Positions 1 to 64,000 of a stretch of DNA of 64,000 nucleotides are shown in pieces; positions within the stretch are counted from its first letter, which is position 1, and each line of letters starts with the position of its first letter. The translations under genes and the position numbers were made by a program. The stretch is taken from the NCBI GenBank assembly GCA_963845565.1, contig CAWJSJ010000005.1:544001-608000 (forward strand), in the 5' to 3' direction. The notes below the pieces were generated by a model that had not been told where the DNA came from, did no database searches, and was given only the letters and a program-made list of their open reading frames with translations. The DNA comes from an uncultured Methylomirabilota bacterium (GTDB lineage Bacteria; Methylomirabilota; Methylomirabilia; Methylomirabilales; 2-02-FULL-66-22).

Positions 1-454
1 GCCGGCGCTTCTTCCCGCCCTCGCGGCCCGCTTGCGCGCGGCGGGCGTGGAGGTCCGGGGGTGCCCTCGCACGCGAAGCCTGGTCCCGGCGGCGGTTCCG
101 GCCACCGAGGAGGACTGGGATACGGAATACCTGGCGCTCACGCTGTCCATCCGGGTGGTGGACTCGTTCGAGGACGCGGTGGTCCACATCGCGCGCCATG
201 GGTCGGGCCTGGCCGAGGCGATCGTGACCGCCGACCATGGGCGCGCCATGCGCTTCCTGCGCGAGGTGGACGCCGGCGCCGTCTTCGTGAACGCCTCCAC
301 CCGCTTCACCGACGGGTACGAGTTCGGCATGGGCGCGGAGATGGGGATCAGCACGCAGAAGCTGCACGCCCGCGGACCCATGGGGCTCCCCGAACTCACC
401 TGTGAGAAGTTCATCGTGCTGGGAGACGGACAGATTCGCGACTCCCGGAAATGA
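1..454 (+). CDS. proA: Gamma-glutamyl phosphate reductase (C-terminal part, 5' end outside window)
   Basis: Motifs [37 protein letters not shown]; proA-nadD synteny. Confidence 0.95.
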
Positions 455-503
455 TCCGCCGCGGCGCGCCGGGAGTCGTCCGGCGCGTCGACGAGGAGCG
501 GTC

Positions 504-1196
504 ATGCGCATCGGGATCATGGGCGGCACGTTCGACCCGATCCACCTCGGCCACCTCCGGGCGGCCGAGGAGATCTACTGGGCCTTCAGCCTGGACCGGA
601 TCACCTTCGTGCCGGCAGCGCGCCCGCCGCACAAAGAGGAGGGCGTGGTGGCCTCGGCGCTGCACCGCTACGAGATGGTGTCGCTGGCCACCGTCTTCAC
701 CCCCTACTTCACCGTCTCCCCGATCGAGCTGCAGCGGGAGGGAAAGTCGTACTCCGTCGAGACGGTGCGCGAGTTCCATCGACTCTCCGGCCCGGACACC
801 CACCTCTACTTTGTGGTGGGGGTGGACGCGTTCCTGGAGATGTCCGAGTGGCGCGAAGCCGAGGAGCTCCTCACGCTGACGCAGGTCATCGTCACGGCGC
901 GGCCGGGCTGGCGCCTGGACGAGGTGGAGCGGCTGCTCACGCCGGAACAGCGCCGCCTCTTGGGGCGCCCGACGTTCCGATACTGCAAGGTGAGCGAGGT
1001 CGATCCCGAGCGTATCGAGAAGACGCCGGTCCCGCGGGAAGTGCTCTTGGTGGAGGTGGTCTCGCTGGATATCGCCTCTCGAGAGATCCGGCAGCTCGTC
1101 GAAGAGGGGCGGAGCATCCGCCACCTCGTGCCGGACACCGTGGCAGCGTACATGGCCAAGAACAAACTGTACCAGCGACCGGGGCGCGGCCGCTGA
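504..1196 (+). CDS. nadD: Nicotinate-nucleotide adenylyltransferase
   Basis: MRIGIMGGTFDPIHLGHL (HxGH motif), SYSVET, GVDAF; GAGGAG SD before ATG 504. Confidence 0.95.
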   Translation: MRIGIMGGTFDPIHLGHLRAAEEIYWAFSLDRITFVPAARPPHKEEGVVASALHRYEMVSLATVFTPYFTVSPIELQREGKSYSVETVREFHRLSGPDTHLYFVVGVDAFLEMSEWREAEELLTLTQVIVTARPGWRLDEVERLLTPEQRRLLGRPTFRYCKVSEVDPERIEKTPVPREVLLVEVVSLDIASREIRQLVEEGRSIRHLVPDTVAAYMAKNKLYQRPGRGR

Positions 1197-1247
1197 TCGG
1201 ACCGGCCGACCCGTCCGGGGCGCGGCCGGTCAGGAGGGAGGAGAGCC

Positions 1248-1613
1248 ATCGACTCGACGGAGATTGTCGAACTGGCAGCCGACGCGGCTGCGGCCGTAAA
1301 GCCCAGCTACCTGGCGATCCTGGATTTGCGGGGTCTCTCGAGTTTCACCGACCATTTCCTGATCGCCGGGGCGGACTCGGCGCGCCAGGTGGTGGCGATC
1401 GCCGAGCGCGTGGAGGAGCGGCTGACGCAGGCGAAGGTGCGCATGCTGCACCGTGAAGGCGCGCGCGAGGCGCATTGGATTTTGCTTGACTACCAAGATG
1501 TCGTCGTTCATATTTTCGACGAGCAAACTCGGCAATTCTACGATCTGGAGCGGCTCTGGGGAGACGCGCCAAGACGCGTGATGGTCGGCGGATCTCCTGC
1601 CCGGATCGAATAG
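1248..1613 (+). CDS. rsfS: Ribosome silencing factor (RsfS/Iojap); apparent non-canonical ATC start
   Basis: ILDLRGLSSFTDHFLI, WILLDYQDVVVHIF, RQFYDLERLWGDA; strong SD GGAGGGAGGAG directly before in-frame ATC at 1248. Confidence 0.9.
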   Translation: MDSTEIVELAADAAAAVKPSYLAILDLRGLSSFTDHFLIAGADSARQVVAIAERVEERLTQAKVRMLHREGAREAHWILLDYQDVVVHIFDEQTRQFYDLERLWGDAPRRVMVGGSPARIE

Positions 1614-1888
1614 GAAGATGCCCCGCGGCGGATCCGAACACCGGTTCGGTCTCCGGCGTGGGGATGGGCACAGAGGACCTCGCGAATGCACGGCGTCAGC
1701 CCTGTCTTCGCGAGGATTTGTATTCTGGACTCGCGGACGCGGCGCGTCTCGTGATCTCGCGCCGCGCGTCGAGGGGAGAGGCGGGCCGCGACGCGGTCCA
1801 CGCCCTGCGCCAGGGCCGGGTGGGGCGGCGCGACGATCGGTGACGGTCAGGCGCTCCGCATGCGCGGGCCGTTCGTCCACGGGAGGGA

Positions 1889-2260
1889 ATGAGAATGTCG
1901 CTCAAGGGGGCCAAGATCGAGAAGTTCCGGCAGCGCCTGGTGGCTAAACGAAAAGAACTGCTCAACGGGGTCCGTGGCGCGAACGTGAAAAGCCTGGAGA
2001 GTACCGGAGAGGAGATCCAGGACATCGCGGACCAGGCCAGCAGCGCCTACACGAAGGAATTCCTCCTGGCCATCGGCGATACCGAGCGCCGTCTGTTGAA
2101 GCAGGTGGACGAGGCGCTCTACAAGATCCGCCAGGAGAAATTCGGCCTGTGCGAAGGGTGCGGCGAGATGATCGGCGAGCGCCGGCTCGAGGCATTGCCT
2201 TTCGCCAGGCTCTGCATCGCCTGTCAGGAGGAGGAAGAACGGGCCAAGGCCGAGCGGTGA
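1889..2260 (+). CDS. dksA: DksA/TraR family C4 zinc-finger protein
   Basis: DIADQA coiled-coil tip motif, CEGC...RLEALPFARLCIAC zinc finger. Confidence 0.85.
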   Translation: MRMSLKGAKIEKFRQRLVAKRKELLNGVRGANVKSLESTGEEIQDIADQASSAYTKEFLLAIGDTERRLLKQVDEALYKIRQEKFGLCEGCGEMIGERRLEALPFARLCIACQEEEERAKAER

Positions 2261-4959
2261 TCCTCGTGCGCCGCCGGCGATGTGCGTCGCCGCGCGGTTG
2301 GCCGTCCCTCCCCGCCGGCTGCGCCCCCTGGTCGGCGGGATCGGTTGTCGCCGACCCGTCCGACTGTTTGGATCCTGCGTCCCCATACAGGTGGGTTGCT
2401 CTGGTGTACGCCTCGGCATCGCGTCGCCTCGTATCCCGGTCCTCCCCGCGAGGGGCCCTCGCCTCTGTCGGCCGTCGCGCCCTGGCGATCTTCTGTCTGC
2501 TGTCGGTGCTGCTGGGCGGGGTACTCGTTCCCGTCCTGGCATCTGCCCAGGCGCCGGAGCAGGCCCCCGCGGGTGCCGACACCCTGCGCGAACGGCTGGC
2601 CGCGGGGCAGCGTCTGGTCCGCGATCTTGCCGCCCGTCCCGCCACCGGTCCCATCGTCCTCGGCCTCCTCGTCCTCTGGATCGTGTGGTGGGTCCCACGC
2701 CTCCTCCGGCACGGCGGCGCCGGCGCGCCGCACCGTGGCACGGCACGGCGCCTGGCCCGGCGGGGACACTACCTGGAGGCGGGGCATCTCTACGAGCAAC
2801 TGGGTGACTGGGAGGCCGCCGCCGACGCCTACGAGCGCGGACGAGCCTATCTGGAGGCGGGAAGGATCTGGGAGCACCAGAACCAGCCGGCCAAGGCGGC
2901 CCGGCAGTACGAGCAGGGGAACGAGTCCTTCCGGGCGGGCGAGATGTACGCGCGTGCCGGCAACCACCTGCGGGCGGCGACCCTCTACCAGAAAGGGGGG
3001 CACGACGTCAAGGCGGCCGAATCCGCCGAGCGGGCCGGAGATCTGGAGCGGGCCGCGACGCTGTATGTCAAGGTCGACGCGTTCGATCGCGCCGGCGACC
3101 TGCGTTTCCAGATGCGGGAGTATGGCCACGCGGCCGAGCTCCTCGAGCGAGCGCTGGGCCGCCAGCGGCGGGTGCCGTCGGAATCCGAGCCGTCGGCCGT
3201 CGCCGCCCGGGCGTTGGCGCGGCGCTGCGCGGAGGCGTTCGTCAAGGCCGGCCAGCCCGCCAAGGCGGGCGCCATCCTGAAGGACCACGGCATGGAGGTG
3301 GAGGCGGCGGAGCAGTATTGCCAGGCCGGGGAGTGGGAGACCGGACTGGGCCTCCTGGTGCGCCATCAGCGCTTCGACCAAGCGGCGCGACTCTGCCGAG
3401 AGCTGGGCCGGGAGGCGGAACTGCGCATCGTGCAGGGGGAGCGGTACCTGGCCGAAGGGCGCGAGGCGGACGCGGCCCCGGAGTTCGAGGCGGGCGGGCT
3501 CTGGTGGCGCGCCGGCGAGATGTATCAGCGCGTTCGCGAGCACGCCAAAGCCGCCGAGATGTACGCGCGGCACGGCGACGAGGAGCGCGCCGCCGAGATG
3601 TACGCGGCGGCGGGCCAGCCGCGGTCCGCGGCCGTCTCGCTGGAGCGGCTGGGGAAGCGCCCCGAGGCGGCGCAGTACTACCAGCAGGCGGGAGACCACC
3701 GGGAGGCCGCCCGGGTCCTGCAGGAGATCGGGGATTTCTTCGGGGCGGCTCGGGAGTTGCTCGCCGCCGGCGTCGGCGAAGACGCCATGGCGCTCCTCCA
3801 GCAGGTCGAGCCGGAGTCGGAGCGGTATTTCGAGGCCACCGTCCTCCTGGGCGACCTCTTCCTGGAGCGGAACCTGGACGGGCCCGCCCGGGAGAAGTAC
3901 GAGCGAGCCGTGGCGCTGCGGCCAAGCGGGCCGGAGTCCGTCTACCCCGCCTACCAACTGGCTCGGATCCAGGAGCGGCAGGGTAATCTCCAGGAGGCGC
4001 TCCGGCTGTACGAGAAGGTGGTGGCCGAGCAGTTCGATTACCGGGATGTGCAGGAGCGGGTATCGGACCTCTGGGATCGTCTGGCGGCGACGACGCAGAT
4101 CGTCGGCGTCCGCGAGGTCACCCCGCAGAACGTGCCCTCGCGCTACCGCATCCTGCGGGAGGTCGGGCGGGGCGGCATGGGGATCGTGTACCAGGCCGAG
4201 GACGCGGTCCTGCAGCGTCCGGTGGCCTACAAGGTTCTTCCCGACGCAGTCCGGGAGGACCCCCGGGCGCTGGAGGATTTCCTGCGCGAGGCGCGCATCG
4301 CCGCCTCGCTGCACCACCCCAACATCGTGACCATCTACGACGCGGGGCAGGCGGCCGATGCGGTGTACATTGCCATGGAGTACGTGGAAGGCCGTTCGCT
4401 GCAGGACGTCCTGGACGAGATGCAGATCCTGCCCCTCTCTCGGGCCCTGGATATCTTCCGGCAAGCCTGTCGCAGCCTGATTCACGCCCACCGGCAGCGG
4501 ATCGTCCACCGGGACGTGAAGCCGGCCAACATCATGGTGACCCGCGACGGCGTCGTGAAGCTGATGGACTTCGGGTTGGCGGCGGTGGTCTCCCACGCCA
4601 GCGCCAAGGTGACCTCGGTGCGCGGCACCCCGTTCTACATGGCGCCGGAGCAGATCACCGGGGAGGCGATCTCGGCCCTCTCCGACCAGTATGCGCTGGG
4701 GTGCACGCTCTATCACATGGTGGCGGGCCGGCCGCCCTTCGTCGAAGGCGACGTGCTGTATCACCACATCCACACCGAGCCCACCTCGCCGCGGCAGTGG
4801 AATCCCAAGATCCCGGTGTGGCTGGATGCCATCATTCTGCGCACCATGGTCAAGCTTCCCGCCAAGCGGTTCCCGTCGGTTGAAGTCCTCCTGCGCGAAT
4901 TCGAGCAGTGCCTGGCCGACCCAGGCGTGACGCGGGTTCTCGGGGATGTCGCCGGCTGA
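2257..4959 (+). CDS. Membrane-associated TPR-like repeat Ser/Thr protein kinase (start uncertain)
   Basis: Two N-terminal hydrophobic stretches, many helical A..Y..AG repeats, C-terminal Hanks kinase motifs GRGGMG, VAYK, HRDVKPAN, DFG, GTPFYMAPE. Confidence 0.85.
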   Translation: MILVRRRRCASPRGWPSLPAGCAPWSAGSVVADPSDCLDPASPYRWVALVYASASRRLVSRSSPRGALASVGRRALAIFCLLSVLLGGVLVPVLASAQAPEQAPAGADTLRERLAAGQRLVRDLAARPATGPIVLGLLVLWIVWWVPRLLRHGGAGAPHRGTARRLARRGHYLEAGHLYEQLGDWEAAADAYERGRAYLEAGRIWEHQNQPAKAARQYEQGNESFRAGEMYARAGNHLRAATLYQKGGHDVKAAESAERAGDLERAATLYVKVDAFDRAGDLRFQMREYGHAAELLERALGRQRRVPSESEPSAVAARALARRCAEAFVKAGQPAKAGAILKDHGMEVEAAEQYCQAGEWETGLGLLVRHQRFDQAARLCRELGREAELRIVQGERYLAEGREADAAPEFEAGGLWWRAGEMYQRVREHAKAAEMYARHGDEERAAEMYAAAGQPRSAAVSLERLGKRPEAAQYYQQAGDHREAARVLQEIGDFFGAARELLAAGVGEDAMALLQQVEPESERYFEATVLLGDLFLERNLDGPAREKYERAVALRPSGPESVYPAYQLARIQERQGNLQEALRLYEKVVAEQFDYRDVQERVSDLWDRLAATTQIVGVREVTPQNVPSRYRILREVGRGGMGIVYQAEDAVLQRPVAYKVLPDAVREDPRALEDFLREARIAASLHHPNIVTIYDAGQAADAVYIAMEYVEGRSLQDVLDEMQILPLSRALDIFRQACRSLIHAHRQRIVHRDVKPANIMVTRDGVVKLMDFGLAAVVSHASAKVTSVRGTPFYMAPEQITGEAISALSDQYALGCTLYHMVAGRPPFVEGDVLYHHIHTEPTSPRQWNPKIPVWLDAIILRTMVKLPAKRFPSVEVLLREFEQCLADPGVTRVLGDVAG

Positions 4960-5719
4960 GCGTCCCCGGTCCCGGCTGGCGCCCCGGGACGTCGCGGCCG
5001 GATTCCTGCATCTGATCTTCCCCACACCCTGCCATGTCTGCCGGCGCCCGTTGAATCTTGGGTGGCACGGCGCGCTCTGCGGGGCGTGCTGGGCGGCCCT
5101 CGAACGCATGCCCCCGGCCGGCTGTTCCCGCTGTGGCTGGCCGTTTCCCGCCGCCGCGGGCGGCCACGGAGCGGCGCAGCCGCTCTGTCAGCGCTGTCGC
5201 GAGACGCCCGACGAGTTCTCGGTCGCTCGGGCGGCGCTCCGGTACCGAGACGGCGGGGTTGCCCGGGCGGCAATCCTGCTCGGCAAGCACGGCGGCCACC
5301 TTGGGGTGTTGCGCCACCTGGCTCGCCTCCTGGCCGAGGAGGCGCCCGCGCTGCTGCCCCTCGGCGACTGGGATGGGTTGGTGCCGGTGCCGCTCCACTG
5401 GTCCCGTCGCTGGCGGCGCGGGTTCAATCAGGCCGAGGTGCTCGCCCGGGTGGTCGGCCGGCGCCACGGCGTGTCGGTGGAGCGGCGCCTGCTGGTCCGG
5501 GTCCGGGCCACGCCGCCGCAGCAGGGGGATGCGGGGTCGCGCCGGCGGAACGTCCGGGACGCCTTCGCCGTGCGTCGCGCCGAGCGGTGCGCCGGCAGGC
5601 GCGTGCTCCTGATCGACGATGTCTTCACGACCGGCGCGACGGTCAACGCCTGCGCCGCGGCCCTGCGCGCGGCGGGCGTTGCCGCCGTGGGCGTCCTCAC
5701 CCTGGCGCGGGTGGAGTGA
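4946..5719 (+). CDS. comF: ComF family protein (zinc ribbon + PRTase domain)
   Basis: Four CxxC pairs, VPVPLH, RGFNQA, VLLIDDVFTTGAT. Confidence 0.9.
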   Translation: MSPAERPRSRLAPRDVAAGFLHLIFPTPCHVCRRPLNLGWHGALCGACWAALERMPPAGCSRCGWPFPAAAGGHGAAQPLCQRCRETPDEFSVARAALRYRDGGVARAAILLGKHGGHLGVLRHLARLLAEEAPALLPLGDWDGLVPVPLHWSRRWRRGFNQAEVLARVVGRRHGVSVERRLLVRVRATPPQQGDAGSRRRNVRDAFAVRRAERCAGRRVLLIDDVFTTGATVNACAAALRAAGVAAVGVLTLARVE

Positions 5720-5741
5720 GACGAGGCGGGGCGGATAACCT

Positions 5742-6850
<1,109 letters not shown>

Positions 6851-6883
6851 GGGCGGCTCTTCCGGATCCTCCGAGGTGACGAG

Positions 6884-8074
6884 ATGGCGAAGCTCGCGGT
6901 TGCCGATCTGGATCTGGCGGGGAAGCGCGTGCTGGTGCGCGTGGACTTCAACGTCCCGCTCGACGACCGGCAGCAGGTGACGGACGATACCCGCATCCGA
7001 GCGGCCCTCCCCACCATCCGGTACGCGCTGGATCACGGGGCCAAGGTGCTCCTGCTCTCGCACCTGGGGCGGCCGAAGGGAAAGGTCGTGCCCGCCATGA
7101 GCGTGGCACCGGCCGCCCGCCGCCTGTCCGAGTTGCTGGGGCGGCCGGTCGCCATGGCGTCGGATTGCATCGGCGCCGTCGCCGAGGCCGCTGTGGCGGC
7201 GCTCGCCCCGGGTCAGGTGCTGATGCTGGAGAATTGTCGGTTCCATGCCGGCGACGAGAAGAACGACGAAGCCATGAGTCGGGCGCTGGCCGCGCTGTGC
7301 GACGTCTTCGTCAACGATGCGTTCGGTGCGGCGCACCGGGCGCACGCGTCGACGGTGGGCGTGACGCGGTTCGTGCCGGTGTCGGCGGCCGGGTTCCTGA
7401 TGGCCAAGGAGTTGGAATACCTCGGGCGCGCCCTGACCAACCCGGCGCGACCCTTCGTGGCGATCCTGGGCGGGGCCAAGGTGTCGGATAAGATCGGCGT
7501 CCTCAAGCACCTGGTCGGCAAGGTGGACGCGCTCCTGGTGGGCGGCGGCATGGCCTACACCTTCCTCAAGGCTCAGGGCATGGAGATCGGCGCGTCGCTG
7601 CTGGAGGCGGACAAGGTCGAGGTGGCCCGGGAGGTGCTCGACGTTGCGCGGAGCAACAAGGTGACCTTCCTGCTCCCCATGGATCACGTCATCGCGCAGA
7701 CGGTGGCGGCGGATGCCGAGACGCGCCTGGCCGACAGCACCGCCATCCCGGCGGGGTGGATGGGGCTGGACATCGGCCCCACGGCGCGCCAGGCCTTCGG
7801 GACGGCGATCCGCGGCGCCAAGACGGTGGTCTGGAACGGGCCGATGGGCGTGTTCGAGTTGGCGCCCTTCCGCGAGGGCACCTTCGCGGTGGCCCGCGCC
7901 ATCGCCGACAGCGGCGCGACCTCCATCGTCGGCGGCGGGGACTCGGTGGCCGCCGTCACCCAGGCAGGTCTGGCCGACCGGATGACCCACATCTCCACGG
8001 GGGGTGGGGCGTCCTTGGAGTTTCTGGAAGGGATCACGCTGCCGGGTGTGGCGGCGTTGACCGACAGGAATTGA
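6884..8074 (+). CDS. pgk: Phosphoglycerate kinase
   Basis: [39 protein letters not shown]. Confidence 0.98.
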
Positions 8075-8191
8075 CGGGAATTGACTGGTCAATTCGTCGA
8101 TGGGTCGAATCGTTAACTGGCAAGAGCGTCCCACGGCTCGTTTCCGAGCAGGTAGCCAGTTGACCAATCGACGAGTTGACGGATCGACGAA
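8071..8191. repeat. Imperfect palindrome built from ~8-nt units (TTGACnnn/TCGACGAG type)
   Basis: Left arm ...GTTAACTGGC pairs with right arm GCCAGTTGAC...; repeated TTGAC/TCGAC units; overlaps pgk stop. Confidence 0.6.
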
Positions 8192-8206
8192 GAGACAGGA
8201 GCGGAA

Positions 8207-8956
8207 ATGCGAACGCCGGTGATGGCAGGCAACTGGAAGATGTACAAGACAGCTCGGCAGGCGGCGGAGACCATCCGCAGCCTGGCGGAGGCGGTGAAGG
8301 GCGTACCGGGGGTGGAGGTGGTGATCTGTCCGCCCTTCACGGCGCTCTCGGCGGCGGTGGAGGCGGCCGAGGGGTCGCCCGTGGCGATCGGCGCCCAGGA
8401 CTGTTACTGGGAGAAGGAAGGCGCGTTCACCGGCGAGGTGGCCGTGCCCATGATCGCCGACCTGGGCTGCAGTCACTGCATCGTCGGCCACTCGGAGCGC
8501 CGGCAGTTCTTCGGCGAGACCGACGCGACGGTGGACAAGAAAGTCGCGGCGGTCCTCGGCGCCGGCCTCACCTGCATCGCCTGCGTGGGTGAGACGCTCC
8601 AGGAGCGGGAGGCGGGCCAGACCTTTGCCGTGTTGGAGCGGCAGGTGCGGAACGGCCTGACGCGGCACCTCGCGTCGCCGCGGCTGATCGTCGCCTACGA
8701 ACCGGTCTGGGCCATCGGGACCGGAAAGACGGCCAGCCCGGCGCAGGCCCAGGAGGCCCATGCCTTCATTCGCCAGGTGGCCGCCCAGGCCGCCAGCCCG
8801 GCGGCGGCCCAGGCGGTGCGCATCCTGTACGGGGGGAGCGTCAAGCCGGACAACGTCGCTCAACTGATGGCGCAGCCGGACGTGGACGGCGGCCTGGTCG
8901 GCGGCGCCAGCCTGGACGCGGCCTCGTTCGCCAAGATCGTCCGATTTCGCGGGTAG
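8207..8956 (+). CDS. tpiA: Triosephosphate isomerase
   Basis: AGNWKM, GHSERR, AYEPVWAIGTG, YGGSVKP, LVGGASL. Confidence 0.98.
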   Translation: MRTPVMAGNWKMYKTARQAAETIRSLAEAVKGVPGVEVVICPPFTALSAAVEAAEGSPVAIGAQDCYWEKEGAFTGEVAVPMIADLGCSHCIVGHSERRQFFGETDATVDKKVAAVLGAGLTCIACVGETLQEREAGQTFAVLERQVRNGLTRHLASPRLIVAYEPVWAIGTGKTASPAQAQEAHAFIRQVAAQAASPAAAQAVRILYGGSVKPDNVAQLMAQPDVDGGLVGGASLDAASFAKIVRFRG

Positions 8957-9005
8957 TCCCGGCGGCGGCGTGGTCCGCCGCGCGTGTCTTTGATGGGGAG
9001 GTTGC

Positions 9006-9353
9006 ATGTACATCGCATTGTCTATCGTCCACGTCCTGATCGCATCCGGTCTGATTCTGTTGGTCCTCCTGCAAAGCGGCAAGGGAGCGGACATCGGAGC
9101 CGCGTTCGGCGGCGGCTCCAGCCAGACCGTCTTCGGCGGGCGCGGCGCGGCCACGTTCTTGTCGAAGGCCACCACCGTCATGGCCGTCCTCTTCATGGTG
9201 ATGTCGATCGCGCTCACGCTGCTGGCCTCGCAGCGGGGCGGGACGACCGTGGTTCCCGAGGAGCGCCCGAAGCCCGCCTCTTCGGCCCCGGCCCCGGCCG
9301 TCCCGGCGCCCCAGAGTCCGGCCCCGGCCGCGCCGCCCGCCCCGGCAAAATGA
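9006..9353 (+). CDS. secG: Preprotein translocase subunit SecG
   Basis: [25 protein letters not shown], two TM segments; follows tpiA. Confidence 0.95.
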
Positions 9354-11011
9354 CCCCCGCCGCACGCCGTCCGCGGTCGGGATGGGTCCCGATCGTCGCG
9401 GCGCTCCTCGCCGTGACAGCGCTCGGCGCCTGCGGCCGGTCCGAGGCGCCCGCCCGACCCCTCGCCGCCGAGGGGGGGCCGGCCTACGGCGACACGCTGG
9501 TGGAAGCCTCCATCGGCGACATCAGCGGCCTCATTCCGAATATCACCAGCGACTCCGCCTCTCACGAGATCGGCAACCTGATCTACTCCAACCTCGTCCG
9601 CACCGACAAGACGCTCGCTCCCGAGGGGGAGCTGGCGGAGCGCTGGGAGATCTCGAAGGACGAGATGACCATCACGTTTTATCTGCGGCACGGGGCGAAG
9701 TGGCACGACGGGGAGGAGGTCACGGCGGAGGACGTCGACTTCACGTACCGCTACATGATCGATCCGAAGACCCCCACGGCGTACGCGGAGCCGTTCCGGC
9801 AGGTGCTGCGCGCCGAGGTCGTGGACCGGTATACGTTCCGGGTCACCTACGACCAGCCCTACGCGCCCGCCCTCCTCTCGTGGGGGATCTGGATCCTGCC
9901 GCGGCACATCCTGGAGCCCGCCTGGAAAGCGGGCGTGGACCTGCGCACGACCCGCCAGAACCGGTTTCCCATCGGCAGCGGTCCGTATCGGTTCGGCGAG
10001 TGGAAGACGGGGGAGAAGATCGTGCTGGAGGCGAACCCCGACTACTTCGAGGGCCGCCCGTATCTCCAGCGGGTCGTGTACCGGATCATCCCGGACCAGT
10101 CCACCATCTTCTTGGAGCTCAAGGCGCAGAACATCGACATGGCCAACCTGACGCCCATTCAGTACCGGCGTCAGACGGAATATCCGGCGTTCCAGAAGGC
10201 GTTTCACCGCTATCGGTACCTCGCCAACGGGTACGCCTACCTGGGGTTCAACCTGCGGGACGCGCGCTTTCAGGACAAGCGCGTCCGGCAGGCCATCGCC
10301 CATGCCATCAACAAACAAGAGCTCATCGAGGGAGTCTTGCTGGGTCTGGGCCGTCCGGCGGTCGGTCCCTACAAGCCGGGGACGTGGTGGTACAAAGACG
10401 ACGTGAAGACCTTCCCCTTCGATCCCGAGCGGGCCAAGGCCCTCCTGGCCGAAGTCGGCTGGAAGCCGAACAGCCGGGGGCTCCTCGAAAAGGACGGGAA
10501 ACCGTTCAGCTTCACCATCCGCACGAACCAGGGGAACGCGGTGCGGCAGCAGACGGCGGAGATCATCCAGCGGCGGCTGGGCGCCATCGGGATCGACGTC
10601 AAGATCCACGTGGTGGAGTGGGCGGCGTTTCTGAACACGTTCATTCGCAAGAGGGACTTCGAGGCCATCATCCTGGGGTGGGGGCTGGGGCAGGATCCGG
10701 ATCAGTACGAGATCTGGCATTCCAGCAAGACCGGCCCCGAGGACCTGAACCACATCTCGTATCAGAACCCCAAAGTGGACGAGTTGCTCGAGGCGGGGCG
10801 GCGGACGTTCGACCGGGAAAAACGCAAGGCGATTTACGGCGCGTTCCAGGACATCCTCGCCGAGGAACAGCCCCTGATCTTCCTGTACGTCCCGGACGCC
10901 TTGCCGGTGGTCGCCGCCCGGGTGCGGGGGATCGAGCCGGCCCCGGCGGGGATCATGCACAACTTCATCAAGTGGTACGTCCCGACGTCTTTGCAACGCT
11001 ACACACGCTGA
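9350..11011 (+). CDS. Peptide ABC transporter substrate-binding lipoprotein (family 5, AppA/OppA-like)
   Basis: Lipobox [29 protein letters not shown]. Confidence 0.9.
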
Positions 11012-11018
11012 GGTCCCC

Positions 11019-12008
11019 GTGCTTGGTTATCTCGTCCGGCGGCTGCTGATCTCGATTCCGCTCCTGGTGGGCATTCTGTGCCTGTCCTTCGTAATGCTGA
11101 AGCTGGCGCCGGGGGAGCCCGGTGTCGTTCAGCAGGACCTCCAGGCGCGGGCCAGCGGGGCCCAACGCGAGACGCTGCGGCAGCTCTATGGCCTGGACCA
11201 GCCCATCCACGTGCAGTTCGGCCGCTGGCTCTGGCGCGTGGCGCGCCTGGACTTCGGCCGGTCCTACAGCCCGGACGGGCGACTCGTGTTGGAGAAGATC
11301 GCCGAGCGGATGCCCATCACGCTGGGACTGAATCTGCTCGAGACCGTCATCGTGTTCGCACTCGCCGTGCCGTTGGGAATCCTGTCGGCCACCCGCCAGT
11401 ACTCCTTCTTCGATAAGGCGATGACCGTCTTCGTGTTCGTCGGGTTCGCGACGCCGGACTTCTGGCTGGCACTGCTGCTCATGATCCTGTTCGGCGTCCA
11501 GCTGGGGTGGCTGCCGATCTCCGGCCTCCGCTCGCTCAATTTCGAATACCTGCCATTCTGGGCGCAGGTCTGGGATATCGTCTCGCATCTCCTCCTGCCC
11601 CTGCTGGTCGCCTCCATCGGCGGGCTGGCGGGTCTGTCTCGCTACATGCGGGGGAGCCTGCTGGAGGTGATCCGCCAGGACTACATCCGGACGGCGCGCG
11701 CCAAGGGTCTGCCGGAGCGGGCGGTCATCTACAAGCACGGGGTGCGGAACGCCGTCATCCCCGTGGTCACACTGTTCGGCCTGATGCTGCCGGGGTTGCT
11801 GGGCGGCAGCGTCATCATCGAGACCGTCTTCGGCATTCCGGGCATGGGCCAGCTCTTCTACCAGAGCGCCTTCTCGCGCGACGAGCCGGTCCTGATGGCC
11901 CTGATCGTGATCGGGGCCAGTCTGTCCCTGCTCGGCAACATCGTGGCGGACGTGTCGTACGCCCTGGTGGATCCCCGCATTCGCGTGTCCGCGCGACGGG
12001 AGGGGTGA
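11019..12008 (+). CDS. Peptide ABC transporter permease (OppB/DppB-like)
   Basis: YGLDQP, DYIRTARAKGL, DPRIR. Confidence 0.92.
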   Translation: MLGYLVRRLLISIPLLVGILCLSFVMLKLAPGEPGVVQQDLQARASGAQRETLRQLYGLDQPIHVQFGRWLWRVARLDFGRSYSPDGRLVLEKIAERMPITLGLNLLETVIVFALAVPLGILSATRQYSFFDKAMTVFVFVGFATPDFWLALLLMILFGVQLGWLPISGLRSLNFEYLPFWAQVWDIVSHLLLPLLVASIGGLAGLSRYMRGSLLEVIRQDYIRTARAKGLPERAVIYKHGVRNAVIPVVTLFGLMLPGLLGGSVIIETVFGIPGMGQLFYQSAFSRDEPVLMALIVIGASLSLLGNIVADVSYALVDPRIRVSARREG

Positions 12009-12009
12009 G

Positions 12010-12885
12010 GTGGCGAGGAGCGAGGCGAGCCCGCGTACCGTCCTCGAGATGGTCCAGAGCCACGCGTGGCGCCAATTCCGGGGGAACCGTCTGGCGGTGG
12101 CGGGCGGCGTCGTGGTGCTGCTGCTGGCCGCCGTGGCGGTGCTGGCGCCGGTCCTGGCACCCTACGATCCGGCCGCGTACGACGTGAAGCAGATCCTGCT
12201 GGCGCCGAGCGCGGCCCACTGGTTGGGGACCGACCAGCTCGGCCGCGACGTCCTGAGCCGCATGCTCTTCGGCGCGCGCATCTCCATGGCGGTCGGCTTC
12301 ATCTCGGTGGGGATCGCGGTCATGCTGGGGACGTTGGTCGGCACCATCGCGGCCTACTACGGGGGGCGGGTGGACGAGGTCATGATGCGGTTCGTGGACC
12401 TGATGCTGAACTTTCCACGCTTCTTCCTGCTGCTCACCCTGATCGCGCTGCTGCGCCCCAGCATCTGGGTCATCATGGCCGTGATCGGATTCACCGGGTG
12501 GATGGGGCTGGCGCGCCTCGTGCGGGGCGAGATCCTCAGCCTGCGCGAACGGGAATTCGTCCAGGGGGCCCGCGCGCTGGGCGCCCCCGACGCCCGGATC
12601 ATGTTTCGCCACATCCTCCCCAACGCGCTGGTCCCGGTGCTCGTGTCGGCCACCCTGGGCGTGGCCGGGGCGATCCTGGCGGAGTCCGGCCTCTCGTTTC
12701 TCGGCCTGGGCGTCCAGCCGCCGACCCCGAGTTGGGGGAACATCCTCATCGACGGCAAGGCGAACATCGAGATCGCCTGGTGGCTCTCGGTGTTTCCGGG
12801 GCTGGCGATTCTGGTGACCGTGTTGGCCTATAACCTTCTCGGCGAAGGCCTGCGCGATGCCCTGGACCCCCGTTTGCGTCAATAG
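12010..12885 (+). CDS. Peptide ABC transporter permease (OppC/DppC-like)
   Basis: HWLGTDQLGRD, EFVQGARALG, HILPN, SFLGLGVQPPTPSWG. Confidence 0.92.
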   Translation: MARSEASPRTVLEMVQSHAWRQFRGNRLAVAGGVVVLLLAAVAVLAPVLAPYDPAAYDVKQILLAPSAAHWLGTDQLGRDVLSRMLFGARISMAVGFISVGIAVMLGTLVGTIAAYYGGRVDEVMMRFVDLMLNFPRFFLLLTLIALLRPSIWVIMAVIGFTGWMGLARLVRGEILSLREREFVQGARALGAPDARIMFRHILPNALVPVLVSATLGVAGAILAESGLSFLGLGVQPPTPSWGNILIDGKANIEIAWWLSVFPGLAILVTVLAYNLLGEGLRDALDPRLRQ

Positions 12886-12902
12886 CCCGAATGCCAATCC
12901 CC

Positions 12903-12961
12903 CAACCGACGATGAAATACCGCACCAACGGTCCGTTGGTCGGTTGTCGGTTGTCCGTTTC
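12903..12961. repeat. Degenerate family-A heptamer palindromic element
   Basis: CAACCGAC left arm, GGTCGGTTGTCGGTTGTCCGTTT right arm. Confidence 0.65.
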
Positions 12962-13019
12962 TCAACGCCGGGTCCTCATGCGCCCCATGGGGACCTGATC
13001 AGTCGGGAGGTTCGACCGG

Positions 13020-14198
13020 ATGGCTCAGAGCAGGTTTGACGAGGTCGTGGACCGGCGGAAGACCGGCTCGCTGAAATGGGACGGAACGCAGACGCGTTTC
13101 GGCGTCGCGGGGGACGATCTGCTGCCCATGTGGGTGGCGGACACGGAATTCCTGACACCCGCGCCGGTGATCGAGGCGCTGGTCCGCCGGGCGCGTCACG
13201 GAGTCTTCGGCTACTCGGTCGCTCCGGCGGCCTATTTCGAGGCCGTCCAGGGGTGGATGCGGCGGCGGCACGGCTGGGACGTCGCGGAGGAGTGGATGAC
13301 CGCGACGCCCGGCGTGGTGTGTGCCGTGAACCTCCTCATTCGCACGCTGACCGATCGCGGCGACGGCGTGGTCATCCAGCCGCCGGTGTACTACCCGTTC
13401 CGGAGGGGAATCGAGGACAACGGATGCCGGGTCCTGGTGAACCGGCTATGCCTCGACGGCGAGCGGTATCGCATGGACCTGGACGACCTGGAGCGGAAGC
13501 TGCCCGACGCCAAGCTGCTGATCCTGTGCAGCCCGCACAATCCCGTGGGGCGGGTGTGGAGCGCGGACGAGCTCCGGACGCTGGGGGAATTGTGCCTCCG
13601 CCACGGCGTGGTCGTCGTCTCGGACGAGATCCACTTCGACCTGGTCCTCCCGGGCCATTCCCACACCGTCTTCGCCACCCTCTCGCCGGAACTCGCGCAG
13701 CAGTCGGTGGTCTGCACGGCAGCCAGCAAGACGTTCAATCTGCCGGGGCTCCAGCCGGCCATCAGCGTGATTCCCAACCCACGCCTGCGGCGCGATTTCA
13801 GCCACACCCTGCGCGCGTGCGGAATTCCGGGGCCGAACGCGTTCTGCCTGGAGGCCGTCACGGCGGCGTACAGGCACGGCGAGGAATGGCTCGCCGAGCT
13901 GCTGGTATACCTGGAGGGGAATGTGGATTTCCTTTCCCGGTTCGTCCGGACGGAGATCCCGCAGCTTCGCGTCGTCCGGCCCGAAGGGACGTTCCTGGCC
14001 TGGCTGGATTGCCGTGCGCTGGGCCTCGACCCGGGGGAATTGGAGCGCCTGCTCCTGTCGAAGGGCCGGCTGGTCCTCAGCCAAGGGCACACCTTCGGCC
14101 CGGGCGGGGAGGGGTTCGTGCGCATGAATCTCGGCTGTCCGCGATCGATGCTGGAGGACGGGTTGGGCCGTCTGGCCCGCGCGGTGCGGAGTCTGTGA
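13020..14198 (+). CDS. MalY/PatB family PLP-dependent C-S lyase (cystathionine beta-lyase-like)
   Basis: SLKWD, LPMWVAD, HGVFGY, LCSPHNPVG, SDEIH, SKTFNL. Confidence 0.9.
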   Translation: MAQSRFDEVVDRRKTGSLKWDGTQTRFGVAGDDLLPMWVADTEFLTPAPVIEALVRRARHGVFGYSVAPAAYFEAVQGWMRRRHGWDVAEEWMTATPGVVCAVNLLIRTLTDRGDGVVIQPPVYYPFRRGIEDNGCRVLVNRLCLDGERYRMDLDDLERKLPDAKLLILCSPHNPVGRVWSADELRTLGELCLRHGVVVVSDEIHFDLVLPGHSHTVFATLSPELAQQSVVCTAASKTFNLPGLQPAISVIPNPRLRRDFSHTLRACGIPGPNAFCLEAVTAAYRHGEEWLAELLVYLEGNVDFLSRFVRTEIPQLRVVRPEGTFLAWLDCRALGLDPGELERLLLSKGRLVLSQGHTFGPGGEGFVRMNLGCPRSMLEDGLGRLARAVRSL

Positions 14199-14280
14199 CG
14201 GGCCGAAGCGGCCGGCCCGAAGGCATGTCCTTAAACCACGACCGGCGGCCCGATGGGCCGCCGGTCGTGATGGCTGCGTC

Positions 14281-14365
14281 TGGTGGGGAAGGAGGGACTT
14301 GAACCCTCATGAGTTGCCTCACACGCCCCTCAAACGTGCGCGTCTGCCAGTTCCGCCACTTCCCC
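14281..14365 (-). tRNA. tRNA-Leu (anticodon GAG)
   Basis: Reverse complement GGGGAAGTGGCGGAACTGGCAGACGCGCACGTTTGAGGGGCGTGT...GGTTCAAGTCCCTCCTTCCCCACCA; long variable arm, encoded CCA. Confidence 0.96.
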
Positions 14366-14563
14366 GCGGATGCATTTCTACCGCCTCGCGCCGCGAATTG
14401 TCAATCGAAAAGCGAGGAGCGAGCGCGCCGAACAGGAGAGGCGTCGGTCACGAACGCGCGCGCGGTCGGCGCCGAGCAACAGCTCGACGGCGGGTTCGGC
14501 TTGAGGTCCGGCGCCGCATTGGGTATGATGAACCGAACCCCGACCACGGAAGGAGCGAGACGC

Positions 14564-15208
14564 ATGCGGGCGGCGACGGTCACGCTGGGGGTCCTGGTGC
14601 TGGTGGGCGCGCTGGCCGGGTGCGCGACCACCACCGTACGACAGACGCGCATCCTGACCGGACAGGTCACCGACGAATCGGGGGCGCCGGTCGCCGGGAA
14701 TCCGGTGTTGCTGGTGGCCCGGTCGCTGGACCTGTCCGCGGTGCGGATGCAGTACGACGAGCGCGGCCGACGCGAAGTGCAGACCGTCACCGACGGCCAG
14801 GGGCGGTACCGGATCGAATTCGTTCCCGCCAGCCTGGGGAACAACTTCTTCCTGTTCTTCTCCGACGCCGCGGGCTTCGATCGGGTCAAATATCAGCGCC
14901 TCGAGCCCCTGGACGTCACCGATCGGCTGCGCCGCGACGGTACGACCACCGTCAATCCGGTGCTGCGGTTTCAACCGAGCTGGCCCGAGGCGGAGCGACA
15001 GATCGCCTTCTACGGGCCGGAGTCGGAGCGGGGCCGGATCCTGCGTAGGCACGGCGTGCCGGAGAAGCGGGAAACCCCGGCGGGACCCGGGGACGCGACC
15101 GAGGCCTGGTGGTATTACGCCGATGGGGTGACCTACTGGTTCAGCGGCTCCGCGCTGATCCGGACCAGCACCTCTCCGTCGATCCCGGGACCGCTGCCCC
15201 CGCGATAG
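14564..15208 (+). CDS. Hypothetical lipoprotein with carboxypeptidase-regulatory-like beta-sandwich
   Basis: SD GGAAGGAG, lipobox LAGC, GQVTDESGAPV...TDGQGRYRI motif. Confidence 0.7.
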   Translation: MRAATVTLGVLVLVGALAGCATTTVRQTRILTGQVTDESGAPVAGNPVLLVARSLDLSAVRMQYDERGRREVQTVTDGQGRYRIEFVPASLGNNFFLFFSDAAGFDRVKYQRLEPLDVTDRLRRDGTTTVNPVLRFQPSWPEAERQIAFYGPESERGRILRRHGVPEKRETPAGPGDATEAWWYYADGVTYWFSGSALIRTSTSPSIPGPLPPR

Positions 15209-15237
15209 GGCCCGGTCGGCCGCAGACGTTCGACCGC

Positions 15238-16281
15238 CTATCGGATCACGCGCTCTGCCTGGACGAGGTCGATGAAGGTCTCCATCAGGCGGGCGTCTGA
15301 CCAGCCCTTGGCGGTCTCTTCGCGCATCAGGGCGAAGGACTGCTCCAGCGGGAAGGCGGACTTGTAGGGCCGCTGCGTGGTGAAGGCGTCGAAGAGATCC
15401 ACCACCTGGAGGATGCGGGCCGTGAGGGGGATCGCCGCGCCGGCGAGTCCGTCCGGGTACCCGCTGCCGTCCCAGCGCTCGTGGTGGTGGCGGATGATGG
15501 GCAGGACCAGGCGCAGGGACCGGAGCGGGGAGCAGATCCGCTCCCCGATGACGGGGTGGGCCTGCATGACCGTCCGCTCCTCCGGCGTCAGCGGCCCTGG
15601 TTTCAAGAGGATGGAGTCCGGGATCCCGATCTTGCCCACGTCGTGCAGGATGCCCCCGCGGTGGAGCGCCTTCAGATACTCCTCCGACACGCCGAGCTTT
15701 TTCCCCAGCGCCACACTGTACCGGGCCAGCCGATCGCAGTGGCCGATCGTGTAGGGGTCCTTGGCCTCGACGCTGAGGGCCAGGCTGAAGAGCACGGTCT
15801 CGGCGTTTTCCAGCTCGTCGGTGTGCCGCTTCAGCTTCAGCAGGGACCGCACGCGGGTGATCAGCTCCTGCCGGTTGAAGGGCTTGCTCAGGAAGTCGTC
15901 GGCGCCCGCCTCGATGCCCCGGATCCGCTGCTCGGTCGCCTGCAGCGAGGTGATCATCACGACGGGAATCAGGATCGTCCGCGCGTCCGACTTGAGCCGC
16001 CGGCAGACCTCGTACCCGTCGAGTGTCGGCATGACGACGTCCAGGAGGATCAGGTCGGGCGGGTCGGCCTCCACCTTGGCCAGCGCCTCGTCCCCGTCCT
16101 GGGCCGTGGAGACATGATACCCCTCGCCGTTCAGTTCGTCCTTCAGCATCTCCCGGTCCAACGCACTGTCGTCCACCGCCAGGATGTGCGTCCGGGCGCG
16201 ATCGTCGGGAAGGGAGGCCGCGAGTCCCTGGAGTGTGAACGTGAACGCCTGCGACTCGGGTTGCGGCTGGATCTCGGTCAT
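15238..16281 (-). CDS. Response regulator with HD-GYP (c-di-GMP phosphodiesterase) domain
   Basis: REC (AVDD, LLDVVMP, SKP) plus HDVGK and HHERWDGSGYPDGL. Confidence 0.92.
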   Translation of the reverse strand: MTEIQPQPESQAFTFTLQGLAASLPDDRARTHILAVDDSALDREMLKDELNGEGYHVSTAQDGDEALAKVEADPPDLILLDVVMPTLDGYEVCRRLKSDARTILIPVVMITSLQATEQRIRGIEAGADDFLSKPFNRQELITRVRSLLKLKRHTDELENAETVLFSLALSVEAKDPYTIGHCDRLARYSVALGKKLGVSEEYLKALHRGGILHDVGKIGIPDSILLKPGPLTPEERTVMQAHPVIGERICSPLRSLRLVLPIIRHHHERWDGSGYPDGLAGAAIPLTARILQVVDLFDAFTTQRPYKSAFPLEQSFALMREETAKGWSDARLMETFIDLVQAERVIR

Positions 16282-16639
16282 GGTCGGTCTTTCCTGGAGC
16301 ACGTTCCCGATGGATGCGACGTATCCGATCGGATCGGCATGGCCGGGTTCCCGGGTGCGAGCGCGCCCGGGCCCGACAGGCACCAGCGCCCCTGAGGCGC
16401 GCCGGAGGACTCTTTAACATACCGCCCGATCACGGTCAAGCGGCCTTTTCCCGTTGCTTTTTGGAAACGGGGCTGGTAGTAAGAATGCGCATTTCCGCCT
16501 CGCGAAGCCCGCCGGCCCGACCCGGCCGCTTGGTGCGCCGGCCGGCATGGTGGGGGTTTCCCGCCACCGTGCGGCGACATCCCGCTGCGGGGCGGGGCAG
16601 GGTTTCCCGTCCGGACAGCGTCTCGGTGTGGAGGAACTC

Positions 16640-17008
16640 ATGGCAAGAGTCCTGGTCGTGGATGATGAACCGGATTCGGTCGAACTGCTGCAGGAGTTCC
16701 TGACCGGCAAAGGGTACGAGGTGATCACGGCGTCCAACGGGGACGACGCCCTCAAAAAGGTCAAGGCGGAGCGGCCGCACCTCATCCTGCTGGACGTCCG
16801 CATGCCCGGGATGAGCGGGTTCGACGTGCTGCGCGAGGTGCGGCAGTTCGATCAGGAGGTCGGGGTGATCATGGTCACGGGGGTCAACGAGGAGGAGGCC
16901 GGTCGCCAGGCGTTGAAGGCGGGCGCCTTCGACTACATCGTGAAGCCCCTGGACCTGGAGTACCTCGAGCGCAGCCTGTGGTACAAGATCACCACGATGC
17001 TGCTGTAA
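16640..17008 (+). CDS. Single-domain response regulator (REC only)
   Basis: VLVVDDE, LLDVRMP, VTG, YIVKP; SD GGAGGA. Confidence 0.9.
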   Translation: MARVLVVDDEPDSVELLQEFLTGKGYEVITASNGDDALKKVKAERPHLILLDVRMPGMSGFDVLREVRQFDQEVGVIMVTGVNEEEAGRQALKAGAFDYIVKPLDLEYLERSLWYKITTMLL

Positions 17009-17013
17009 AGAGA

Positions 17014-17040
17014 CAATGTAAAACCGACAACTGACAACCC
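17014..17040. repeat. Family-A element, left half only
   Basis: CAATGTAAAACCGACAACTGACAACC. Confidence 0.7.
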
Positions 17041-17067
17041 GCCAAGGGGCGTAGAAGGAACCGGACC

Positions 17068-18744
17068 GTGACCAAGGAAGAACTGGAGCAGATCGAGGCG
17101 CAGCAGCGACGCTGGGAAGCGGGAGCGCTCAAGAAGACCCTGGACCGGGCGTCGGAGCGTCAGACGGGGTTCGCCACCACCTCCGGGATTCCGCTGGAGC
17201 GAGTGTACACGCCCCTCGACGTGGCGGGCCAAGACTACGAGCGAGATCTCGGGTTCCCCGGGGAGTACCCGTTCACGCGGGGCGTGCAGCCCACCATGTA
17301 CCGGGGCCGGTACTGGACCATGCGGCAGTACGCCGGATTCGGCACCGCCGAGGAATCCAACCGGCGCTACCAGTACCTGTTGCAGCAGGGGCAGACGGGC
17401 CTGTCCGTGGCCTTCGACCTGCCGACCCAGATGGGCTACGACTCCGATCACGCCATGGTGGTCGGCGAGGTCGGCAAGGTCGGCGTGGCGGTCGACTCGC
17501 TGGAGGACATGGAGACGCTCTTCCGGGGCATCCCCCTGGGCAAGGTCAGCACCTCCATGACGATCAACGCCACCGCCGCGATCCTCCTGTGCATGTACCT
17601 CGCGGTGGCCGAGGCGCAGGGCGTGGCCCGCGCGCAACTGACGGGGACCATCCAGAACGACATCCTGAAGGAATACGTGGCGCGGGGCACCTATATCTTC
17701 CCCCCGACCCCGTCCATGCGCCTCATCACCGATACCTTCGCCTTCTGCGCGGCGGAGTTGCCGCGCTGGAACAGCATCAGCATCAGCGGGTACCACATCC
17801 GCGAGGCGGGCTCCACCGCGGTGCAGGAAGTGGCCTTCACCCTGGCGGACGCCATCGCCTACGTGGACGCGGCCGTCGGGGCGGGTCTCGACGTGGACCG
17901 CTTCGGTCCGCAGCTGGCCTTCTTCTTCAACGCCCACAACCACCTCCTCGAAGAGGTGGCCAAGTTCCGGGCGGCCCGGCGGCTCTGGGCGCGGATCATG
18001 CGGGAGCGGTTCGGCGCCAAGGACCCGCGGTCCTGGATGCTGCGCTTCCATGCGCAGACGGCGGGCTCGTCCCTCACCGCCCAGCAGCCGGAGAATAACG
18101 TGGTGCGGGTGGCGGTGCAGGCCCTGGCGGCGGTCCTGGGCGGCGCCCAGTCGCTCCACACCAACTCGCGGGATGAGGCGCTGGGGCTGCCGACGGAGGA
18201 GGCGGTGCGCATCGCGCTCCGGACGCAGCAGATCCTGGCCCACGAGAGCGGTGTGGCCGAGGTCGTGGACCCGCTGGGCGGCGCGTACGCTGTCGAGGCG
18301 CTGACGTCGCGCATCGAGGCGGATGCACAGGCGTACCTCGACAAGATCGACCGGATGGGCGGGATGCTCCGGGCGATCGAGATGGGCTTCGTCCAGAAGG
18401 AGATCCAGGAGGCCGCCTATCAGGCCCAGCGGGCGCTGGAGGACAAACGGCACGTGGTGGTCGGCGTCAACGAGTTCGTCAGCGAAGGAGCGGCCCGCGT
18501 TCCCGTCTTTGCGGTGGACGAGCGGCTGGGCGTCGAGCAGTGCGCACGGCTCCACGCGGTGCGCGCCCGGCGCGAGGCCGGCCGGGTCCAGGCCGCGCTC
18601 CGGGAGGTGACGTCGGTCGCGGCCGGCACCGGGAACCTTCTCCCGCCCATCCTGGACGCCGTCCGGGCCTACGCCACCATCGGGGAGATCTGCGACGCCC
18701 TGCGCAGCGTCTTCGGGGTGCATCAGGAGACGGTGATATTGTAA
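17068..18744 (+). CDS. Methylmalonyl-CoA mutase family large (substrate-binding) subunit
   Basis: [50 protein letters not shown]; no B12-binding DxHxxG domain. Confidence 0.92.
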
Positions 18745-18774
18745 AGAAGGCGTTCGGCGTTTCGCCGAGCGCGA

Positions 18775-18860
18775 AATGGAAAACCGACAACCGATAACCG
18801 AAAACCCATCAACGGGCCCCATTGACCGGTTTCGTATTGTCGGGTGTCGGTTTTTCATTG
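18775..18860. repeat. Family-A heptamer palindromic element
   Basis: AATGGAAAACCGACAACCGATAACCGA...TCGGGTGTCGGTTTTTCATTG. Confidence 0.8.
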
Positions 18861-18899
18861 GCTGTTGCCTCAAGCGTGCTCCGCTTGTCCGTCTTTCCA

Positions 18900-18929
18900 C
18901 TGAAAGCTGACCGCTGATCGCTGACAGCC
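18900..18929. repeat. Family-B heptamer array (GCTGAnn), half element
   Basis: CTGAAAGCTGACCGCTGATCGCTGACAGC. Confidence 0.7.
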
Positions 18930-19008
18930 GCCTTTCCCATTGACGCCTCTCCGCTGTCTCCAGTAAGGTGGCGGGGGTTGGTTTTCTGGACGACGTGGAG
19001 GGTGAGCC

Positions 19009-20883
19009 ATGCAAGCACGACGATTCCTGGGCGGCCTGTCGGTCGTGGCCGCGTTGTGTGTTCTGGGGTGGGGAGGCGGCGTCGCCGCGCAGGAGCCGGC
19101 CTACGGCTCCGCGGCGGTGGAGATCGCGGAGCGGATCGCGGCCGCGTTTCCCAAGGTGACGGGACAGGTCATCGGGCTGGAGCGGGAACGGGTGCTGCTG
19201 GATCTCGGCGCCAAGGACGCCGTGATCCCGGGTTTGGAACTGCAGATCTACCGCGAGGGGCAGGAGTTCAAGCATCCCTATACGGGCCAGATCCTCGGGA
19301 AGCTCGACCGTGATGTGGGGCGGGTGCGGATCCTGGAGGTGCAGCCGAACTTCTGCGTGGCCGAGGTGATTCAGCAGGCCGAAGGGACCATGGTGCAGCA
19401 GGGTGACAGGGCCCGCGTCACCACGGCGCGCATCATCGTGGCGCTGCCGAACGTGGACGTCAGCGACGTGGCCGGGGCCAACACACGCTCGGTGACCCGG
19501 GACCTGGTGAACGCGCTGGTCAAGAGCAACCGCTTCGAGGTGATGCCCGATCAGCGCATCCGAGCCGCATTGGCCGAAGAGAAGCTCACGGCAACCGACT
19601 CGCTGGCCGATCCGGCGGTGCTGCAGGTCCTCTGGAAGCGGCTGCGGGTCACGGCGGTGCTGCTGGGCAAGCTGAGCGTGCTCGAGAAATCCGTGCGCTG
19701 GGATGTCCAGGTCCTCTCCACCGTCCGGGGCGACACCATCACCCTGGCCGGTGCCGAGGTGAAGGGCGCCGCGCCCCGGGCTGCGTCGGCGGCGCCGGCG
19801 CGTGGGGGAGGGAACTTCGCGGGGCAGGATGCGCCCCGGATCGACCAGATCGCGCTGCGCTCGCAGGAGGTGCCGTACAAGGGGCGGGCCATGGCCGTGG
19901 GAGAGTTCACCGGGGACGGCACGGTGAAGCTGGCCATCAGCGACGGGCAAGGGGTGTTCATCTACGACGTGGGCGCGACCGGGATCAAGCTGATCGCCAC
20001 CATTCCGGGCCGGACCTCGGAGACCGTCATCTCCCTGGACGCCGCCGACATCAACGGCAACGGCACGGCGGAGATCTTCGTCACGGCCCACACCAGAAAC
20101 ACCCAGTCCGGCTTCTCGCAGCTCCGATCGTACGTCCTGGAATACCAGAACGGGAAATACAACAAGATCTGGCAGGACGTCGAACTTCACTTCCGCGTGA
20201 TGGAGGGGCCGGGGGGCGCGCTGCAGTTGTACGCGCAGGGCGCCGGGGACCAGGTGTTCAGCGGTCCCGTGCGCCGGTATCTCTGGCAGGGGAGTCGCTA
20301 CGTGCCCGGCGAGGTGGTCCTCCTTCCCAAGGCGTTCCCGAATATCTACGGCTTCATCCAGGCCGATCTGGAGGGCGACGGGACGTTGAAGGTCCTGGTG
20401 CTGGACCATCAGGATTATCTGCGGGTCTTCGACCGGAGCGGGGCGGAGCTCTACCGGACGAGCGATCGGTTCGGCGGAACGGAGAATGTCATCGAATACG
20501 ATCCCTCCCGGGCCGGGGAGAACCCGCGGTCGGGGATCGTACCGAAGCCGATTCTTCTCCAGGGCCGCATGGTCTTCCAGGACGTCATGGGGAACGGGAA
20601 GAAGCAGCTCGTGGTTCCGCGGAACACGCCGTCCACGGGATACGTGTTCGCGACGCGGATGTATGACAAGGGCAAGATGCTGGGTCTCAGTTGGGATGGC
20701 GTGGGGATGCAGCCGGTCTGGGAGACCCGGGAGGTTCCGGGATACATCGCCGACTTCGCCCTCATGGACCCGGACGGGAGCGGAAACCGGAAGCTTGTCC
20801 TCCTGGTCGTCCAGACGAATCTGATCGGGATGTCCACGAGTCGGACGACGGTGGTCTTACTGGATCTCAAACCGCAAGGCTAG
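19009..20883 (+). CDS. Secreted protein: FlgT-C-like N-domain + FG-GAP/VCBS repeat beta-propeller
   Basis: Signal peptide; LDLG..D.V.PG...HPYTG.ILG motif; repeats GEFTGDG, ADINGNG, ADLEGDG, DVMGNG, DPDGSG. Confidence 0.7.
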   Translation: MQARRFLGGLSVVAALCVLGWGGGVAAQEPAYGSAAVEIAERIAAAFPKVTGQVIGLERERVLLDLGAKDAVIPGLELQIYREGQEFKHPYTGQILGKLDRDVGRVRILEVQPNFCVAEVIQQAEGTMVQQGDRARVTTARIIVALPNVDVSDVAGANTRSVTRDLVNALVKSNRFEVMPDQRIRAALAEEKLTATDSLADPAVLQVLWKRLRVTAVLLGKLSVLEKSVRWDVQVLSTVRGDTITLAGAEVKGAAPRAASAAPARGGGNFAGQDAPRIDQIALRSQEVPYKGRAMAVGEFTGDGTVKLAISDGQGVFIYDVGATGIKLIATIPGRTSETVISLDAADINGNGTAEIFVTAHTRNTQSGFSQLRSYVLEYQNGKYNKIWQDVELHFRVMEGPGGALQLYAQGAGDQVFSGPVRRYLWQGSRYVPGEVVLLPKAFPNIYGFIQADLEGDGTLKVLVLDHQDYLRVFDRSGAELYRTSDRFGGTENVIEYDPSRAGENPRSGIVPKPILLQGRMVFQDVMGNGKKQLVVPRNTPSTGYVFATRMYDKGKMLGLSWDGVGMQPVWETREVPGYIADFALMDPDGSGNRKLVLLVVQTNLIGMSTSRTTVVLLDLKPQG

Positions 20884-20900
20884 GCCCTGCGGGCACTGGA

Positions 20901-20986
20901 AAATACTAAAACCGACAACCGAGAACCGGTCAATGAAAAACAACGCATTGGCCGGTTGTCAGTTGTCGGTTGTCCGTTTTACATTG
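20901..20986. repeat. Family-A heptamer palindromic element
   Basis: AAAACCGACAACCGAGAACCGGTCAATG...CATTGGCCGGTTGTCAGTTGTCGGTTGTCCGTTTTACATTG. Confidence 0.85.
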
Positions 20987-21105
20987 GCCTGAAGTGTGGT
21001 GCGATTGCCATGGTCGCTGTGGTGGGTCGGCCACGACCGGGGGCATGGGTAAAACCGGACAAGGCGTAACCCCTTGTTTCTTGAAGGGTATTTTTCAATG
21101 CAACC

Positions 21106-21121
21106 TGGCATGGATGCTGCA
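21106..21121 (+). promoter_or_regulatory. Candidate sigma54 (-24/-12) promoter
   Basis: TGGCATGGATGCTGCA matches TGGCAC-N5-TTGCW with exact GG-N10-GC spacing. Confidence 0.45.
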
Positions 21122-21153
21122 AAATGGCAAACCGGACCTTTTGAAAAAAGATA

Positions 21154-21182
21154 TTGACACCGTATCAGGCGCTTGGTAAGGT
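21154..21182 (+). promoter_or_regulatory. Sigma70-type promoter upstream of porin gene
   Basis: TTGACA-N17-TAAGGT preceded by an A-rich tract. Confidence 0.6.
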
Positions 21183-21447
21183 CCCGCCCATTAATAGATT
21201 AGAGGACGATTAGAAAGGGGTTTCCACCCGGACGGCTCCTGGGGCATGGTCGAGGCGGTGCTCGAAAGAGCGGGCGGGTGTTCACGGCGTCATTCTGGTG
21301 CATCCAGTGTCATGCCTCGGTAAAACCGCGATGGCACAACGGCAAAGGGGGGATGTGAAACCGGAAGACTCGGCAAGTTATCTCAGCGGTTCGGTCAGTC
21401 GCTTCACTGGGATCGAACATATCCTACGAGAAATGGAGGGTGACCTA

Positions 21448-22946
21448 ATGAAACAGTTCTGCAAGCTGATGGCCATCGTGGCGCTCGCGCTCCTCGTGGC
21501 CACCCCAGCGATGGCGTTGGACTTCAAGTTCGGCGCCGAGTATCGGGTCCGGTTCTATAACATGGTGAACCAGGGCTTCAGCGACGGCCCAGGGACGAAC
21601 CCGGGCGGTGTCCAGCTCCGCATTCGCCCGCGCTTTGACGTCAGCGACGACAACGGCAACATGACGGCCACGTTGCGGTTGGAGATCGGCGACATCGAGT
21701 GGGGCAACGGCGGCGGCGCGTCGGGCGTGACCAACGCCGGCACGAACGGCAACATCCCGGCGGTGGGCACCCGCGTCGGCAACGGCTCGGGCGGCGCCAT
21801 GGGTGCGGATGGCATCAACGTCGAGACGAAGTGGGCCTACGTGGACTTTGCGTCCCCGATGGGTATCCCGCTCCGCTGGCGCGCCGGCCTCCAGCCCTGG
21901 TATCTGCCGAAGGGCATCATCATCGACGACGACGTGGCCGGCTTGCGGGCCTACGGCAGCTACAAGATGCTAAGCTACGACTTTGGCTGGTACCGCGCGA
22001 GCAGCGGGCAGCCGTGGACCGCGATCACGACGACCGTTTGTACCAACGCCGGTTGTACCACCACGGCGACCGCGATCACGGCGACCCAGAATCCGTCCAA
22101 TAACGTCACCGACAACAACCTGGATTACTACCAGGGCGGTGCCACCCTGAATATGGGCGAAGTGGCTGAACCCCGGCCTGTACTACATCTACGGCCGGAA
22201 CGCGGCCAGCGCGAACCCCGCGGTGGCGTCGCAGCAGTTCCTCGGCTTGACCGTCACCGGCGACCTCGGGTTCCTGAAGTATGACCTGGACTGGTTGTTC
22301 GGTCAGCAGAACGGTGGGAACAGCGGCTCCTTCACGAGCAACGACCCTGGCCGGACGAACGTGCAGGGCTGGGCGCTTGACGCCGGCGTGCACATCCCGG
22401 TCGGCCCGGTTCTGATCCACGCCGTCGGTTCGTACTCCACCGGCGACAAGCAGAACGGCGGCAAGAGCGAGGCGATGCCCTGGATCTCCCCGTCGTGGAA
22501 CGGCGCGGGCGGTCTGTACGAGTTGATCGGCAGCGGCGGCAACTACGACGCGACCGAGACCAGCCAGGACTACCCGGCCGGTCTGTGGATGCTGGGCGCC
22601 GGCGCCGAGTATCGGCCGGTCAAGGCCCTCTGGCTGCGCGGAATGTACGGCTGGGCCGGATGGACCACCAACTCCGCGAACTGTGCCTTCAACGCGCAGC
22701 GGTACCGCAGCCGGCAGCGCGTGCTACGGCCCGAGCTACCGGGGCACGGGCTTCACGGCGACGGCGGCCAACGGTCAGGGTGTCGGCGGCCTCGCCGGCA
22801 AGAGCAGCTTCGGGCAGGAAATCTCCTTCCGGGCCGACTACGACCTCTGGACCAACTTCAAGATCCAGGGCGCGGCCGGTTGGTTGATCCCGACCGGTGG
22901 CGACACGGTCTCCGAGTACGTGCTGCAGCTGTACTACAACTTCTAG
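21448..22946 (+). CDS. Outer-membrane beta-barrel porin (OmpJ-like), interrupted by two +1 frameshifts (~22156, ~22696)
   Basis: Signal peptide ...PAMA, LRLEIGDIEWG, GADGINVETKWAYVDF, C-terminal YVLQLYYNF; three consecutive frames join into ~498 aa. Confidence 0.75.
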
Positions 22947-22965
22947 TCGGTTGTAGGCATGGCCT

Positions 22966-22999
22966 GAAGGCCCCAGGGGAGCGATCCCCTGGGGCCTTC
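22966..22999 (+). terminator. Strong hairpin terminator after porin gene
   Basis: GAAGGCCCCAGGGGA-GCGA-TCCCCTGGGGCCTTC perfect 15-bp stem. Confidence 0.85.
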
Positions 23000-23025
23000 G
23001 TGTTCCTGCCAAACGGGGAAGCCGG

Positions 23026-23077
23026 CAATCGTCAATCGTCAATCGTCAACGAACCGACAACCGAGAACCGACCAATG
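23026..23077. repeat. (CAATCGT)3 array fused to a family-A half element
   Basis: CAATCGTCAATCGTCAATCGTCAACGAACCGACAACCGAGAACCGACCAATG. Confidence 0.75.
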
Positions 23078-23744
23078 GAATCCACGCACCTGCACGCCGT
23101 CCCGGCCGGTTGGTGGGTAGGGATTGCGATCGGCACGCGTGCTCGTGCCTGGTGCGGTCGTGCTGGATCGCGACCTGATGGCCGCGCTCCGGCCTCACGG
23201 CCAGGCGGGGCTCGTGGGCTTGATGGGGTGGGTGACGTGGCTTGGGTACGGGCTGGTGGATATCGCGATTCCGCTGGCGATCGGCCTGCGGGCGTGGTGG
23301 CGGGCCGACGCCGCCGCCCTGCGGCGCGGCCTCTTGGGCGGGCTGGCCGTGGCCCTGGCGGGAATCCTGGACCAGCTCCTCAAGAACCTGGTTTGCCGGG
23401 CGCGGCCGAACGCGGCGGCAGCCGGCGCGTTCCTGGCCGTCTTTCCCTGCTTTCCGGCGCCCTACGCCCTGGCCTCGTTTCCATCCGGGCACGCCACCAC
23501 GGCGTTCGCGCTGGCGACGGTGCTCTCCCTGTGGTATCCGAAGGGATGGTGGGCGTGGGGCGCTCTGGCGGCGCTGGTGGGCTGGTCCCGCATCGTCCTG
23601 GGGTCGCATTTCCCGTCGGATGTCCTGGCCGGGGCCGTGCTGGGGTGCGCGGTGGTGCTGGTCTGCGTCCGGTGGTGGCCCGGATTCGTCGGGGTGCCGG
23701 GACAATGCAAAACCGACAACCGACAACCGAGAACCGATCAATGA
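23075..23744 (+). CDS. PAP2 family membrane phosphatase (probable frameshift near 23138; start uncertain)
   Basis: KNLVCRARP, SFPSGH, SRIVLGSHFPSDV motifs. Confidence 0.85.
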
Positions 23745-23787
23745 TGGAGGCGTTTTCCGGTTTCGCACTCTAAGTTGTCCGTTTTGC
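23703..23787. repeat. Family-A element (left flank of TA module)
   Basis: CAATGCAAAACCGACAACCGACAACCGAGAACCGATCAATGA, degenerate right arm. Confidence 0.8.
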
Positions 23788-23853
23788 TTTGACGGTGCGT
23801 TTCAGTCGGGTATCATGAGAGCCATCAGATCGGATTGCGGCGGGGGGTTTTCC

Positions 23854-24072
23854 ATGGATGTGACTCTGCCACTTGACCAGATGACGACCGCAGAAAAGCT
23901 CAACGCACTCGAGGCGATCTGGGAGAGCCTTTGCCGGAGGCCAGATGACGTTCCGTCTCCGTCCTGGCACGCGGATGTCCTGAGGAATCGAGAGCAGCGC
24001 GTCCAGGACGGGTCTTCTCAGTTTATCGACTGGGCCGAGGCGAAACAGAGCATCCGAGACTCCACGAAGTGA
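23854..24072 (+). CDS. Putative addiction-module antitoxin (TIGR02574-like)
   Basis: LPLDQMTTAEKL..EAIWESL...SPSWHADVLRNR...FIDWAEAK; overlaps toxin start (GTGA). Confidence 0.85.
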   Translation: MDVTLPLDQMTTAEKLNALEAIWESLCRRPDDVPSPSWHADVLRNREQRVQDGSSQFIDWAEAKQSIRDSTK

Positions 24073-24359
24073 AGGTCCAGGTTCTTGACGAGGCGCAGCA
24101 AGACCTGGCCGCCGGCTGCCGTTTCTACGAGAGCCAGGTTACAGGTCTGGGTGATTACTTCCTCGATTCCCTATTCTCCGACATCGATTCTCTGCAATTC
24201 TGTGCTGGCGTTCACGCCAGGCATTTCGGCTACAACCGCCTTCTCTCCAAGCGTTTTCCCTTCGCTGTCTACTATCGCGTCGACAAGGGTATCGCGCGGG
24301 TATATGCCGTTCTGGATTGCCGCCGAGATCCATCCTGGACTCGCGACCGGTTGATATGA
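24069..24359 (+). CDS. RelE/ParE family toxin
   Basis: AQQDL...FYESQ..GLGDYF, KRFPFAVYY, AVLDCRRDP. Confidence 0.88.
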   Translation: MKVQVLDEAQQDLAAGCRFYESQVTGLGDYFLDSLFSDIDSLQFCAGVHARHFGYNRLLSKRFPFAVYYRVDKGIARVYAVLDCRRDPSWTRDRLI

Positions 24360-24450
24360 GCCCGCCGTGTTATTCCATGCCGCGTGACGTTGGCCATCCA
24401 AGTCCTACTCCTCGCGGCGACCGGCCTCACGCCCTGCCGGGACGCTGGGG

Positions 24451-24540
24451 CAATGCAAAACCGAAAACCGACAACCGAGAACCGATCAATGACGGAGACG
24501 GTTGTTCGGTTGTCAGTTATCGGTTGTCGGTTTGAACTTG
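24451..24540. repeat. Family-A element (right flank of TA module)
   Basis: CAATGCAAAACCGAAAACCGACAACCGAGAACCGATCAATGACGG...CGGTTGTCAGTTATCGGTTGTCGGTTTGAA. Confidence 0.85.
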
Positions 24541-24681
24541 GCTTTGGTTCCGAGCCTGGCGGTTGCGTGGACCGGACGACTCCGCGGTGTGCTATGGACT
24601 GAATGCATCAACCGTTGTATTCTAACCTGCCGTCAAAACGCTCGGGCGCGCAACGTCGGAGATGCCGGGTTGGGGAAAGCA

Positions 24682-24764
24682 CCATGCAAAACCGACAACC
24701 GAGGACCGATCAATGACGGAAACGGTTGTTCGGTTGTCAGTTATCGGTTGTCGGTTTGAAAATG
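24682..24764. repeat. Family-A element, near-identical to 24451-24540
   Basis: Shares ACCGATCAATGACGGAnACGGTTGTTCGGTTGTCAGTTATCGGTTGTCGGTTTGAA with previous copy. Confidence 0.85.
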
Positions 24765-24792
24765 ACTGTTGTGACTGGAGCGACTGATTCTC

Positions 24793-25782
24793 ATGGCCGG
24801 CGTGGCGACGCATAACGGGCTCTTCCTCGTCATCTCGCGTGAACTGCGGGAAGTCGAGGAGCGCCTGCAGACCCCGGTCGAGGACAACGGGGCGTTGCTG
24901 GCGGTCGTGGCGCGATATGCGCTGGCCTCGGGCGGGAAGCGGATCCGCCCCGCCCTGCTCTTGCTCGCCGCCAAGGCGTGTGGCGCGGACGGGTGCGACC
25001 GCGGCATCACGCTCGCCTCGGCGACGGAGATGATGCACGCCGCGACCCTCTTGCACGACGACATCGTGGATCGCGCCGCCACGCGGCGGGGACGCCCCTC
25101 GGCGATGGCCCGCTGGGGGGCGGACGTCTCGGTGCTGGTCGGGGACTTCCTCTACTCCCGGGCGATCCAGGACCTGGTGGCCGATCGGGACCGGCGCATC
25201 CTGCGGGCGTTCGCGGACGCCACGGTGGCCATGACGGAGGCGGAGGTCCTCCAGTTGCAGCTCCTCCGCGACCTCGGCATCGGCGAGGCGGACTACCTCA
25301 AGATCGTGACGGGAAAGACCGCGGCCCTGATGTCGGCCGCCTGCCGGGCCGGCGCCCTGATGGCCGATGCGCCGGAGGTCATGGTGGAGGCCCTGGCGTC
25401 CTTCGGCCTGAACCTGGGGATCGGATTCCAGCTGGTGGACGACGCGCTGGACTACATCGCGCGGGAAGAGCGCCTGGGGAAGCCGGTGGGCAGCGACTTC
25501 CGGGAGGGCAAGATCACCTTTCCCGTGATGCACGTGATGAAGCACGCCGGACCCGAAGAGCGGGCACGCCTGAAGTCCCTCGCCGTCCGGGACGATCTGG
25601 GAGACGACGACCTCGCCCCGCTGCGTGAGATGGTGGACCGCTACGCGGCCGTACCGGCCACCATGGAGCTGGTGGACGAGTACCTTGCCCGCGCCCGCGC
25701 GCGCCTCGACCCGGTGTCCGACTCGCCGGCTCGCCACACCCTCCACCGCCTGGTAGATTTCGTCCGCGAGCGCGACTGGTGA
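24793..25782 (+). CDS. ispB: Polyprenyl (octaprenyl-type) diphosphate synthase
   Basis: GGKRIRP, LLHDDIVD, RRG, GKTA, FQLVDDALD, GSDFREGK. Confidence 0.85.
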   Translation: MAGVATHNGLFLVISRELREVEERLQTPVEDNGALLAVVARYALASGGKRIRPALLLLAAKACGADGCDRGITLASATEMMHAATLLHDDIVDRAATRRGRPSAMARWGADVSVLVGDFLYSRAIQDLVADRDRRILRAFADATVAMTEAEVLQLQLLRDLGIGEADYLKIVTGKTAALMSAACRAGALMADAPEVMVEALASFGLNLGIGFQLVDDALDYIAREERLGKPVGSDFREGKITFPVMHVMKHAGPEERARLKSLAVRDDLGDDDLAPLREMVDRYAAVPATMELVDEYLARARARLDPVSDSPARHTLHRLVDFVRERDW

Positions 25783-25792
25783 TTTTGGCATG

Positions 25793-25866
25793 TGTTCAAC
25801 GTTCGACGTACGGCGTTCAACGTTGGGCCTCGAACCTCGACCGCTGAACGTTGCATGGTGAACGGC
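25793..25866. repeat. Heptamer palindrome of CGTTCAA/TTGAACG-type units
   Basis: TGTTCAACGTTCGACGTACGGCGTTCAACG...CTGAACGTTGCATGGTGAACGG. Confidence 0.6.
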
Positions 25867-25871
25867 TGCTC

Positions 25872-27671
<1,800 letters not shown>

Positions 27672-27674
27672 CCA

Positions 27675-28346
27675 ATGAGTAAACGAGCGCGGGACGACGA
27701 GTCTACGGACAAGGCGATCATCACGGCGCCCCGATCCAAGTCGGTGGTGCGGGAATACGCCGAAGCCCTGATTGTCGCGGTCCTTCTGGCGCTGGTGATC
27801 CGTACCTTTGTGGTCCAGGCCTTCAAGATCCCCTCCGGATCCATGCTGCCGACGCTGCAGATCGGCGACCACATCCTGGTGAACAAGTTTCTCTTTTATT
27901 TTCGCCCCGTCCACCGCGGGGATATCATCGTCTTCAAATTTCCCCAGGACGAAACGCGAGACTTCATCAAGCGCGTGATCGGCCTCCCCGGGGAGACCGT
28001 GGAGATTCGCGGCAAGGAGGTGCTCGTCAACGGCAAGCCGCTGGACGAGCCGTACGCGGTGTACGGGGACTGGCCGATGGGCCGCCTGGGCGAGCGGGAG
28101 AAGTTGGGGCCGATCGTCGTCCCGCCCGAACGCCTGTTCATGATGGGGGACAACCGGGACCATAGCATGGATAGCCGGGTGTGGGGGTTTCTGGACGTCA
28201 ACAAGGTCAAAGGGAAAGCGTTCATCGTCTACTTCTCGGTCCGGAGCGACGATATCCCCTACGGATCGGCCGTGATGAGCATTCTCCATGTGCTGTCGCA
28301 TCCCACGATGATTCGGTGGAACCGGTTGGGGAGCCTGGTGCAGTGA
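27675..28346 (+). CDS. lepB: Signal peptidase I
   Basis: IPSGSMLPTL, FIKRVIG, MGDNRDHSMDSR. Confidence 0.95.
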   Translation: MSKRARDDESTDKAIITAPRSKSVVREYAEALIVAVLLALVIRTFVVQAFKIPSGSMLPTLQIGDHILVNKFLFYFRPVHRGDIIVFKFPQDETRDFIKRVIGLPGETVEIRGKEVLVNGKPLDEPYAVYGDWPMGRLGEREKLGPIVVPPERLFMMGDNRDHSMDSRVWGFLDVNKVKGKAFIVYFSVRSDDIPYGSAVMSILHVLSHPTMIRWNRLGSLVQ

Positions 28347-28358
28347 GGAGTGAAGCCT

Positions 28359-28487
28359 TCAGCGATCAGCAGTCAGCAGTCAGCGGTCAGCCAAAGAGAA
28401 ATTCGCAAAGCGTGATCGGGGAACGGCTTTCAGGCAGCGCGCGGCCGTGTCTATTTGTTGACCGCTGACCGCTGAAAGCTGAGCGCT
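28359..28487. repeat. Family-B heptamer palindromic element
   Basis: (TCAGCnn)5 left arm and GTTGACCGCTGACCGCTGAAAGCTGA right arm. Confidence 0.8.
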
Positions 28488-28507
28488 GTTTCGCCCCCCC
28501 CGGCGCC

Positions 28508-28536
28508 TTGACAACCTTCCGTCGCTTGTCTATAGT
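28508..28536 (+). promoter_or_regulatory. Sigma70-type promoter of hrcA operon
   Basis: TTGACA-N17-TATAGT. Confidence 0.8.
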
Positions 28537-28545
28537 GGAGCTGTC

Positions 28546-28572
28546 CTGGCACTCTCGTTAGGTGAGTGCCAA
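28546..28572 (+). promoter_or_regulatory. CIRCE operator (HrcA binding site)
   Basis: CTGGCACTC-N9-GAGTGCCAA vs consensus TTAGCACTC-N9-GAGTGCTAA, between promoter and hrcA. Confidence 0.9.
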
Positions 28573-28590
28573 GGTGCCGAGGTTACAGGC

Positions 28591-29622
28591 ATGATGAACG
28601 ATAGACATCAGGGTGTGCTCCGTGCCATCGTGCAGGACTACATCCGCACGGCGGAACCGGTCGGGTCGCGCACCCTCTCGCGGAAGTATGGATTCTCGCT
28701 GAGTCCCGCGACCATTCGGACGATCATGTCCGACCTGGAGGAGTCCGGGTACGTCGCCCAGCCGCACACGTCGGCGGGTCGGGTGCCCACGGACAAGGGG
28801 TATCGTCTCTACGTCGACAATCTGATGGATCGAGCACCGCTCAGCCGCGAAGAGGTGGAGCGGATCGAGCAGCGCGTGGGCCCCTCGGCGGCCGAGGCGG
28901 ACGATCTCTTGCGTGAGGCGGGGAAGCTGCTGTTCGCCCTCTCTCCCTATGTCGCCGTCGCCTTGGCGCCGCGGCTCCAGGACAGCCGCTTCCAGCGCGT
29001 CGAGTTCGTGTCGCTGGCGCGGGATCGGGTGCTGGTGATCCTGCTGGCGGATTCCGGACTGGTGCACCACAAGACGATCATGGTGGAGGAGGTCGTCACG
29101 CAAGACGACCTGGACCGGATGGCCCGATACCTCTCGGATCTGCTCAAGGGGCGGACGCTCCACGAGGTGCGCGACCTCTTGGTTGCGCAGATGGCCGAGG
29201 AAAAGGCCCTCTACGACCGGCTGCTGGCCCAAGCCCTGCGGCTCGGGGCGCAAGCCCTGGCGGGGGACACGGAAGCGGACGTATACGTGGCCGGGGCGGC
29301 ACGCATCGCGGATCAACCGGAGTTTGCCGACATTCAGAGAATGAAATCGCTCTACACCGCGTTCGAGGAGAAGTCGAAGCTGGTGATCCTGCTGAGCGAG
29401 TGTCTGCGGGGCGGGGGATGTCGAATCTTCATCGGCAGCGAGATCCCGGTTCAGGACATCCAGGACCTCAGCGTGGTCGCCTCCCCCTATCGCCGGCAGG
29501 GGCAGATCCTGGGTGTCCTGGGCGTTCTGGGACCCACCCGGATGGATTACGGCCGGACGGTGGCCCTGGTGGAGACGACGGCCAATCTCCTCAGTCGATC
29601 GTTGTCGGAGCAGGCGGCGTAG
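28591..29622 (+). CDS. hrcA: Heat-inducible transcription repressor
   Basis: EPVGSR, SPATIR, QPHTSAGRVPTDKGYR, GPTRMDY. Confidence 0.97.
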   Translation: MMNDRHQGVLRAIVQDYIRTAEPVGSRTLSRKYGFSLSPATIRTIMSDLEESGYVAQPHTSAGRVPTDKGYRLYVDNLMDRAPLSREEVERIEQRVGPSAAEADDLLREAGKLLFALSPYVAVALAPRLQDSRFQRVEFVSLARDRVLVILLADSGLVHHKTIMVEEVVTQDDLDRMARYLSDLLKGRTLHEVRDLLVAQMAEEKALYDRLLAQALRLGAQALAGDTEADVYVAGAARIADQPEFADIQRMKSLYTAFEEKSKLVILLSECLRGGGCRIFIGSEIPVQDIQDLSVVASPYRRQGQILGVLGVLGPTRMDYGRTVALVETTANLLSRSLSEQAA

Positions 29623-29684
29623 CTCGGCACACCTCTTTCTTGCGGGAGGACCTGCGGGTCCTCCCGTTCTGTCTGTAGGGAGTC

Positions 29685-30278
29685 ATGGAACCGACTATCG
29701 AATCGGAAGTTCCGTCGTCCCCATCAGGCGAGCCGGCGAGCGCGGCCACCCCCGCTCCGGCCGCCGCACCCGGGCCGGAGGAGGCGCTGGCCGCCAAGGC
29801 GCAAGAGGCGGAGCGCCTGCAGGATCGACTCCTGCGGCTCCAGGCGGAGTTCGACAATTACAAGAAGCGGATGGCCCGCGAGAAGGCGGAGTTCCTCAAG
29901 TTTGCCACCGAGGGCCTGCTGCTGGAATTCCTCCCCGTGCTGGACAACCTGGAACGCGCCCTGGTCTCGGCGCGGGCCGGATCGGCCAACCGCGAGGCCG
30001 TCGCGGACGGGATCGAGATGATCGTCCGCCTGTTCCGCTCGACCCTGGACAAGGCCGGGGTGAAACCGCTGGAGGCGGCCGGTCAACCCTTCGATCCCGG
30101 TCTGCACCAAGCCATCGCGCAGGTCGAAACTGCCGACGGGCCGGAGAACCTGGTCGTGGAAGAGGTCCAGAAGGGGTATCTCCTGGAGGGGCGCGTACTG
30201 CGCGCGGCCATGGTCAAGGTGTCGCGTTCCGCATCGGCGACAGGCAGCGGCGCGGAGAATGAGGGCGCGGGCGCGTGA
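29685..30278 (+). CDS. grpE: Nucleotide exchange factor GrpE
   Basis: [31 protein letters not shown]...LRAAMVKV. Confidence 0.96.
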
Positions 30279-31384
30279 GTCAGAAGCGGGATTACTATCA
30301 GGTCCTGGGGGTCTCGCCCGAAGCCGCCCCCGACGAGATCAAGAAGGCGTACCGGAAGCTCGCGCATCTCCATCACCCGGACAAGAATCCCGGCGATGCG
30401 GCGGCGGAGGACCGCTTCAAGGCGATCGGTGAAGCGTATGCGGTCCTGGGCGACGCCGAGAAGCGCGAAGCCTACGACCGCTTCGGGACCGCCGGCCCCG
30501 GTCGCGGCGGCGAGGGCTTCGGCGACTTCGACCCGGGCTTCGGCAGCATCTTCGACGACATCTTCGAGGGGTTTTTCGGGGGGCGGTCCGGCCGCACCGG
30601 GCGGAGCGCCCACCGCGGGGCGGACCTGCGGTATAACCTGGAGATCCGCTTCGAGGAGGCGGCCACCGGCGTCGAGAAAGAGATCGTCATCCCCCGGCTG
30701 GAGACCTGTGCGACCTGCCGGGGCAGCGGGGCCAAGCCCGGCTCGCAGCCGACGGTCTGCAAGAACTGCCGCGGGACGGGTCAGGTGCGGTTCTCGCAGG
30801 GATTCCTGACGGTCAGCCAACCCTGCGGCCGTTGCCGCGGTGAGGGGCGCATCGTCGAGCATCCCTGCCAGACCTGTCGCGGGCTGGGCCAGACCAAGGC
30901 CGAGCGAACCTTGACGGTGAAGATCCCGGCCGGTGTGGAGACCGGCACCAGGCTGAAGCTGGCCGGCGAGGGGGAGGTGGGCGTGCGGGGCGGCCCGCCC
31001 GGGGATCTGTACGTCGTCGTGGCCGTGAAGGAGCATTCGCTCTTCACCCGGCACGGCGACGACGTCTACTGCGAGGTGCCCGTCAGCTTCAGTCAGGCCG
31101 CCCTGGGGGCGCAGATCGAGATCCCGACGATCTCGGGGCGCGCCACCCTCAAGATCCCGCCGGGAACCCAGACCGGGGCCGAGTTCCGCATGCGCGGCAA
31201 GGGGTTCCCGAACGTGCGCGGGTACGGTCAGGGCGATCTGCTGGCGCGGATCTTCGTCGAGGTCCCCGCGCATCTGTCGGCCAAGCAACGCGACCTGCTG
31301 GAACAGTTCGCGAAACTGGAGAACAGCGAGGGGAGCCCGCTGGTTCAGGGGTTCTGGGACAAGGTCAAGGCCCTCTTCGAGTGA
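30275..31384 (+). CDS. dnaJ: Chaperone DnaJ
   Basis: DYY..LGV, HPD, four CxxCxGxG repeats. Confidence 0.97.
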
Positions 31385-31397
31385 GGCCGGCTGCCCC

Positions 31398-32210
31398 GTG
31401 GGACGCGCGCATCATCGACGTTTCTTCCTCTCTCCCGAGGGGCTGGCGGGGGGCCAGGCGGCGTTCGGCCCTGCGCAGGCCCACCAGCTTGTCTCCGTCC
31501 TGCGCCTCGGCGCGGGCGACCTGATCGCGGTCTTCGACGGCACCGGTCGAGAGTGGACCGCGGAGCTGACGCAGGCCACGCCCCGACGCGCGCAGGCCCG
31601 CCTGCTGGCGGAACACCCCCCGGAGACTCCGCCCCGTCTTGCCGTCACCCTGGCACAGGTCGCGCCCCGCGGGGCGGCCATGGACCTCATCGTGGCCAAG
31701 GCCACCGAGCTCGGCGTCTCGCGCATCGTCCCCCTGGAGGCGGAGCACAGCGTGCGGCGGACCGCCGCCTCCGGGGGCGAGGCCCGCTGGCGTCGGATCA
31801 TCATGGAGGCGACGGAGCAGTGCGGGCGTCGCCGGCTGCCCGAGTTGGCACCCGCCTGCGCCGTGGAGCAATACCTCCGGATGGATCCGCCGAGCCCGGT
31901 GCTCCTCGTCTGCGACCAGGGCGGCGGCGCTCGGCCGCTGGCCGAGGTGTGCGGGACGTTGCTCGGCGCCGCCGAGGTGACGGTCTTGGTCGGCGGCGAG
32001 GGCGGGCTCAGCCCCGAGGAAGTCTCCCTGGCCACCCGGCGCGGGGGCCGGCGAGTCTCGCTGGGGCCGCGCTTGCTGCGCGCCGAGACGGCGGCCCTGG
32101 CGGCCCTGGCCGTCGTGCAGGCGTGTGCGGGAGATTGGACCTCGGCCGGACGGTGGAGCGGTCGCCGAGATCCCGGGACCGCGGGGAGGCCGGGTTGCCT
32201 AGTATCCTGA
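31398..32210 (+). CDS. rsmE: 16S rRNA m3U1498 methyltransferase
   Basis: H..SVLRL, KATELGV, EQCGR, GGEGGL, SLGPRLLRAETA. Confidence 0.92.
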   Translation: MGRAHHRRFFLSPEGLAGGQAAFGPAQAHQLVSVLRLGAGDLIAVFDGTGREWTAELTQATPRRAQARLLAEHPPETPPRLAVTLAQVAPRGAAMDLIVAKATELGVSRIVPLEAEHSVRRTAASGGEARWRRIIMEATEQCGRRRLPELAPACAVEQYLRMDPPSPVLLVCDQGGGARPLAEVCGTLLGAAEVTVLVGGEGGLSPEEVSLATRRGGRRVSLGPRLLRAETAALAALAVVQACAGDWTSAGRWSGRRDPGTAGRPGCLVS

Positions 32211-33310
32211 TCGTGGACGACGAGCGAGGCCTGCTGACGACGCTGGTGATGGCCTTTCGGACGCAGGGCTACCTGGCCGAAGGGGCCGCCTCGGGCGCGG
32301 AGGCGCTGGCGACCCTGGCGCGGGCCCCGTTCGACGTGGTGCTGACCGATCTCCGGATGGGGGGCATGGACGGCCTGACCCTGATGGAGCGGATCCGGGT
32401 CAGATTTCCGGAGACGGCCATCATCCTGATGACGGGCGCCGCGACGGTGGAGTCGGCGGTCAGCGCCCTCAAAGGGGGCGCCTCCGACTACCTCCTGAAA
32501 CCCTTCGGGCTGTCGGAGATCTTTCACGTGGTGCAGCGATGCCTGGAGGAGCATCGGTTGCGGCGCGAGAACGTCGAGCTGTCCGAGGTCAATCGTCGCC
32601 TGAAGGAACTGGATCAGCTCAAGTCCAATCTCCTGTCCGCCGTCAGCCACGAGTTTCGCACGCCGCTCACTATCATGCACGGCTGGCTGGATCTCTTGCT
32701 CACGGGGCAGTTCGGGCCGATCTCCGCCGCGCAGCGGGAGAGTCTGACGGCGGTGCACAAGAGCGCCACGCGTCTCGGGGGCCTCATCGAGAACCTGCTC
32801 GCCTTCGTCGAGTGCGAGCGCGGCGACGGGGTCCGCACCGCGGGAGCGGTGAGCCTGGCGGATCTCCTGCGGGAAGCGGCGGCGGCGCTGGCTGCCGAAT
32901 GTCGCGAGCGGCGGATTGCCCTCTCTGTGGACGTGGACCCCACTCTCCGGATGGTCCAGGGGGACGCCGAGCGTCTCCGCCTGCTGTTCTTCAACCTCCT
33001 GGAGAACGCCGTGAAATTCAACGAATCCGGCGGAACGGTGGCGGTGACCGCCCGGGAAGAGGGTGCCGGCGCCGAGGTGCGGATCACCAACAGCCACGGG
33101 ACGATCCCGCCCGGACAGGTGCAGGGCCTGCTGCAACCGTTCACGCAGGGAGATATGGGACCCAGCCGCCCGGCGCGCGGTCTGGGTCTGGGCCTGGCGG
33201 TGGCCCGGGCGATCGTCCACGCCCACGGGGGAACGCTGCAACTGGAGGGCGGCGAGGAGCAGGGCACCACGGTGTGCGTCCGCTTGCCGCTGGCGCGCGA
33301 AACAGCCTGA
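32195..33310 (+). CDS. Hybrid response regulator-histidine kinase (REC-HisKA-HATPase)
   Basis: ILIVDDE, LTDLRM, SHEFRTPLT, NLLENAVKF, GLGLGL; TTG start after GGGAGG. Confidence 0.88.
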   Translation: MPSILIVDDERGLLTTLVMAFRTQGYLAEGAASGAEALATLARAPFDVVLTDLRMGGMDGLTLMERIRVRFPETAIILMTGAATVESAVSALKGGASDYLLKPFGLSEIFHVVQRCLEEHRLRRENVELSEVNRRLKELDQLKSNLLSAVSHEFRTPLTIMHGWLDLLLTGQFGPISAAQRESLTAVHKSATRLGGLIENLLAFVECERGDGVRTAGAVSLADLLREAAAALAAECRERRIALSVDVDPTLRMVQGDAERLRLLFFNLLENAVKFNESGGTVAVTAREEGAGAEVRITNSHGTIPPGQVQGLLQPFTQGDMGPSRPARGLGLGLAVARAIVHAHGGTLQLEGGEEQGTTVCVRLPLARETA

Positions 33311-33325
33311 CGCCTGGTCGAGCGG

Positions 33326-33430
33326 CAATGGAATACCGACAACCGATACGAGAAATGTAAAACCGATAACCGACAACCGACCATATAATACGGTTGACCG
33401 GTTGTCGTGTCAGTTGTCGGTTTTAGATTG
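33326..33430. repeat. Family-A element (compound)
   Basis: CAATGGAATACCGACAACCGATA...AATGTAAAACCGATAACCGACAACCGAC...CAGTTGTCGGTTTTAGATTG. Confidence 0.8.
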
Positions 33431-33456
33431 AGCTTGCCACCACAGGGGAGTCTGTC

Positions 33457-34344
33457 ATGCCGGATGCGCCGCGCTTGGTCTTGGTGGACGGAAGCGCATC
33501 CTTGTATCGGGCCTTCCACGCCTTGCCCCCGCTGAGCAATTCCCGCGGGGTGCCGACCCACGCCGTCCTCGGCTTCACCACCATCCTGTTGAAACTGCTC
33601 CGGGAAGAGGAGCCGCAGGCGCTGGCGGTCGTCTTCGACGGGCCCGGCCCGACGGCCCGACACCGCGAGTTCCCCGCCTACAAGGCGCAGCGGCCGCCCA
33701 TGCCCGAGACGCTGGTCAGCCAGATTCCATTCGTGCAGCGGGTGCTCCAGGCGATGCGGGTTCCGGTCCTCATGATCGAGGGTGAAGAGGCGGACGACAT
33801 CCTGGGGACCGTCGCCGTCCAGGCGGCGGCCCAGTCGTATCTGGTGCGGGTGGTCACGGCGGACAAGGACCTGCTGCAGATCGTCGGAGCCCGCATCCTG
33901 GTGCGCGATCCGCTGGCGCCGCGGACCTTCGGGCCGGCCGAGGTGGAGCGACGCTACGGGATCGAGCCGGGGCAGGTGGCGGATTTCCTCGCCCTCATGG
34001 GGGACAGCAGCGACAACATTCCGGGCGTTCCGGGCGTGGGGGAGAAGACCGCCCGGGACCTGCTCCGGCGTTTCGGCAGCCTGGAGACGGTGCTGGCGCG
34101 GGCGGCCGAAGTGGAGCGGCCCAAGCTGCGGGAGGCGCTCCTGGCGCATGTCGAGCAGGCCCGGTTGAGCAAGCGATTGGCGACGATCCGGACGGATCTC
34201 CCGGTGCCCTGGGGGATGGCCGATCTCGCGCGCCGGGAGCCGGATGTGCCGGCCCTGCTGGCGATCTTCCGGGAACTGGAATTCACCCGGTTGGTCCAGC
34301 AGTTCAGCCAACCTGCCTTGGGTGGCATGGCCGATGATCTGTAA
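33457..34344 (+). CDS. Stand-alone 5'-3' exonuclease (PolA N-terminal/FEN domain only)
   Basis: LVDGS..YRAFHA, YKAQR, EADD, DKDLLQ, GDSSDNIPGVPGVGEKTA; ends after RELEF. Confidence 0.9.
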   Translation: MPDAPRLVLVDGSASLYRAFHALPPLSNSRGVPTHAVLGFTTILLKLLREEEPQALAVVFDGPGPTARHREFPAYKAQRPPMPETLVSQIPFVQRVLQAMRVPVLMIEGEEADDILGTVAVQAAAQSYLVRVVTADKDLLQIVGARILVRDPLAPRTFGPAEVERRYGIEPGQVADFLALMGDSSDNIPGVPGVGEKTARDLLRRFGSLETVLARAAEVERPKLREALLAHVEQARLSKRLATIRTDLPVPWGMADLARREPDVPALLAIFRELEFTRLVQQFSQPALGGMADDL

Positions 34345-34353
34345 CCCAAAGAC

Positions 34354-34440
34354 CAATGTAAAACCGAGAACCGACAACTGAAAACCGATCAACGATCTCC
34401 ATTGGTCGGTTGTCGGTTGTCGGTTGTCGGTTTGGAATTG
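34354..34440. repeat. Family-A heptamer palindromic element
   Basis: CAATGTAAAACCGAGAACCGACAACTGAAAACCGATCAA...TTGG(TCGGTTG)3TCGGTTTGGAATTG. Confidence 0.85.
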
Positions 34441-34452
34441 CACGGAGCCGAC

Positions 34453-35067
34453 ATGATTCTCGTCGGCCTGACCGGAGGCATCGCCGTCGGGAAGTCCACG
34501 GTGGCCGCCATGTTCGCGGCCCGGGGGGCTGCCGTGGTGGATGCCGATCGGATCAGTCGGAAACTCCAGGAGTCCGGAGCACCCTGCTACGCTGCCATCG
34601 TCGAGGAGTTCGGGAGGGGTATTCTGGACTCGGCCGGGCGTATTGACCGGCGGCGCCTGGGCGAGATCGTGTTCGCCGACCCCTCCCGCCGCGCCGCGCT
34701 CGAAGCCATCATGCATCCCGCCATCTGGGCCGCGTGCGAAGCCGAGATCCGCGCGGCGGCGGCAGCGGGGCGGGCGGTATGCGTGGTCGAGGCGGCCCTG
34801 ATCCTGGAGACGGGACAGCGGAGCCGATTCCAGCGGATCGTCGTGGTGACCGCCCCGACGGACGTCCAGGTCGAGCGCGTCGCGCGCGCCCGCGGCCTCA
34901 CGGAGGAAGAGGCGCGCCAGCGACTGGCGGCGCAGTGGGCGAACGCGGACAAGGCGTGCCAGGCCGATTACGTCATCGACAACGGCGGAGATTTGGCGGC
35001 GACCGACCGCCAGGTCGAGACCGTGTATTCCGCTTTACTCTGCATCGGGGACGCCCCCGCCACCTAG
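34453..35067 (+). CDS. coaE: Dephospho-CoA kinase
   Basis: GLTGGIAVGKSTV, VDAD, IDRRRLG, HP, ADYVIDNGG. Confidence 0.95.
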   Translation: MILVGLTGGIAVGKSTVAAMFAARGAAVVDADRISRKLQESGAPCYAAIVEEFGRGILDSAGRIDRRRLGEIVFADPSRRAALEAIMHPAIWAACEAEIRAAAAAGRAVCVVEAALILETGQRSRFQRIVVVTAPTDVQVERVARARGLTEEEARQRLAAQWANADKACQADYVIDNGGDLAATDRQVETVYSALLCIGDAPAT

Positions 35068-35466
35068 TCCAGGGTCGCGAAGCCGCTGAGCCTGGGACGC
35101 TGACCCTCGCGCTTCAGCTCATTCCCCGGTTAAGAACTGCGAGTCGCGAGGCGCGATTTCCCGAGGCAGACGCTCGGGAATTTGCGGCCGCTCATCGCGC
35201 GACTTGGCGGGGCTCACCAAAAAAGGTGGTGTCGGAATACTAGACACTTTCATGCATGTTCGGGATTCGCCGGGCAACGTTTTCAAGACGTTGACGCTTG
35301 GTACGGTCCGTGCTCCTGATTTCCCTGGCGGGCCATACTCTTCACGCCATCCCGTGCAATGCGGTCGCGGTGTTCAGTCGGCGCTCTTCGCGGCGTGAAG
35401 GAATGCGGATCGGAGTGGTGCGGTGTCGCGCCTCGGTTCGTGGGTGGCGATCGGCAGGGGGATCAT

Positions 35467-35961
35467 ATGACGATGCGCGCCTCCTCCGTGACGCGGATCG
35501 CGATCGGCGTGACGGCGCTGGGTGTCGGTCTTCTGGTGTATCTCGCCGATCGGCGTCCCGAGCAGATCTATTTCCTCCAGCGGATCGGCGTGACGCATGC
35601 CATGTATGAGGGCGCGTCAACGCTCTTTGGCTCCCTGGGCCAGAACCTGCCCGCGTTCATCCATGCGTTTGCCTTCGCGCTCATCACCGGGGGGATTCTC
35701 GCCTGCGGTCAGAGGGGGTCTCTGATCGTGGTGCTGGGGTGGTTTGCCACGGATGCCGCATTTGAGTTGGGTCAGAGGTTTCCAGCGTGGTCCGAACGGT
35801 TCGTTCCACGGTGGTTTGACTCGCTCCCTGTTCTGGAGAGCGCCCGTCCTTTCTTTCGCGACGGGACCTTCGACCCGTTGGATCTGTTCGCCATGGCCGT
35901 CGGTGCCGTGGCGGCCTATTTTCTTTTATTAGCGACGATGGAAGGGGGCCGATCATGTTGA
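35467..35961 (+). CDS. Hypothetical membrane protein (~4 TM)
   Basis: Hydrophobic segments; motifs LPAFIH, FELGQ, GTFDPLDL; SD GGGGGA. Confidence 0.65.
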   Translation: MTMRASSVTRIAIGVTALGVGLLVYLADRRPEQIYFLQRIGVTHAMYEGASTLFGSLGQNLPAFIHAFAFALITGGILACGQRGSLIVVLGWFATDAAFELGQRFPAWSERFVPRWFDSLPVLESARPFFRDGTFDPLDLFAMAVGAVAAYFLLLATMEGGRSC

Positions 35962-37613
35962 CGAGAAGAGGCATCTGGGCGGCGGTGGGACGGGCGCTTC
36001 GGTTCTCGGCTCTTTCGTTCGCCATCCTGTTCGGACTGGCAAGCATTATTGCCACCAGTGGGGGTGGTGGTGGCGGCGGTGGCGTTGGTGTGACCGGCAC
36101 CACTGGGGGCACCGGCACCGAAGGGGGCACCGGCACCGTGGCGTTGCTGGTCGGCGATGGACCGGCCGATGATTACGATCACATCTATGTCTACGTGACC
36201 AAGGTGTCCCTCATTCCCGCGCCGGGAAACGCCGCGGGCCAGGTCGTCATATTTCAATCGCCCACGCCCGCCGGTCACAGGGTTGACTTGCTTGCGTATC
36301 GTGACGAGGATTTCCTGCTCGGGATCAGGGGGGATGTCCCGGCGGGTCGGTACGAGAAGATCCGACTCGAGGTCGCGAGCGTCGAAGCCGTGGGTGGACC
36401 GTGCGACCTGGAACTGATCAAGCTGCCGAGCGGGAAGATCGATCTGAACCCCCGCGGCGGCTTCGAGGTGCGATCGGGCGAGTCCCTGGCCATCCGGCTG
36501 GACATGGACGCCAACAAGTCCATCAATCTGCATCCGGCGGGGAATTCCGGCAAGTGCATCTTCCGGCCCGTGGTGTTCGTGGACATCACCCCCGGCGCGC
36601 CGCTCCAGCGGTGTCCGGGGAATGTCACCGGGACGATCATCGAACTCGTTGACCGGGATAAGGACAGGACGGTCGACGGCTTCGTCCTCGACCTCACTGG
36701 AGCGCGAGGCCGCCTCACCGTGTGGCTGGAGCCCGACGCGCCGGTTTTCGCCGCGAATGGCCTTCCGGCAACGGTCGCAATCCTTGCCAAAGGCCAGCAG
36801 GTATGGGCCAGGGGACGCCTGGACGTCCTGGGGCGCTTCCGGGCGCGCGTGGCCGTCGTCGGGGAGGTGCTGACCGTTGACGGGACCGCCCAGGGTCCGG
36901 TGCAGACCCCGGCGAATCTCTTCCCGTTCCGACCCGATGCGGGACAGGAGCTGGTCGGCGATACGAACGTGCGGCTGTTCCAGGGCGACAGTCTCGTGTT
37001 TCGCGGTTGCGACGCCGAGGTGGGGTGGGACGCGATCGCGTCGGGTGTTCCCGCGCGCGTCTTCGGAAAACTCTTCACGCCGTCGCCGTCCGAGTTGCGT
37101 GCCGCCGTGGTCCTGCTGCGACAGGTCACGATCTCGGGCGAGGTTGTCGGGTTCGCCGACTCCGCGGAGGGTCGGCTACTCACCGTGCAGCCGCCTGGCG
37201 GTGTCCCGACGACAGAGGTCTTCGTCCCGACGGACACCCCGATCGTCCTCGAAGGGGACGGACGGGTTCCTCTGGATCTCGTCTGCACGGGGACACGGGT
37301 CCGCGTGCTCGTGGACCCCGACGCTTCCCAGGCGACGGCCACGGAGGTCACGGTGCTCACCGACTCCATCGAGGGCATGGTGACCGAGATCCGGGGCGGG
37401 CGCACGCTGATCGTGCGCCCGGCCGGGCAGGACGTCGGGACCGCCGTCCACGTTCGCGACGCCGCCACCATTCTCGACCAACGGAGCGACAACGACGCAT
37501 TGATGAGTTTCGAGCAGATCAAAGTCGGCGACCACCTCAAGGTATTCGGGTTAAAGCCGAGCTCGTGCAATCTGGCGTTCGAGGGGTTTGTGGTCCTGGT
37601 CGTGACGCCCTGA
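35955..37613 (+). CDS. Exported DUF4382-like protein followed by repeated small beta (DUF5666-like) domains
   Basis: Signal-like N-terminus + Gly/Thr linker; LVGDGP, VDLL, VPAGRYEKIRL, LPSGK, LDMDANKS, FRPV. Confidence 0.65.
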   Translation: MLTRRGIWAAVGRALRFSALSFAILFGLASIIATSGGGGGGGGVGVTGTTGGTGTEGGTGTVALLVGDGPADDYDHIYVYVTKVSLIPAPGNAAGQVVIFQSPTPAGHRVDLLAYRDEDFLLGIRGDVPAGRYEKIRLEVASVEAVGGPCDLELIKLPSGKIDLNPRGGFEVRSGESLAIRLDMDANKSINLHPAGNSGKCIFRPVVFVDITPGAPLQRCPGNVTGTIIELVDRDKDRTVDGFVLDLTGARGRLTVWLEPDAPVFAANGLPATVAILAKGQQVWARGRLDVLGRFRARVAVVGEVLTVDGTAQGPVQTPANLFPFRPDAGQELVGDTNVRLFQGDSLVFRGCDAEVGWDAIASGVPARVFGKLFTPSPSELRAAVVLLRQVTISGEVVGFADSAEGRLLTVQPPGGVPTTEVFVPTDTPIVLEGDGRVPLDLVCTGTRVRVLVDPDASQATATEVTVLTDSIEGMVTEIRGGRTLIVRPAGQDVGTAVHVRDAATILDQRSDNDALMSFEQIKVGDHLKVFGLKPSSCNLAFEGFVVLVVTP

Positions 37614-37719
37614 CGTCCCGGAGGTAGGCGGCGCTCGTGCGTGTTGCAGGAGCGCCGCGAACGGGGCGACGCTATTTCGCCGGCTCGCATCACGGGCGAC
37701 CGACCGCGGGCCTGCAGGT

Positions 37720-38820
37720 GTGTGGGGGATTGCAGTGGCTATTAGCGGAGTTGGGGGTGACGATCCTCGCCCCGGTCGCCGCTCGAGGTCTTGCGACCAG
37801 GGCGTGCGGCCCTGGCGCGTCCTGCTGGGCTTGTTGACCGTCGGCGCGCTCCTGACGCCGATTGGGTCGGCCTGGGCCGCGGGGAGTGGCGGGTCGCGAC
37901 AGGATCCGGGGCGGAATCCGTCACCGCTCCCCATAGGGTCCACACCCGTGGCGACTGCCGAGGTGTCGTTTGATGTGCCTCGGTGGTTCGCGACCGTCAT
38001 GGATCCGTCCACGACCCGGCTGCGACTCTACGGTGTGGGCGACGTCCTGGCGGACCCCAAGGGGGTCGGTGAGGGGTACCGGATCAGGCGGATCGAGGAG
38101 CACGGACTGCAACTCGGCGACCGCCCCGGGCACAAGGCGATCTGGATTCACTCGGGCAGCCTCATTCCGGGACGGCCCGGGTGGCGGCTGACGGGGACGC
38201 TGTGCCTGCGGGTCGTCGAGTATCGGTACGTGCCGACCGGCGGTCCGCTTGATGCGGAGCCGCGGGTGCTCGAACTGCGAGGCGATCATGCCGCGCTGGA
38301 GGTCGATATCTCGACGAACGCGCCGGCGTCCCTCGTCAGCCCGTCGGAGCGCAGGGAGGTTGGCCTCGCGTCCGCGGGGCGCGCCGCGGGAGGGAAGGAG
38401 TTTGAGCACACCCTGCTGGGACGCGTCCGCGTCACGCCGACGGCTGAGGACAGCTACGAGATCAACGCAGCGGACCTCAACGCGGCACTCGCGCACGGCG
38501 TCCAGTTCTTGGCGGAGACCTGGCCCAGGATCTGGCCGAGCGCGTCGTCTCAGTACGGGGTCAATTTCGACGTCCAGTCTCCAATTGCCGACGGGACGCT
38601 GGGCCCTCGTGGATTTCGGGTCACGAGCCCGAAACTGGCGGAACGCGGTGGCCTCGATGCCGGCGACGTCATCTTGGGCGTGAACGGTCAGCCCGTGAAG
38701 AGCTTCGCGGATGTCTTCCGGGTGTATAGTCAAATGGAGCGAGATCCGCAGGTCTCCATCATCCAACTCGACCTGGAACGGCAGGGACAACGGCTCACCA
38801 AGACGTATCGCATTCGCTGA
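37720..38820 (+). CDS. Hypothetical protein with C-terminal PDZ domain (GspC-like); start uncertain
   Basis: TM near N-terminus, GGLDAGDVILGVNGQPV and LERQGQRLTKTYRIR C-terminus. Confidence 0.55.
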   Translation: MWGIAVAISGVGGDDPRPGRRSRSCDQGVRPWRVLLGLLTVGALLTPIGSAWAAGSGGSRQDPGRNPSPLPIGSTPVATAEVSFDVPRWFATVMDPSTTRLRLYGVGDVLADPKGVGEGYRIRRIEEHGLQLGDRPGHKAIWIHSGSLIPGRPGWRLTGTLCLRVVEYRYVPTGGPLDAEPRVLELRGDHAALEVDISTNAPASLVSPSERREVGLASAGRAAGGKEFEHTLLGRVRVTPTAEDSYEINAADLNAALAHGVQFLAETWPRIWPSASSQYGVNFDVQSPIADGTLGPRGFRVTSPKLAERGGLDAGDVILGVNGQPVKSFADVFRVYSQMERDPQVSIIQLDLERQGQRLTKTYRIR

Positions 38821-38891
38821 CCGGAAATCCCCGGTTCCGACAGGTCGCCATCGCGGCGCGCGGCGCATCGGTCGGCACCCGGAAAAAAAAC

Positions 38892-38920
38892 TTGACAAGG
38901 CTCCGGGGCCTCTTTAGACT
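38892..38920 (+). promoter_or_regulatory. Sigma70-type promoter of rho
   Basis: A-tract followed by TTGACA-N17-TAGACT. Confidence 0.7.
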
Positions 38921-39200
38921 GCGCCTAACTTCGAGTTGTCCTCGCACCATCCCACTAACTTTTCCACTCTCGAGGCTTCGAAGGTCGAGTTCGCCCGCTG
39001 CCGTGTCGGGCCCAACAGGTGATTCGCGGGACCATCCAATCGACGGACAGGATGCCTCAGTTACATGTGCATCGCCACTTACGCGCGTCGTCGCGCCGGA
39101 CGCTGGAGCGCCCGGGGGCGGCGGTGCCTTCCGCGGCCGCGAGCCGCGCGCCTGAGCGGCGCGGGATCGTGACCCGACCCACCTCACCAAAGGAACTCCG

Positions 39201-40448
39201 ATGAATCTCGCCGAACTCAAAGAGAAGACCATCGCCGAGCTGACCGGTATCGCCCGCACCTTGAACGTGGTCGGGGCCAGCGGCCTCCGGAAACAGGAGA
39301 TGATCTTCAAGATCCTGGAGGCCCAGACCGAGAAGAACGGCCTGATCTTCGCCGAAGGCGTGCTGGAGATCCTGCCGGACGGCTTCGGGTTCCTGCGGGC
39401 GCCGGACTACAATTACCTGCCGGGGCCGGACGACATCTACGTCTCCCCCTCGCAGATCCGGCGGTTCGACCTGCGGACCGGAGACACGGTCTCCGGACAG
39501 GTCCGCCCCCCCAAAGAAGGGGAGCGATACTTCGCCCTCCTCAAGGTCGAAGCGGTCAACTTCGAGAACCCCGAGCTGGTCAAAGAGAAGATCCTCTTCG
39601 ACAACCTGACGCCACTGTTCCCGAATCAGCGCTTCCGGCTGGAGACGTCGAGCGAAGAGATCTCCATGCGCATCATGGATCTCATCACGCCGCTGGGGAA
39701 AGGGCAGCGCGGCCTGATCGTGTCGCCGCCCCGGACGGGTAAGACGGTTCTGCTCCAGAAGATCGCCAACAGCATCACCAAGAACCACCCCGAGGTGCTG
39801 CTGATCGTGCTCCTGATCGACGAGCGGCCGGAAGAGGTGACCGATTTCCAGCGCTCGGTCAAGGCCGAGGTCGTCAGCTCCACCTTCGACGAGCCGGCCA
39901 CGCGCCACGTCCAGGTGGCGGAGATGGTCATCGAGAAGGCCAAGCGGCTCACCGAGCACAAGCGGGACGTGGTCATCCTGCTGGATTCCATCACCCGCCT
40001 GGGGCGCGCCTACAACACCATCGTGCCCCCGAGCGGGAAGGTGCTGTCGGGCGGCGTGGACAGCAACGCCCTGCAGCGGCCCAAGCGGTTCTTCGGCGCC
40101 GCGCGTAACATCGAGGAGGGAGGCAGCCTCACCATCATCGCCACCGCCCTCATCGACACCGGCAGCCGCATGGATGACGTGATCTTCGAGGAGTTCAAGG
40201 GCACCGGCAACATGGAGCTGCACCTGGACCGCCGCCTCGTCGACAAGCGACTGTTCCCGGCCATCGACATCTTCCGCTCCGGGACCCGACGCGAGGAGCT
40301 GCTGCTCAGCCCGAACGAGCTCAACAAGATGTGGGTGCTCCGGAAGGTGCTGGGAACCATGGGCGTGGTGGAGGCCATGGAGCTCTTGCAGGAGAAGATC
40401 AAGGAGACCAAGAGCAACGACGACTTCCTGCGCGCCATGAACCAGTAG
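39201..40448 (+). CDS. rho: Transcription termination factor Rho
   Basis: [43 protein letters not shown]. Confidence 0.98.
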
Positions 40449-40558
40449 GCGCCGGGCCCGCCGGGACGCTTTTCTCTTGCCGCGCCCGCGGGAATTGCTT
40501 ATCATACCGACCCGCGCGACCAAGCCGTTCCACAACGCGCGCCCGAGGAGGCGAAACC

Positions 40559-40792
40559 ATGAAAGCCGGGATTCACCCCGAGTACGTTCCTGCCATCGTC
40601 AGTTGCGCGTGTGGAGAGGTGATTCACACCCGCTCCACGGTGTCGGTCCTGAAGGTGGAAATCTGCTCCAAGTGCCACCCGCTGTTCACCGGCCGCCAGA
40701 AGCTGATCGACAGCGAGGGCCGCGTGGAGCGGTACCAGCGCAAATACGGGCGCAAGCCGGCGACGACCGAGCCGGGCACGGCCGGGGCTTAG
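40559..40792 (+). CDS. rpmE: 50S ribosomal protein L31 (Zn-binding type)
   Basis: [23 protein letters not shown]. Confidence 0.96.
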
Positions 40793-40945
40793 CAGGCTGC
40801 TGAAAAAGGCCCATCTGCTGCGTTGTCGCGCTCGCGCGGCGCTGCGGCGTACGCGCTAAGTACGCCTCGCACCTCGCCTCGCGCTCCGCCTTGCGGATAG
40901 ACCTTTTTGAGCAGCCTGAGCGAAAACGAGTTTTTCAGCATCCTG
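40793..40945. mobile_element. MITE with 15-bp terminal inverted repeats and TTAG target duplication
   Basis: TTAG|CAGGCTGCTGAAAAA...TTTTTCAGCATCCTG|TTAG; extra internal IR copy at ~40904-40918. Confidence 0.8.
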
Positions 40946-41315
40946 TTAGGATGCCGTGGCCTAGCCGGGATTGCCCAGGCGCCCCGCTCCCGGGCCTGCA
41001 CCCGGCCGGACGGGGAGGGGGATGTTCCCCATGAGCCGAACGTCTTCGACCGCCATGACCCCGCCGGCCGCCTGCGCGGCCGACGGGGTGTGGCGTTTGT
41101 CTATCCGGGCAGCCGAGTGGCGGCCCGCCCCCGGGATGTCGCTCCACCTGGACGCTCACCATCACCCGACCGCCGGCGGGCATCACCACTAGCCCGCCCC
41201 CTGCGGAGCCGGGTCCCGCTCTCGTCGCCGTTCCGCCGTTTCGTTTGCTGCTGCGTCTGATGTGCGGTCCCCGGGGCGCGTCGCCCGGACCGGTCATCCT
41301 TTCGACGAGGTTTCG

Positions 41316-42392
41316 ATGTCCACATTGATCGACAAGCTGGCTGCCATCGAGCGCCGCCACGGGGAGATCGTGCAGCGGCTCTCCGACCCGGCGGTGCTGG
41401 CGGATCCTGCGGAGTATCAGCGAGCGGCCAAATCGCACGCCGAGCTGAATCCGGCGGTGGAGGAGTACCACCACCTCAAGAAGCTGCTCCAAGAGATGGA
41501 GGGCGCGCGCGGCCTCCTGCAGGAGACCGTCGACGCGGAGATGCGCGAACTGGTCGCGGCGGAGCTGGCGGAGCTCGAACAGCGGCGGGCGGCGCTCGAG
41601 GCGGCGCTCGAACTCATGCTGCTCCCCAAGGATCCCGCCGACGAGCGGAACATCATCCTGGAGGTCCGGGCCGGCGCGGGCGGGGAAGAGGCCGGCCTGT
41701 TCGCGGCCGAGCTGTTCCGCATGTACCTGCGGTACGCCGAGACGCAGCGCTGGCGGGTGGAGATGATCGCGGGCAACGCCACCGGGATCGGCGGGGTGAA
41801 AGAGGCGATCTGCACGGTGGAGGGTCGCGGGGCGTACAGCCGGCTCAAGTTCGAGAGCGGCGTACACCGGGTGCAGCGGGTGCCCGCCACCGAGGCCAGC
41901 GGGCGGATCCACACCTCCACGGTCACGGTGGCGGTGCTCCCCGAAGCGGAGGAGGTGGACATCCAGATCAATGCGAATGATCTGCGCATCGATGTCTTTC
42001 GCTCCACCGGGCCCGGCGGGCAGAGCGTCAACACGACCGACTCGGCCGTCCGGATCACGCACTTGCCCAGCGGGCTGGTGGTGACCTGCCAGGACGAGAA
42101 GTCCCAGCACAAGAACAAGGCCAAAGCGCTCAAGGTCCTGCGCGCCCGCCTCTACGACCAGGAACTCACGCGGCGGAAGGCCGCCATCGATCAGAACCGC
42201 CGGACGCAGGTCGGGAGCGGCGAGCGGGCGGAGAAGATTCGCACCTACAATTTTCCCCAGAATCGGGTCACGGACCACCGCATCGGGCTCACCGCCCACA
42301 ACCTGAGCGCGGTGCTGGAGGGAGACCTGGACGACTTGATCCAGGCGCTGGCGGCCCACGACCAAGCGGAGCGCTTGAAGGCGCTGTCATGA
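41316..42392 (+). CDS. prfA: Peptide chain release factor 1
   Basis: [12 protein letters not shown] (PxT), [23 protein letters not shown]. Confidence 0.97.
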
Positions 42393-43387
42393 TGCGACTG
42401 CGACTGCCCGAGATGCCGCGCTTCCTGCAGGGGGACGCGCTGTCCCTGCCGCACGACTGCTGCCCGGCCGTGGACGCGTGTGTGGCGAGCGGGGCGCTCC
42501 TCTTGGAGCAGGCCGGCATCGAGACCGCCCGCTTGGACGCGGAGTGCCTGGTGGCCGCCGTCCTCGGCTGTGCGCGCTGGCAACTGACCCTGGAACCGCA
42601 CCGGCGTCTCGCGCCCGACGAGTTCGGCCGCATCCTGCGGCTGCTCCAGCGCCGGGAACGGCGCGAGCCGCTGGCCTACGTCCTCGGGACGCGGGAGTTC
42701 TGGTCGCTGCCGTTGGCCGTCTCGGCGGGCGTGCTGGTTCCCCGGCCGGAGACCGAGACGCTGGTCGAAGCCGCGCTCGCCGCGTGGGGTGAGCTGAGAG
42801 CTGAGAGCCGAGAGCCGAGAGCCGCGAGCCGCGAGATGCGAGCGGAGAGCGGAGATGCGGGGCCCACCATCGTGGAGTTGTGCACGGGGTCGGGCGCCGT
42901 GGCCATCGCCCTCGCGAAGGAATTGCCGACCGCGCGCCTGCTGGCGACGGACGTCTCCTGGCGGGCGCTCCGCGTGGCGCGTGCCAACGCGGAACGGCAC
43001 GGCGTCGCCCCGCGGATCGCGTTCCTCCGCGGGGATCTGTGGCGGGCCGTCAACGGACAGGCGCCGGCCGGATCGGTGGACCTGGTGGTGGCGAACCCGC
43101 CCTACCTCAGGTCGCCGGAGCTCGCGACGCTGATGCCCGAGGTCCGCTGGGAGCCGCGTCTGGCGCTGGACGGAGGGGCCGACGGCTTGCGGGTGCTCCG
43201 CGAGATCGTGGCGTCCAGTCCCGACCGGCTCCGTCCCGGCGGCGCGCTTCTGCTGGAGATCGGGGCGGACCAGGCCGAGGCGGTGGGGGCCCTGATGGCC
43301 GCCTCGGGCCGGTTCGAAGCGGCCCGGCTGCGTCGGGATCTGGCGGGGCGGCCCCGCGTCGTCGTTGCTCGACGACGCGGAATGTAA
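42389..43387 (+). CDS. prmC: Release factor glutamine methyltransferase (with in-frame heptamer insert)
   Basis: [37 protein letters not shown]. Confidence 0.93.
42790..42854 (+). repeat. Family-C (GAGAGCC-type) heptamer array inside prmC
   Basis: GAGCTGAGAGCTGAGAGCCGAGAGCCGAGAGCCGCGAGCCGCGAG...; encodes [21 protein letters not shown]. Confidence 0.85.
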
Positions 43388-43419
43388 AACGGACAACCGA
43401 CAATAGAAAACCGATCAAT
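43381..43419. repeat. Family-A half element containing the prmC stop codon
   Basis: AATGTAAAACGGACAACCGACAATAGAAAACCGATCAAT. Confidence 0.75.
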
Positions 43420-43433
43420 CCACGGAGTGGCAG

Positions 43434-44689
43434 GTGGACCAGCTAGTCATCCGGGGTGGGAAGGCGCTCTGCGGGGAGGTGCAGGTGAGCGGCGCCAAGA
43501 ACGCGGCCTTGCCGCTGATGGCGGCGGCGCTGCTGACGGCGGAGCCGCTCCGGCTGTCGAACGTTCCCCGGTTGATGGACGTCCGGACCATGACCCGGCT
43601 GCTACGCCACCTGGGGACGGAGGTGGCGGGGGACGGGACGGCCGATCTCACCTTGCAGGCACGCCAGATTTCGCGCCCCGAGGCGCCCTACGACCTCGTC
43701 AAGACGATGCGGGCCGCCGTGGTGGTCCTGGGCCCCCTGGTGGCGCGGTACGGCCGGGCGCGCGTCTCGCTTCCGGGCGGCTGCGCCATCGGACCCCGCC
43801 CCATCAATCTCCACCTGATGGGACTGGAGAAGCTGGGCGCCACCATTCGACTCGACCAGGGGTACGTCGAAGCGGAGGCGGCGCGCCTCACCGGCGCGCG
43901 CATCGCCTTCGACATCCAGACCGTCACGGGGACCGAGAACCTGATGATGGCGGCGACGCTGGCCGAGGGGACCACGGTTCTGGAGAACGCGGCCTGCGAG
44001 CCGGAGGTGACGGACCTGGCGGCGCTCCTCAATCGCATGGGCGGCAAGATCGAGGGCGCCGGCACGCAGACGATCACCATCCGCGGGGTCTCCGCGCTGC
44101 AGGGGGTGAGCCATCGGACGATTCCCGACCGGATCGAGGCCGGCACCTTCGCCATGGCCGGGGCCATCACGGGGGGGACGTCACGATCCGCGGATGCCGC
44201 CCGGACCATCTGGACGCGGTCCTCGCCAAGCTGGAGGAGACCGGCGCCCGGATCGAGGCCGGGGCGGACAGCCTGCGGGTGGTCGCGGGCGGGCGGCCGA
44301 AGGCGGTCCACGTGCGGACGCAGCCGTTCCCGGGGTTCGCCACGGACATGCAGGCGCAGATCATGGCCCTCATGACGGTGGCCGAGGGGCAGAGCGTCAT
44401 CACCGAGTCGGTCTTCGAGAACCGGTTCATGCACGTGAACGAGCTCCTCCGGATGGGGGCCGACATCACGATCGCGGGGAACACGGCCGCGGTCCAGGGG
44501 ATGCCCCACTTGCTGGGCGCCCCGGTGATGGCCACCGATCTCCGGGCCAGCGCCTCGCTGGTGATCGCCGCCCTGGCCGCCCGCGGCGAGACGGTGATCT
44601 CCCGGATCTACCACCTGGACCGGGGCTACGAGGCCATCGAGGCCAAGCTGACCGGCCTGGGCGCCGACATCCGGCGGGTGAAGAGCTGA
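43434..44689 (+). CDS. murA: UDP-N-acetylglucosamine 1-carboxyvinyltransferase, -1 frameshift in G7 run at 44171-44177
   Basis: [27 protein letters not shown] in one frame; [23 protein letters not shown] in the next. Confidence 0.95.
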
Positions 44690-44706
44690 CGGGTGCGAGG
44701 ACGCGC

Positions 44707-45377
44707 GTGACGCCCACCATCACCGATCGCATCGCCATCGCCCTTCCCAAGGGACGCCTGTTTCCGGCGGCGCTGGCGCTGTTCGCGCGGGCCGGGATCA
44801 CGGCGGTGGAGACGCTGGCGGATTCCCGCCGGCTGACGCTGGACGACGACGCCCACGGGCTTCGATTCCTGGCCCTCAAGCCCGTGGATATCCCGACCTA
44901 TGTCGAGCACGGGGCGGCGGACCTGGGCATCGTGGGCAAGGACCTCTTGCTGGAGCAGGGGCGGGACGTGTACGAGCCCCTGGATCTCGGATTCGGGGCG
45001 TGCCGTCTGGTCGTGGCGGAGCCGGCCCAGCTCCGGGTGACCGACGACCCCGCGGCGTGGTCGTCCCTGCGGGTGGCGACCAAGTACCCGCGGCTGACGG
45101 AGCGGCACTTCAGCCGGAAGGGGATCCAGGTGGAGACCGTCCACCTGTCCGGCTCCATCGAACTGGCCCCGGCCATGGGCCTGGCGGAACGGATCGTGGA
45201 CCTGGTGGACTCGGGCCGCACGCTGGCGGAGAACGGACTGGTCGAGGTGGAGGAGATCCTGCGGACCTCGGCGCGCCTGATCGTCAACCGGGCCAGCCTG
45301 AAGACGCGGTACCGGGCGATCCAGGCCCTGATCGACTCGCTGCGATCCCAGACGCCGGCCCGGCGCGGAGGGGCACG

Positions 45378-45387
<10 letters not shown>
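44707..45387 (+). CDS. hisG: ATP phosphoribosyltransferase, short form
   Basis: [45 protein letters not shown]; lacks C-terminal regulatory domain. Confidence 0.95.
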
Positions 45388-46669
<1,282 letters not shown>

Positions 46670-46673
<4 letters not shown>

Positions 46674-47788
46674 GCTTCGATCTGGCAGCCGTCATCCGGC
46701 CCGAGGTACGGGCGCAGATCCCCTACCACACCGGACCGGAGCCGGCGCCGGGACGGCGCGTGAAGCTGGACGCCAACGAGAGTCCCTTCGCCCTGGGCGA
46801 GGCGCTGCGGGGGGAGCTGGCGGCGGAGTTCGCGCGGGCCCTGGCGGACGTGGAGCTGCACCGCTACCCCGATCCCACCGCGCGGGATCTCCGGGCCCTG
46901 TTGGCCCGCGACCTCGGCGTGGCGGCGGAGCGGATCCTGGTCGCGAACGGCTCCGACGAGGCCATCCAGATGCTCCTGATGGCGGCGGCGGGGCCCGGCG
47001 CGGCGATCGCCATCCCCGTCCCGACCTTCGCGATGTACGCCATCGGCGCCCGCGCGATGGGGACGCGCGTGGTGGAGGTGCCGCTGGGCGACGCCTTTCG
47101 GCTGGACGCCGACCGCTTTCTGGAGGCCGTGCGGCAGGCGCAACCGCGGCTGGTCTTCCTGGCCTGGCCCAACAACCCCACCGGCAACCTCTTCGACGGC
47201 GCCGCGGTGGAGGCGATCCTCGCCGCCTGCGGTGGACGGGACGGCCAGGCCCTGGTGGTCGTGGACGAGGCCTACGTCCACTACTCCGGACGGAGCTTCC
47301 TCGGCCGCCTGGACGATTTTCCCAACCTGGTCGTCCTGCGCACGCTTTCCAAGATCGGTCTGGCCGGGATCCGGCTGGGGATGCTCATCGCCGCGCCCGA
47401 GGTGGTGCGCGAGGTGAACAAGGTCCGCATGCCGTACAACGTGAACGCCCTCAGCCAGGCGGCGGCCCGGGTGGTCCTGGCGCACGGGGACGTGGTGCGC
47501 AGACACGCCGCCGCCATCGTCGTGGAGCGGGACCGGGTGCAGGCGGCGCTGGCGGCGATGCCGGGGGTGACGGCCTTCCACAGCGATGCCAACTTCATCC
47601 TCCTGCGGACGCGCCGACCGGGGGACGCGGTCTGTGCCGATCTGCTGGACGCCGGTATCCTGGTCCGCAACTTCTCCCGGGCGCCGCACCTCGCCGAGTG
47701 CCTGCGCGTCACGGTCGGCGCCCGCGAGGAGAACGACGCCTTTCTCCACGCCCTGGCCGCCGCGCTCGGGCCCCGGAGGACCGCATGA
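46670..47788 (+). CDS. hisC: Histidinol-phosphate aminotransferase
   Basis: [32 protein letters not shown]. Confidence 0.96.
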
Positions 47789-48381
47789 GCCGAACCGCCG
47801 CCATCGCGCGCACGACCGCCGAGACGAACATCCGCATCCGTCTGGACCTCGACGGCCGCGGGGAGCACGCCATCGCGACCGGGATCCCGTTTCTGGATCA
47901 CATGCTGGCCCAGGTGGCCCGCCACGGCCACGTCGATCTCGCGGTGGAGGCCACCGGGGATCTCGCGGTCGACTTCCACCACACGGTGGAGGATCTGGGG
48001 ATCGCCCTCGGCGACGCCGTCTCGCAGGCCCTGGGGGACAAGGCGGGAATCGTGCGCTACGGGGCGGCCCGGGTGCCCATGGACGAGTCGCTGGCATCGG
48101 CCGTGGTGGACCTGAGCGGGCGTCCGTACCTGGTGCTGCAGGCGCCGCAGCTCGCCGGCGAGCGGATCGGCGACTTCGACGCGGGCCTGGTGCGGGAGTT
48201 TCTCCAGGCGCTCACCAACCACCTGCGGGCCAACGTCCACATCCAGATCGAGTACGGGCAGAACGCGCACCACATGGTGGAGGCGATCTTTAAGGCGCTG
48301 GGTCGCGCGCTGGATCAGGCGACCGGTCTGGACGGGCGCGTGGCGGGCGTGATCCCATCGACGAAGGGGAGCTTGGCCTGA
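47785..48381 (+). CDS. hisB: Imidazoleglycerol-phosphate dehydratase
   Basis: [38 protein letters not shown]. Confidence 0.97.
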
Positions 48382-48382
48382 C

Positions 48383-49018
48383 GTGATCGCCATCATCGAC
48401 TCGGGGATTGCCAACCTCCGCAGCGTGGAGAAGGCGCTCGGTTCGGTCGGGGCCGAGGCGGCCATCGTCGACGATCCGCGCCGGCTCCGGGAGGCGTCGG
48501 GGATCATCCTCCCCGGGGTGGGGGCTTTTGCCGACGGGATCGCGAAGCTGCGGACTGGCGGTTTCGTGGAGCCGCTCCGGCGCGAGATCGAGCGGGGCAA
48601 GCCGGTCCTGGGGATCTGCCTGGGCCTGCACTTCCTGTTCTCCGAGAGCGAGGAGTTCGGCCTCCACAGGGGTATGGATCTGCTTCCGGGTCGGGTGATC
48701 CGGTTCCGGGACGACATGGTGGACCCGCGGGGCGGCGGGAGCCGGCTGAAGGTCCCGCACATGGGGTGGAACCGGGTCCGGATCGAGCGGCCGGCCCCCA
48801 TCCTGGCCGGGCTGCCCGAGGAGCCGTTCTTCTATTTCGTGCATTCCTACTACGTGGAGCCGATGGACGCCGCGGTGACGGCGGGGACGACCGAGTACGG
48901 GATCCGGTTCACGGCGGTGATCTGGCGCGAGAATCTCTTCGCGACGCAGTTCCACCCGGAAAAGAGTCAGGCAGTCGGCCTTCAGCTCCTGAAGAACTTC
49001 GCGGCGCTGGCGACGTGA
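48383..49018 (+). CDS. hisH: Imidazole glycerol phosphate synthase glutaminase subunit
   Basis: PGVG, GICLG, PHMGWN, YFVHSY, QFHPEKS. Confidence 0.97.
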   Translation: MIAIIDSGIANLRSVEKALGSVGAEAAIVDDPRRLREASGIILPGVGAFADGIAKLRTGGFVEPLRREIERGKPVLGICLGLHFLFSESEEFGLHRGMDLLPGRVIRFRDDMVDPRGGGSRLKVPHMGWNRVRIERPAPILAGLPEEPFFYFVHSYYVEPMDAAVTAGTTEYGIRFTAVIWRENLFATQFHPEKSQAVGLQLLKNFAALAT

Positions 49019-49024
49019 CGGAGT

Positions 49025-49160
49025 CGGGCAACTAGGCAATCGGGCAATTGGGCGATTTGGGAACCGGGCAATGTGGCAACTGGGCGACTCCGCGATTTGG
49101 GATTTGGTGCGTATGTCCCGCAGGTTGGTATTTCCAGTCGCCTAGTCGCCCAATTGCCAC
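49025..49160. repeat. Family-D octamer palindromic element (TTGGGCRA-type) between hisH and hisA
   Basis: GGGCAACTAGGCAATCGGGCAATTGGGCGATT... and inverted AGTCGCCTAGTCGCCCAATTGCC. Confidence 0.75.
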
Positions 49161-49206
49161 ATCGCCGCCTCGCCGACCGGGCGGTGCGGGACACGGAGTA
49201 GGACGC

Positions 49207-49932
49207 GTGGAGATCATTCCGGCCATCGACCTTCGCGGGGGCAAAGTGGTCCGCCTGGTGCAAGGCGATCCCGCCCGGGAGACCCGCTACGGGGACGACC
49301 CTGCGGCCACGGCTGCCGACTGGGCGCGGCGCGGGGCGGCGCGCCTGCACGTGGTGGACCTGGACGGGGCCCTGGGCGGCTCTCCCGCCAACCAGACGGC
49401 CCTGGCGGCGATCCTCGGGGCGATCCGGATCCCGGTGCAGGTGGGCGGTGGCCTCCGGACCGTCCAGGCGATCCGGGCGGTCTTGGACCTGGGGGCGGCG
49501 GCGGCGGTCCTGGGGACGGCGGCGATCCGGGATCCTCGGTTCCTGGAGGCCGCCTGCGCGGAATTTCCGGGCCGGGTCACACTGGGGCTGGATGCGCGCG
49601 GCGGCATCCTGGCCGTCGCCGGGTGGGCCGAGGCGACGACCATTCGGGCCACGGACTTGGCGCGACGCGCCAGCGACCTCCCGCTGCAGGCGATCGTCTA
49701 CACCGATATCCAGCGCGATGGGATGCTGGAGGGCCCCAATCTGGCCGAGCTCCGCGCCGTGGCGGCGGCGACGCGGATCCCGGTGATCGCCTCCGGCGGC
49801 ATCTCGTCCGTGGGAGATCTCCACGCCCTGCAGGCGCTGGAGCCTGCCGGCGTGAGGGGAGTCATCATCGGGAAGGCGTTCTACGACGGCCGGCTGACCC
49901 TGGAAGCGGCGCTTCGCGCGGGGCGGACGTGA
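49207..49932 (+). CDS. hisA: ProFAR isomerase
   Basis: [47 protein letters not shown]. Confidence 0.96.
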
Positions 49933-50789
49933 TGCTGGCAAAGCGGATCATCCCGTGTCTGGATGTGAAGGAGGGGCGGGTCGTCAAGGGGACCCGCTTC
50001 GTCAATCTCCGCGACGCCGGCGACCCGGTGGAGGTGGCCGCGCTCTACGACCGGCAGGGCGCGGACGAGCTCGTGTTCCTCGACATCACTGCCTCCCACG
50101 AGCGGCGGGGGATCATGATCGACGTGGTGGCCCGGACCGCCGATCAGGCCTTCATGCCGCTGACCGTCGGGGGCGGCATCCGGGCGCTGGAGGACATCCG
50201 GGCCTTGCTCAAGGCAGGCGCGGACAAGGTCTCGCTCAACACGGCGGCCGTGCAGGGGCCGGAACTCATCCAGCGCTCCGCCGAACGGTTCGGCAGCCAG
50301 TGCATCGTGCTGGCGATCGACGCCAAGCGGAGAGCCGAGAGCCGAGAGCCGAGAGCCGAGACCGGAGAGTCCTCCGGCGAGACGAATGAGGCGAGCGGCG
50401 CGCGGGGCTCGTCTCTGCCCTCTGCTCTCCGCTCTCCGCTCTCGTGGGAGGTGTACGTTCACGGCGGCCGGACACCGACCGGGAAGGATGCCGTGGCGTG
50501 GGCGCTGGAGGGGGAGCGGCTGGGGGCCGGCGAGATCCTATTGACCAGCATGGATCGGGACGGCACCCGAGATGGATACGACCTGGAGCTCACGCGGGCC
50601 ATCGCCGAGGCGGTCCGCATCCCCGTCATCGCCTCGGGCGGGGCGGGGACGCTGGAGCACCTCTTCGACGGGTTGACGACGGGCAAGGCGGACGCGGCCC
50701 TGGCGGCATCCATGTTTCATTATCGGGAGGTCACCGTGTCGGAGGTGAAACGGTACCTGGCAGGCCGGGGTGTGTCGGTGCGGGTGTAG
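49932..50789 (+). CDS. hisF: Imidazole glycerol phosphate synthase cyclase subunit (with in-frame palindromic insert)
   Basis: [35 protein letters not shown]. Confidence 0.97.
50330..50443. repeat. Family-C heptamer palindrome inside hisF
   Basis: (GAGAGCC)4 left arm; TCTCTGCCCTCTGCTCTCCGCTCTCCGCTCTC right arm. Confidence 0.85.
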
Positions 50790-50820
50790 CGCGAGCGCAT
50801 CCGGACCAGGAGGGACGACG

Positions 50821-51306
50821 ATGGAATTCCAGGCGGTGCGGATCGAGACCCCCGAAGGCGCCAACGTCATCCTGGGGCAGAGCCACTTCATCAAAACGGT
50901 GGAGGACCTGTACGAGATCCTGGTGACTGCGGTCCCCGGCGCAAAGTTCGGGATCGCGTTCTGCGAGGCGTCCGGCCCGTGCCTCATCCGCTCGGCGGGG
51001 ACCGACGAGGCGCTCCGCGGGGCGGCGATCCGGAACGCCCAGACGGTCGCCGCCGGTCACGTCTTCGTGGTGATGCTGCGGGACGCGTACCCCATCAACG
51101 TCCTGAACGCCGTGAAGCACTGCCAGGAAGTGTGCACCATCTTCTGTGCGTCGGCGAACCCGGTCGAGGTCGTGGTGGCCGTCACCGCTCAGGGCCGGGG
51201 CGTGATGGGCGTGGTGGACGGCCTGCCGCCAGCCGGGGTCGAGACGCCCGGGGACGTGGCGGACCGGAAGGCCTTTCTGCGGAGGATCGGCTACAAGCTT
51301 TCATGA
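50821..51306 (+). CDS. Adenosine-specific kinase-like / DUF355 family protein
   Basis: [55 protein letters not shown]. Confidence 0.8.
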
Positions 51307-51335
51307 CCCATACGGGGCATGCAAGGGGGAGTGCG

Positions 51336-52022
51336 ATGATCACGGTCCCGGAGACCCTGCGATTCGACGCCAACGGTCTGATCCCCGCCATCGTACAGGA
51401 TGCGGATGACGGCCAGGTCCTGATGTTCGCCTATATGAACGCGGAGGCGGTGGCGCAGACGCTCGAGACCGGCCTGGCCCATTACTACAGCCGGTCGCGG
51501 GGCCGATTGTGGCGGAAAGGCGAGGAGTCGGGCCACGTGCAGCGGGTCCGGGAGATTCGCTATGACTGCGACGAGGACACGCTCCTGCTGAAAGTGGAGC
51601 AAGAGGTTGCGGCCTGCCACACCGGTCACCGCTCCTGTTTTTTCCGCCAGCTTCCCGGCGCCACCTCCGCCGAGACCGAAGCGCCGGCACGACGATTCGA
51701 CCCGACGACCGTGTACGCCGGCCTGGGAGTCCTGCTGGAGATCTATGCCACCATCCGGGATCGGCAGGCCCGCCGTCCCGAAGGGTCCTACGTGGCGTCG
51801 CTGTTCGCCACGGGCGCGGACCAGATCCTGAAGAAAATGGCAGAGGAATCCGCCGAGGTCCTCCTGGCGGCAAAAGGCGGAACCCGGGACCAGCTCGTCT
51901 ACGAGATGGCGGACCTCTGGTTCCACAGTCTGGTCGTGCTGGCGGACCACGATATTCGCCCCGAAGAGATCGCGCGGGAATTGGGGCGCCGCATCGGGAA
52001 GCAAAAGTCGGAGTACGCCTAG
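51336..52022 (+). CDS. hisIE: Bifunctional phosphoribosyl-AMP cyclohydrolase / phosphoribosyl-ATP diphosphatase
   Basis: [45 protein letters not shown]. Confidence 0.95.
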
Positions 52023-52083
52023 CGCGGGGCATCGGCACCAGGCAGACACCTGTCCGGCCTCCGTGCGCAGGGCCGCAATTCTG

Positions 52084-52112
52084 TTGACAGATTTCCCCCT
52101 CAAGCGTAAAGT
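52084..52112 (+). promoter_or_regulatory. Sigma70-type promoter of rpsU
   Basis: TTGACA-N17-TAAAGT. Confidence 0.7.
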
Positions 52113-52197
52113 AAAACGCTATTTCACGAGGGATCAGGGAGCGGTTTCACCGAGCAGGAACCATTCGAGCAGTGCGGCGCAAAGGGGGTGTGAGGGC

Positions 52198-52398
52198 ATG
52201 CCGAGCGTGATGGTGAAGGAGGACGAATCCTTCGAGAGCGCGCTACGCCGCTTCAAGAAACAGTGCGAGAAAGCTGGAGTGCTGTCCGAGTTGCGCAAGC
52301 GGGAGCATTACGAAAAGCCCAGTGTCCGCCGAAAGAAGAAGATGCTGGCGGCGCGCAAGAAGGCGGCGAAGCGGATCCGGCTGGTCGGAGAGGCATGA
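52198..52398 (+). CDS. rpsU: 30S ribosomal protein S21
   Basis: [24 protein letters not shown]. Confidence 0.97.
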
Positions 52399-52399
52399 G

Positions 52400-52849
52400 G
52401 TGGATCTGAAGACGCAGCTCGGCGAAGATCTGAAGACGGCCTTGCGGTCCGGGGACAAGCTGCGGACGTCGGTGATTCGGCTTCTCACGGCGTTGATCAA
52501 GAACCGCGAGGTGGAAAAGCGGGGCCCCCTGACGGATGCCGAGCTGATTCAGGCCGTCTCCGCCTCGTGCAAGCAGCGGCAGGAAGCGATCGACCAGTAT
52601 CGCCAGGGCAAACGGCAGGACCTGGTGGACAAGGAGACGGCGGAGCTGCAGATCCTGCAATCCTATCTGCCGGCGGCGCTGGGGCCGGAGGAGTTGCAGG
52701 TCTTGGTGCAAGAGGCGATCCGGGAGTCGCAGGCCGCCTCCCCACGGGAGATGGGCAAGGTCATGGCCCTGCTCATCCCCAAGGTGACCGGGCGGGCGGA
52801 CGGCAAGGTTGTCAGCGGGTTGGTTCGCGAGATGCTCACCAAGAGCTGA
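52400..52849 (+). CDS. yqeY: GatB/YqeY domain protein
   Basis: DLKTAL, KQRQEAI, E..IL..YLP, MGKVM, GRADG. Confidence 0.92.
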   Translation: MDLKTQLGEDLKTALRSGDKLRTSVIRLLTALIKNREVEKRGPLTDAELIQAVSASCKQRQEAIDQYRQGKRQDLVDKETAELQILQSYLPAALGPEELQVLVQEAIRESQAASPREMGKVMALLIPKVTGRADGKVVSGLVREMLTKS

Positions 52850-52914
52850 TGGATCGCGGGGTCGGGGATGTCCCCGCGCCGCGGTTCACCGGGACAGGTT
52901 ACGATGGCGATGAG

Positions 52915-52948
52915 GCAAGGGACTCGGAACCGAGTCCCTTGCTTTTTT
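52915..52948 (+). terminator. Intrinsic terminator after yqeY
   Basis: GCAAGGGACTCG-GAAC-CGAGTCCCTTGC-TTTTTT. Confidence 0.85.
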
Positions 52949-52991
52949 CTGGGCGCGCCGCGCCGCGGCCGCGCTCTGTGACACACGCACT

Positions 52992-55415
52992 ATGGATGTC
53001 CACTCGTTACGCGTGCTGGAGTTCGATGCGGTCCTGGAGTGCCTGGCCGCCGAGGCGGCCTCCATCCTCGGACGGCAGCGGGCCCTTGCCGTGGCGCCGT
53101 CGGCGGACCCGGCCCTCGTCGTCCAGCGCCTGACCGAGACCCGGGAAGCGCGCACACTCCTGGTGCACGGGCCCGCGCCGGCGCTGGAGCGGGCGGCGGA
53201 CGTCCGCGAGTCCCTGGCGCGCGCCGGGATCGCCGGGGCGCGGCTGTCCCCGCCGGATCTCCTGGCGATCGCGGAGACGCTGGAGGCCGCCGAGCAGCTC
53301 CGGCAGTGGGTGCGTCGGCCCGATCTGGACCTCCCGCGGCTGTCCGCCGTCTCCGCCGGTCTGCGGCCGCCGTCTGCCCTGTGGCGCGAGATCCGGCGGT
53401 GCATCTTGCCGGACGGCACGGTGACCGATACGGCCAGTGCCGAGCTCTCCCGGTTGCGAACGCAGGCGCGCGCCGCGCGCGAAGCGGCCCGCGAGCATCT
53501 GCAGGCGCTCCTGGGAAGCCCGCAGCTGCACGGCGTGATCGCCGAGCCGGTGATCACGCTTCGGAACGATCGGTATGTCATCCCGGTCCTGGCCGGCTAC
53601 CGCGTGCATCTTGCCGGGGTTGTCCAGGATCAATCCGGCAGCGGGCACACCCTGTTTCTGGAGCCCCTCTCGGTGGTCGAACAGAACAATGCCATCCGCC
53701 GGCTGGAGCGGGAGGCCGAGAGCGAGGTGGACCGGATCCTGGGCGACCTGACCGCCAAGATCGGGGCCGCAGGCGACGACATCCGCGCGACCGTGGAGGC
53801 CCTGGCGGACCTGGACCTGATCCTCGGTCGGGCGCGGCTCGCCGAGCGGTGGGGGGCGACGCAGCCGACCGTCAATCCCGAGGGCAGCCTCTGCTTGCGG
53901 GGAGCGAGACATCCGCTGCTGCTGGAATCGCGTCGGCGCCGGGCAACGGACGCCGACCTGCAAGAGGTAGTGCCCATCGACGTGCCGTTGGAGCGGTCGG
54001 GGAGGGTGCTGGTGATCACGGGCCCGAACGCCGGCGGGAAGACGGTGGCCCTCAAGACCGTGGGCCTGCTCGTCCTGATGGCGCAGGCCGGCCTGCACAT
54101 CCCCGCCTCGCCGGACTCGTCCTGGCCGGTCTTCCGCGGGGTCTATGCCGACATCGGGGACGAGCAGAGCATCGCCCGGGATCTCAGCACCTTCTCGGCG
54201 CACGTGTCGCGGCTCACGGCAATTCTCGCCGCCGCAGACGGGAGTAGTCTGGTCCTCATCGACGAAATCGGGGCCGGCACCGATCCGGGAGAGGGGGCGG
54301 CTCTGGGCAACGCGATCCTGGAGGCGCTGGCTGGTCGGGGATCTCATGTCGTGGCCACGACGCATCTCGACGGAATCAAAGCCTTTGTGGCAAATCATCC
54401 TGCCATGGTGAACGCGGCCGTGGAGTTCGACCTTGACAGGATGCGGCCGGTGTATAAATTACATATCGGGTTTCCTGGTCGCAGTTTCGCCATTGATGTT
54501 GCCTGCCGCCTTGGCATCCCTCCGTCCATTGTACAGCGTGCGCGGGAGTTTGTCGGGGATTCCGGTGCAGGGGTCGCCGCCCTGCTGGACCAGTTGCACG
54601 TCCTGGAATCGCAGCGCGCCGAGCAGGCGGCCGCCGCCACCCGGGAGCGGGCAGAGGCCGTCCGTGCCCGGGAAGAGGCCGAGAACATCGTCCGGGACCT
54701 GCGCGTCAAGGCCGCGAGCCTCCGAGCCCGGACCGGACAGGTGGTGGCGGAGATTGCGGCCGAGGCTCGCCGACGAGTCGAGGCGGTTGTCGCGGACTTG
54801 AAACGCGGCCGGGCCGTGCAGGAGGCGCGTCACGCCGTGGGGCAGCTCGCCGACCTGCCGGAGGCCGTGCTGGCGGAGTTTCCGGCGCCGCCGCCGGGAG
54901 CCGAGGATACCCCGCTTGAGCGGATCGAGCCGGGCCAGCAGGTCCGCATCCGGCATCTCGGGCAAGTCGGTACGGTGGTGTCCGAGGTAAGCGCCCAGGG
55001 ACTGGTCGAGGTGCAGTTGCCCGTGGGGAAAGCCCGCGTGCCCGTGACGGCGCTCTCTGGGGCGGGTCCGGCCATTCCCCGGCGCGAGGCGCCCATTTCA
55101 TGGACGGCGGGGGCAGGGGAGAGCCTGACGGCGGAGATCAACGTGATCGGCTGCACCGTCGAGGAGGCGACCCAGCGGGTCGCACGGTACCTGGACGACG
55201 CCATGCTGGGCGGACTGTCACGGGTCCGGATCATCCACGGCAAGGGAACCGGGCGCCTCCGGCGCGGCATCGCGGAACTCCTGCAGGCACACCCGCTGGT
55301 GGCCGGGTTTCAGATTGCCTCCTTCGACGAGGGGGGCACAGGGGCTACCGTGGTGGACCTGGGAGCGCGGGAGGGGGAGGGGCATCCCCCGGCGCCGCCA
55401 CCGGACGCAATGTGA
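52992..55415 (+). CDS. mutS2: Endonuclease/ribosome-collision factor MutS2
   Basis: ITGPNAGGKT, DIGDEQSI, STFS, DEIGAGTDP, TTH; C-terminal Smr IIHGKGTG. Confidence 0.95.
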   Translation: MDVHSLRVLEFDAVLECLAAEAASILGRQRALAVAPSADPALVVQRLTETREARTLLVHGPAPALERAADVRESLARAGIAGARLSPPDLLAIAETLEAAEQLRQWVRRPDLDLPRLSAVSAGLRPPSALWREIRRCILPDGTVTDTASAELSRLRTQARAAREAAREHLQALLGSPQLHGVIAEPVITLRNDRYVIPVLAGYRVHLAGVVQDQSGSGHTLFLEPLSVVEQNNAIRRLEREAESEVDRILGDLTAKIGAAGDDIRATVEALADLDLILGRARLAERWGATQPTVNPEGSLCLRGARHPLLLESRRRRATDADLQEVVPIDVPLERSGRVLVITGPNAGGKTVALKTVGLLVLMAQAGLHIPASPDSSWPVFRGVYADIGDEQSIARDLSTFSAHVSRLTAILAAADGSSLVLIDEIGAGTDPGEGAALGNAILEALAGRGSHVVATTHLDGIKAFVANHPAMVNAAVEFDLDRMRPVYKLHIGFPGRSFAIDVACRLGIPPSIVQRAREFVGDSGAGVAALLDQLHVLESQRAEQAAAATRERAEAVRAREEAENIVRDLRVKAASLRARTGQVVAEIAAEARRRVEAVVADLKRGRAVQEARHAVGQLADLPEAVLAEFPAPPPGAEDTPLERIEPGQQVRIRHLGQVGTVVSEVSAQGLVEVQLPVGKARVPVTALSGAGPAIPRREAPISWTAGAGESLTAEINVIGCTVEEATQRVARYLDDAMLGGLSRVRIIHGKGTGRLRRGIAELLQAHPLVAGFQIASFDEGGTGATVVDLGAREGEGHPPAPPPDAM

Positions 55416-55422
55416 GGCCAGC

Positions 55423-57210
55423 GTGATCCCCGAGGACGTCATCGCCGAGATCGTCCGGCGCATCGACATCGTGGAACTGATCGGAGGATACCTCCCGCTT
55501 CGGGCAGCGGGGCGGACGCACAAGGGGTTGTGCCCGTTCCACACCGAGAAGACGCCGTCGTTCGTCGTCAATCCCGAACGGCAGATCTTCCACTGCTTCG
55601 GCTGCGGGGAGGGGGGGGACGCCATCGCGTTCCTCATGAAACACGAGCGGCTCGGCTTCATGGAGGCGGTGCGGTTCCTGGCCGAGCGCGCCGGTGTCTC
55701 GCTCCCCACGACGCGGGGCGGGCAGGGGCCGGGGGAGACGGACAGCCGCCTGCCGCTGCTGGAGATCCACCGGCTGGCACTCCAGCATTTTCGGGAGAAC
55801 CTGGCAGGGCGGGCGGGGGAGGCCGCCCGAACGTATCTGGCCGACCGGGGGCTCGCCCCGGAACTGGTCGAACGGTTCGAGTTGGGCTTTGCCCTGCCGA
55901 GTTGGGACGCGCTCCTCCGCGTGCTCAAGACGCGGGGATACCCGGACAAGGTGCTGGAGGCGGCCGGGCTCTCCGTGCCCCGGCAGAGCGGGTCGGGTTA
56001 CTATGACCGGTTCCGGAACCGCCTCATGATCCCGATCTGGGACGTGAGCGGGAAGGTGGTGGCCTTCGGTGGGCGTGCCCTGGAAGCGACGGAGGTGAAG
56101 TACATCAATTCGCCCGAGACGGCGCTGTACCGGAAGGGACATCACCTGTACGGGTTGAACCTGGCGACGCGCGCCATCCGCGACCGGAAAGTCGTCATCG
56201 TGGTGGAGGGGTACTTCGACGCCATCATGCTGCACGCCCACGGGTTCGGGAACGCCGTGGCGGCGCTGGGGACGGCGCTCACCACCGACCAGGCGCGCCT
56301 CCTGGGCCGGTACGCCCAGACCGTGGTGCTTCTCTTCGACCCGGATGCGCCGGGGATCGGCGCCGCCCGGCGCAACCTGGAGCACTTGATCAACGTCGAT
56401 CTCACCTGGCGGATCGTCCTGCTGTCCGACGGGTTGGACCCCGACGCGTTCCTGCGACAGCACGGGACCGCCGAGTTCCAGGCGGCGCTGGACGGTGCGC
56501 AGGACCTGGTGGAATTCTTTCTGGATCGCCGCGTGTCGGGGCTGGACCTCAACGACCCGGTGGAGCGGGCCCGCGCGGTGGACGGCCTGATCGATGTCGT
56601 GGGGCTGATCGACAGCCCGATCCGCCGCGAAGGATACGTCCAGCGCATCGCCCAGCGGGCGGCGATCTCGGACCGGACGCTGCTGGAGGCGGTGGCGCAA
56701 CGGCGCGGGCGGATCGGCCGGCAGGACGCCCGGGCGGCGCCGCCCCCGGCACCGACCACCCCGCCCACGGCGGAAGAGCAACTGGTGTTCGTGGGGCTCC
56801 ATCATCCGGCCTATCGCGGGCGGATCGCCGCCGAGCTTGCGCCGGAGGATATCCGGGACCCGGTGCTGCAGCGGATTTTCCTGGAGTTCGTGCAAAAGGG
56901 GGAACTGGGATCGCGCGACGCCGGCGCCCGCCCCATGAGCCTCCAACCGCCGGAGGTGCAGCGTCGCCTCTCGTCGCTGTGGGCGGCTGCGGGGGAGAGC
57001 GATCTGCTTCCGACGGGCGAGGAGCGGGACGCGGCCCTGGCCCAGATGGTGGAGGACTGTCTCGGGCGGATTGCCGCACGGCGCGCCCGCGCACAGCGCA
57101 CGGTACTGCGCCAGGCCCTGGAAGCAGCCGATCGCCAGGGGGATCCTGAGCGCGTGTTGAAGCTTCTGGCGGAACACCCCTCAATCAAGAGCGGAGACAA
57201 GACCACTTAG
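55423..57210 (+). CDS. dnaG: DNA primase
   Basis: CPFH.EKTPS, CFGC, FGGR, KYINSPET, VEGYFD, DPD. Confidence 0.97.
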   Translation: MIPEDVIAEIVRRIDIVELIGGYLPLRAAGRTHKGLCPFHTEKTPSFVVNPERQIFHCFGCGEGGDAIAFLMKHERLGFMEAVRFLAERAGVSLPTTRGGQGPGETDSRLPLLEIHRLALQHFRENLAGRAGEAARTYLADRGLAPELVERFELGFALPSWDALLRVLKTRGYPDKVLEAAGLSVPRQSGSGYYDRFRNRLMIPIWDVSGKVVAFGGRALEATEVKYINSPETALYRKGHHLYGLNLATRAIRDRKVVIVVEGYFDAIMLHAHGFGNAVAALGTALTTDQARLLGRYAQTVVLLFDPDAPGIGAARRNLEHLINVDLTWRIVLLSDGLDPDAFLRQHGTAEFQAALDGAQDLVEFFLDRRVSGLDLNDPVERARAVDGLIDVVGLIDSPIRREGYVQRIAQRAAISDRTLLEAVAQRRGRIGRQDARAAPPPAPTTPPTAEEQLVFVGLHHPAYRGRIAAELAPEDIRDPVLQRIFLEFVQKGELGSRDAGARPMSLQPPEVQRRLSSLWAAAGESDLLPTGEERDAALAQMVEDCLGRIAARRARAQRTVLRQALEAADRQGDPERVLKLLAEHPSIKSGDKTT

Positions 57211-57260
57211 GAGCCGTTACGAAATTAACTATACATCTCTTTCTATTTCGTTACGGCTCC
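57210..57260. mobile_element. 51-bp mini-MITE with 16-bp TIRs and TTA target duplication
   Basis: TTA|GGAGCCGTTACGAAAT-19 nt AT-rich-ATTTCGTTACGGCTCC|TTA. Confidence 0.65.
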
Positions 57261-57324
57261 TTATGCCGTTTCGGAATGTCTCCGCTCAACTAATTCTCTG
57301 ACAACGGCCTAGGGGAGAGATCGC

Positions 57325-59385
57325 ATGGTCAAGACACCGACAGGAAAGCATGCCGCGGCCCGGCGCCGGCCGACAGAGCCCTCGCGCCCTCGCCCCACGG
57401 CGGCGCGACCATCCGGCGACAGCGGCCGCAAACCGGCGGCCAAGGCAACCGTCCGGCCCGCGGCGTCGAGCAAGAAGCCCGCCCCCCCACCCAAGAAGAC
57501 CGCGAAGGCGCCCGAACCGAAGCGGCCCGCGCCGGCAAAACCGGCCCCGGCGGCCGCGCCGACCGCCAAGCGGCCGGGCAAGCCCGAGCCGAAGGGCGCG
57601 CTCGGGACTCGACCGGCGGCCACAGCCGCCGCCCGGATCGAGGAGATCAAGGCGCTCGTCGCCCTGGGGAAGAAGAAGGGCTACCTGACCTACGACGAGA
57701 TCATGAGCCAGATCCCCGAGGACGAGGCGTCCGCCGAGCGGTTCGACGAAATCTTCCGCGCGCTGGGGGAGATGGACATCGAGGTGGTGGACGCCCCGGA
57801 GCGGCGGAAGGGTGCCGACGGCGAGGAGACGTCGGAGGAAGAGGCGTCGCCGGAGGCGGAATTGGATCTGTCCCCCGCGCCGGTCGGACGCACCGACGAT
57901 CCGGTCCGCATGTACCTCCGGGAGATGGGGCGGACGCCGCTGCTCACCCGCGAGGGCGAGATCCGGATCGCCAAGCGCATCGAGGAAGGCCGCAAGGAGG
58001 TGGCGAACTCCGTCTGCCGCGCGGCGGCCGCGGTGCGCGAGATCCTGTATATGGGGGAGCGGCTGGAGCAGGGGCGGCTCCGGATCGGGGATCTGCTGGC
58101 GCTGAACGAGTTCGAGGAGATCTCCGAGCAGCGGGAGCGCGATCTGCAGAACGAGATCAAGCCGGTGATTCGTGCGCTCAAGAGCGAGCAGGCAAAGGTC
58201 GAGGAGATCCGTCGGCGCATGGAGAAAGCCGGTCCGCGGCCCGGCGAGCGGGTGCGGAGCAAGTTTGACGGCGAGATCGCCGTCCGAAAGACCAAACAGG
58301 CCGAGGTCCTGCGCAAGGTGAACCTCAACCAGCGGGTGGTGGACCGGGTGGTCACGCGGATGCGCCGGTTCCTGGAGCGGATCGAGAGCGGCGAACGCGA
58401 TCTGCTGGACCTGGGCAGGGCCGCTCGCCTCAACCAGACGGATCTGAGGCTCCTGACGTCGAACGGGGACGGCGTCAATCCGAACACGGTCCGCACCGTC
58501 CTGCGGCGGGCGCTGCAGGGCAAGCGCGACGCAGAAATCTACCGGCAGCAGATGACGGCGCTGGCCGATAAGGTCTGGAAGGTCGAGCAGGAGGCGGAGG
58601 CGTCCGCCAAAGAGCTGCGAGCCCTCCTCGTCTCCATCACCGAGGGAGAGCGCAAGGCGCTGCTGGCCAAGAAGGAGATGGTGGAGGCGAACCTCCGCCT
58701 GGTGATCAGCATTGCCAAGAAGTACACGAACCGCGGCCTCCAATTCCTGGATCTCATCCAGGAGGGGAACATCGGGCTGATGCGCGCCGTGGACAAGTTC
58801 GAGTATCAGCGCGGTTACAAATTCAGCACCTACGCCACCTGGTGGATCCGGCAGGCCATCACGCGCGCCATCGCGGACCAGGCGCGCACGATCCGGATTC
58901 CGGTTCACATGATCGAGACGATCAACAAGCTGATCCGGGCCTCGCGCCACCTGGTGCAGGAGTACGGGCGCGAGCCGACCCCGGAAGAAATCGCGCAGAA
59001 GATCGACCTGCCGGTGGACAAGGTGCGCAAGGTCCTGAAGATCGCGCAGGAGCCGATCTCGCTGGAGACCCCCATCGGCGAGGAAGAGGATTCGCACCTG
59101 GGGGATTTCATCGAGGACAAGACGGCGGTATCGCCCATCGAGGCGGTGATCGGGCTCAACCTGGAGCGGCAGACCGAGGAAGTGCTGAAGACGCTCACCC
59201 CCCGCGAGGAACGCGTCCTGCGCCTGCGCTTCGGGATCGGGGACGGCTGCGATCACACCCTGGAAGAGGTCGGGCAGCAGTTCGACGTGACCCGCGAGCG
59301 GATCCGGCAGATCGAGGCCAAGGCGCTCCGGAAGTTGCGCCATCCGACCCGCAGCAAGAAGCTGAAGAGTTTCGTGGAGGGATAG
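57325..59385 (+). CDS. rpoD: Primary RNA polymerase sigma factor (sigma70) with K/A/P-rich N-terminal extension
   Basis: [54 protein letters not shown]. Confidence 0.98.
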
Positions 59386-59556
59386 GCGACGTTGGCGACC
59401 GGGCGATTTGGCAACTTGGCGATTAGGCAATTAGGCGATTGGGCAATGGGGCGGCTTGGCGCTCCGAGCCCGCCTTCCGCGTTGCCCGATTGCCCAGGTG
59501 TCAGATTGTCTTGACCCGTTTCCGAATTGCCCAGTTGCCCGATTGCCCAATCGCCC
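59385..59556. repeat. Family-D octamer palindromic element between rpoD and tRNA
   Basis: TTGGCAAC TTGGCGAT TAGGCAAT TAGGCGAT TGGGCAAT units and inverted TTGCCCAG TTGCCCGA TTGCCCAA TCGCCC. Confidence 0.8.
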
Positions 59557-59565
59557 TCGCAGCAC

Positions 59566-59642
59566 GGGCCCATAGCTCAGTTGGTTAGAGCCGCCGGCTC
59601 ATAACCGGATGGTCCCAGGTTCGAGTCCTGGTGGGCCCACCA
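59566..59642 (+). tRNA. tRNA with CAT anticodon, probably tRNA-Ile2 (lysidine)
   Basis: GGGCCCATAGCTCAGTTGGTTAGAGC...CTCATAA...GGTTCGAGTCC...GGGCCCACCA; paired G1-C72 excludes initiator; position after rpoD as for E. coli ileX. Confidence 0.92.
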
Positions 59643-59661
59643 TAGGAGAATCAGCACGACG

Positions 59662-59697
59662 CCCCGTCTGGCCGAGAGTTAGACGGGGTTTTCGTTT
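59662..59697 (+). terminator. Intrinsic terminator after tRNA
   Basis: CCCCGTCTGG...TTAGACGGGG followed by TTTTCGTTT. Confidence 0.7.
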
Positions 59698-59873
59698 GTT
59701 GGGGAGGAGGGTACAGTCTCCCGCCGGGTCAATGACGCGGCCGAAGATGCCCGCGTCAAGGGTCCTCACGTCCACGAATTGGAGCCGCGTTCGCCTATCC
59801 GTTGCTCCGGGGCAGCGTGGGCATCTACTCGCAGGCGGGCCTCAAGGTAGTGTTGAAGCGAAGCAGGGAGGGC

Positions 59874-60131
59874 TCAGTAGGTTGTGGATGTTCGCCGGCG
59901 GACGGAGGCCACGACAATCAAGCTTCGGTCCGGGTACAGGTCGTAGAGAATGCGCCAATTGCCTACGCGCCGACGCCAGGCCGTGGAGAGTCCATGCAAC
60001 CGAGCGACGTCCCCGGCGAATGGATCTTCGCGCATTTCCCTGAGCGCTATGAGGATTCGGACGCGGTCCCGCCCGGGGATGCCCTCAAGCTCTTTTTCGG
60101 CTGACCGGGCGACGTGCAGTGTCCAGGGCAT
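59874..60131 (-). CDS. RelE/ParE family toxin
   Basis: SAEKEL, DPFAGDV.RL, WRRRVGNWRILY, VRRRTSTTY. Confidence 0.88.
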   Translation of the reverse strand: MPWTLHVARSAEKELEGIPGRDRVRILIALREMREDPFAGDVARLHGLSTAWRRRVGNWRILYDLYPDRSLIVVASVRRRTSTTY

Positions 60132-60366
60132 GGAGGAGTTGGTCCAGGCTCACGAATTGACCGCGGGCGTGCTCGCGGCGTGCGCGCCGAAGCGCCCGGA
60201 TATCCTCCACCGAGGGCGTGACGGCGGGGAAGCGTGTGTCGATGTATGTGCGAAGGGCCTCGCGCACCAATTCCGAGCGGGTGCGATGCTCGGCCTTGCG
60301 GACCTCCTCGACCTGCTCCATCATTTCGGCTGGGAGGGAAACGGTCATTGTCTGTCGCGTTCGCAT
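60085..60366 (-). CDS. Ribbon-helix-helix (CopG-like) antitoxin
   Basis: TMTVSLPAEM..VEEV...EHRTRSELVREALR; overlaps toxin. Confidence 0.85.
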   Translation of the reverse strand: MRTRQTMTVSLPAEMMEQVEEVRKAEHRTRSELVREALRTYIDTRFPAVTPSVEDIRALRRARREHARGQFVSLDQLLHALDTARRPVSRKRA

Positions 60367-60759
60367 TGGCTTTTCCCTGTATTACTTGGTGTGACCAGAT
60401 AATACCGGGTGCCATGGAGGGTCGTCAAGGGAGAACGCCGACCCGCACGGATGGACGCTAGCAGCGAGGAGCGAAACGGACGGTGTCAATGACACCACAG
60501 GTGACACCACGAAAATCGGAGCAGTGTAACTGGATGCACATGACGCGGCTACGGGTGAATGTCAGTTGTTGGGACAGGGACGTTGAGGGACGGAGATGGA
60601 TGTTGAGAGGTGCCGAACAGCGTTGACAGTCGTCGGCGTTCGGCGTAGCTTCTACTCACCATCCCCGCATTCTCCGGTGTCCCGGTCGGGACGCTGACCG
60701 CTCGCGGCCCACTTGGTCGCCGTTCTTGATAGACGCCCTGCCCATTTCAGGAGGACACA

Positions 60760-60855
60760 GTGATGCGAATGCAGTCGGTGCTTGCGTTCGTTGTGACGCT
60801 CGCATTGGTGGGATGCTCCGCGCATAGTCCATTTATTGAAAAGGATCGTGAATAA
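60760..60855 (+). CDS. 31-aa lipoprotein-signal ORF (small lipoprotein or truncated gene)
   Basis: SD CAGGAGG, MMRMQSVLAFVVTLALVGCSAHSPFIEKDRE with lipobox LVGC; upstream TTGACA-N17-TAGCTT at 60623-60651. Confidence 0.5.
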   Translation: MMRMQSVLAFVVTLALVGCSAHSPFIEKDRE

Positions 60856-61181
60856 TCCGGTCTACCTGACGAGCAGCCATTCCCGCTTGCAGCGGGAGGA
60901 TATGGGGTAGCGGGCGGACCTGGCACCCAACCGTCAGGTGGGTGCGGCGTCGCCGCGTACGGGCGATGCCTGATCCGTTCCGGACCGCCGCCCCAAGGGT
61001 TCTTACCAAGCCCGCATTGTTCGCGAGTTGTTTTCGCGAATAATGCGGGCTCGCCTGACACCGAGCGAGCGGCGATGCCGGCCCAGTCCATCAACCGGAC
61101 GCGGTACAGCCTGCGGCCTCCGCGGGCCGGTCAGGTCGAAGGTTCAGCCACGGTGCATCTCGGAGGGAATACGGGGTCGGA

Positions 61182-61984
61182 ATGATGAGCGTGCGGATGC
61201 AGGCTTCGCAACCAACGATTGCCGCGACGGTGCCCGCCGACGGGACGCATCGCTCCAGCGCCTCGTGGAGGAACTCTACGCGGGGCAGCAGGCGATCGAG
61301 CCGGACAACCCCTACCTCCGCGAGCACGGGAGCCCGATCTGGATCGCGAACCAGATCCGCAACTTTCACTGGTATCGGCCGTTCCTTCCGGACGCGGGGG
61401 CGGTGCTGGACTGGGGGTGTCACCATGCGGTTGACAGTTGCCTGCTCCGTGCCTGGTTTGGGGATCGCCTGTCGTTGCACAGTTGTGACGTCCTCGAACC
61501 TGGCCGGTATCCGGTGTTCCATGATTTCGCGCGTGCCGCCTACACGCGCCTAGAGGACGCAGTGCGGCTCCCTTTCCCGTCCAACTCCTTTGACGCCGTC
61601 ATCGGCTCCGGGGTGTTGGAGCATGTGGCCATGGACTACGAATCCCTCAAGGAACTCCACCGGGTGCTCCGGCCGGACGGGATGCTCCTGATCTCGTATC
61701 TGCCAAACTGGCTTTCGTACGAGGAGTGGGTGCAGCGAACCATCCGGAAGAGCGCCTTCCACCGACGCTTGTACGGTCTGGGCGAGGCGAAGCAACTCTT
61801 GAAGCGGTGCGGCTTCTACCCCGTCCTCGCCGGCTACCATACGTTCTTTTGGAAGCGCCTGGTCAGAGCGGCGGGCTTGCGCCGCTGGGAGCGGCCTCTG
61901 TCCGCACTCTTGGAACGGCTTCTGCCGGTGCAGGTGATCAGCTCGACGCTGCGGGTCGTTGCCCGGAAGATGACAGAGATGTAA
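61182..61984 (+). CDS. Class I SAM-dependent methyltransferase (start uncertain; possible -1 frameshift near 61242)
   Basis: VLDWGC, LPFPSNSFDAV, VLEHV, LHRVLRPDG. Confidence 0.8.
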
Positions 61985-62147
61985 CCCCTGCCGGTAGGCG
62001 GCATCCTTCCTCTTTTCCCTTGACACTCGGACGGAAAAGTCGACAATTCGAAAATTCCGCGCTTGCGGCGCTCGCCTTGCGTCACCCTCCGGGACGGCGC
62101 CTCGACCATGAGACAGTGGAACCCATAGTTTGCCGGAAGGAGAAGCC

Positions 62148-62399
62148 GTGGACACACGGGACGTGATCCGTCGCTACCTCATCGAGCACTCAGCGAAGCC
62201 GGGAATCAGCACGTTTGACGAGGAGCGATCCCTTCTGGATCAGGGGGTGCTGGACTCCTTCGACCTGGTGAACCTGGTGACCTTCCTGGAGACGGAGTTC
62301 GGGATAACGGTTGCGGACGACGAAATCGACGCGGCGGTGCTGTCCGCGTTCGACCGCCTGTGCGCGTTTGTCGAAGGCAAGCGGGGCCCCACCAGATGA
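62148..62399 (+). CDS. Acyl carrier protein (DltC-like)
   Basis: 83 aa acidic, GVLDSFDLVNLVTFLETEFGI with phosphopantetheine Ser; SD AAGGAG. Confidence 0.88.
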   Translation: MDTRDVIRRYLIEHSAKPGISTFDEERSLLDQGVLDSFDLVNLVTFLETEFGITVADDEIDAAVLSAFDRLCAFVEGKRGPTR

Positions 62400-62421
62400 T
62401 CTTTTTGCAGGGAGTGCCCAG

Positions 62422-63435
62422 ATGACGGAGGTCTCGGTGCCCGTGGCAGTCTCGGGGGTCGGCCACTACGTCCCGGAGCGGGTCGTCACGAACGACCATC
62501 TGGCCCCCCTCTTGGGGACCACACCCGATTGGATCGCGGACCGGAGCGGCATCCGCGAACGCCGCTTCGCCGCCCCGGATCAAACCAACGCCGACCTGGC
62601 GCTGCGGGCTGCCCGGCTCGCGCTGGACCGCGCCGGGCTCGCGCCTGACGCCCTGGACATGATCGTGGTCGCCACCCTGAGCCCCGACCACTTCTTCCCC
62701 GGGGTCTCGGCCACTCTGCAGGCCGGCCTGGGGGTCACCCGGCCTATCCCGTCCTTTGATCTCCACGCGCAGTGCGGGGGATTCATCTACGGGCTTGGTG
62801 TGGCTCAGGGCTTGCTCGCCAGCGGGCGGTACGCCCACGTGCTGGTGGTGGGGTCAGAGCGCCAATCGGTCGGCCTGGACTTTTCCCCCCGAGGGCGCGA
62901 CATGAGCATGCTCTTCGGCGATGGGGCCGGAGCGCTGGTCCTCTCCCGGCAGCCTCACGATGACCAACGCCCCTTCGTGGTGGAGCTGTTCGCGGACGGA
63001 CGGTTCGCCCGGGAATTGTGGATGGAGGCCCCCGGCGCCGCGCTCCCCGCCCACCGGCTGACCCCCGAGGACATCCAGGCGGGCCGCTGCTTCCCCGCCA
63101 TGAACGGCAAGAACCTCATCCTCCATGCCGGCCGCAAGATGTCTCAGGCCGCCCACGCGGTCGTGGATCGAGCGGGTCTGACGCTGGGCGAGGTGGACTG
63201 GATCGTCCCGCACCAGGCAAACCTCAACCTCCTCACGGGCCTGGAGCGGGCCCTGGGAGTCCCGGCGGAACGAGTGGTGAAGAATATCGGCCGGGTGGGG
63301 AACACCTCGGCCGCCTCCATCCCCATCGCCCTGTCGGAAGCCATGGCCTCCGGCCAGATCTGCAAGGGGCATCGCGTCCTGCTGCTCGGCTTCGGAAGCG
63401 GATTCACCTGGGGGGGGTGTCTCTTTCAGTACTGA
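62422..63435 (+). CDS. 3-oxoacyl-ACP synthase III (FabH) family protein
   Basis: GIRERR, AQCGGF (Cys), FGDGAGA, PHQAN (His), GNTSAASIP (Asn), GFGSGFTWG. Confidence 0.92.
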   Translation: MTEVSVPVAVSGVGHYVPERVVTNDHLAPLLGTTPDWIADRSGIRERRFAAPDQTNADLALRAARLALDRAGLAPDALDMIVVATLSPDHFFPGVSATLQAGLGVTRPIPSFDLHAQCGGFIYGLGVAQGLLASGRYAHVLVVGSERQSVGLDFSPRGRDMSMLFGDGAGALVLSRQPHDDQRPFVVELFADGRFARELWMEAPGAALPAHRLTPEDIQAGRCFPAMNGKNLILHAGRKMSQAAHAVVDRAGLTLGEVDWIVPHQANLNLLTGLERALGVPAERVVKNIGRVGNTSAASIPIALSEAMASGQICKGHRVLLLGFGSGFTWGGCLFQY

Positions 63436-63554
63436 GGATCTGGGCGGAGGCTCGGACCGGGATCGCGCCGTGGCAGAGCGGAGTGGTGGAGGGCGGCCAG
63501 GCCCTGGGTACCCATCGGTCGCGGCCCCACACGCGATCGCGCGAGGGAGTAGCG

Positions 63555-64000
63555 TTGCTCTTCAATTCCTATCAATTCATCGTGGGGTTTCTCCCACTGG
63601 TGCTCCTCATATTCCTTGTGCTCAACAAGTGGCACGCGCACAGAGCCATCCTCGGCTTTCTGGTGCTGGCCTCCTTGTTCTTTTACGGCTGGTGGAACTG
63701 GGCGTATCTGTTTCTGATTCTCTTCTCCATTCTCTTCAATCATCTCTGGGGGCGCTTGCTCAGTCGGAGGATGCCCGGGCTTCGAGCGGGTGGGCCCCAC
63801 CGGCACCGGGGGACACTGGCCCTGGGGATAGCCGTCAATCTGGGATTGCTGGGCTATTTCAAGTACGCGAATTTTTTCGTCGATACCATGAATGCCACGC
63901 TGGGCGTGGGGTGGCGGGTGCCGCCCATCGTGCTGCCACTGGCCATCTCGTTCTTCACCTTTGAGCAGATCACCTATTTGGTGGATGCCTATCACGGGGA
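63555..64000 (+). CDS. MBOAT family O-acyltransferase (AlgI/DltB-like), truncated by window end
   Basis: My translation: MLFNSYQFIVGFLP...LASLFFYGWWN...NLGLLGYFKYANFF...LPLAISFFTFEQITYLVDAY; not in ORF track. Confidence 0.9.
   Translation, partial: MLFNSYQFIVGFLPLVLLIFLVLNKWHAHRAILGFLVLASLFFYGWWNWAYLFLILFSILFNHLWGRLLSRRMPGLRAGGPHRHRGTLALGIAVNLGLLGYFKYANFFVDTMNATLGVGWRVPPIVLPLAISFFTFEQITYLVDAYHG

Follow-up and report, generated by a model that had tools for sequence, protein, structure and literature searches.

The stretch of DNA analysed here (the window, 64,000 nucleotides from the genome of a Methylomirabilota genus) carries, among genes that run from an oppC-type permease to prmC, a repeat of AACCGAN heptamers (family A) that has 31 loci in this genome, 11 of them within 31 kb of the window. 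Each of the 11 places where an initial annotation had located a copy, over ~30 kb, does carry the element, and the window has 32 occurrences of a two-heptad motif, where 200 triplet shuffles gave 0.07 on average (maximum 2). The same annotation had described a long hairpin with defined ends; this holds for 7 of the 11 copies (whole hairpins at 18774, 20901, 23703, 24451, 24682, 33326 and 34354, RNA fold z -3.4 to -8.9) and not for the remaining truncated hairpin and three single arms (Table 1), the lone left arms at 17014, 23051 and 43380 not folding (z 0.04, 0.91 and 0.25, respectively).

Table 1. Family A copies, the neighbouring module and the junctions that hold A-clade PF05635 genes.
Feature	Positions	Strand	Context
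Truncated A hairpin	12903..12967	.	3' of oppC-type permease; z -3.2
Lone left arm	17014..17041	+	response regulator / methylmalonyl-CoA mutase gap
Whole A element, 87 nt	18774..18860	.	mcm / FG-GAP gene junction; z -5.7
Whole A element, outer left end decayed	20901..20986	.	FG-GAP gene / porin junction; z -7.4
Lone left arm	23051..23077	+	5' of PAP2 gene; adjoins ATCGTCA-type array
A element, right arm decayed	23703..23791	.	overlaps PAP2 3' end; site 2 neighbourhood
Two-gene addiction-type module	23854..24359	+	between two A copies
Whole A element	24451..24540	.	z -4.7
A element, left arm of four heptads	24682..24764	.	5' of ispB
Compound A element, extra partial left arm	33326..33430	.	histidine kinase / 5'-3' exonuclease junction; z -5.1
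Best whole A element, 87 nt	34354..34440	.	exonuclease / coaE junction; z -8.9
Lone left arm	43380..43419	+	provides prmC stop codon
Site 1			carboxylase genes before mcm; 7 A-clade genes
Site 2			before ArnT-like gene / after PAP2; 5 A-clade genes; L171 carries gene
Site 3, ispB-lepA junction	25783..25850	.	no A element here, other heptamer family present; 11 A-clade genes (G004, G012 and 9 metagenome loci)
Site 4, lepA-lepB junction	27672..27674	.	empty here; 1 A-clade gene (G010)

Several copies can be followed into related genomes. Orthologues of the 12903 copy are present in G010 and G014, the G001 interval that matches the 17014 copy holds carboxylase genes and a gene-carrying cassette (site 1), and the mcm / FG-GAP gene junction of G009 is occupied by another heptamer family than A. 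The 43380 copy is whole in G009, so that the form found here likely arose through a deletion between short repeats that lie at the ends of its two arms. The neighbouring copies 24682 and 24451 share 87% identity. The addiction-type module encodes a 72 aa PF09720 antitoxin-like protein and a 96-aa partner without a family match; it is absent in G009, where one element stands in place of the two found here, an arrangement consistent with deletion between the copies.

The reported placement of all copies at junctions of co-directional genes stands as a description but does not exceed the background, since 27 of the 31 loci (28 with a murA frameshift miscall corrected) are co-directional as against 80% of background gaps (p 0.22 and 0.10), and two copies overlap the upstream gene, namely that at 43380 (prmC) and that at 23703, which begins 41 nt within the PAP2 gene. 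No transposase family was matched among the ORFs scanned (34 and 37 of the 279 listed), in agreement with the earlier remark that none was found in the window, while an Rfam scan of the window at gathering score yielded 2 tRNAs only and no structured-RNA match for the element.

Spread across the genome and the genus

Outside the window the genome holds 20 further family A loci, and an arm profile search returned 36 clusters at E<=10 against 0 in the reversed genome. The clustering of 11 of the 31 loci in 31 kb is well beyond the maximum of 5 reached in 20,000 random placements. Family A is nearly genus-restricted, being found in 16 of 18 genus genomes (the other two gave no match) and, outside the genus, in 1 of 42 genomes of the order; a search of species genomes for the exact pattern found 3 stretches in 2 records only, the pattern being too strict to describe distribution. 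Where empty orthologous sites were sought, presence at orthologous junctions proved patchy, with a given junction occupied by one heptamer family in one genome and by another, or left bare, elsewhere, but a clean filled/empty pair was not found. Similarly, an ArnT-like gene holds an in-frame copy or remnant in 8 genomes and an empty allele was not found, all 8 having at least a remnant. At several sites an element has persisted throughout the genus, a retention not required of an element that is purely selfish.

Architecture of the arms

The whole element measures ~87 nt, each arm being a 38-nt heptad array with fixed ends. The unit count is not free: five heptads make up 22 of the 32 5' arms and 23 of the 32 3' arms, 14 of 32 copies have an 11-nt loop between the inner arm ends, and five units are the mode both for A arms and, over the genus as a whole, for 7-nt arms (38 of 111). 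Arms of 8-nt units in the genus peak instead at four units (13 of 45, with five units in 11 of 45), which may indicate a length rule of ~35 bp and not one unit per protomer.

Compensatory base changes between the arms were looked for and none emerged. Within-copy covariation is lacking in 32 strictly anchored copies (p 0.57-0.70), in-register arm pairing reaches only 72-79%, and the sense strand has no G-U excess, with 34 G-U against 52 A-C over the inner 23 nt of the 32 copies and 49 vs 64 and 61 vs 73 in further counts. A looser-anchored test on 27 copies, several of them mis-anchored, was likewise without covariation or G-U excess. RNAalifold on 20 copies gave a two-sided change in 3 of 17 pairs and a positive covariation term, a signal that is unreliable because register slips are present. 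The two arms of one copy are no more similar than arms from different copies, and arm variants are more alike within one genome (0.35) than between genomes at a shared site (0.26) or in random comparisons (0.23; permutation maximum 0.30). Judged by these comparisons, the A arms are conserved as sequence and not as RNA structure, and the suggestion that the element serves as an mRNA stability or processing signal finds no support in the covariation and G-U counts. All 24 RNA runs consist of contigs, and those of 4 runs, aligned at 85% likeness, are of mixed organisms and uninformative on ends or strand.

A gene between the arms in related genomes

As for a co-located small mobile-associated gene, in four genus genomes (G001, G004, G010 and G012) A arms flank a gene for a PF05635 (S23p/Avd-like) four-helix-bundle protein; a RAYT with A arms was not found among the 3 Y1 genes with flanks inspected, and this genome itself lacks a cognate A-clade PF05635 gene. 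Among 95 genus proteins the four group together as a single clade (support 0.99), the PF05635 homologue set being stable at 115 from the second search round. Among metagenome homologues, A arms accompany 18 of 20 with at least 66% identity (17 on both sides) and 0 of 60 with at most 58%, the latter mostly having other heptamers instead. An automated test recognised arms in 62 of 95 cassettes (control 6%) but in only 1 of the 4 A-clade loci; the arms of those loci were read directly. The A-clade protein (for example L110:2912-3265) has 118 residues, Ser and Glu columns are invariant in the protein alignment, its model (pLDDT 96) matches 2RLD, 2GSC and Avd 4DWL, and both Xcc0516 and Avd are pentamers. 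Of the 95 PF05635-gene cassettes, 54 are co-oriented with both flanks and 4 opposed. The four gene-carrying genomes hold 10-24 copies per Mb versus 0-19.5 in 15 others (p 0.012), a comparison of incomplete, related genomes in which counts are lower bounds. Many other protein clades each sit at a single orthologous site (61 same-site pairs), and the coupling of word and clade is therefore partly shared inheritance.

All 24 A-clade genes are confined to four junctions of one neighbourhood, equivalent to ~17.0-27.7 kb of the window, those of L160, L163, L172 and L174 being assigned from one flank. Gene-less A copies or arms occupy site 4 in G001, G006, G007, G012 and G014. The genes of G010 (site 4) and L175 (site 3) are sisters (bootstrap 100) that share a private arm word, and the L175 flanks are closest to those of G010 (82% and 85% vs 69-74% and 79-82%); sister hosts thus have the gene on opposite sides of lepA, which makes it likely that the cassette moved locally. 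Site-2 L160, moreover, groups with site-1 L156/L157 (98), and G012 combines a full gene at site 3 with a 32-nt gene remnant at site 2, implying that copying occurred. Support at the deep nodes of the A-clade tree is only 12-57. Local movement of the cassette would explain the clustering of copies, and within family A 6 of 23 copies lie within 30 kb of the gene's home site against 3 of 191 others.

We also considered the general proposition that every family clusters about the home site of its gene; it holds for A and not for the other 11 families, which taken together give p 0.33-0.57 in a test that left out 8 of 20 families (few copies, no home site, redundancy or many control hits). Same-family adjacency without A gave p<0.001, falling to p 0.04-0.09 with duplicates removed.

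Discussion

The initial annotation's view of a non-autonomous mobile or recombinogenic family is supported by the 20 additional loci, the patchy occupation of orthologous junctions and the full-length, gene-carrying form in relatives. We would give roughly even weight to the reading that the 11 repeats are gene-less derivatives of a PF05635 cassette that was copied locally into junctions by a predicted-pentameric protein binding heptad DNA; the window copies are likely orphaned and decaying. Under such a scheme the cassette, presumably without a promoter of its own, would be expressed from the host operon and would spread by short-range copying into junctions of the operons that transcribe it. 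The predicted pentamer would read the heptads as DNA sequence, with about one protomer per heptad and the two arms paired by the protein, and the protein would act mostly in cis, hence the local hops. Strand transfer might be performed by host recombination and repair or by the protein itself, and internal deletion of the cassette may then have left the 87-nt gene-less form. Neither a clean filled/empty pair nor a target duplication came to light to reveal the insertion chemistry; the 7 copies whose ends are intact have no duplication above 1 nt, the same as shuffled controls, though old copies may have lost it.

The strong folding of whole copies would also suit an RNA route, in which an IVS-like mRNA hairpin is cut by RNase III, bound by an Avd-like pentamer and propagated as RNA or cDNA copies, a possibility we regard as unlikely. 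It has counterparts in the Coxiella IVS, where terminal inverted repeats surround an S23p ORF and RNase III cuts (PMC4990558), and in the RNA stem-loop with which each of the five protomers of Avd makes contact (10.1101/2023.10.23.563531), and the cassettes are indeed co-oriented with transcription; yet pairing, covariation and G-U counts all speak against it, a PF00078 reverse transcriptase was not found in this genome (the only one searched), cleavage would break the message of the ArnT-like gene that keeps its in-frame copy or remnant in 8 genomes, and hops of one to few genes are not obviously expected. We hold it slightly less likely still that the copies are old insertions domesticated by the host as mRNA stabilisers, pause or processing sites, presence and absence reflecting loss only. 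Many genus genomes carry elements at one shared junction (12 at HK-exo, 8 at prmC-murA), one copy elsewhere in the genome is common to G005 and G032, and most co-directional copies lie at most ~45 nt from the upstream stop, all of which would fit such a role. The role is difficult to reconcile with the exchange of heptamer families at a given junction, with the 3 of 11 window copies that are lone, non-folding arms, with the absence of structural covariation and with the two genus genomes lacking a match.

Mobilisation in trans of a classical MITE or REP/REPIN by a DDE or Y1 (RAYT) transposase, the four-helix-bundle gene being cargo, is improbable in our judgement. The description of a MITE (PMC3184786) does suit the element's size, its terminal inverted repeats, its folding into a hairpin and its fusions to gene ends, Y1 transposases are present in 21 of 21 genus genomes and one Y1 gene here lies near a weak A match. 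Nevertheless, no A arms stand beside the Y1 genes whose flanks were inspected (2 of the 5 in this genome and 1 in G004), which leaves RAYT unsupported as mobiliser; for the remaining Y1 genes the distance to any A match is 9-86 kb, 1 of 31 loci has a GTAG/CGTC tag close to an end, the 7 copies with intact ends lack target duplications over 1 nt, and the arms track the PF05635 clade. Finally, neutral, immobile microsatellite hairpins that slippage and template switching formed in situ would account for the compound forms, with their doubled arms, that are frequent in G001 and G015, and recall the over-representation of heptamer repeats in bacteria (PMC4692102). This last reading, to which we concede very little probability, is largely refuted by the fixed ends, the five-unit and 11-nt loop modes, one word at 31 loci, arms coupled to one protein clade, and arms of one copy that are no more alike than those between copies, unlike what in-place mirror copying would leave.

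Returning to the PF05635 cassette, family A offers a defined test pair, a 118-residue protein clade and a 38-nt arm, and many further word/protein pairs within the genus can serve as specificity controls. The background is twofold: an excess of heptamer repeats in bacterial genomes was noted long ago and has no explanation (PMC4692102), and the S23p/PF05635 family has no known function (PMC4990558). What the window contributes is evidence from phylogeny for local hopping, the gene-carrying form moving between junctions a few kilobases apart. In addition, the copies probably remodel genes, by supplying stop codons, by in-frame insertion and as borders of gained or lost modules. A wider and more doubtful proposal is that PF05635 pentamers are the mobilisers of an undescribed class of minimal mobile elements that lack any recognisable transposase, each clade with its own 7-base word, and that the protein, made from the transcript of the host operon, acts in cis, so that the hops seed gene-less hairpins nearby; about one heptad per subunit would then be bound on the five-unit arm and each hop would span a gene or two. 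If true, it would account both for why heptamer repeats are in excess in bacteria and for how ORF-bearing rRNA intervening sequences arose.

Relation to described elements

REP/BIME elements and cyanobacterial STRR had been offered as analogues in the initial annotation. STRR are tandem heptamers of described words in cyanobacteria, and family A, with its Methylomirabilota host, is not among them. Intergenic 7-nt tandem units are likewise known as Xanthomonas GGGAATC convergent pairs (PMC4692102) and Beggiatoaceae TAACTGA (PMC4679880), bacterial heptamer repeats being sometimes inverted pairs and sometimes in frame in genes (PMC4692102, PMC4679880), and a repeat-binding protein has been suggested as their mobile agent (PMC4679880). 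Family A differs in its word, its defined ends and unit number, and a candidate protein derived from synteny and phylogeny; neither 'four helix' nor 'intervening sequence' occurs in PMC4679880.

Avd of DGRs (4DWL), a pentamer that binds nucleic acid (10.1101/2023.10.23.563531), has the same fold as the A-clade model (TM 0.72-0.79) at ~15% identity. The A-clade genes, however, are flanked by housekeeping genes, with no reverse transcriptase beside the genes inspected, no PF00078 match in this genome and no template/variable repeat, and do not belong to a DGR. The Coxiella burnetii IVS with S23p, for which mobility via the ORF was put forward as a hypothesis, is likewise a PF05635 gene in terminal inverted repeats, ~430-500 nt and sporadic (PMC4990558). 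A PF05635 ORF within such repeats is found here in the relatives, the window copies being gene-less; in contrast to S23p IVS in rRNA, each of the 24 A-clade genes has protein genes on either side, at operon junctions, and the family has five-heptad arms, dozens of gene-less copies and no RNA-structure signature. In the literature covered, mainly non-subscription main texts, PF05635 genes outside rRNA linked to heptamer-armed elements were not found.

MITEs are defined by terminal inverted repeats, no transposase gene, <200 bp and a long stem-loop (PMC3184786), a structure that the gene-less A element shares, while the full-length element matching A arms carries the PF05635 gene. A REP is a 20-40 bp palindrome with a GTAG or CGTC tag at one end (PMC3733652), which the ~87-nt, nearly always tagless A element is not. 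The REPIN/RAYT likeness is closer, since there too gene-less inverted doublets lie between genes, each flavour is tied to its own repeat-flanked single-copy gene, and single arms result from decay (PMC3116915, PMC3733652); the A element is such an extragenic inverted doublet forming a hairpin, with singlets by decay. What sets it apart is the partner, a four-helix-bundle protein and not a HUH/Y1 transposase (none of the 3 Y1 genes with flanks inspected has A repeats beside it), together with 38-nt heptad arrays as arms, a gene that itself changes junction, and clustered copies, REPIN doublets being reported as randomly distributed (PMC3116915, PMC3733652). Family A is best read as relics of a REPIN/RAYT-like gene-plus-repeat element whose predicted pentameric protein likely binds the heptads.

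Distribution of family A

The window (G000:C5:544001-608000) carries a series of co-directional housekeeping genes: mcm, ispB, lepA, lepB, hrcA, grpE, dnaJ, coaE, rho, prfA, prmC and murA. An A element is present at all 11 positions where the initial annotation placed one, and the two-heptad A motif was counted 32 times over the window, as against 0.07 in shuffles. Seven of these copies form complete hairpins (fold z -3.4 to -8.9); one more is truncated, and the other three, lone left arms, do not fold. The lone left arm at 43380 is compatible with loss of sequence between short repeats that lie at the ends of the arms, and the single element of genome G009 at the PAP2 site with recombination between two copies.

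The proposed search for further copies extended these 11 to 31 loci in the source genome, G000, at E<0.3 (none in the reversed genome); the 11 loci lie within 31 kb, where 20,000 random placements reached at most five. With a covariance model, 16 of the 18 other genus genomes gave matches, as did, weakly, 1 of 42 genomes from other families of the order. Family A is real and nearly genus-restricted. Fixation at orthologous sites in distant relatives had been named as evidence against mobility; presence at orthologous junctions is patchy, often with another heptamer family in place. G000 carries about 190 elements over 12 tallied arm families, and words related to those of the periodic-arm elements in the table serve as arms of four-helix-bundle genes elsewhere within the genus. 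Among the toxin-antitoxin-like pairs adjoining A, which differ by genome, only the window antitoxin has a family match (PF09720), the other labels being assigned by eye.

Other elements and irregularities in the window and elsewhere
Feature	Location	Remark
AGAGCCG heptamer element, in frame inside prmC	window:42778-42870	both reading frames (prmC, hisF) open
AGAGCCG heptamer element, in frame inside hisF	window:50321-50440	both reading frames (prmC, hisF) open
AACGTTC/AACCTCG periodic-arm element	window:25783-25850	
AGCGGTC periodic-arm element	window:28360-28488	
8-nt AATTGGGC periodic-arm elements, two	window:49019-49096 and 59378-59556	
ATCGTCA periodic-arm element	window:23028-23050	
A element in frame in ArnT-like glycosyltransferase gene	L026:14479-14556, L016:1139-1212, L022:10570-10652	8 genus genomes; every stage of shrinkage, frame mostly retained
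Toxin-antitoxin-like pairs	window:23854-24359; L016 ~2200-2900, 6330-6790; L160 upstream	
murA	window:43427-44689	split across two frames; possibly assembly error
Porin gene	window:21298-22946	looks split; possibly assembly error
Further gene	window:15377-16395	suspected of being split; possibly assembly error
Porin gene, RNA coverage	window:21300-22900	depth in the hundreds for contigs from a single sediment RNA run, organisms mixed
Y1-type transposase gene	G000:C3:53527-54504	among five of ~330 aa in G000, one with own inverted ends unrelated to A

Arm anatomy

Across 32 whole copies from 10 genomes, the defined ends noted initially are borne out, an arm consisting of five heptads in phase, with C added on the outer side and CA on the inner side (22/32 and 23/32 arms). 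From the outside inwards, the heptads are AATG-type, then mostly AACCGAC in the middle and finally AACCG(G/A)Y, with the AA and GA positions almost invariant; the loop measures 11 nt in 14 copies and 14 nt in six. The compensatory changes envisaged between arms were absent within copies: a left arm matched its own right arm no better than it matched right arms of other copies within the genome (0.79 for both, p 0.57-0.70, 32 copies). Since, moreover, the sense strand showed no excess of G-U over A-C (34 vs 52 across 23 nt, 61 vs 73 across 37 nt), the conserved feature of A is the word array rather than an RNA stem.

Variant-word likeness was 0.35 within genomes (260 pairs), 0.26 at the same site across genomes (253 pairs; p 0.058 between the two) and 0.23 otherwise, and one word, present in four of five G010 elements, is confined to that genome. 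These comparisons indicate that A variants were turned over or homogenised inside lineages.

A full-length form with a PF05635 gene

A short ORF is enclosed by A arms at the ispB-lepA junction (G004, G012), at lepA-lepB (G010) and, in G001, among carboxylase genes directly upstream of mcm; it scores above cut-off for PF05635 and TIGR02436. The partner gene belongs to PF05635, a family found in 20 of 21 genus genomes, and is not the co-located RAYT transposase that was to be looked for, no A arms having been seen at the RAYT genes read. For 62 of 95 near-complete proteins, the upstream flank has a periodic word in common with the reverse-complemented downstream flank, as against 6% of mismatched flanks. 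All four A-armed proteins group in a single clade (support 0.99), and arm likeness follows protein kinship: after removal of 61 same-site pairs, arms were alike in 78% of the closest pairs (9), 40% of those next in order (20) and 1% of the distant ones (1547). Among the best 80 of 178 metagenome homologues, A arms flank 18 of 20 at >=66% identity and none of 60 at <=58%. Loci L176-L235 (49-58% identity) mostly bear ATTTGTC/ATTTTCC arms. Reverse-complemented, these words resemble that of A, so that related proteins carry a related word in arms facing the opposite way.

Where the arms enclose the gene, its start codon lies 7-9 nt past the inner arm end in 10 of 17 measured loci. G000 has no A-clade gene, and its single PF05635 match is frameshifted and armed with a different word; copies per Mb are higher in genomes keeping the A-clade gene (p 0.012, the genomes being related and incomplete). 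The window copies are likely gene-less derivatives of this four-helix-bundle cassette.

Probable local movement between junctions

All 24 A-clade genes (4 genomes and 20 metagenome loci, two duplicating others) lie at four junctions, corresponding to ~17.0 to ~27.7 kb of the window: seven among the carboxylase genes before mcm (site 1), five between PAP2 and the ArnT-like gene (site 2, four placed by a single flank), 11 at ispB-lepA (site 3) and one at lepA-lepB (site 4). Site labels are not monophyletic in the gene tree, whose backbone is poorly supported. The genes of G010 (site 4) and L175 (site 3) are sisters (support 100), with mutually closest hosts and arms that begin alike, and L160 (site 2) groups with L156/L157 (site 1; support 98). 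In G012 the site-3 gene is complete; at site 2, two elements flank a 32-nt remnant that is 94% identical to the L171 site-2 gene. Because sister genes occupy different sites and G012 holds both gene and remnant, the cassette was likely copied between neighbouring junctions and lost afterwards; such local copying would therefore account for the A cluster in the window. Other heptamer families showed no enrichment near their own gene's site, and their adjacency signal was weak.

Proposed mechanism and alternatives

The model of the A-clade protein (pLDDT 96) matches BT_0352 (2RLD, five chains), Xcc0516 (2GSC) and Avd. Xcc0516 comprises five four-helix bundles, going by its paper's title as cited in PMC10053308, and Avd, in the portion of 10.1101/2023.10.23.563531 consulted, is a pentamer with positive charge, and each of its five protomers contacts the same RNA stem-loop. 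Genus-wide, the modal number of arm units is five for 7-nt arms (38/111) and four for 8-nt arms, and cassettes are co-oriented with host genes in 54 cases and opposed in four. Some transposases act preferentially in cis. In the proposed scheme, a promoterless cassette expressed from the host operon would yield a pentamer that likely binds its cognate heptads in DNA, likely pairs the two arms and likely helps new copies to enter neighbouring junctions, internal deletion then leaving the 87-nt gene-less form; to this scheme as a whole we give even chances.

The stem-loop contact of Avd would also suit a hairpin cut from mRNA and propagated via an RNA/cDNA intermediate, a route that we consider unlikely, G000 having no reverse transcriptase and the arms no pairing signal. 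Somewhat less probable still is that hosts keep A hairpins as operon signals: presence is patchy and lone arms do not fold. The gene-less copies recall a classical MITE or REP, an improbable reading beside an A-armed gene of PF05635, and neutral slippage, whereby immobile hairpins are made in place from tandem heptads, is very improbable beside the fixed arm ends and the coupling of the arms to one protein clade.

Comparison with known systems

Literature searches found no description of a PF05635 gene with heptamer repeats, a gene-plus-repeat system apparently absent from published work. Membership of A in REP/REPIN-RAYT is rejected, as the elements lack the REP tag and no RAYT locus read was A-armed, and so is membership in the rRNA intervening sequences (IVS), as the elements are not in rRNA. 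What survives of the REP/BIME likeness first noted is the gene-less, REPIN-like doublet: as in REPIN/RAYT, to judge from the part of PMC3116915 consulted, there is one gene per flavour and there are doublets without a gene, and the Coxiella IVS, as far as the excerpt of PMC4990558 describes it, has the same build as the A cassette.
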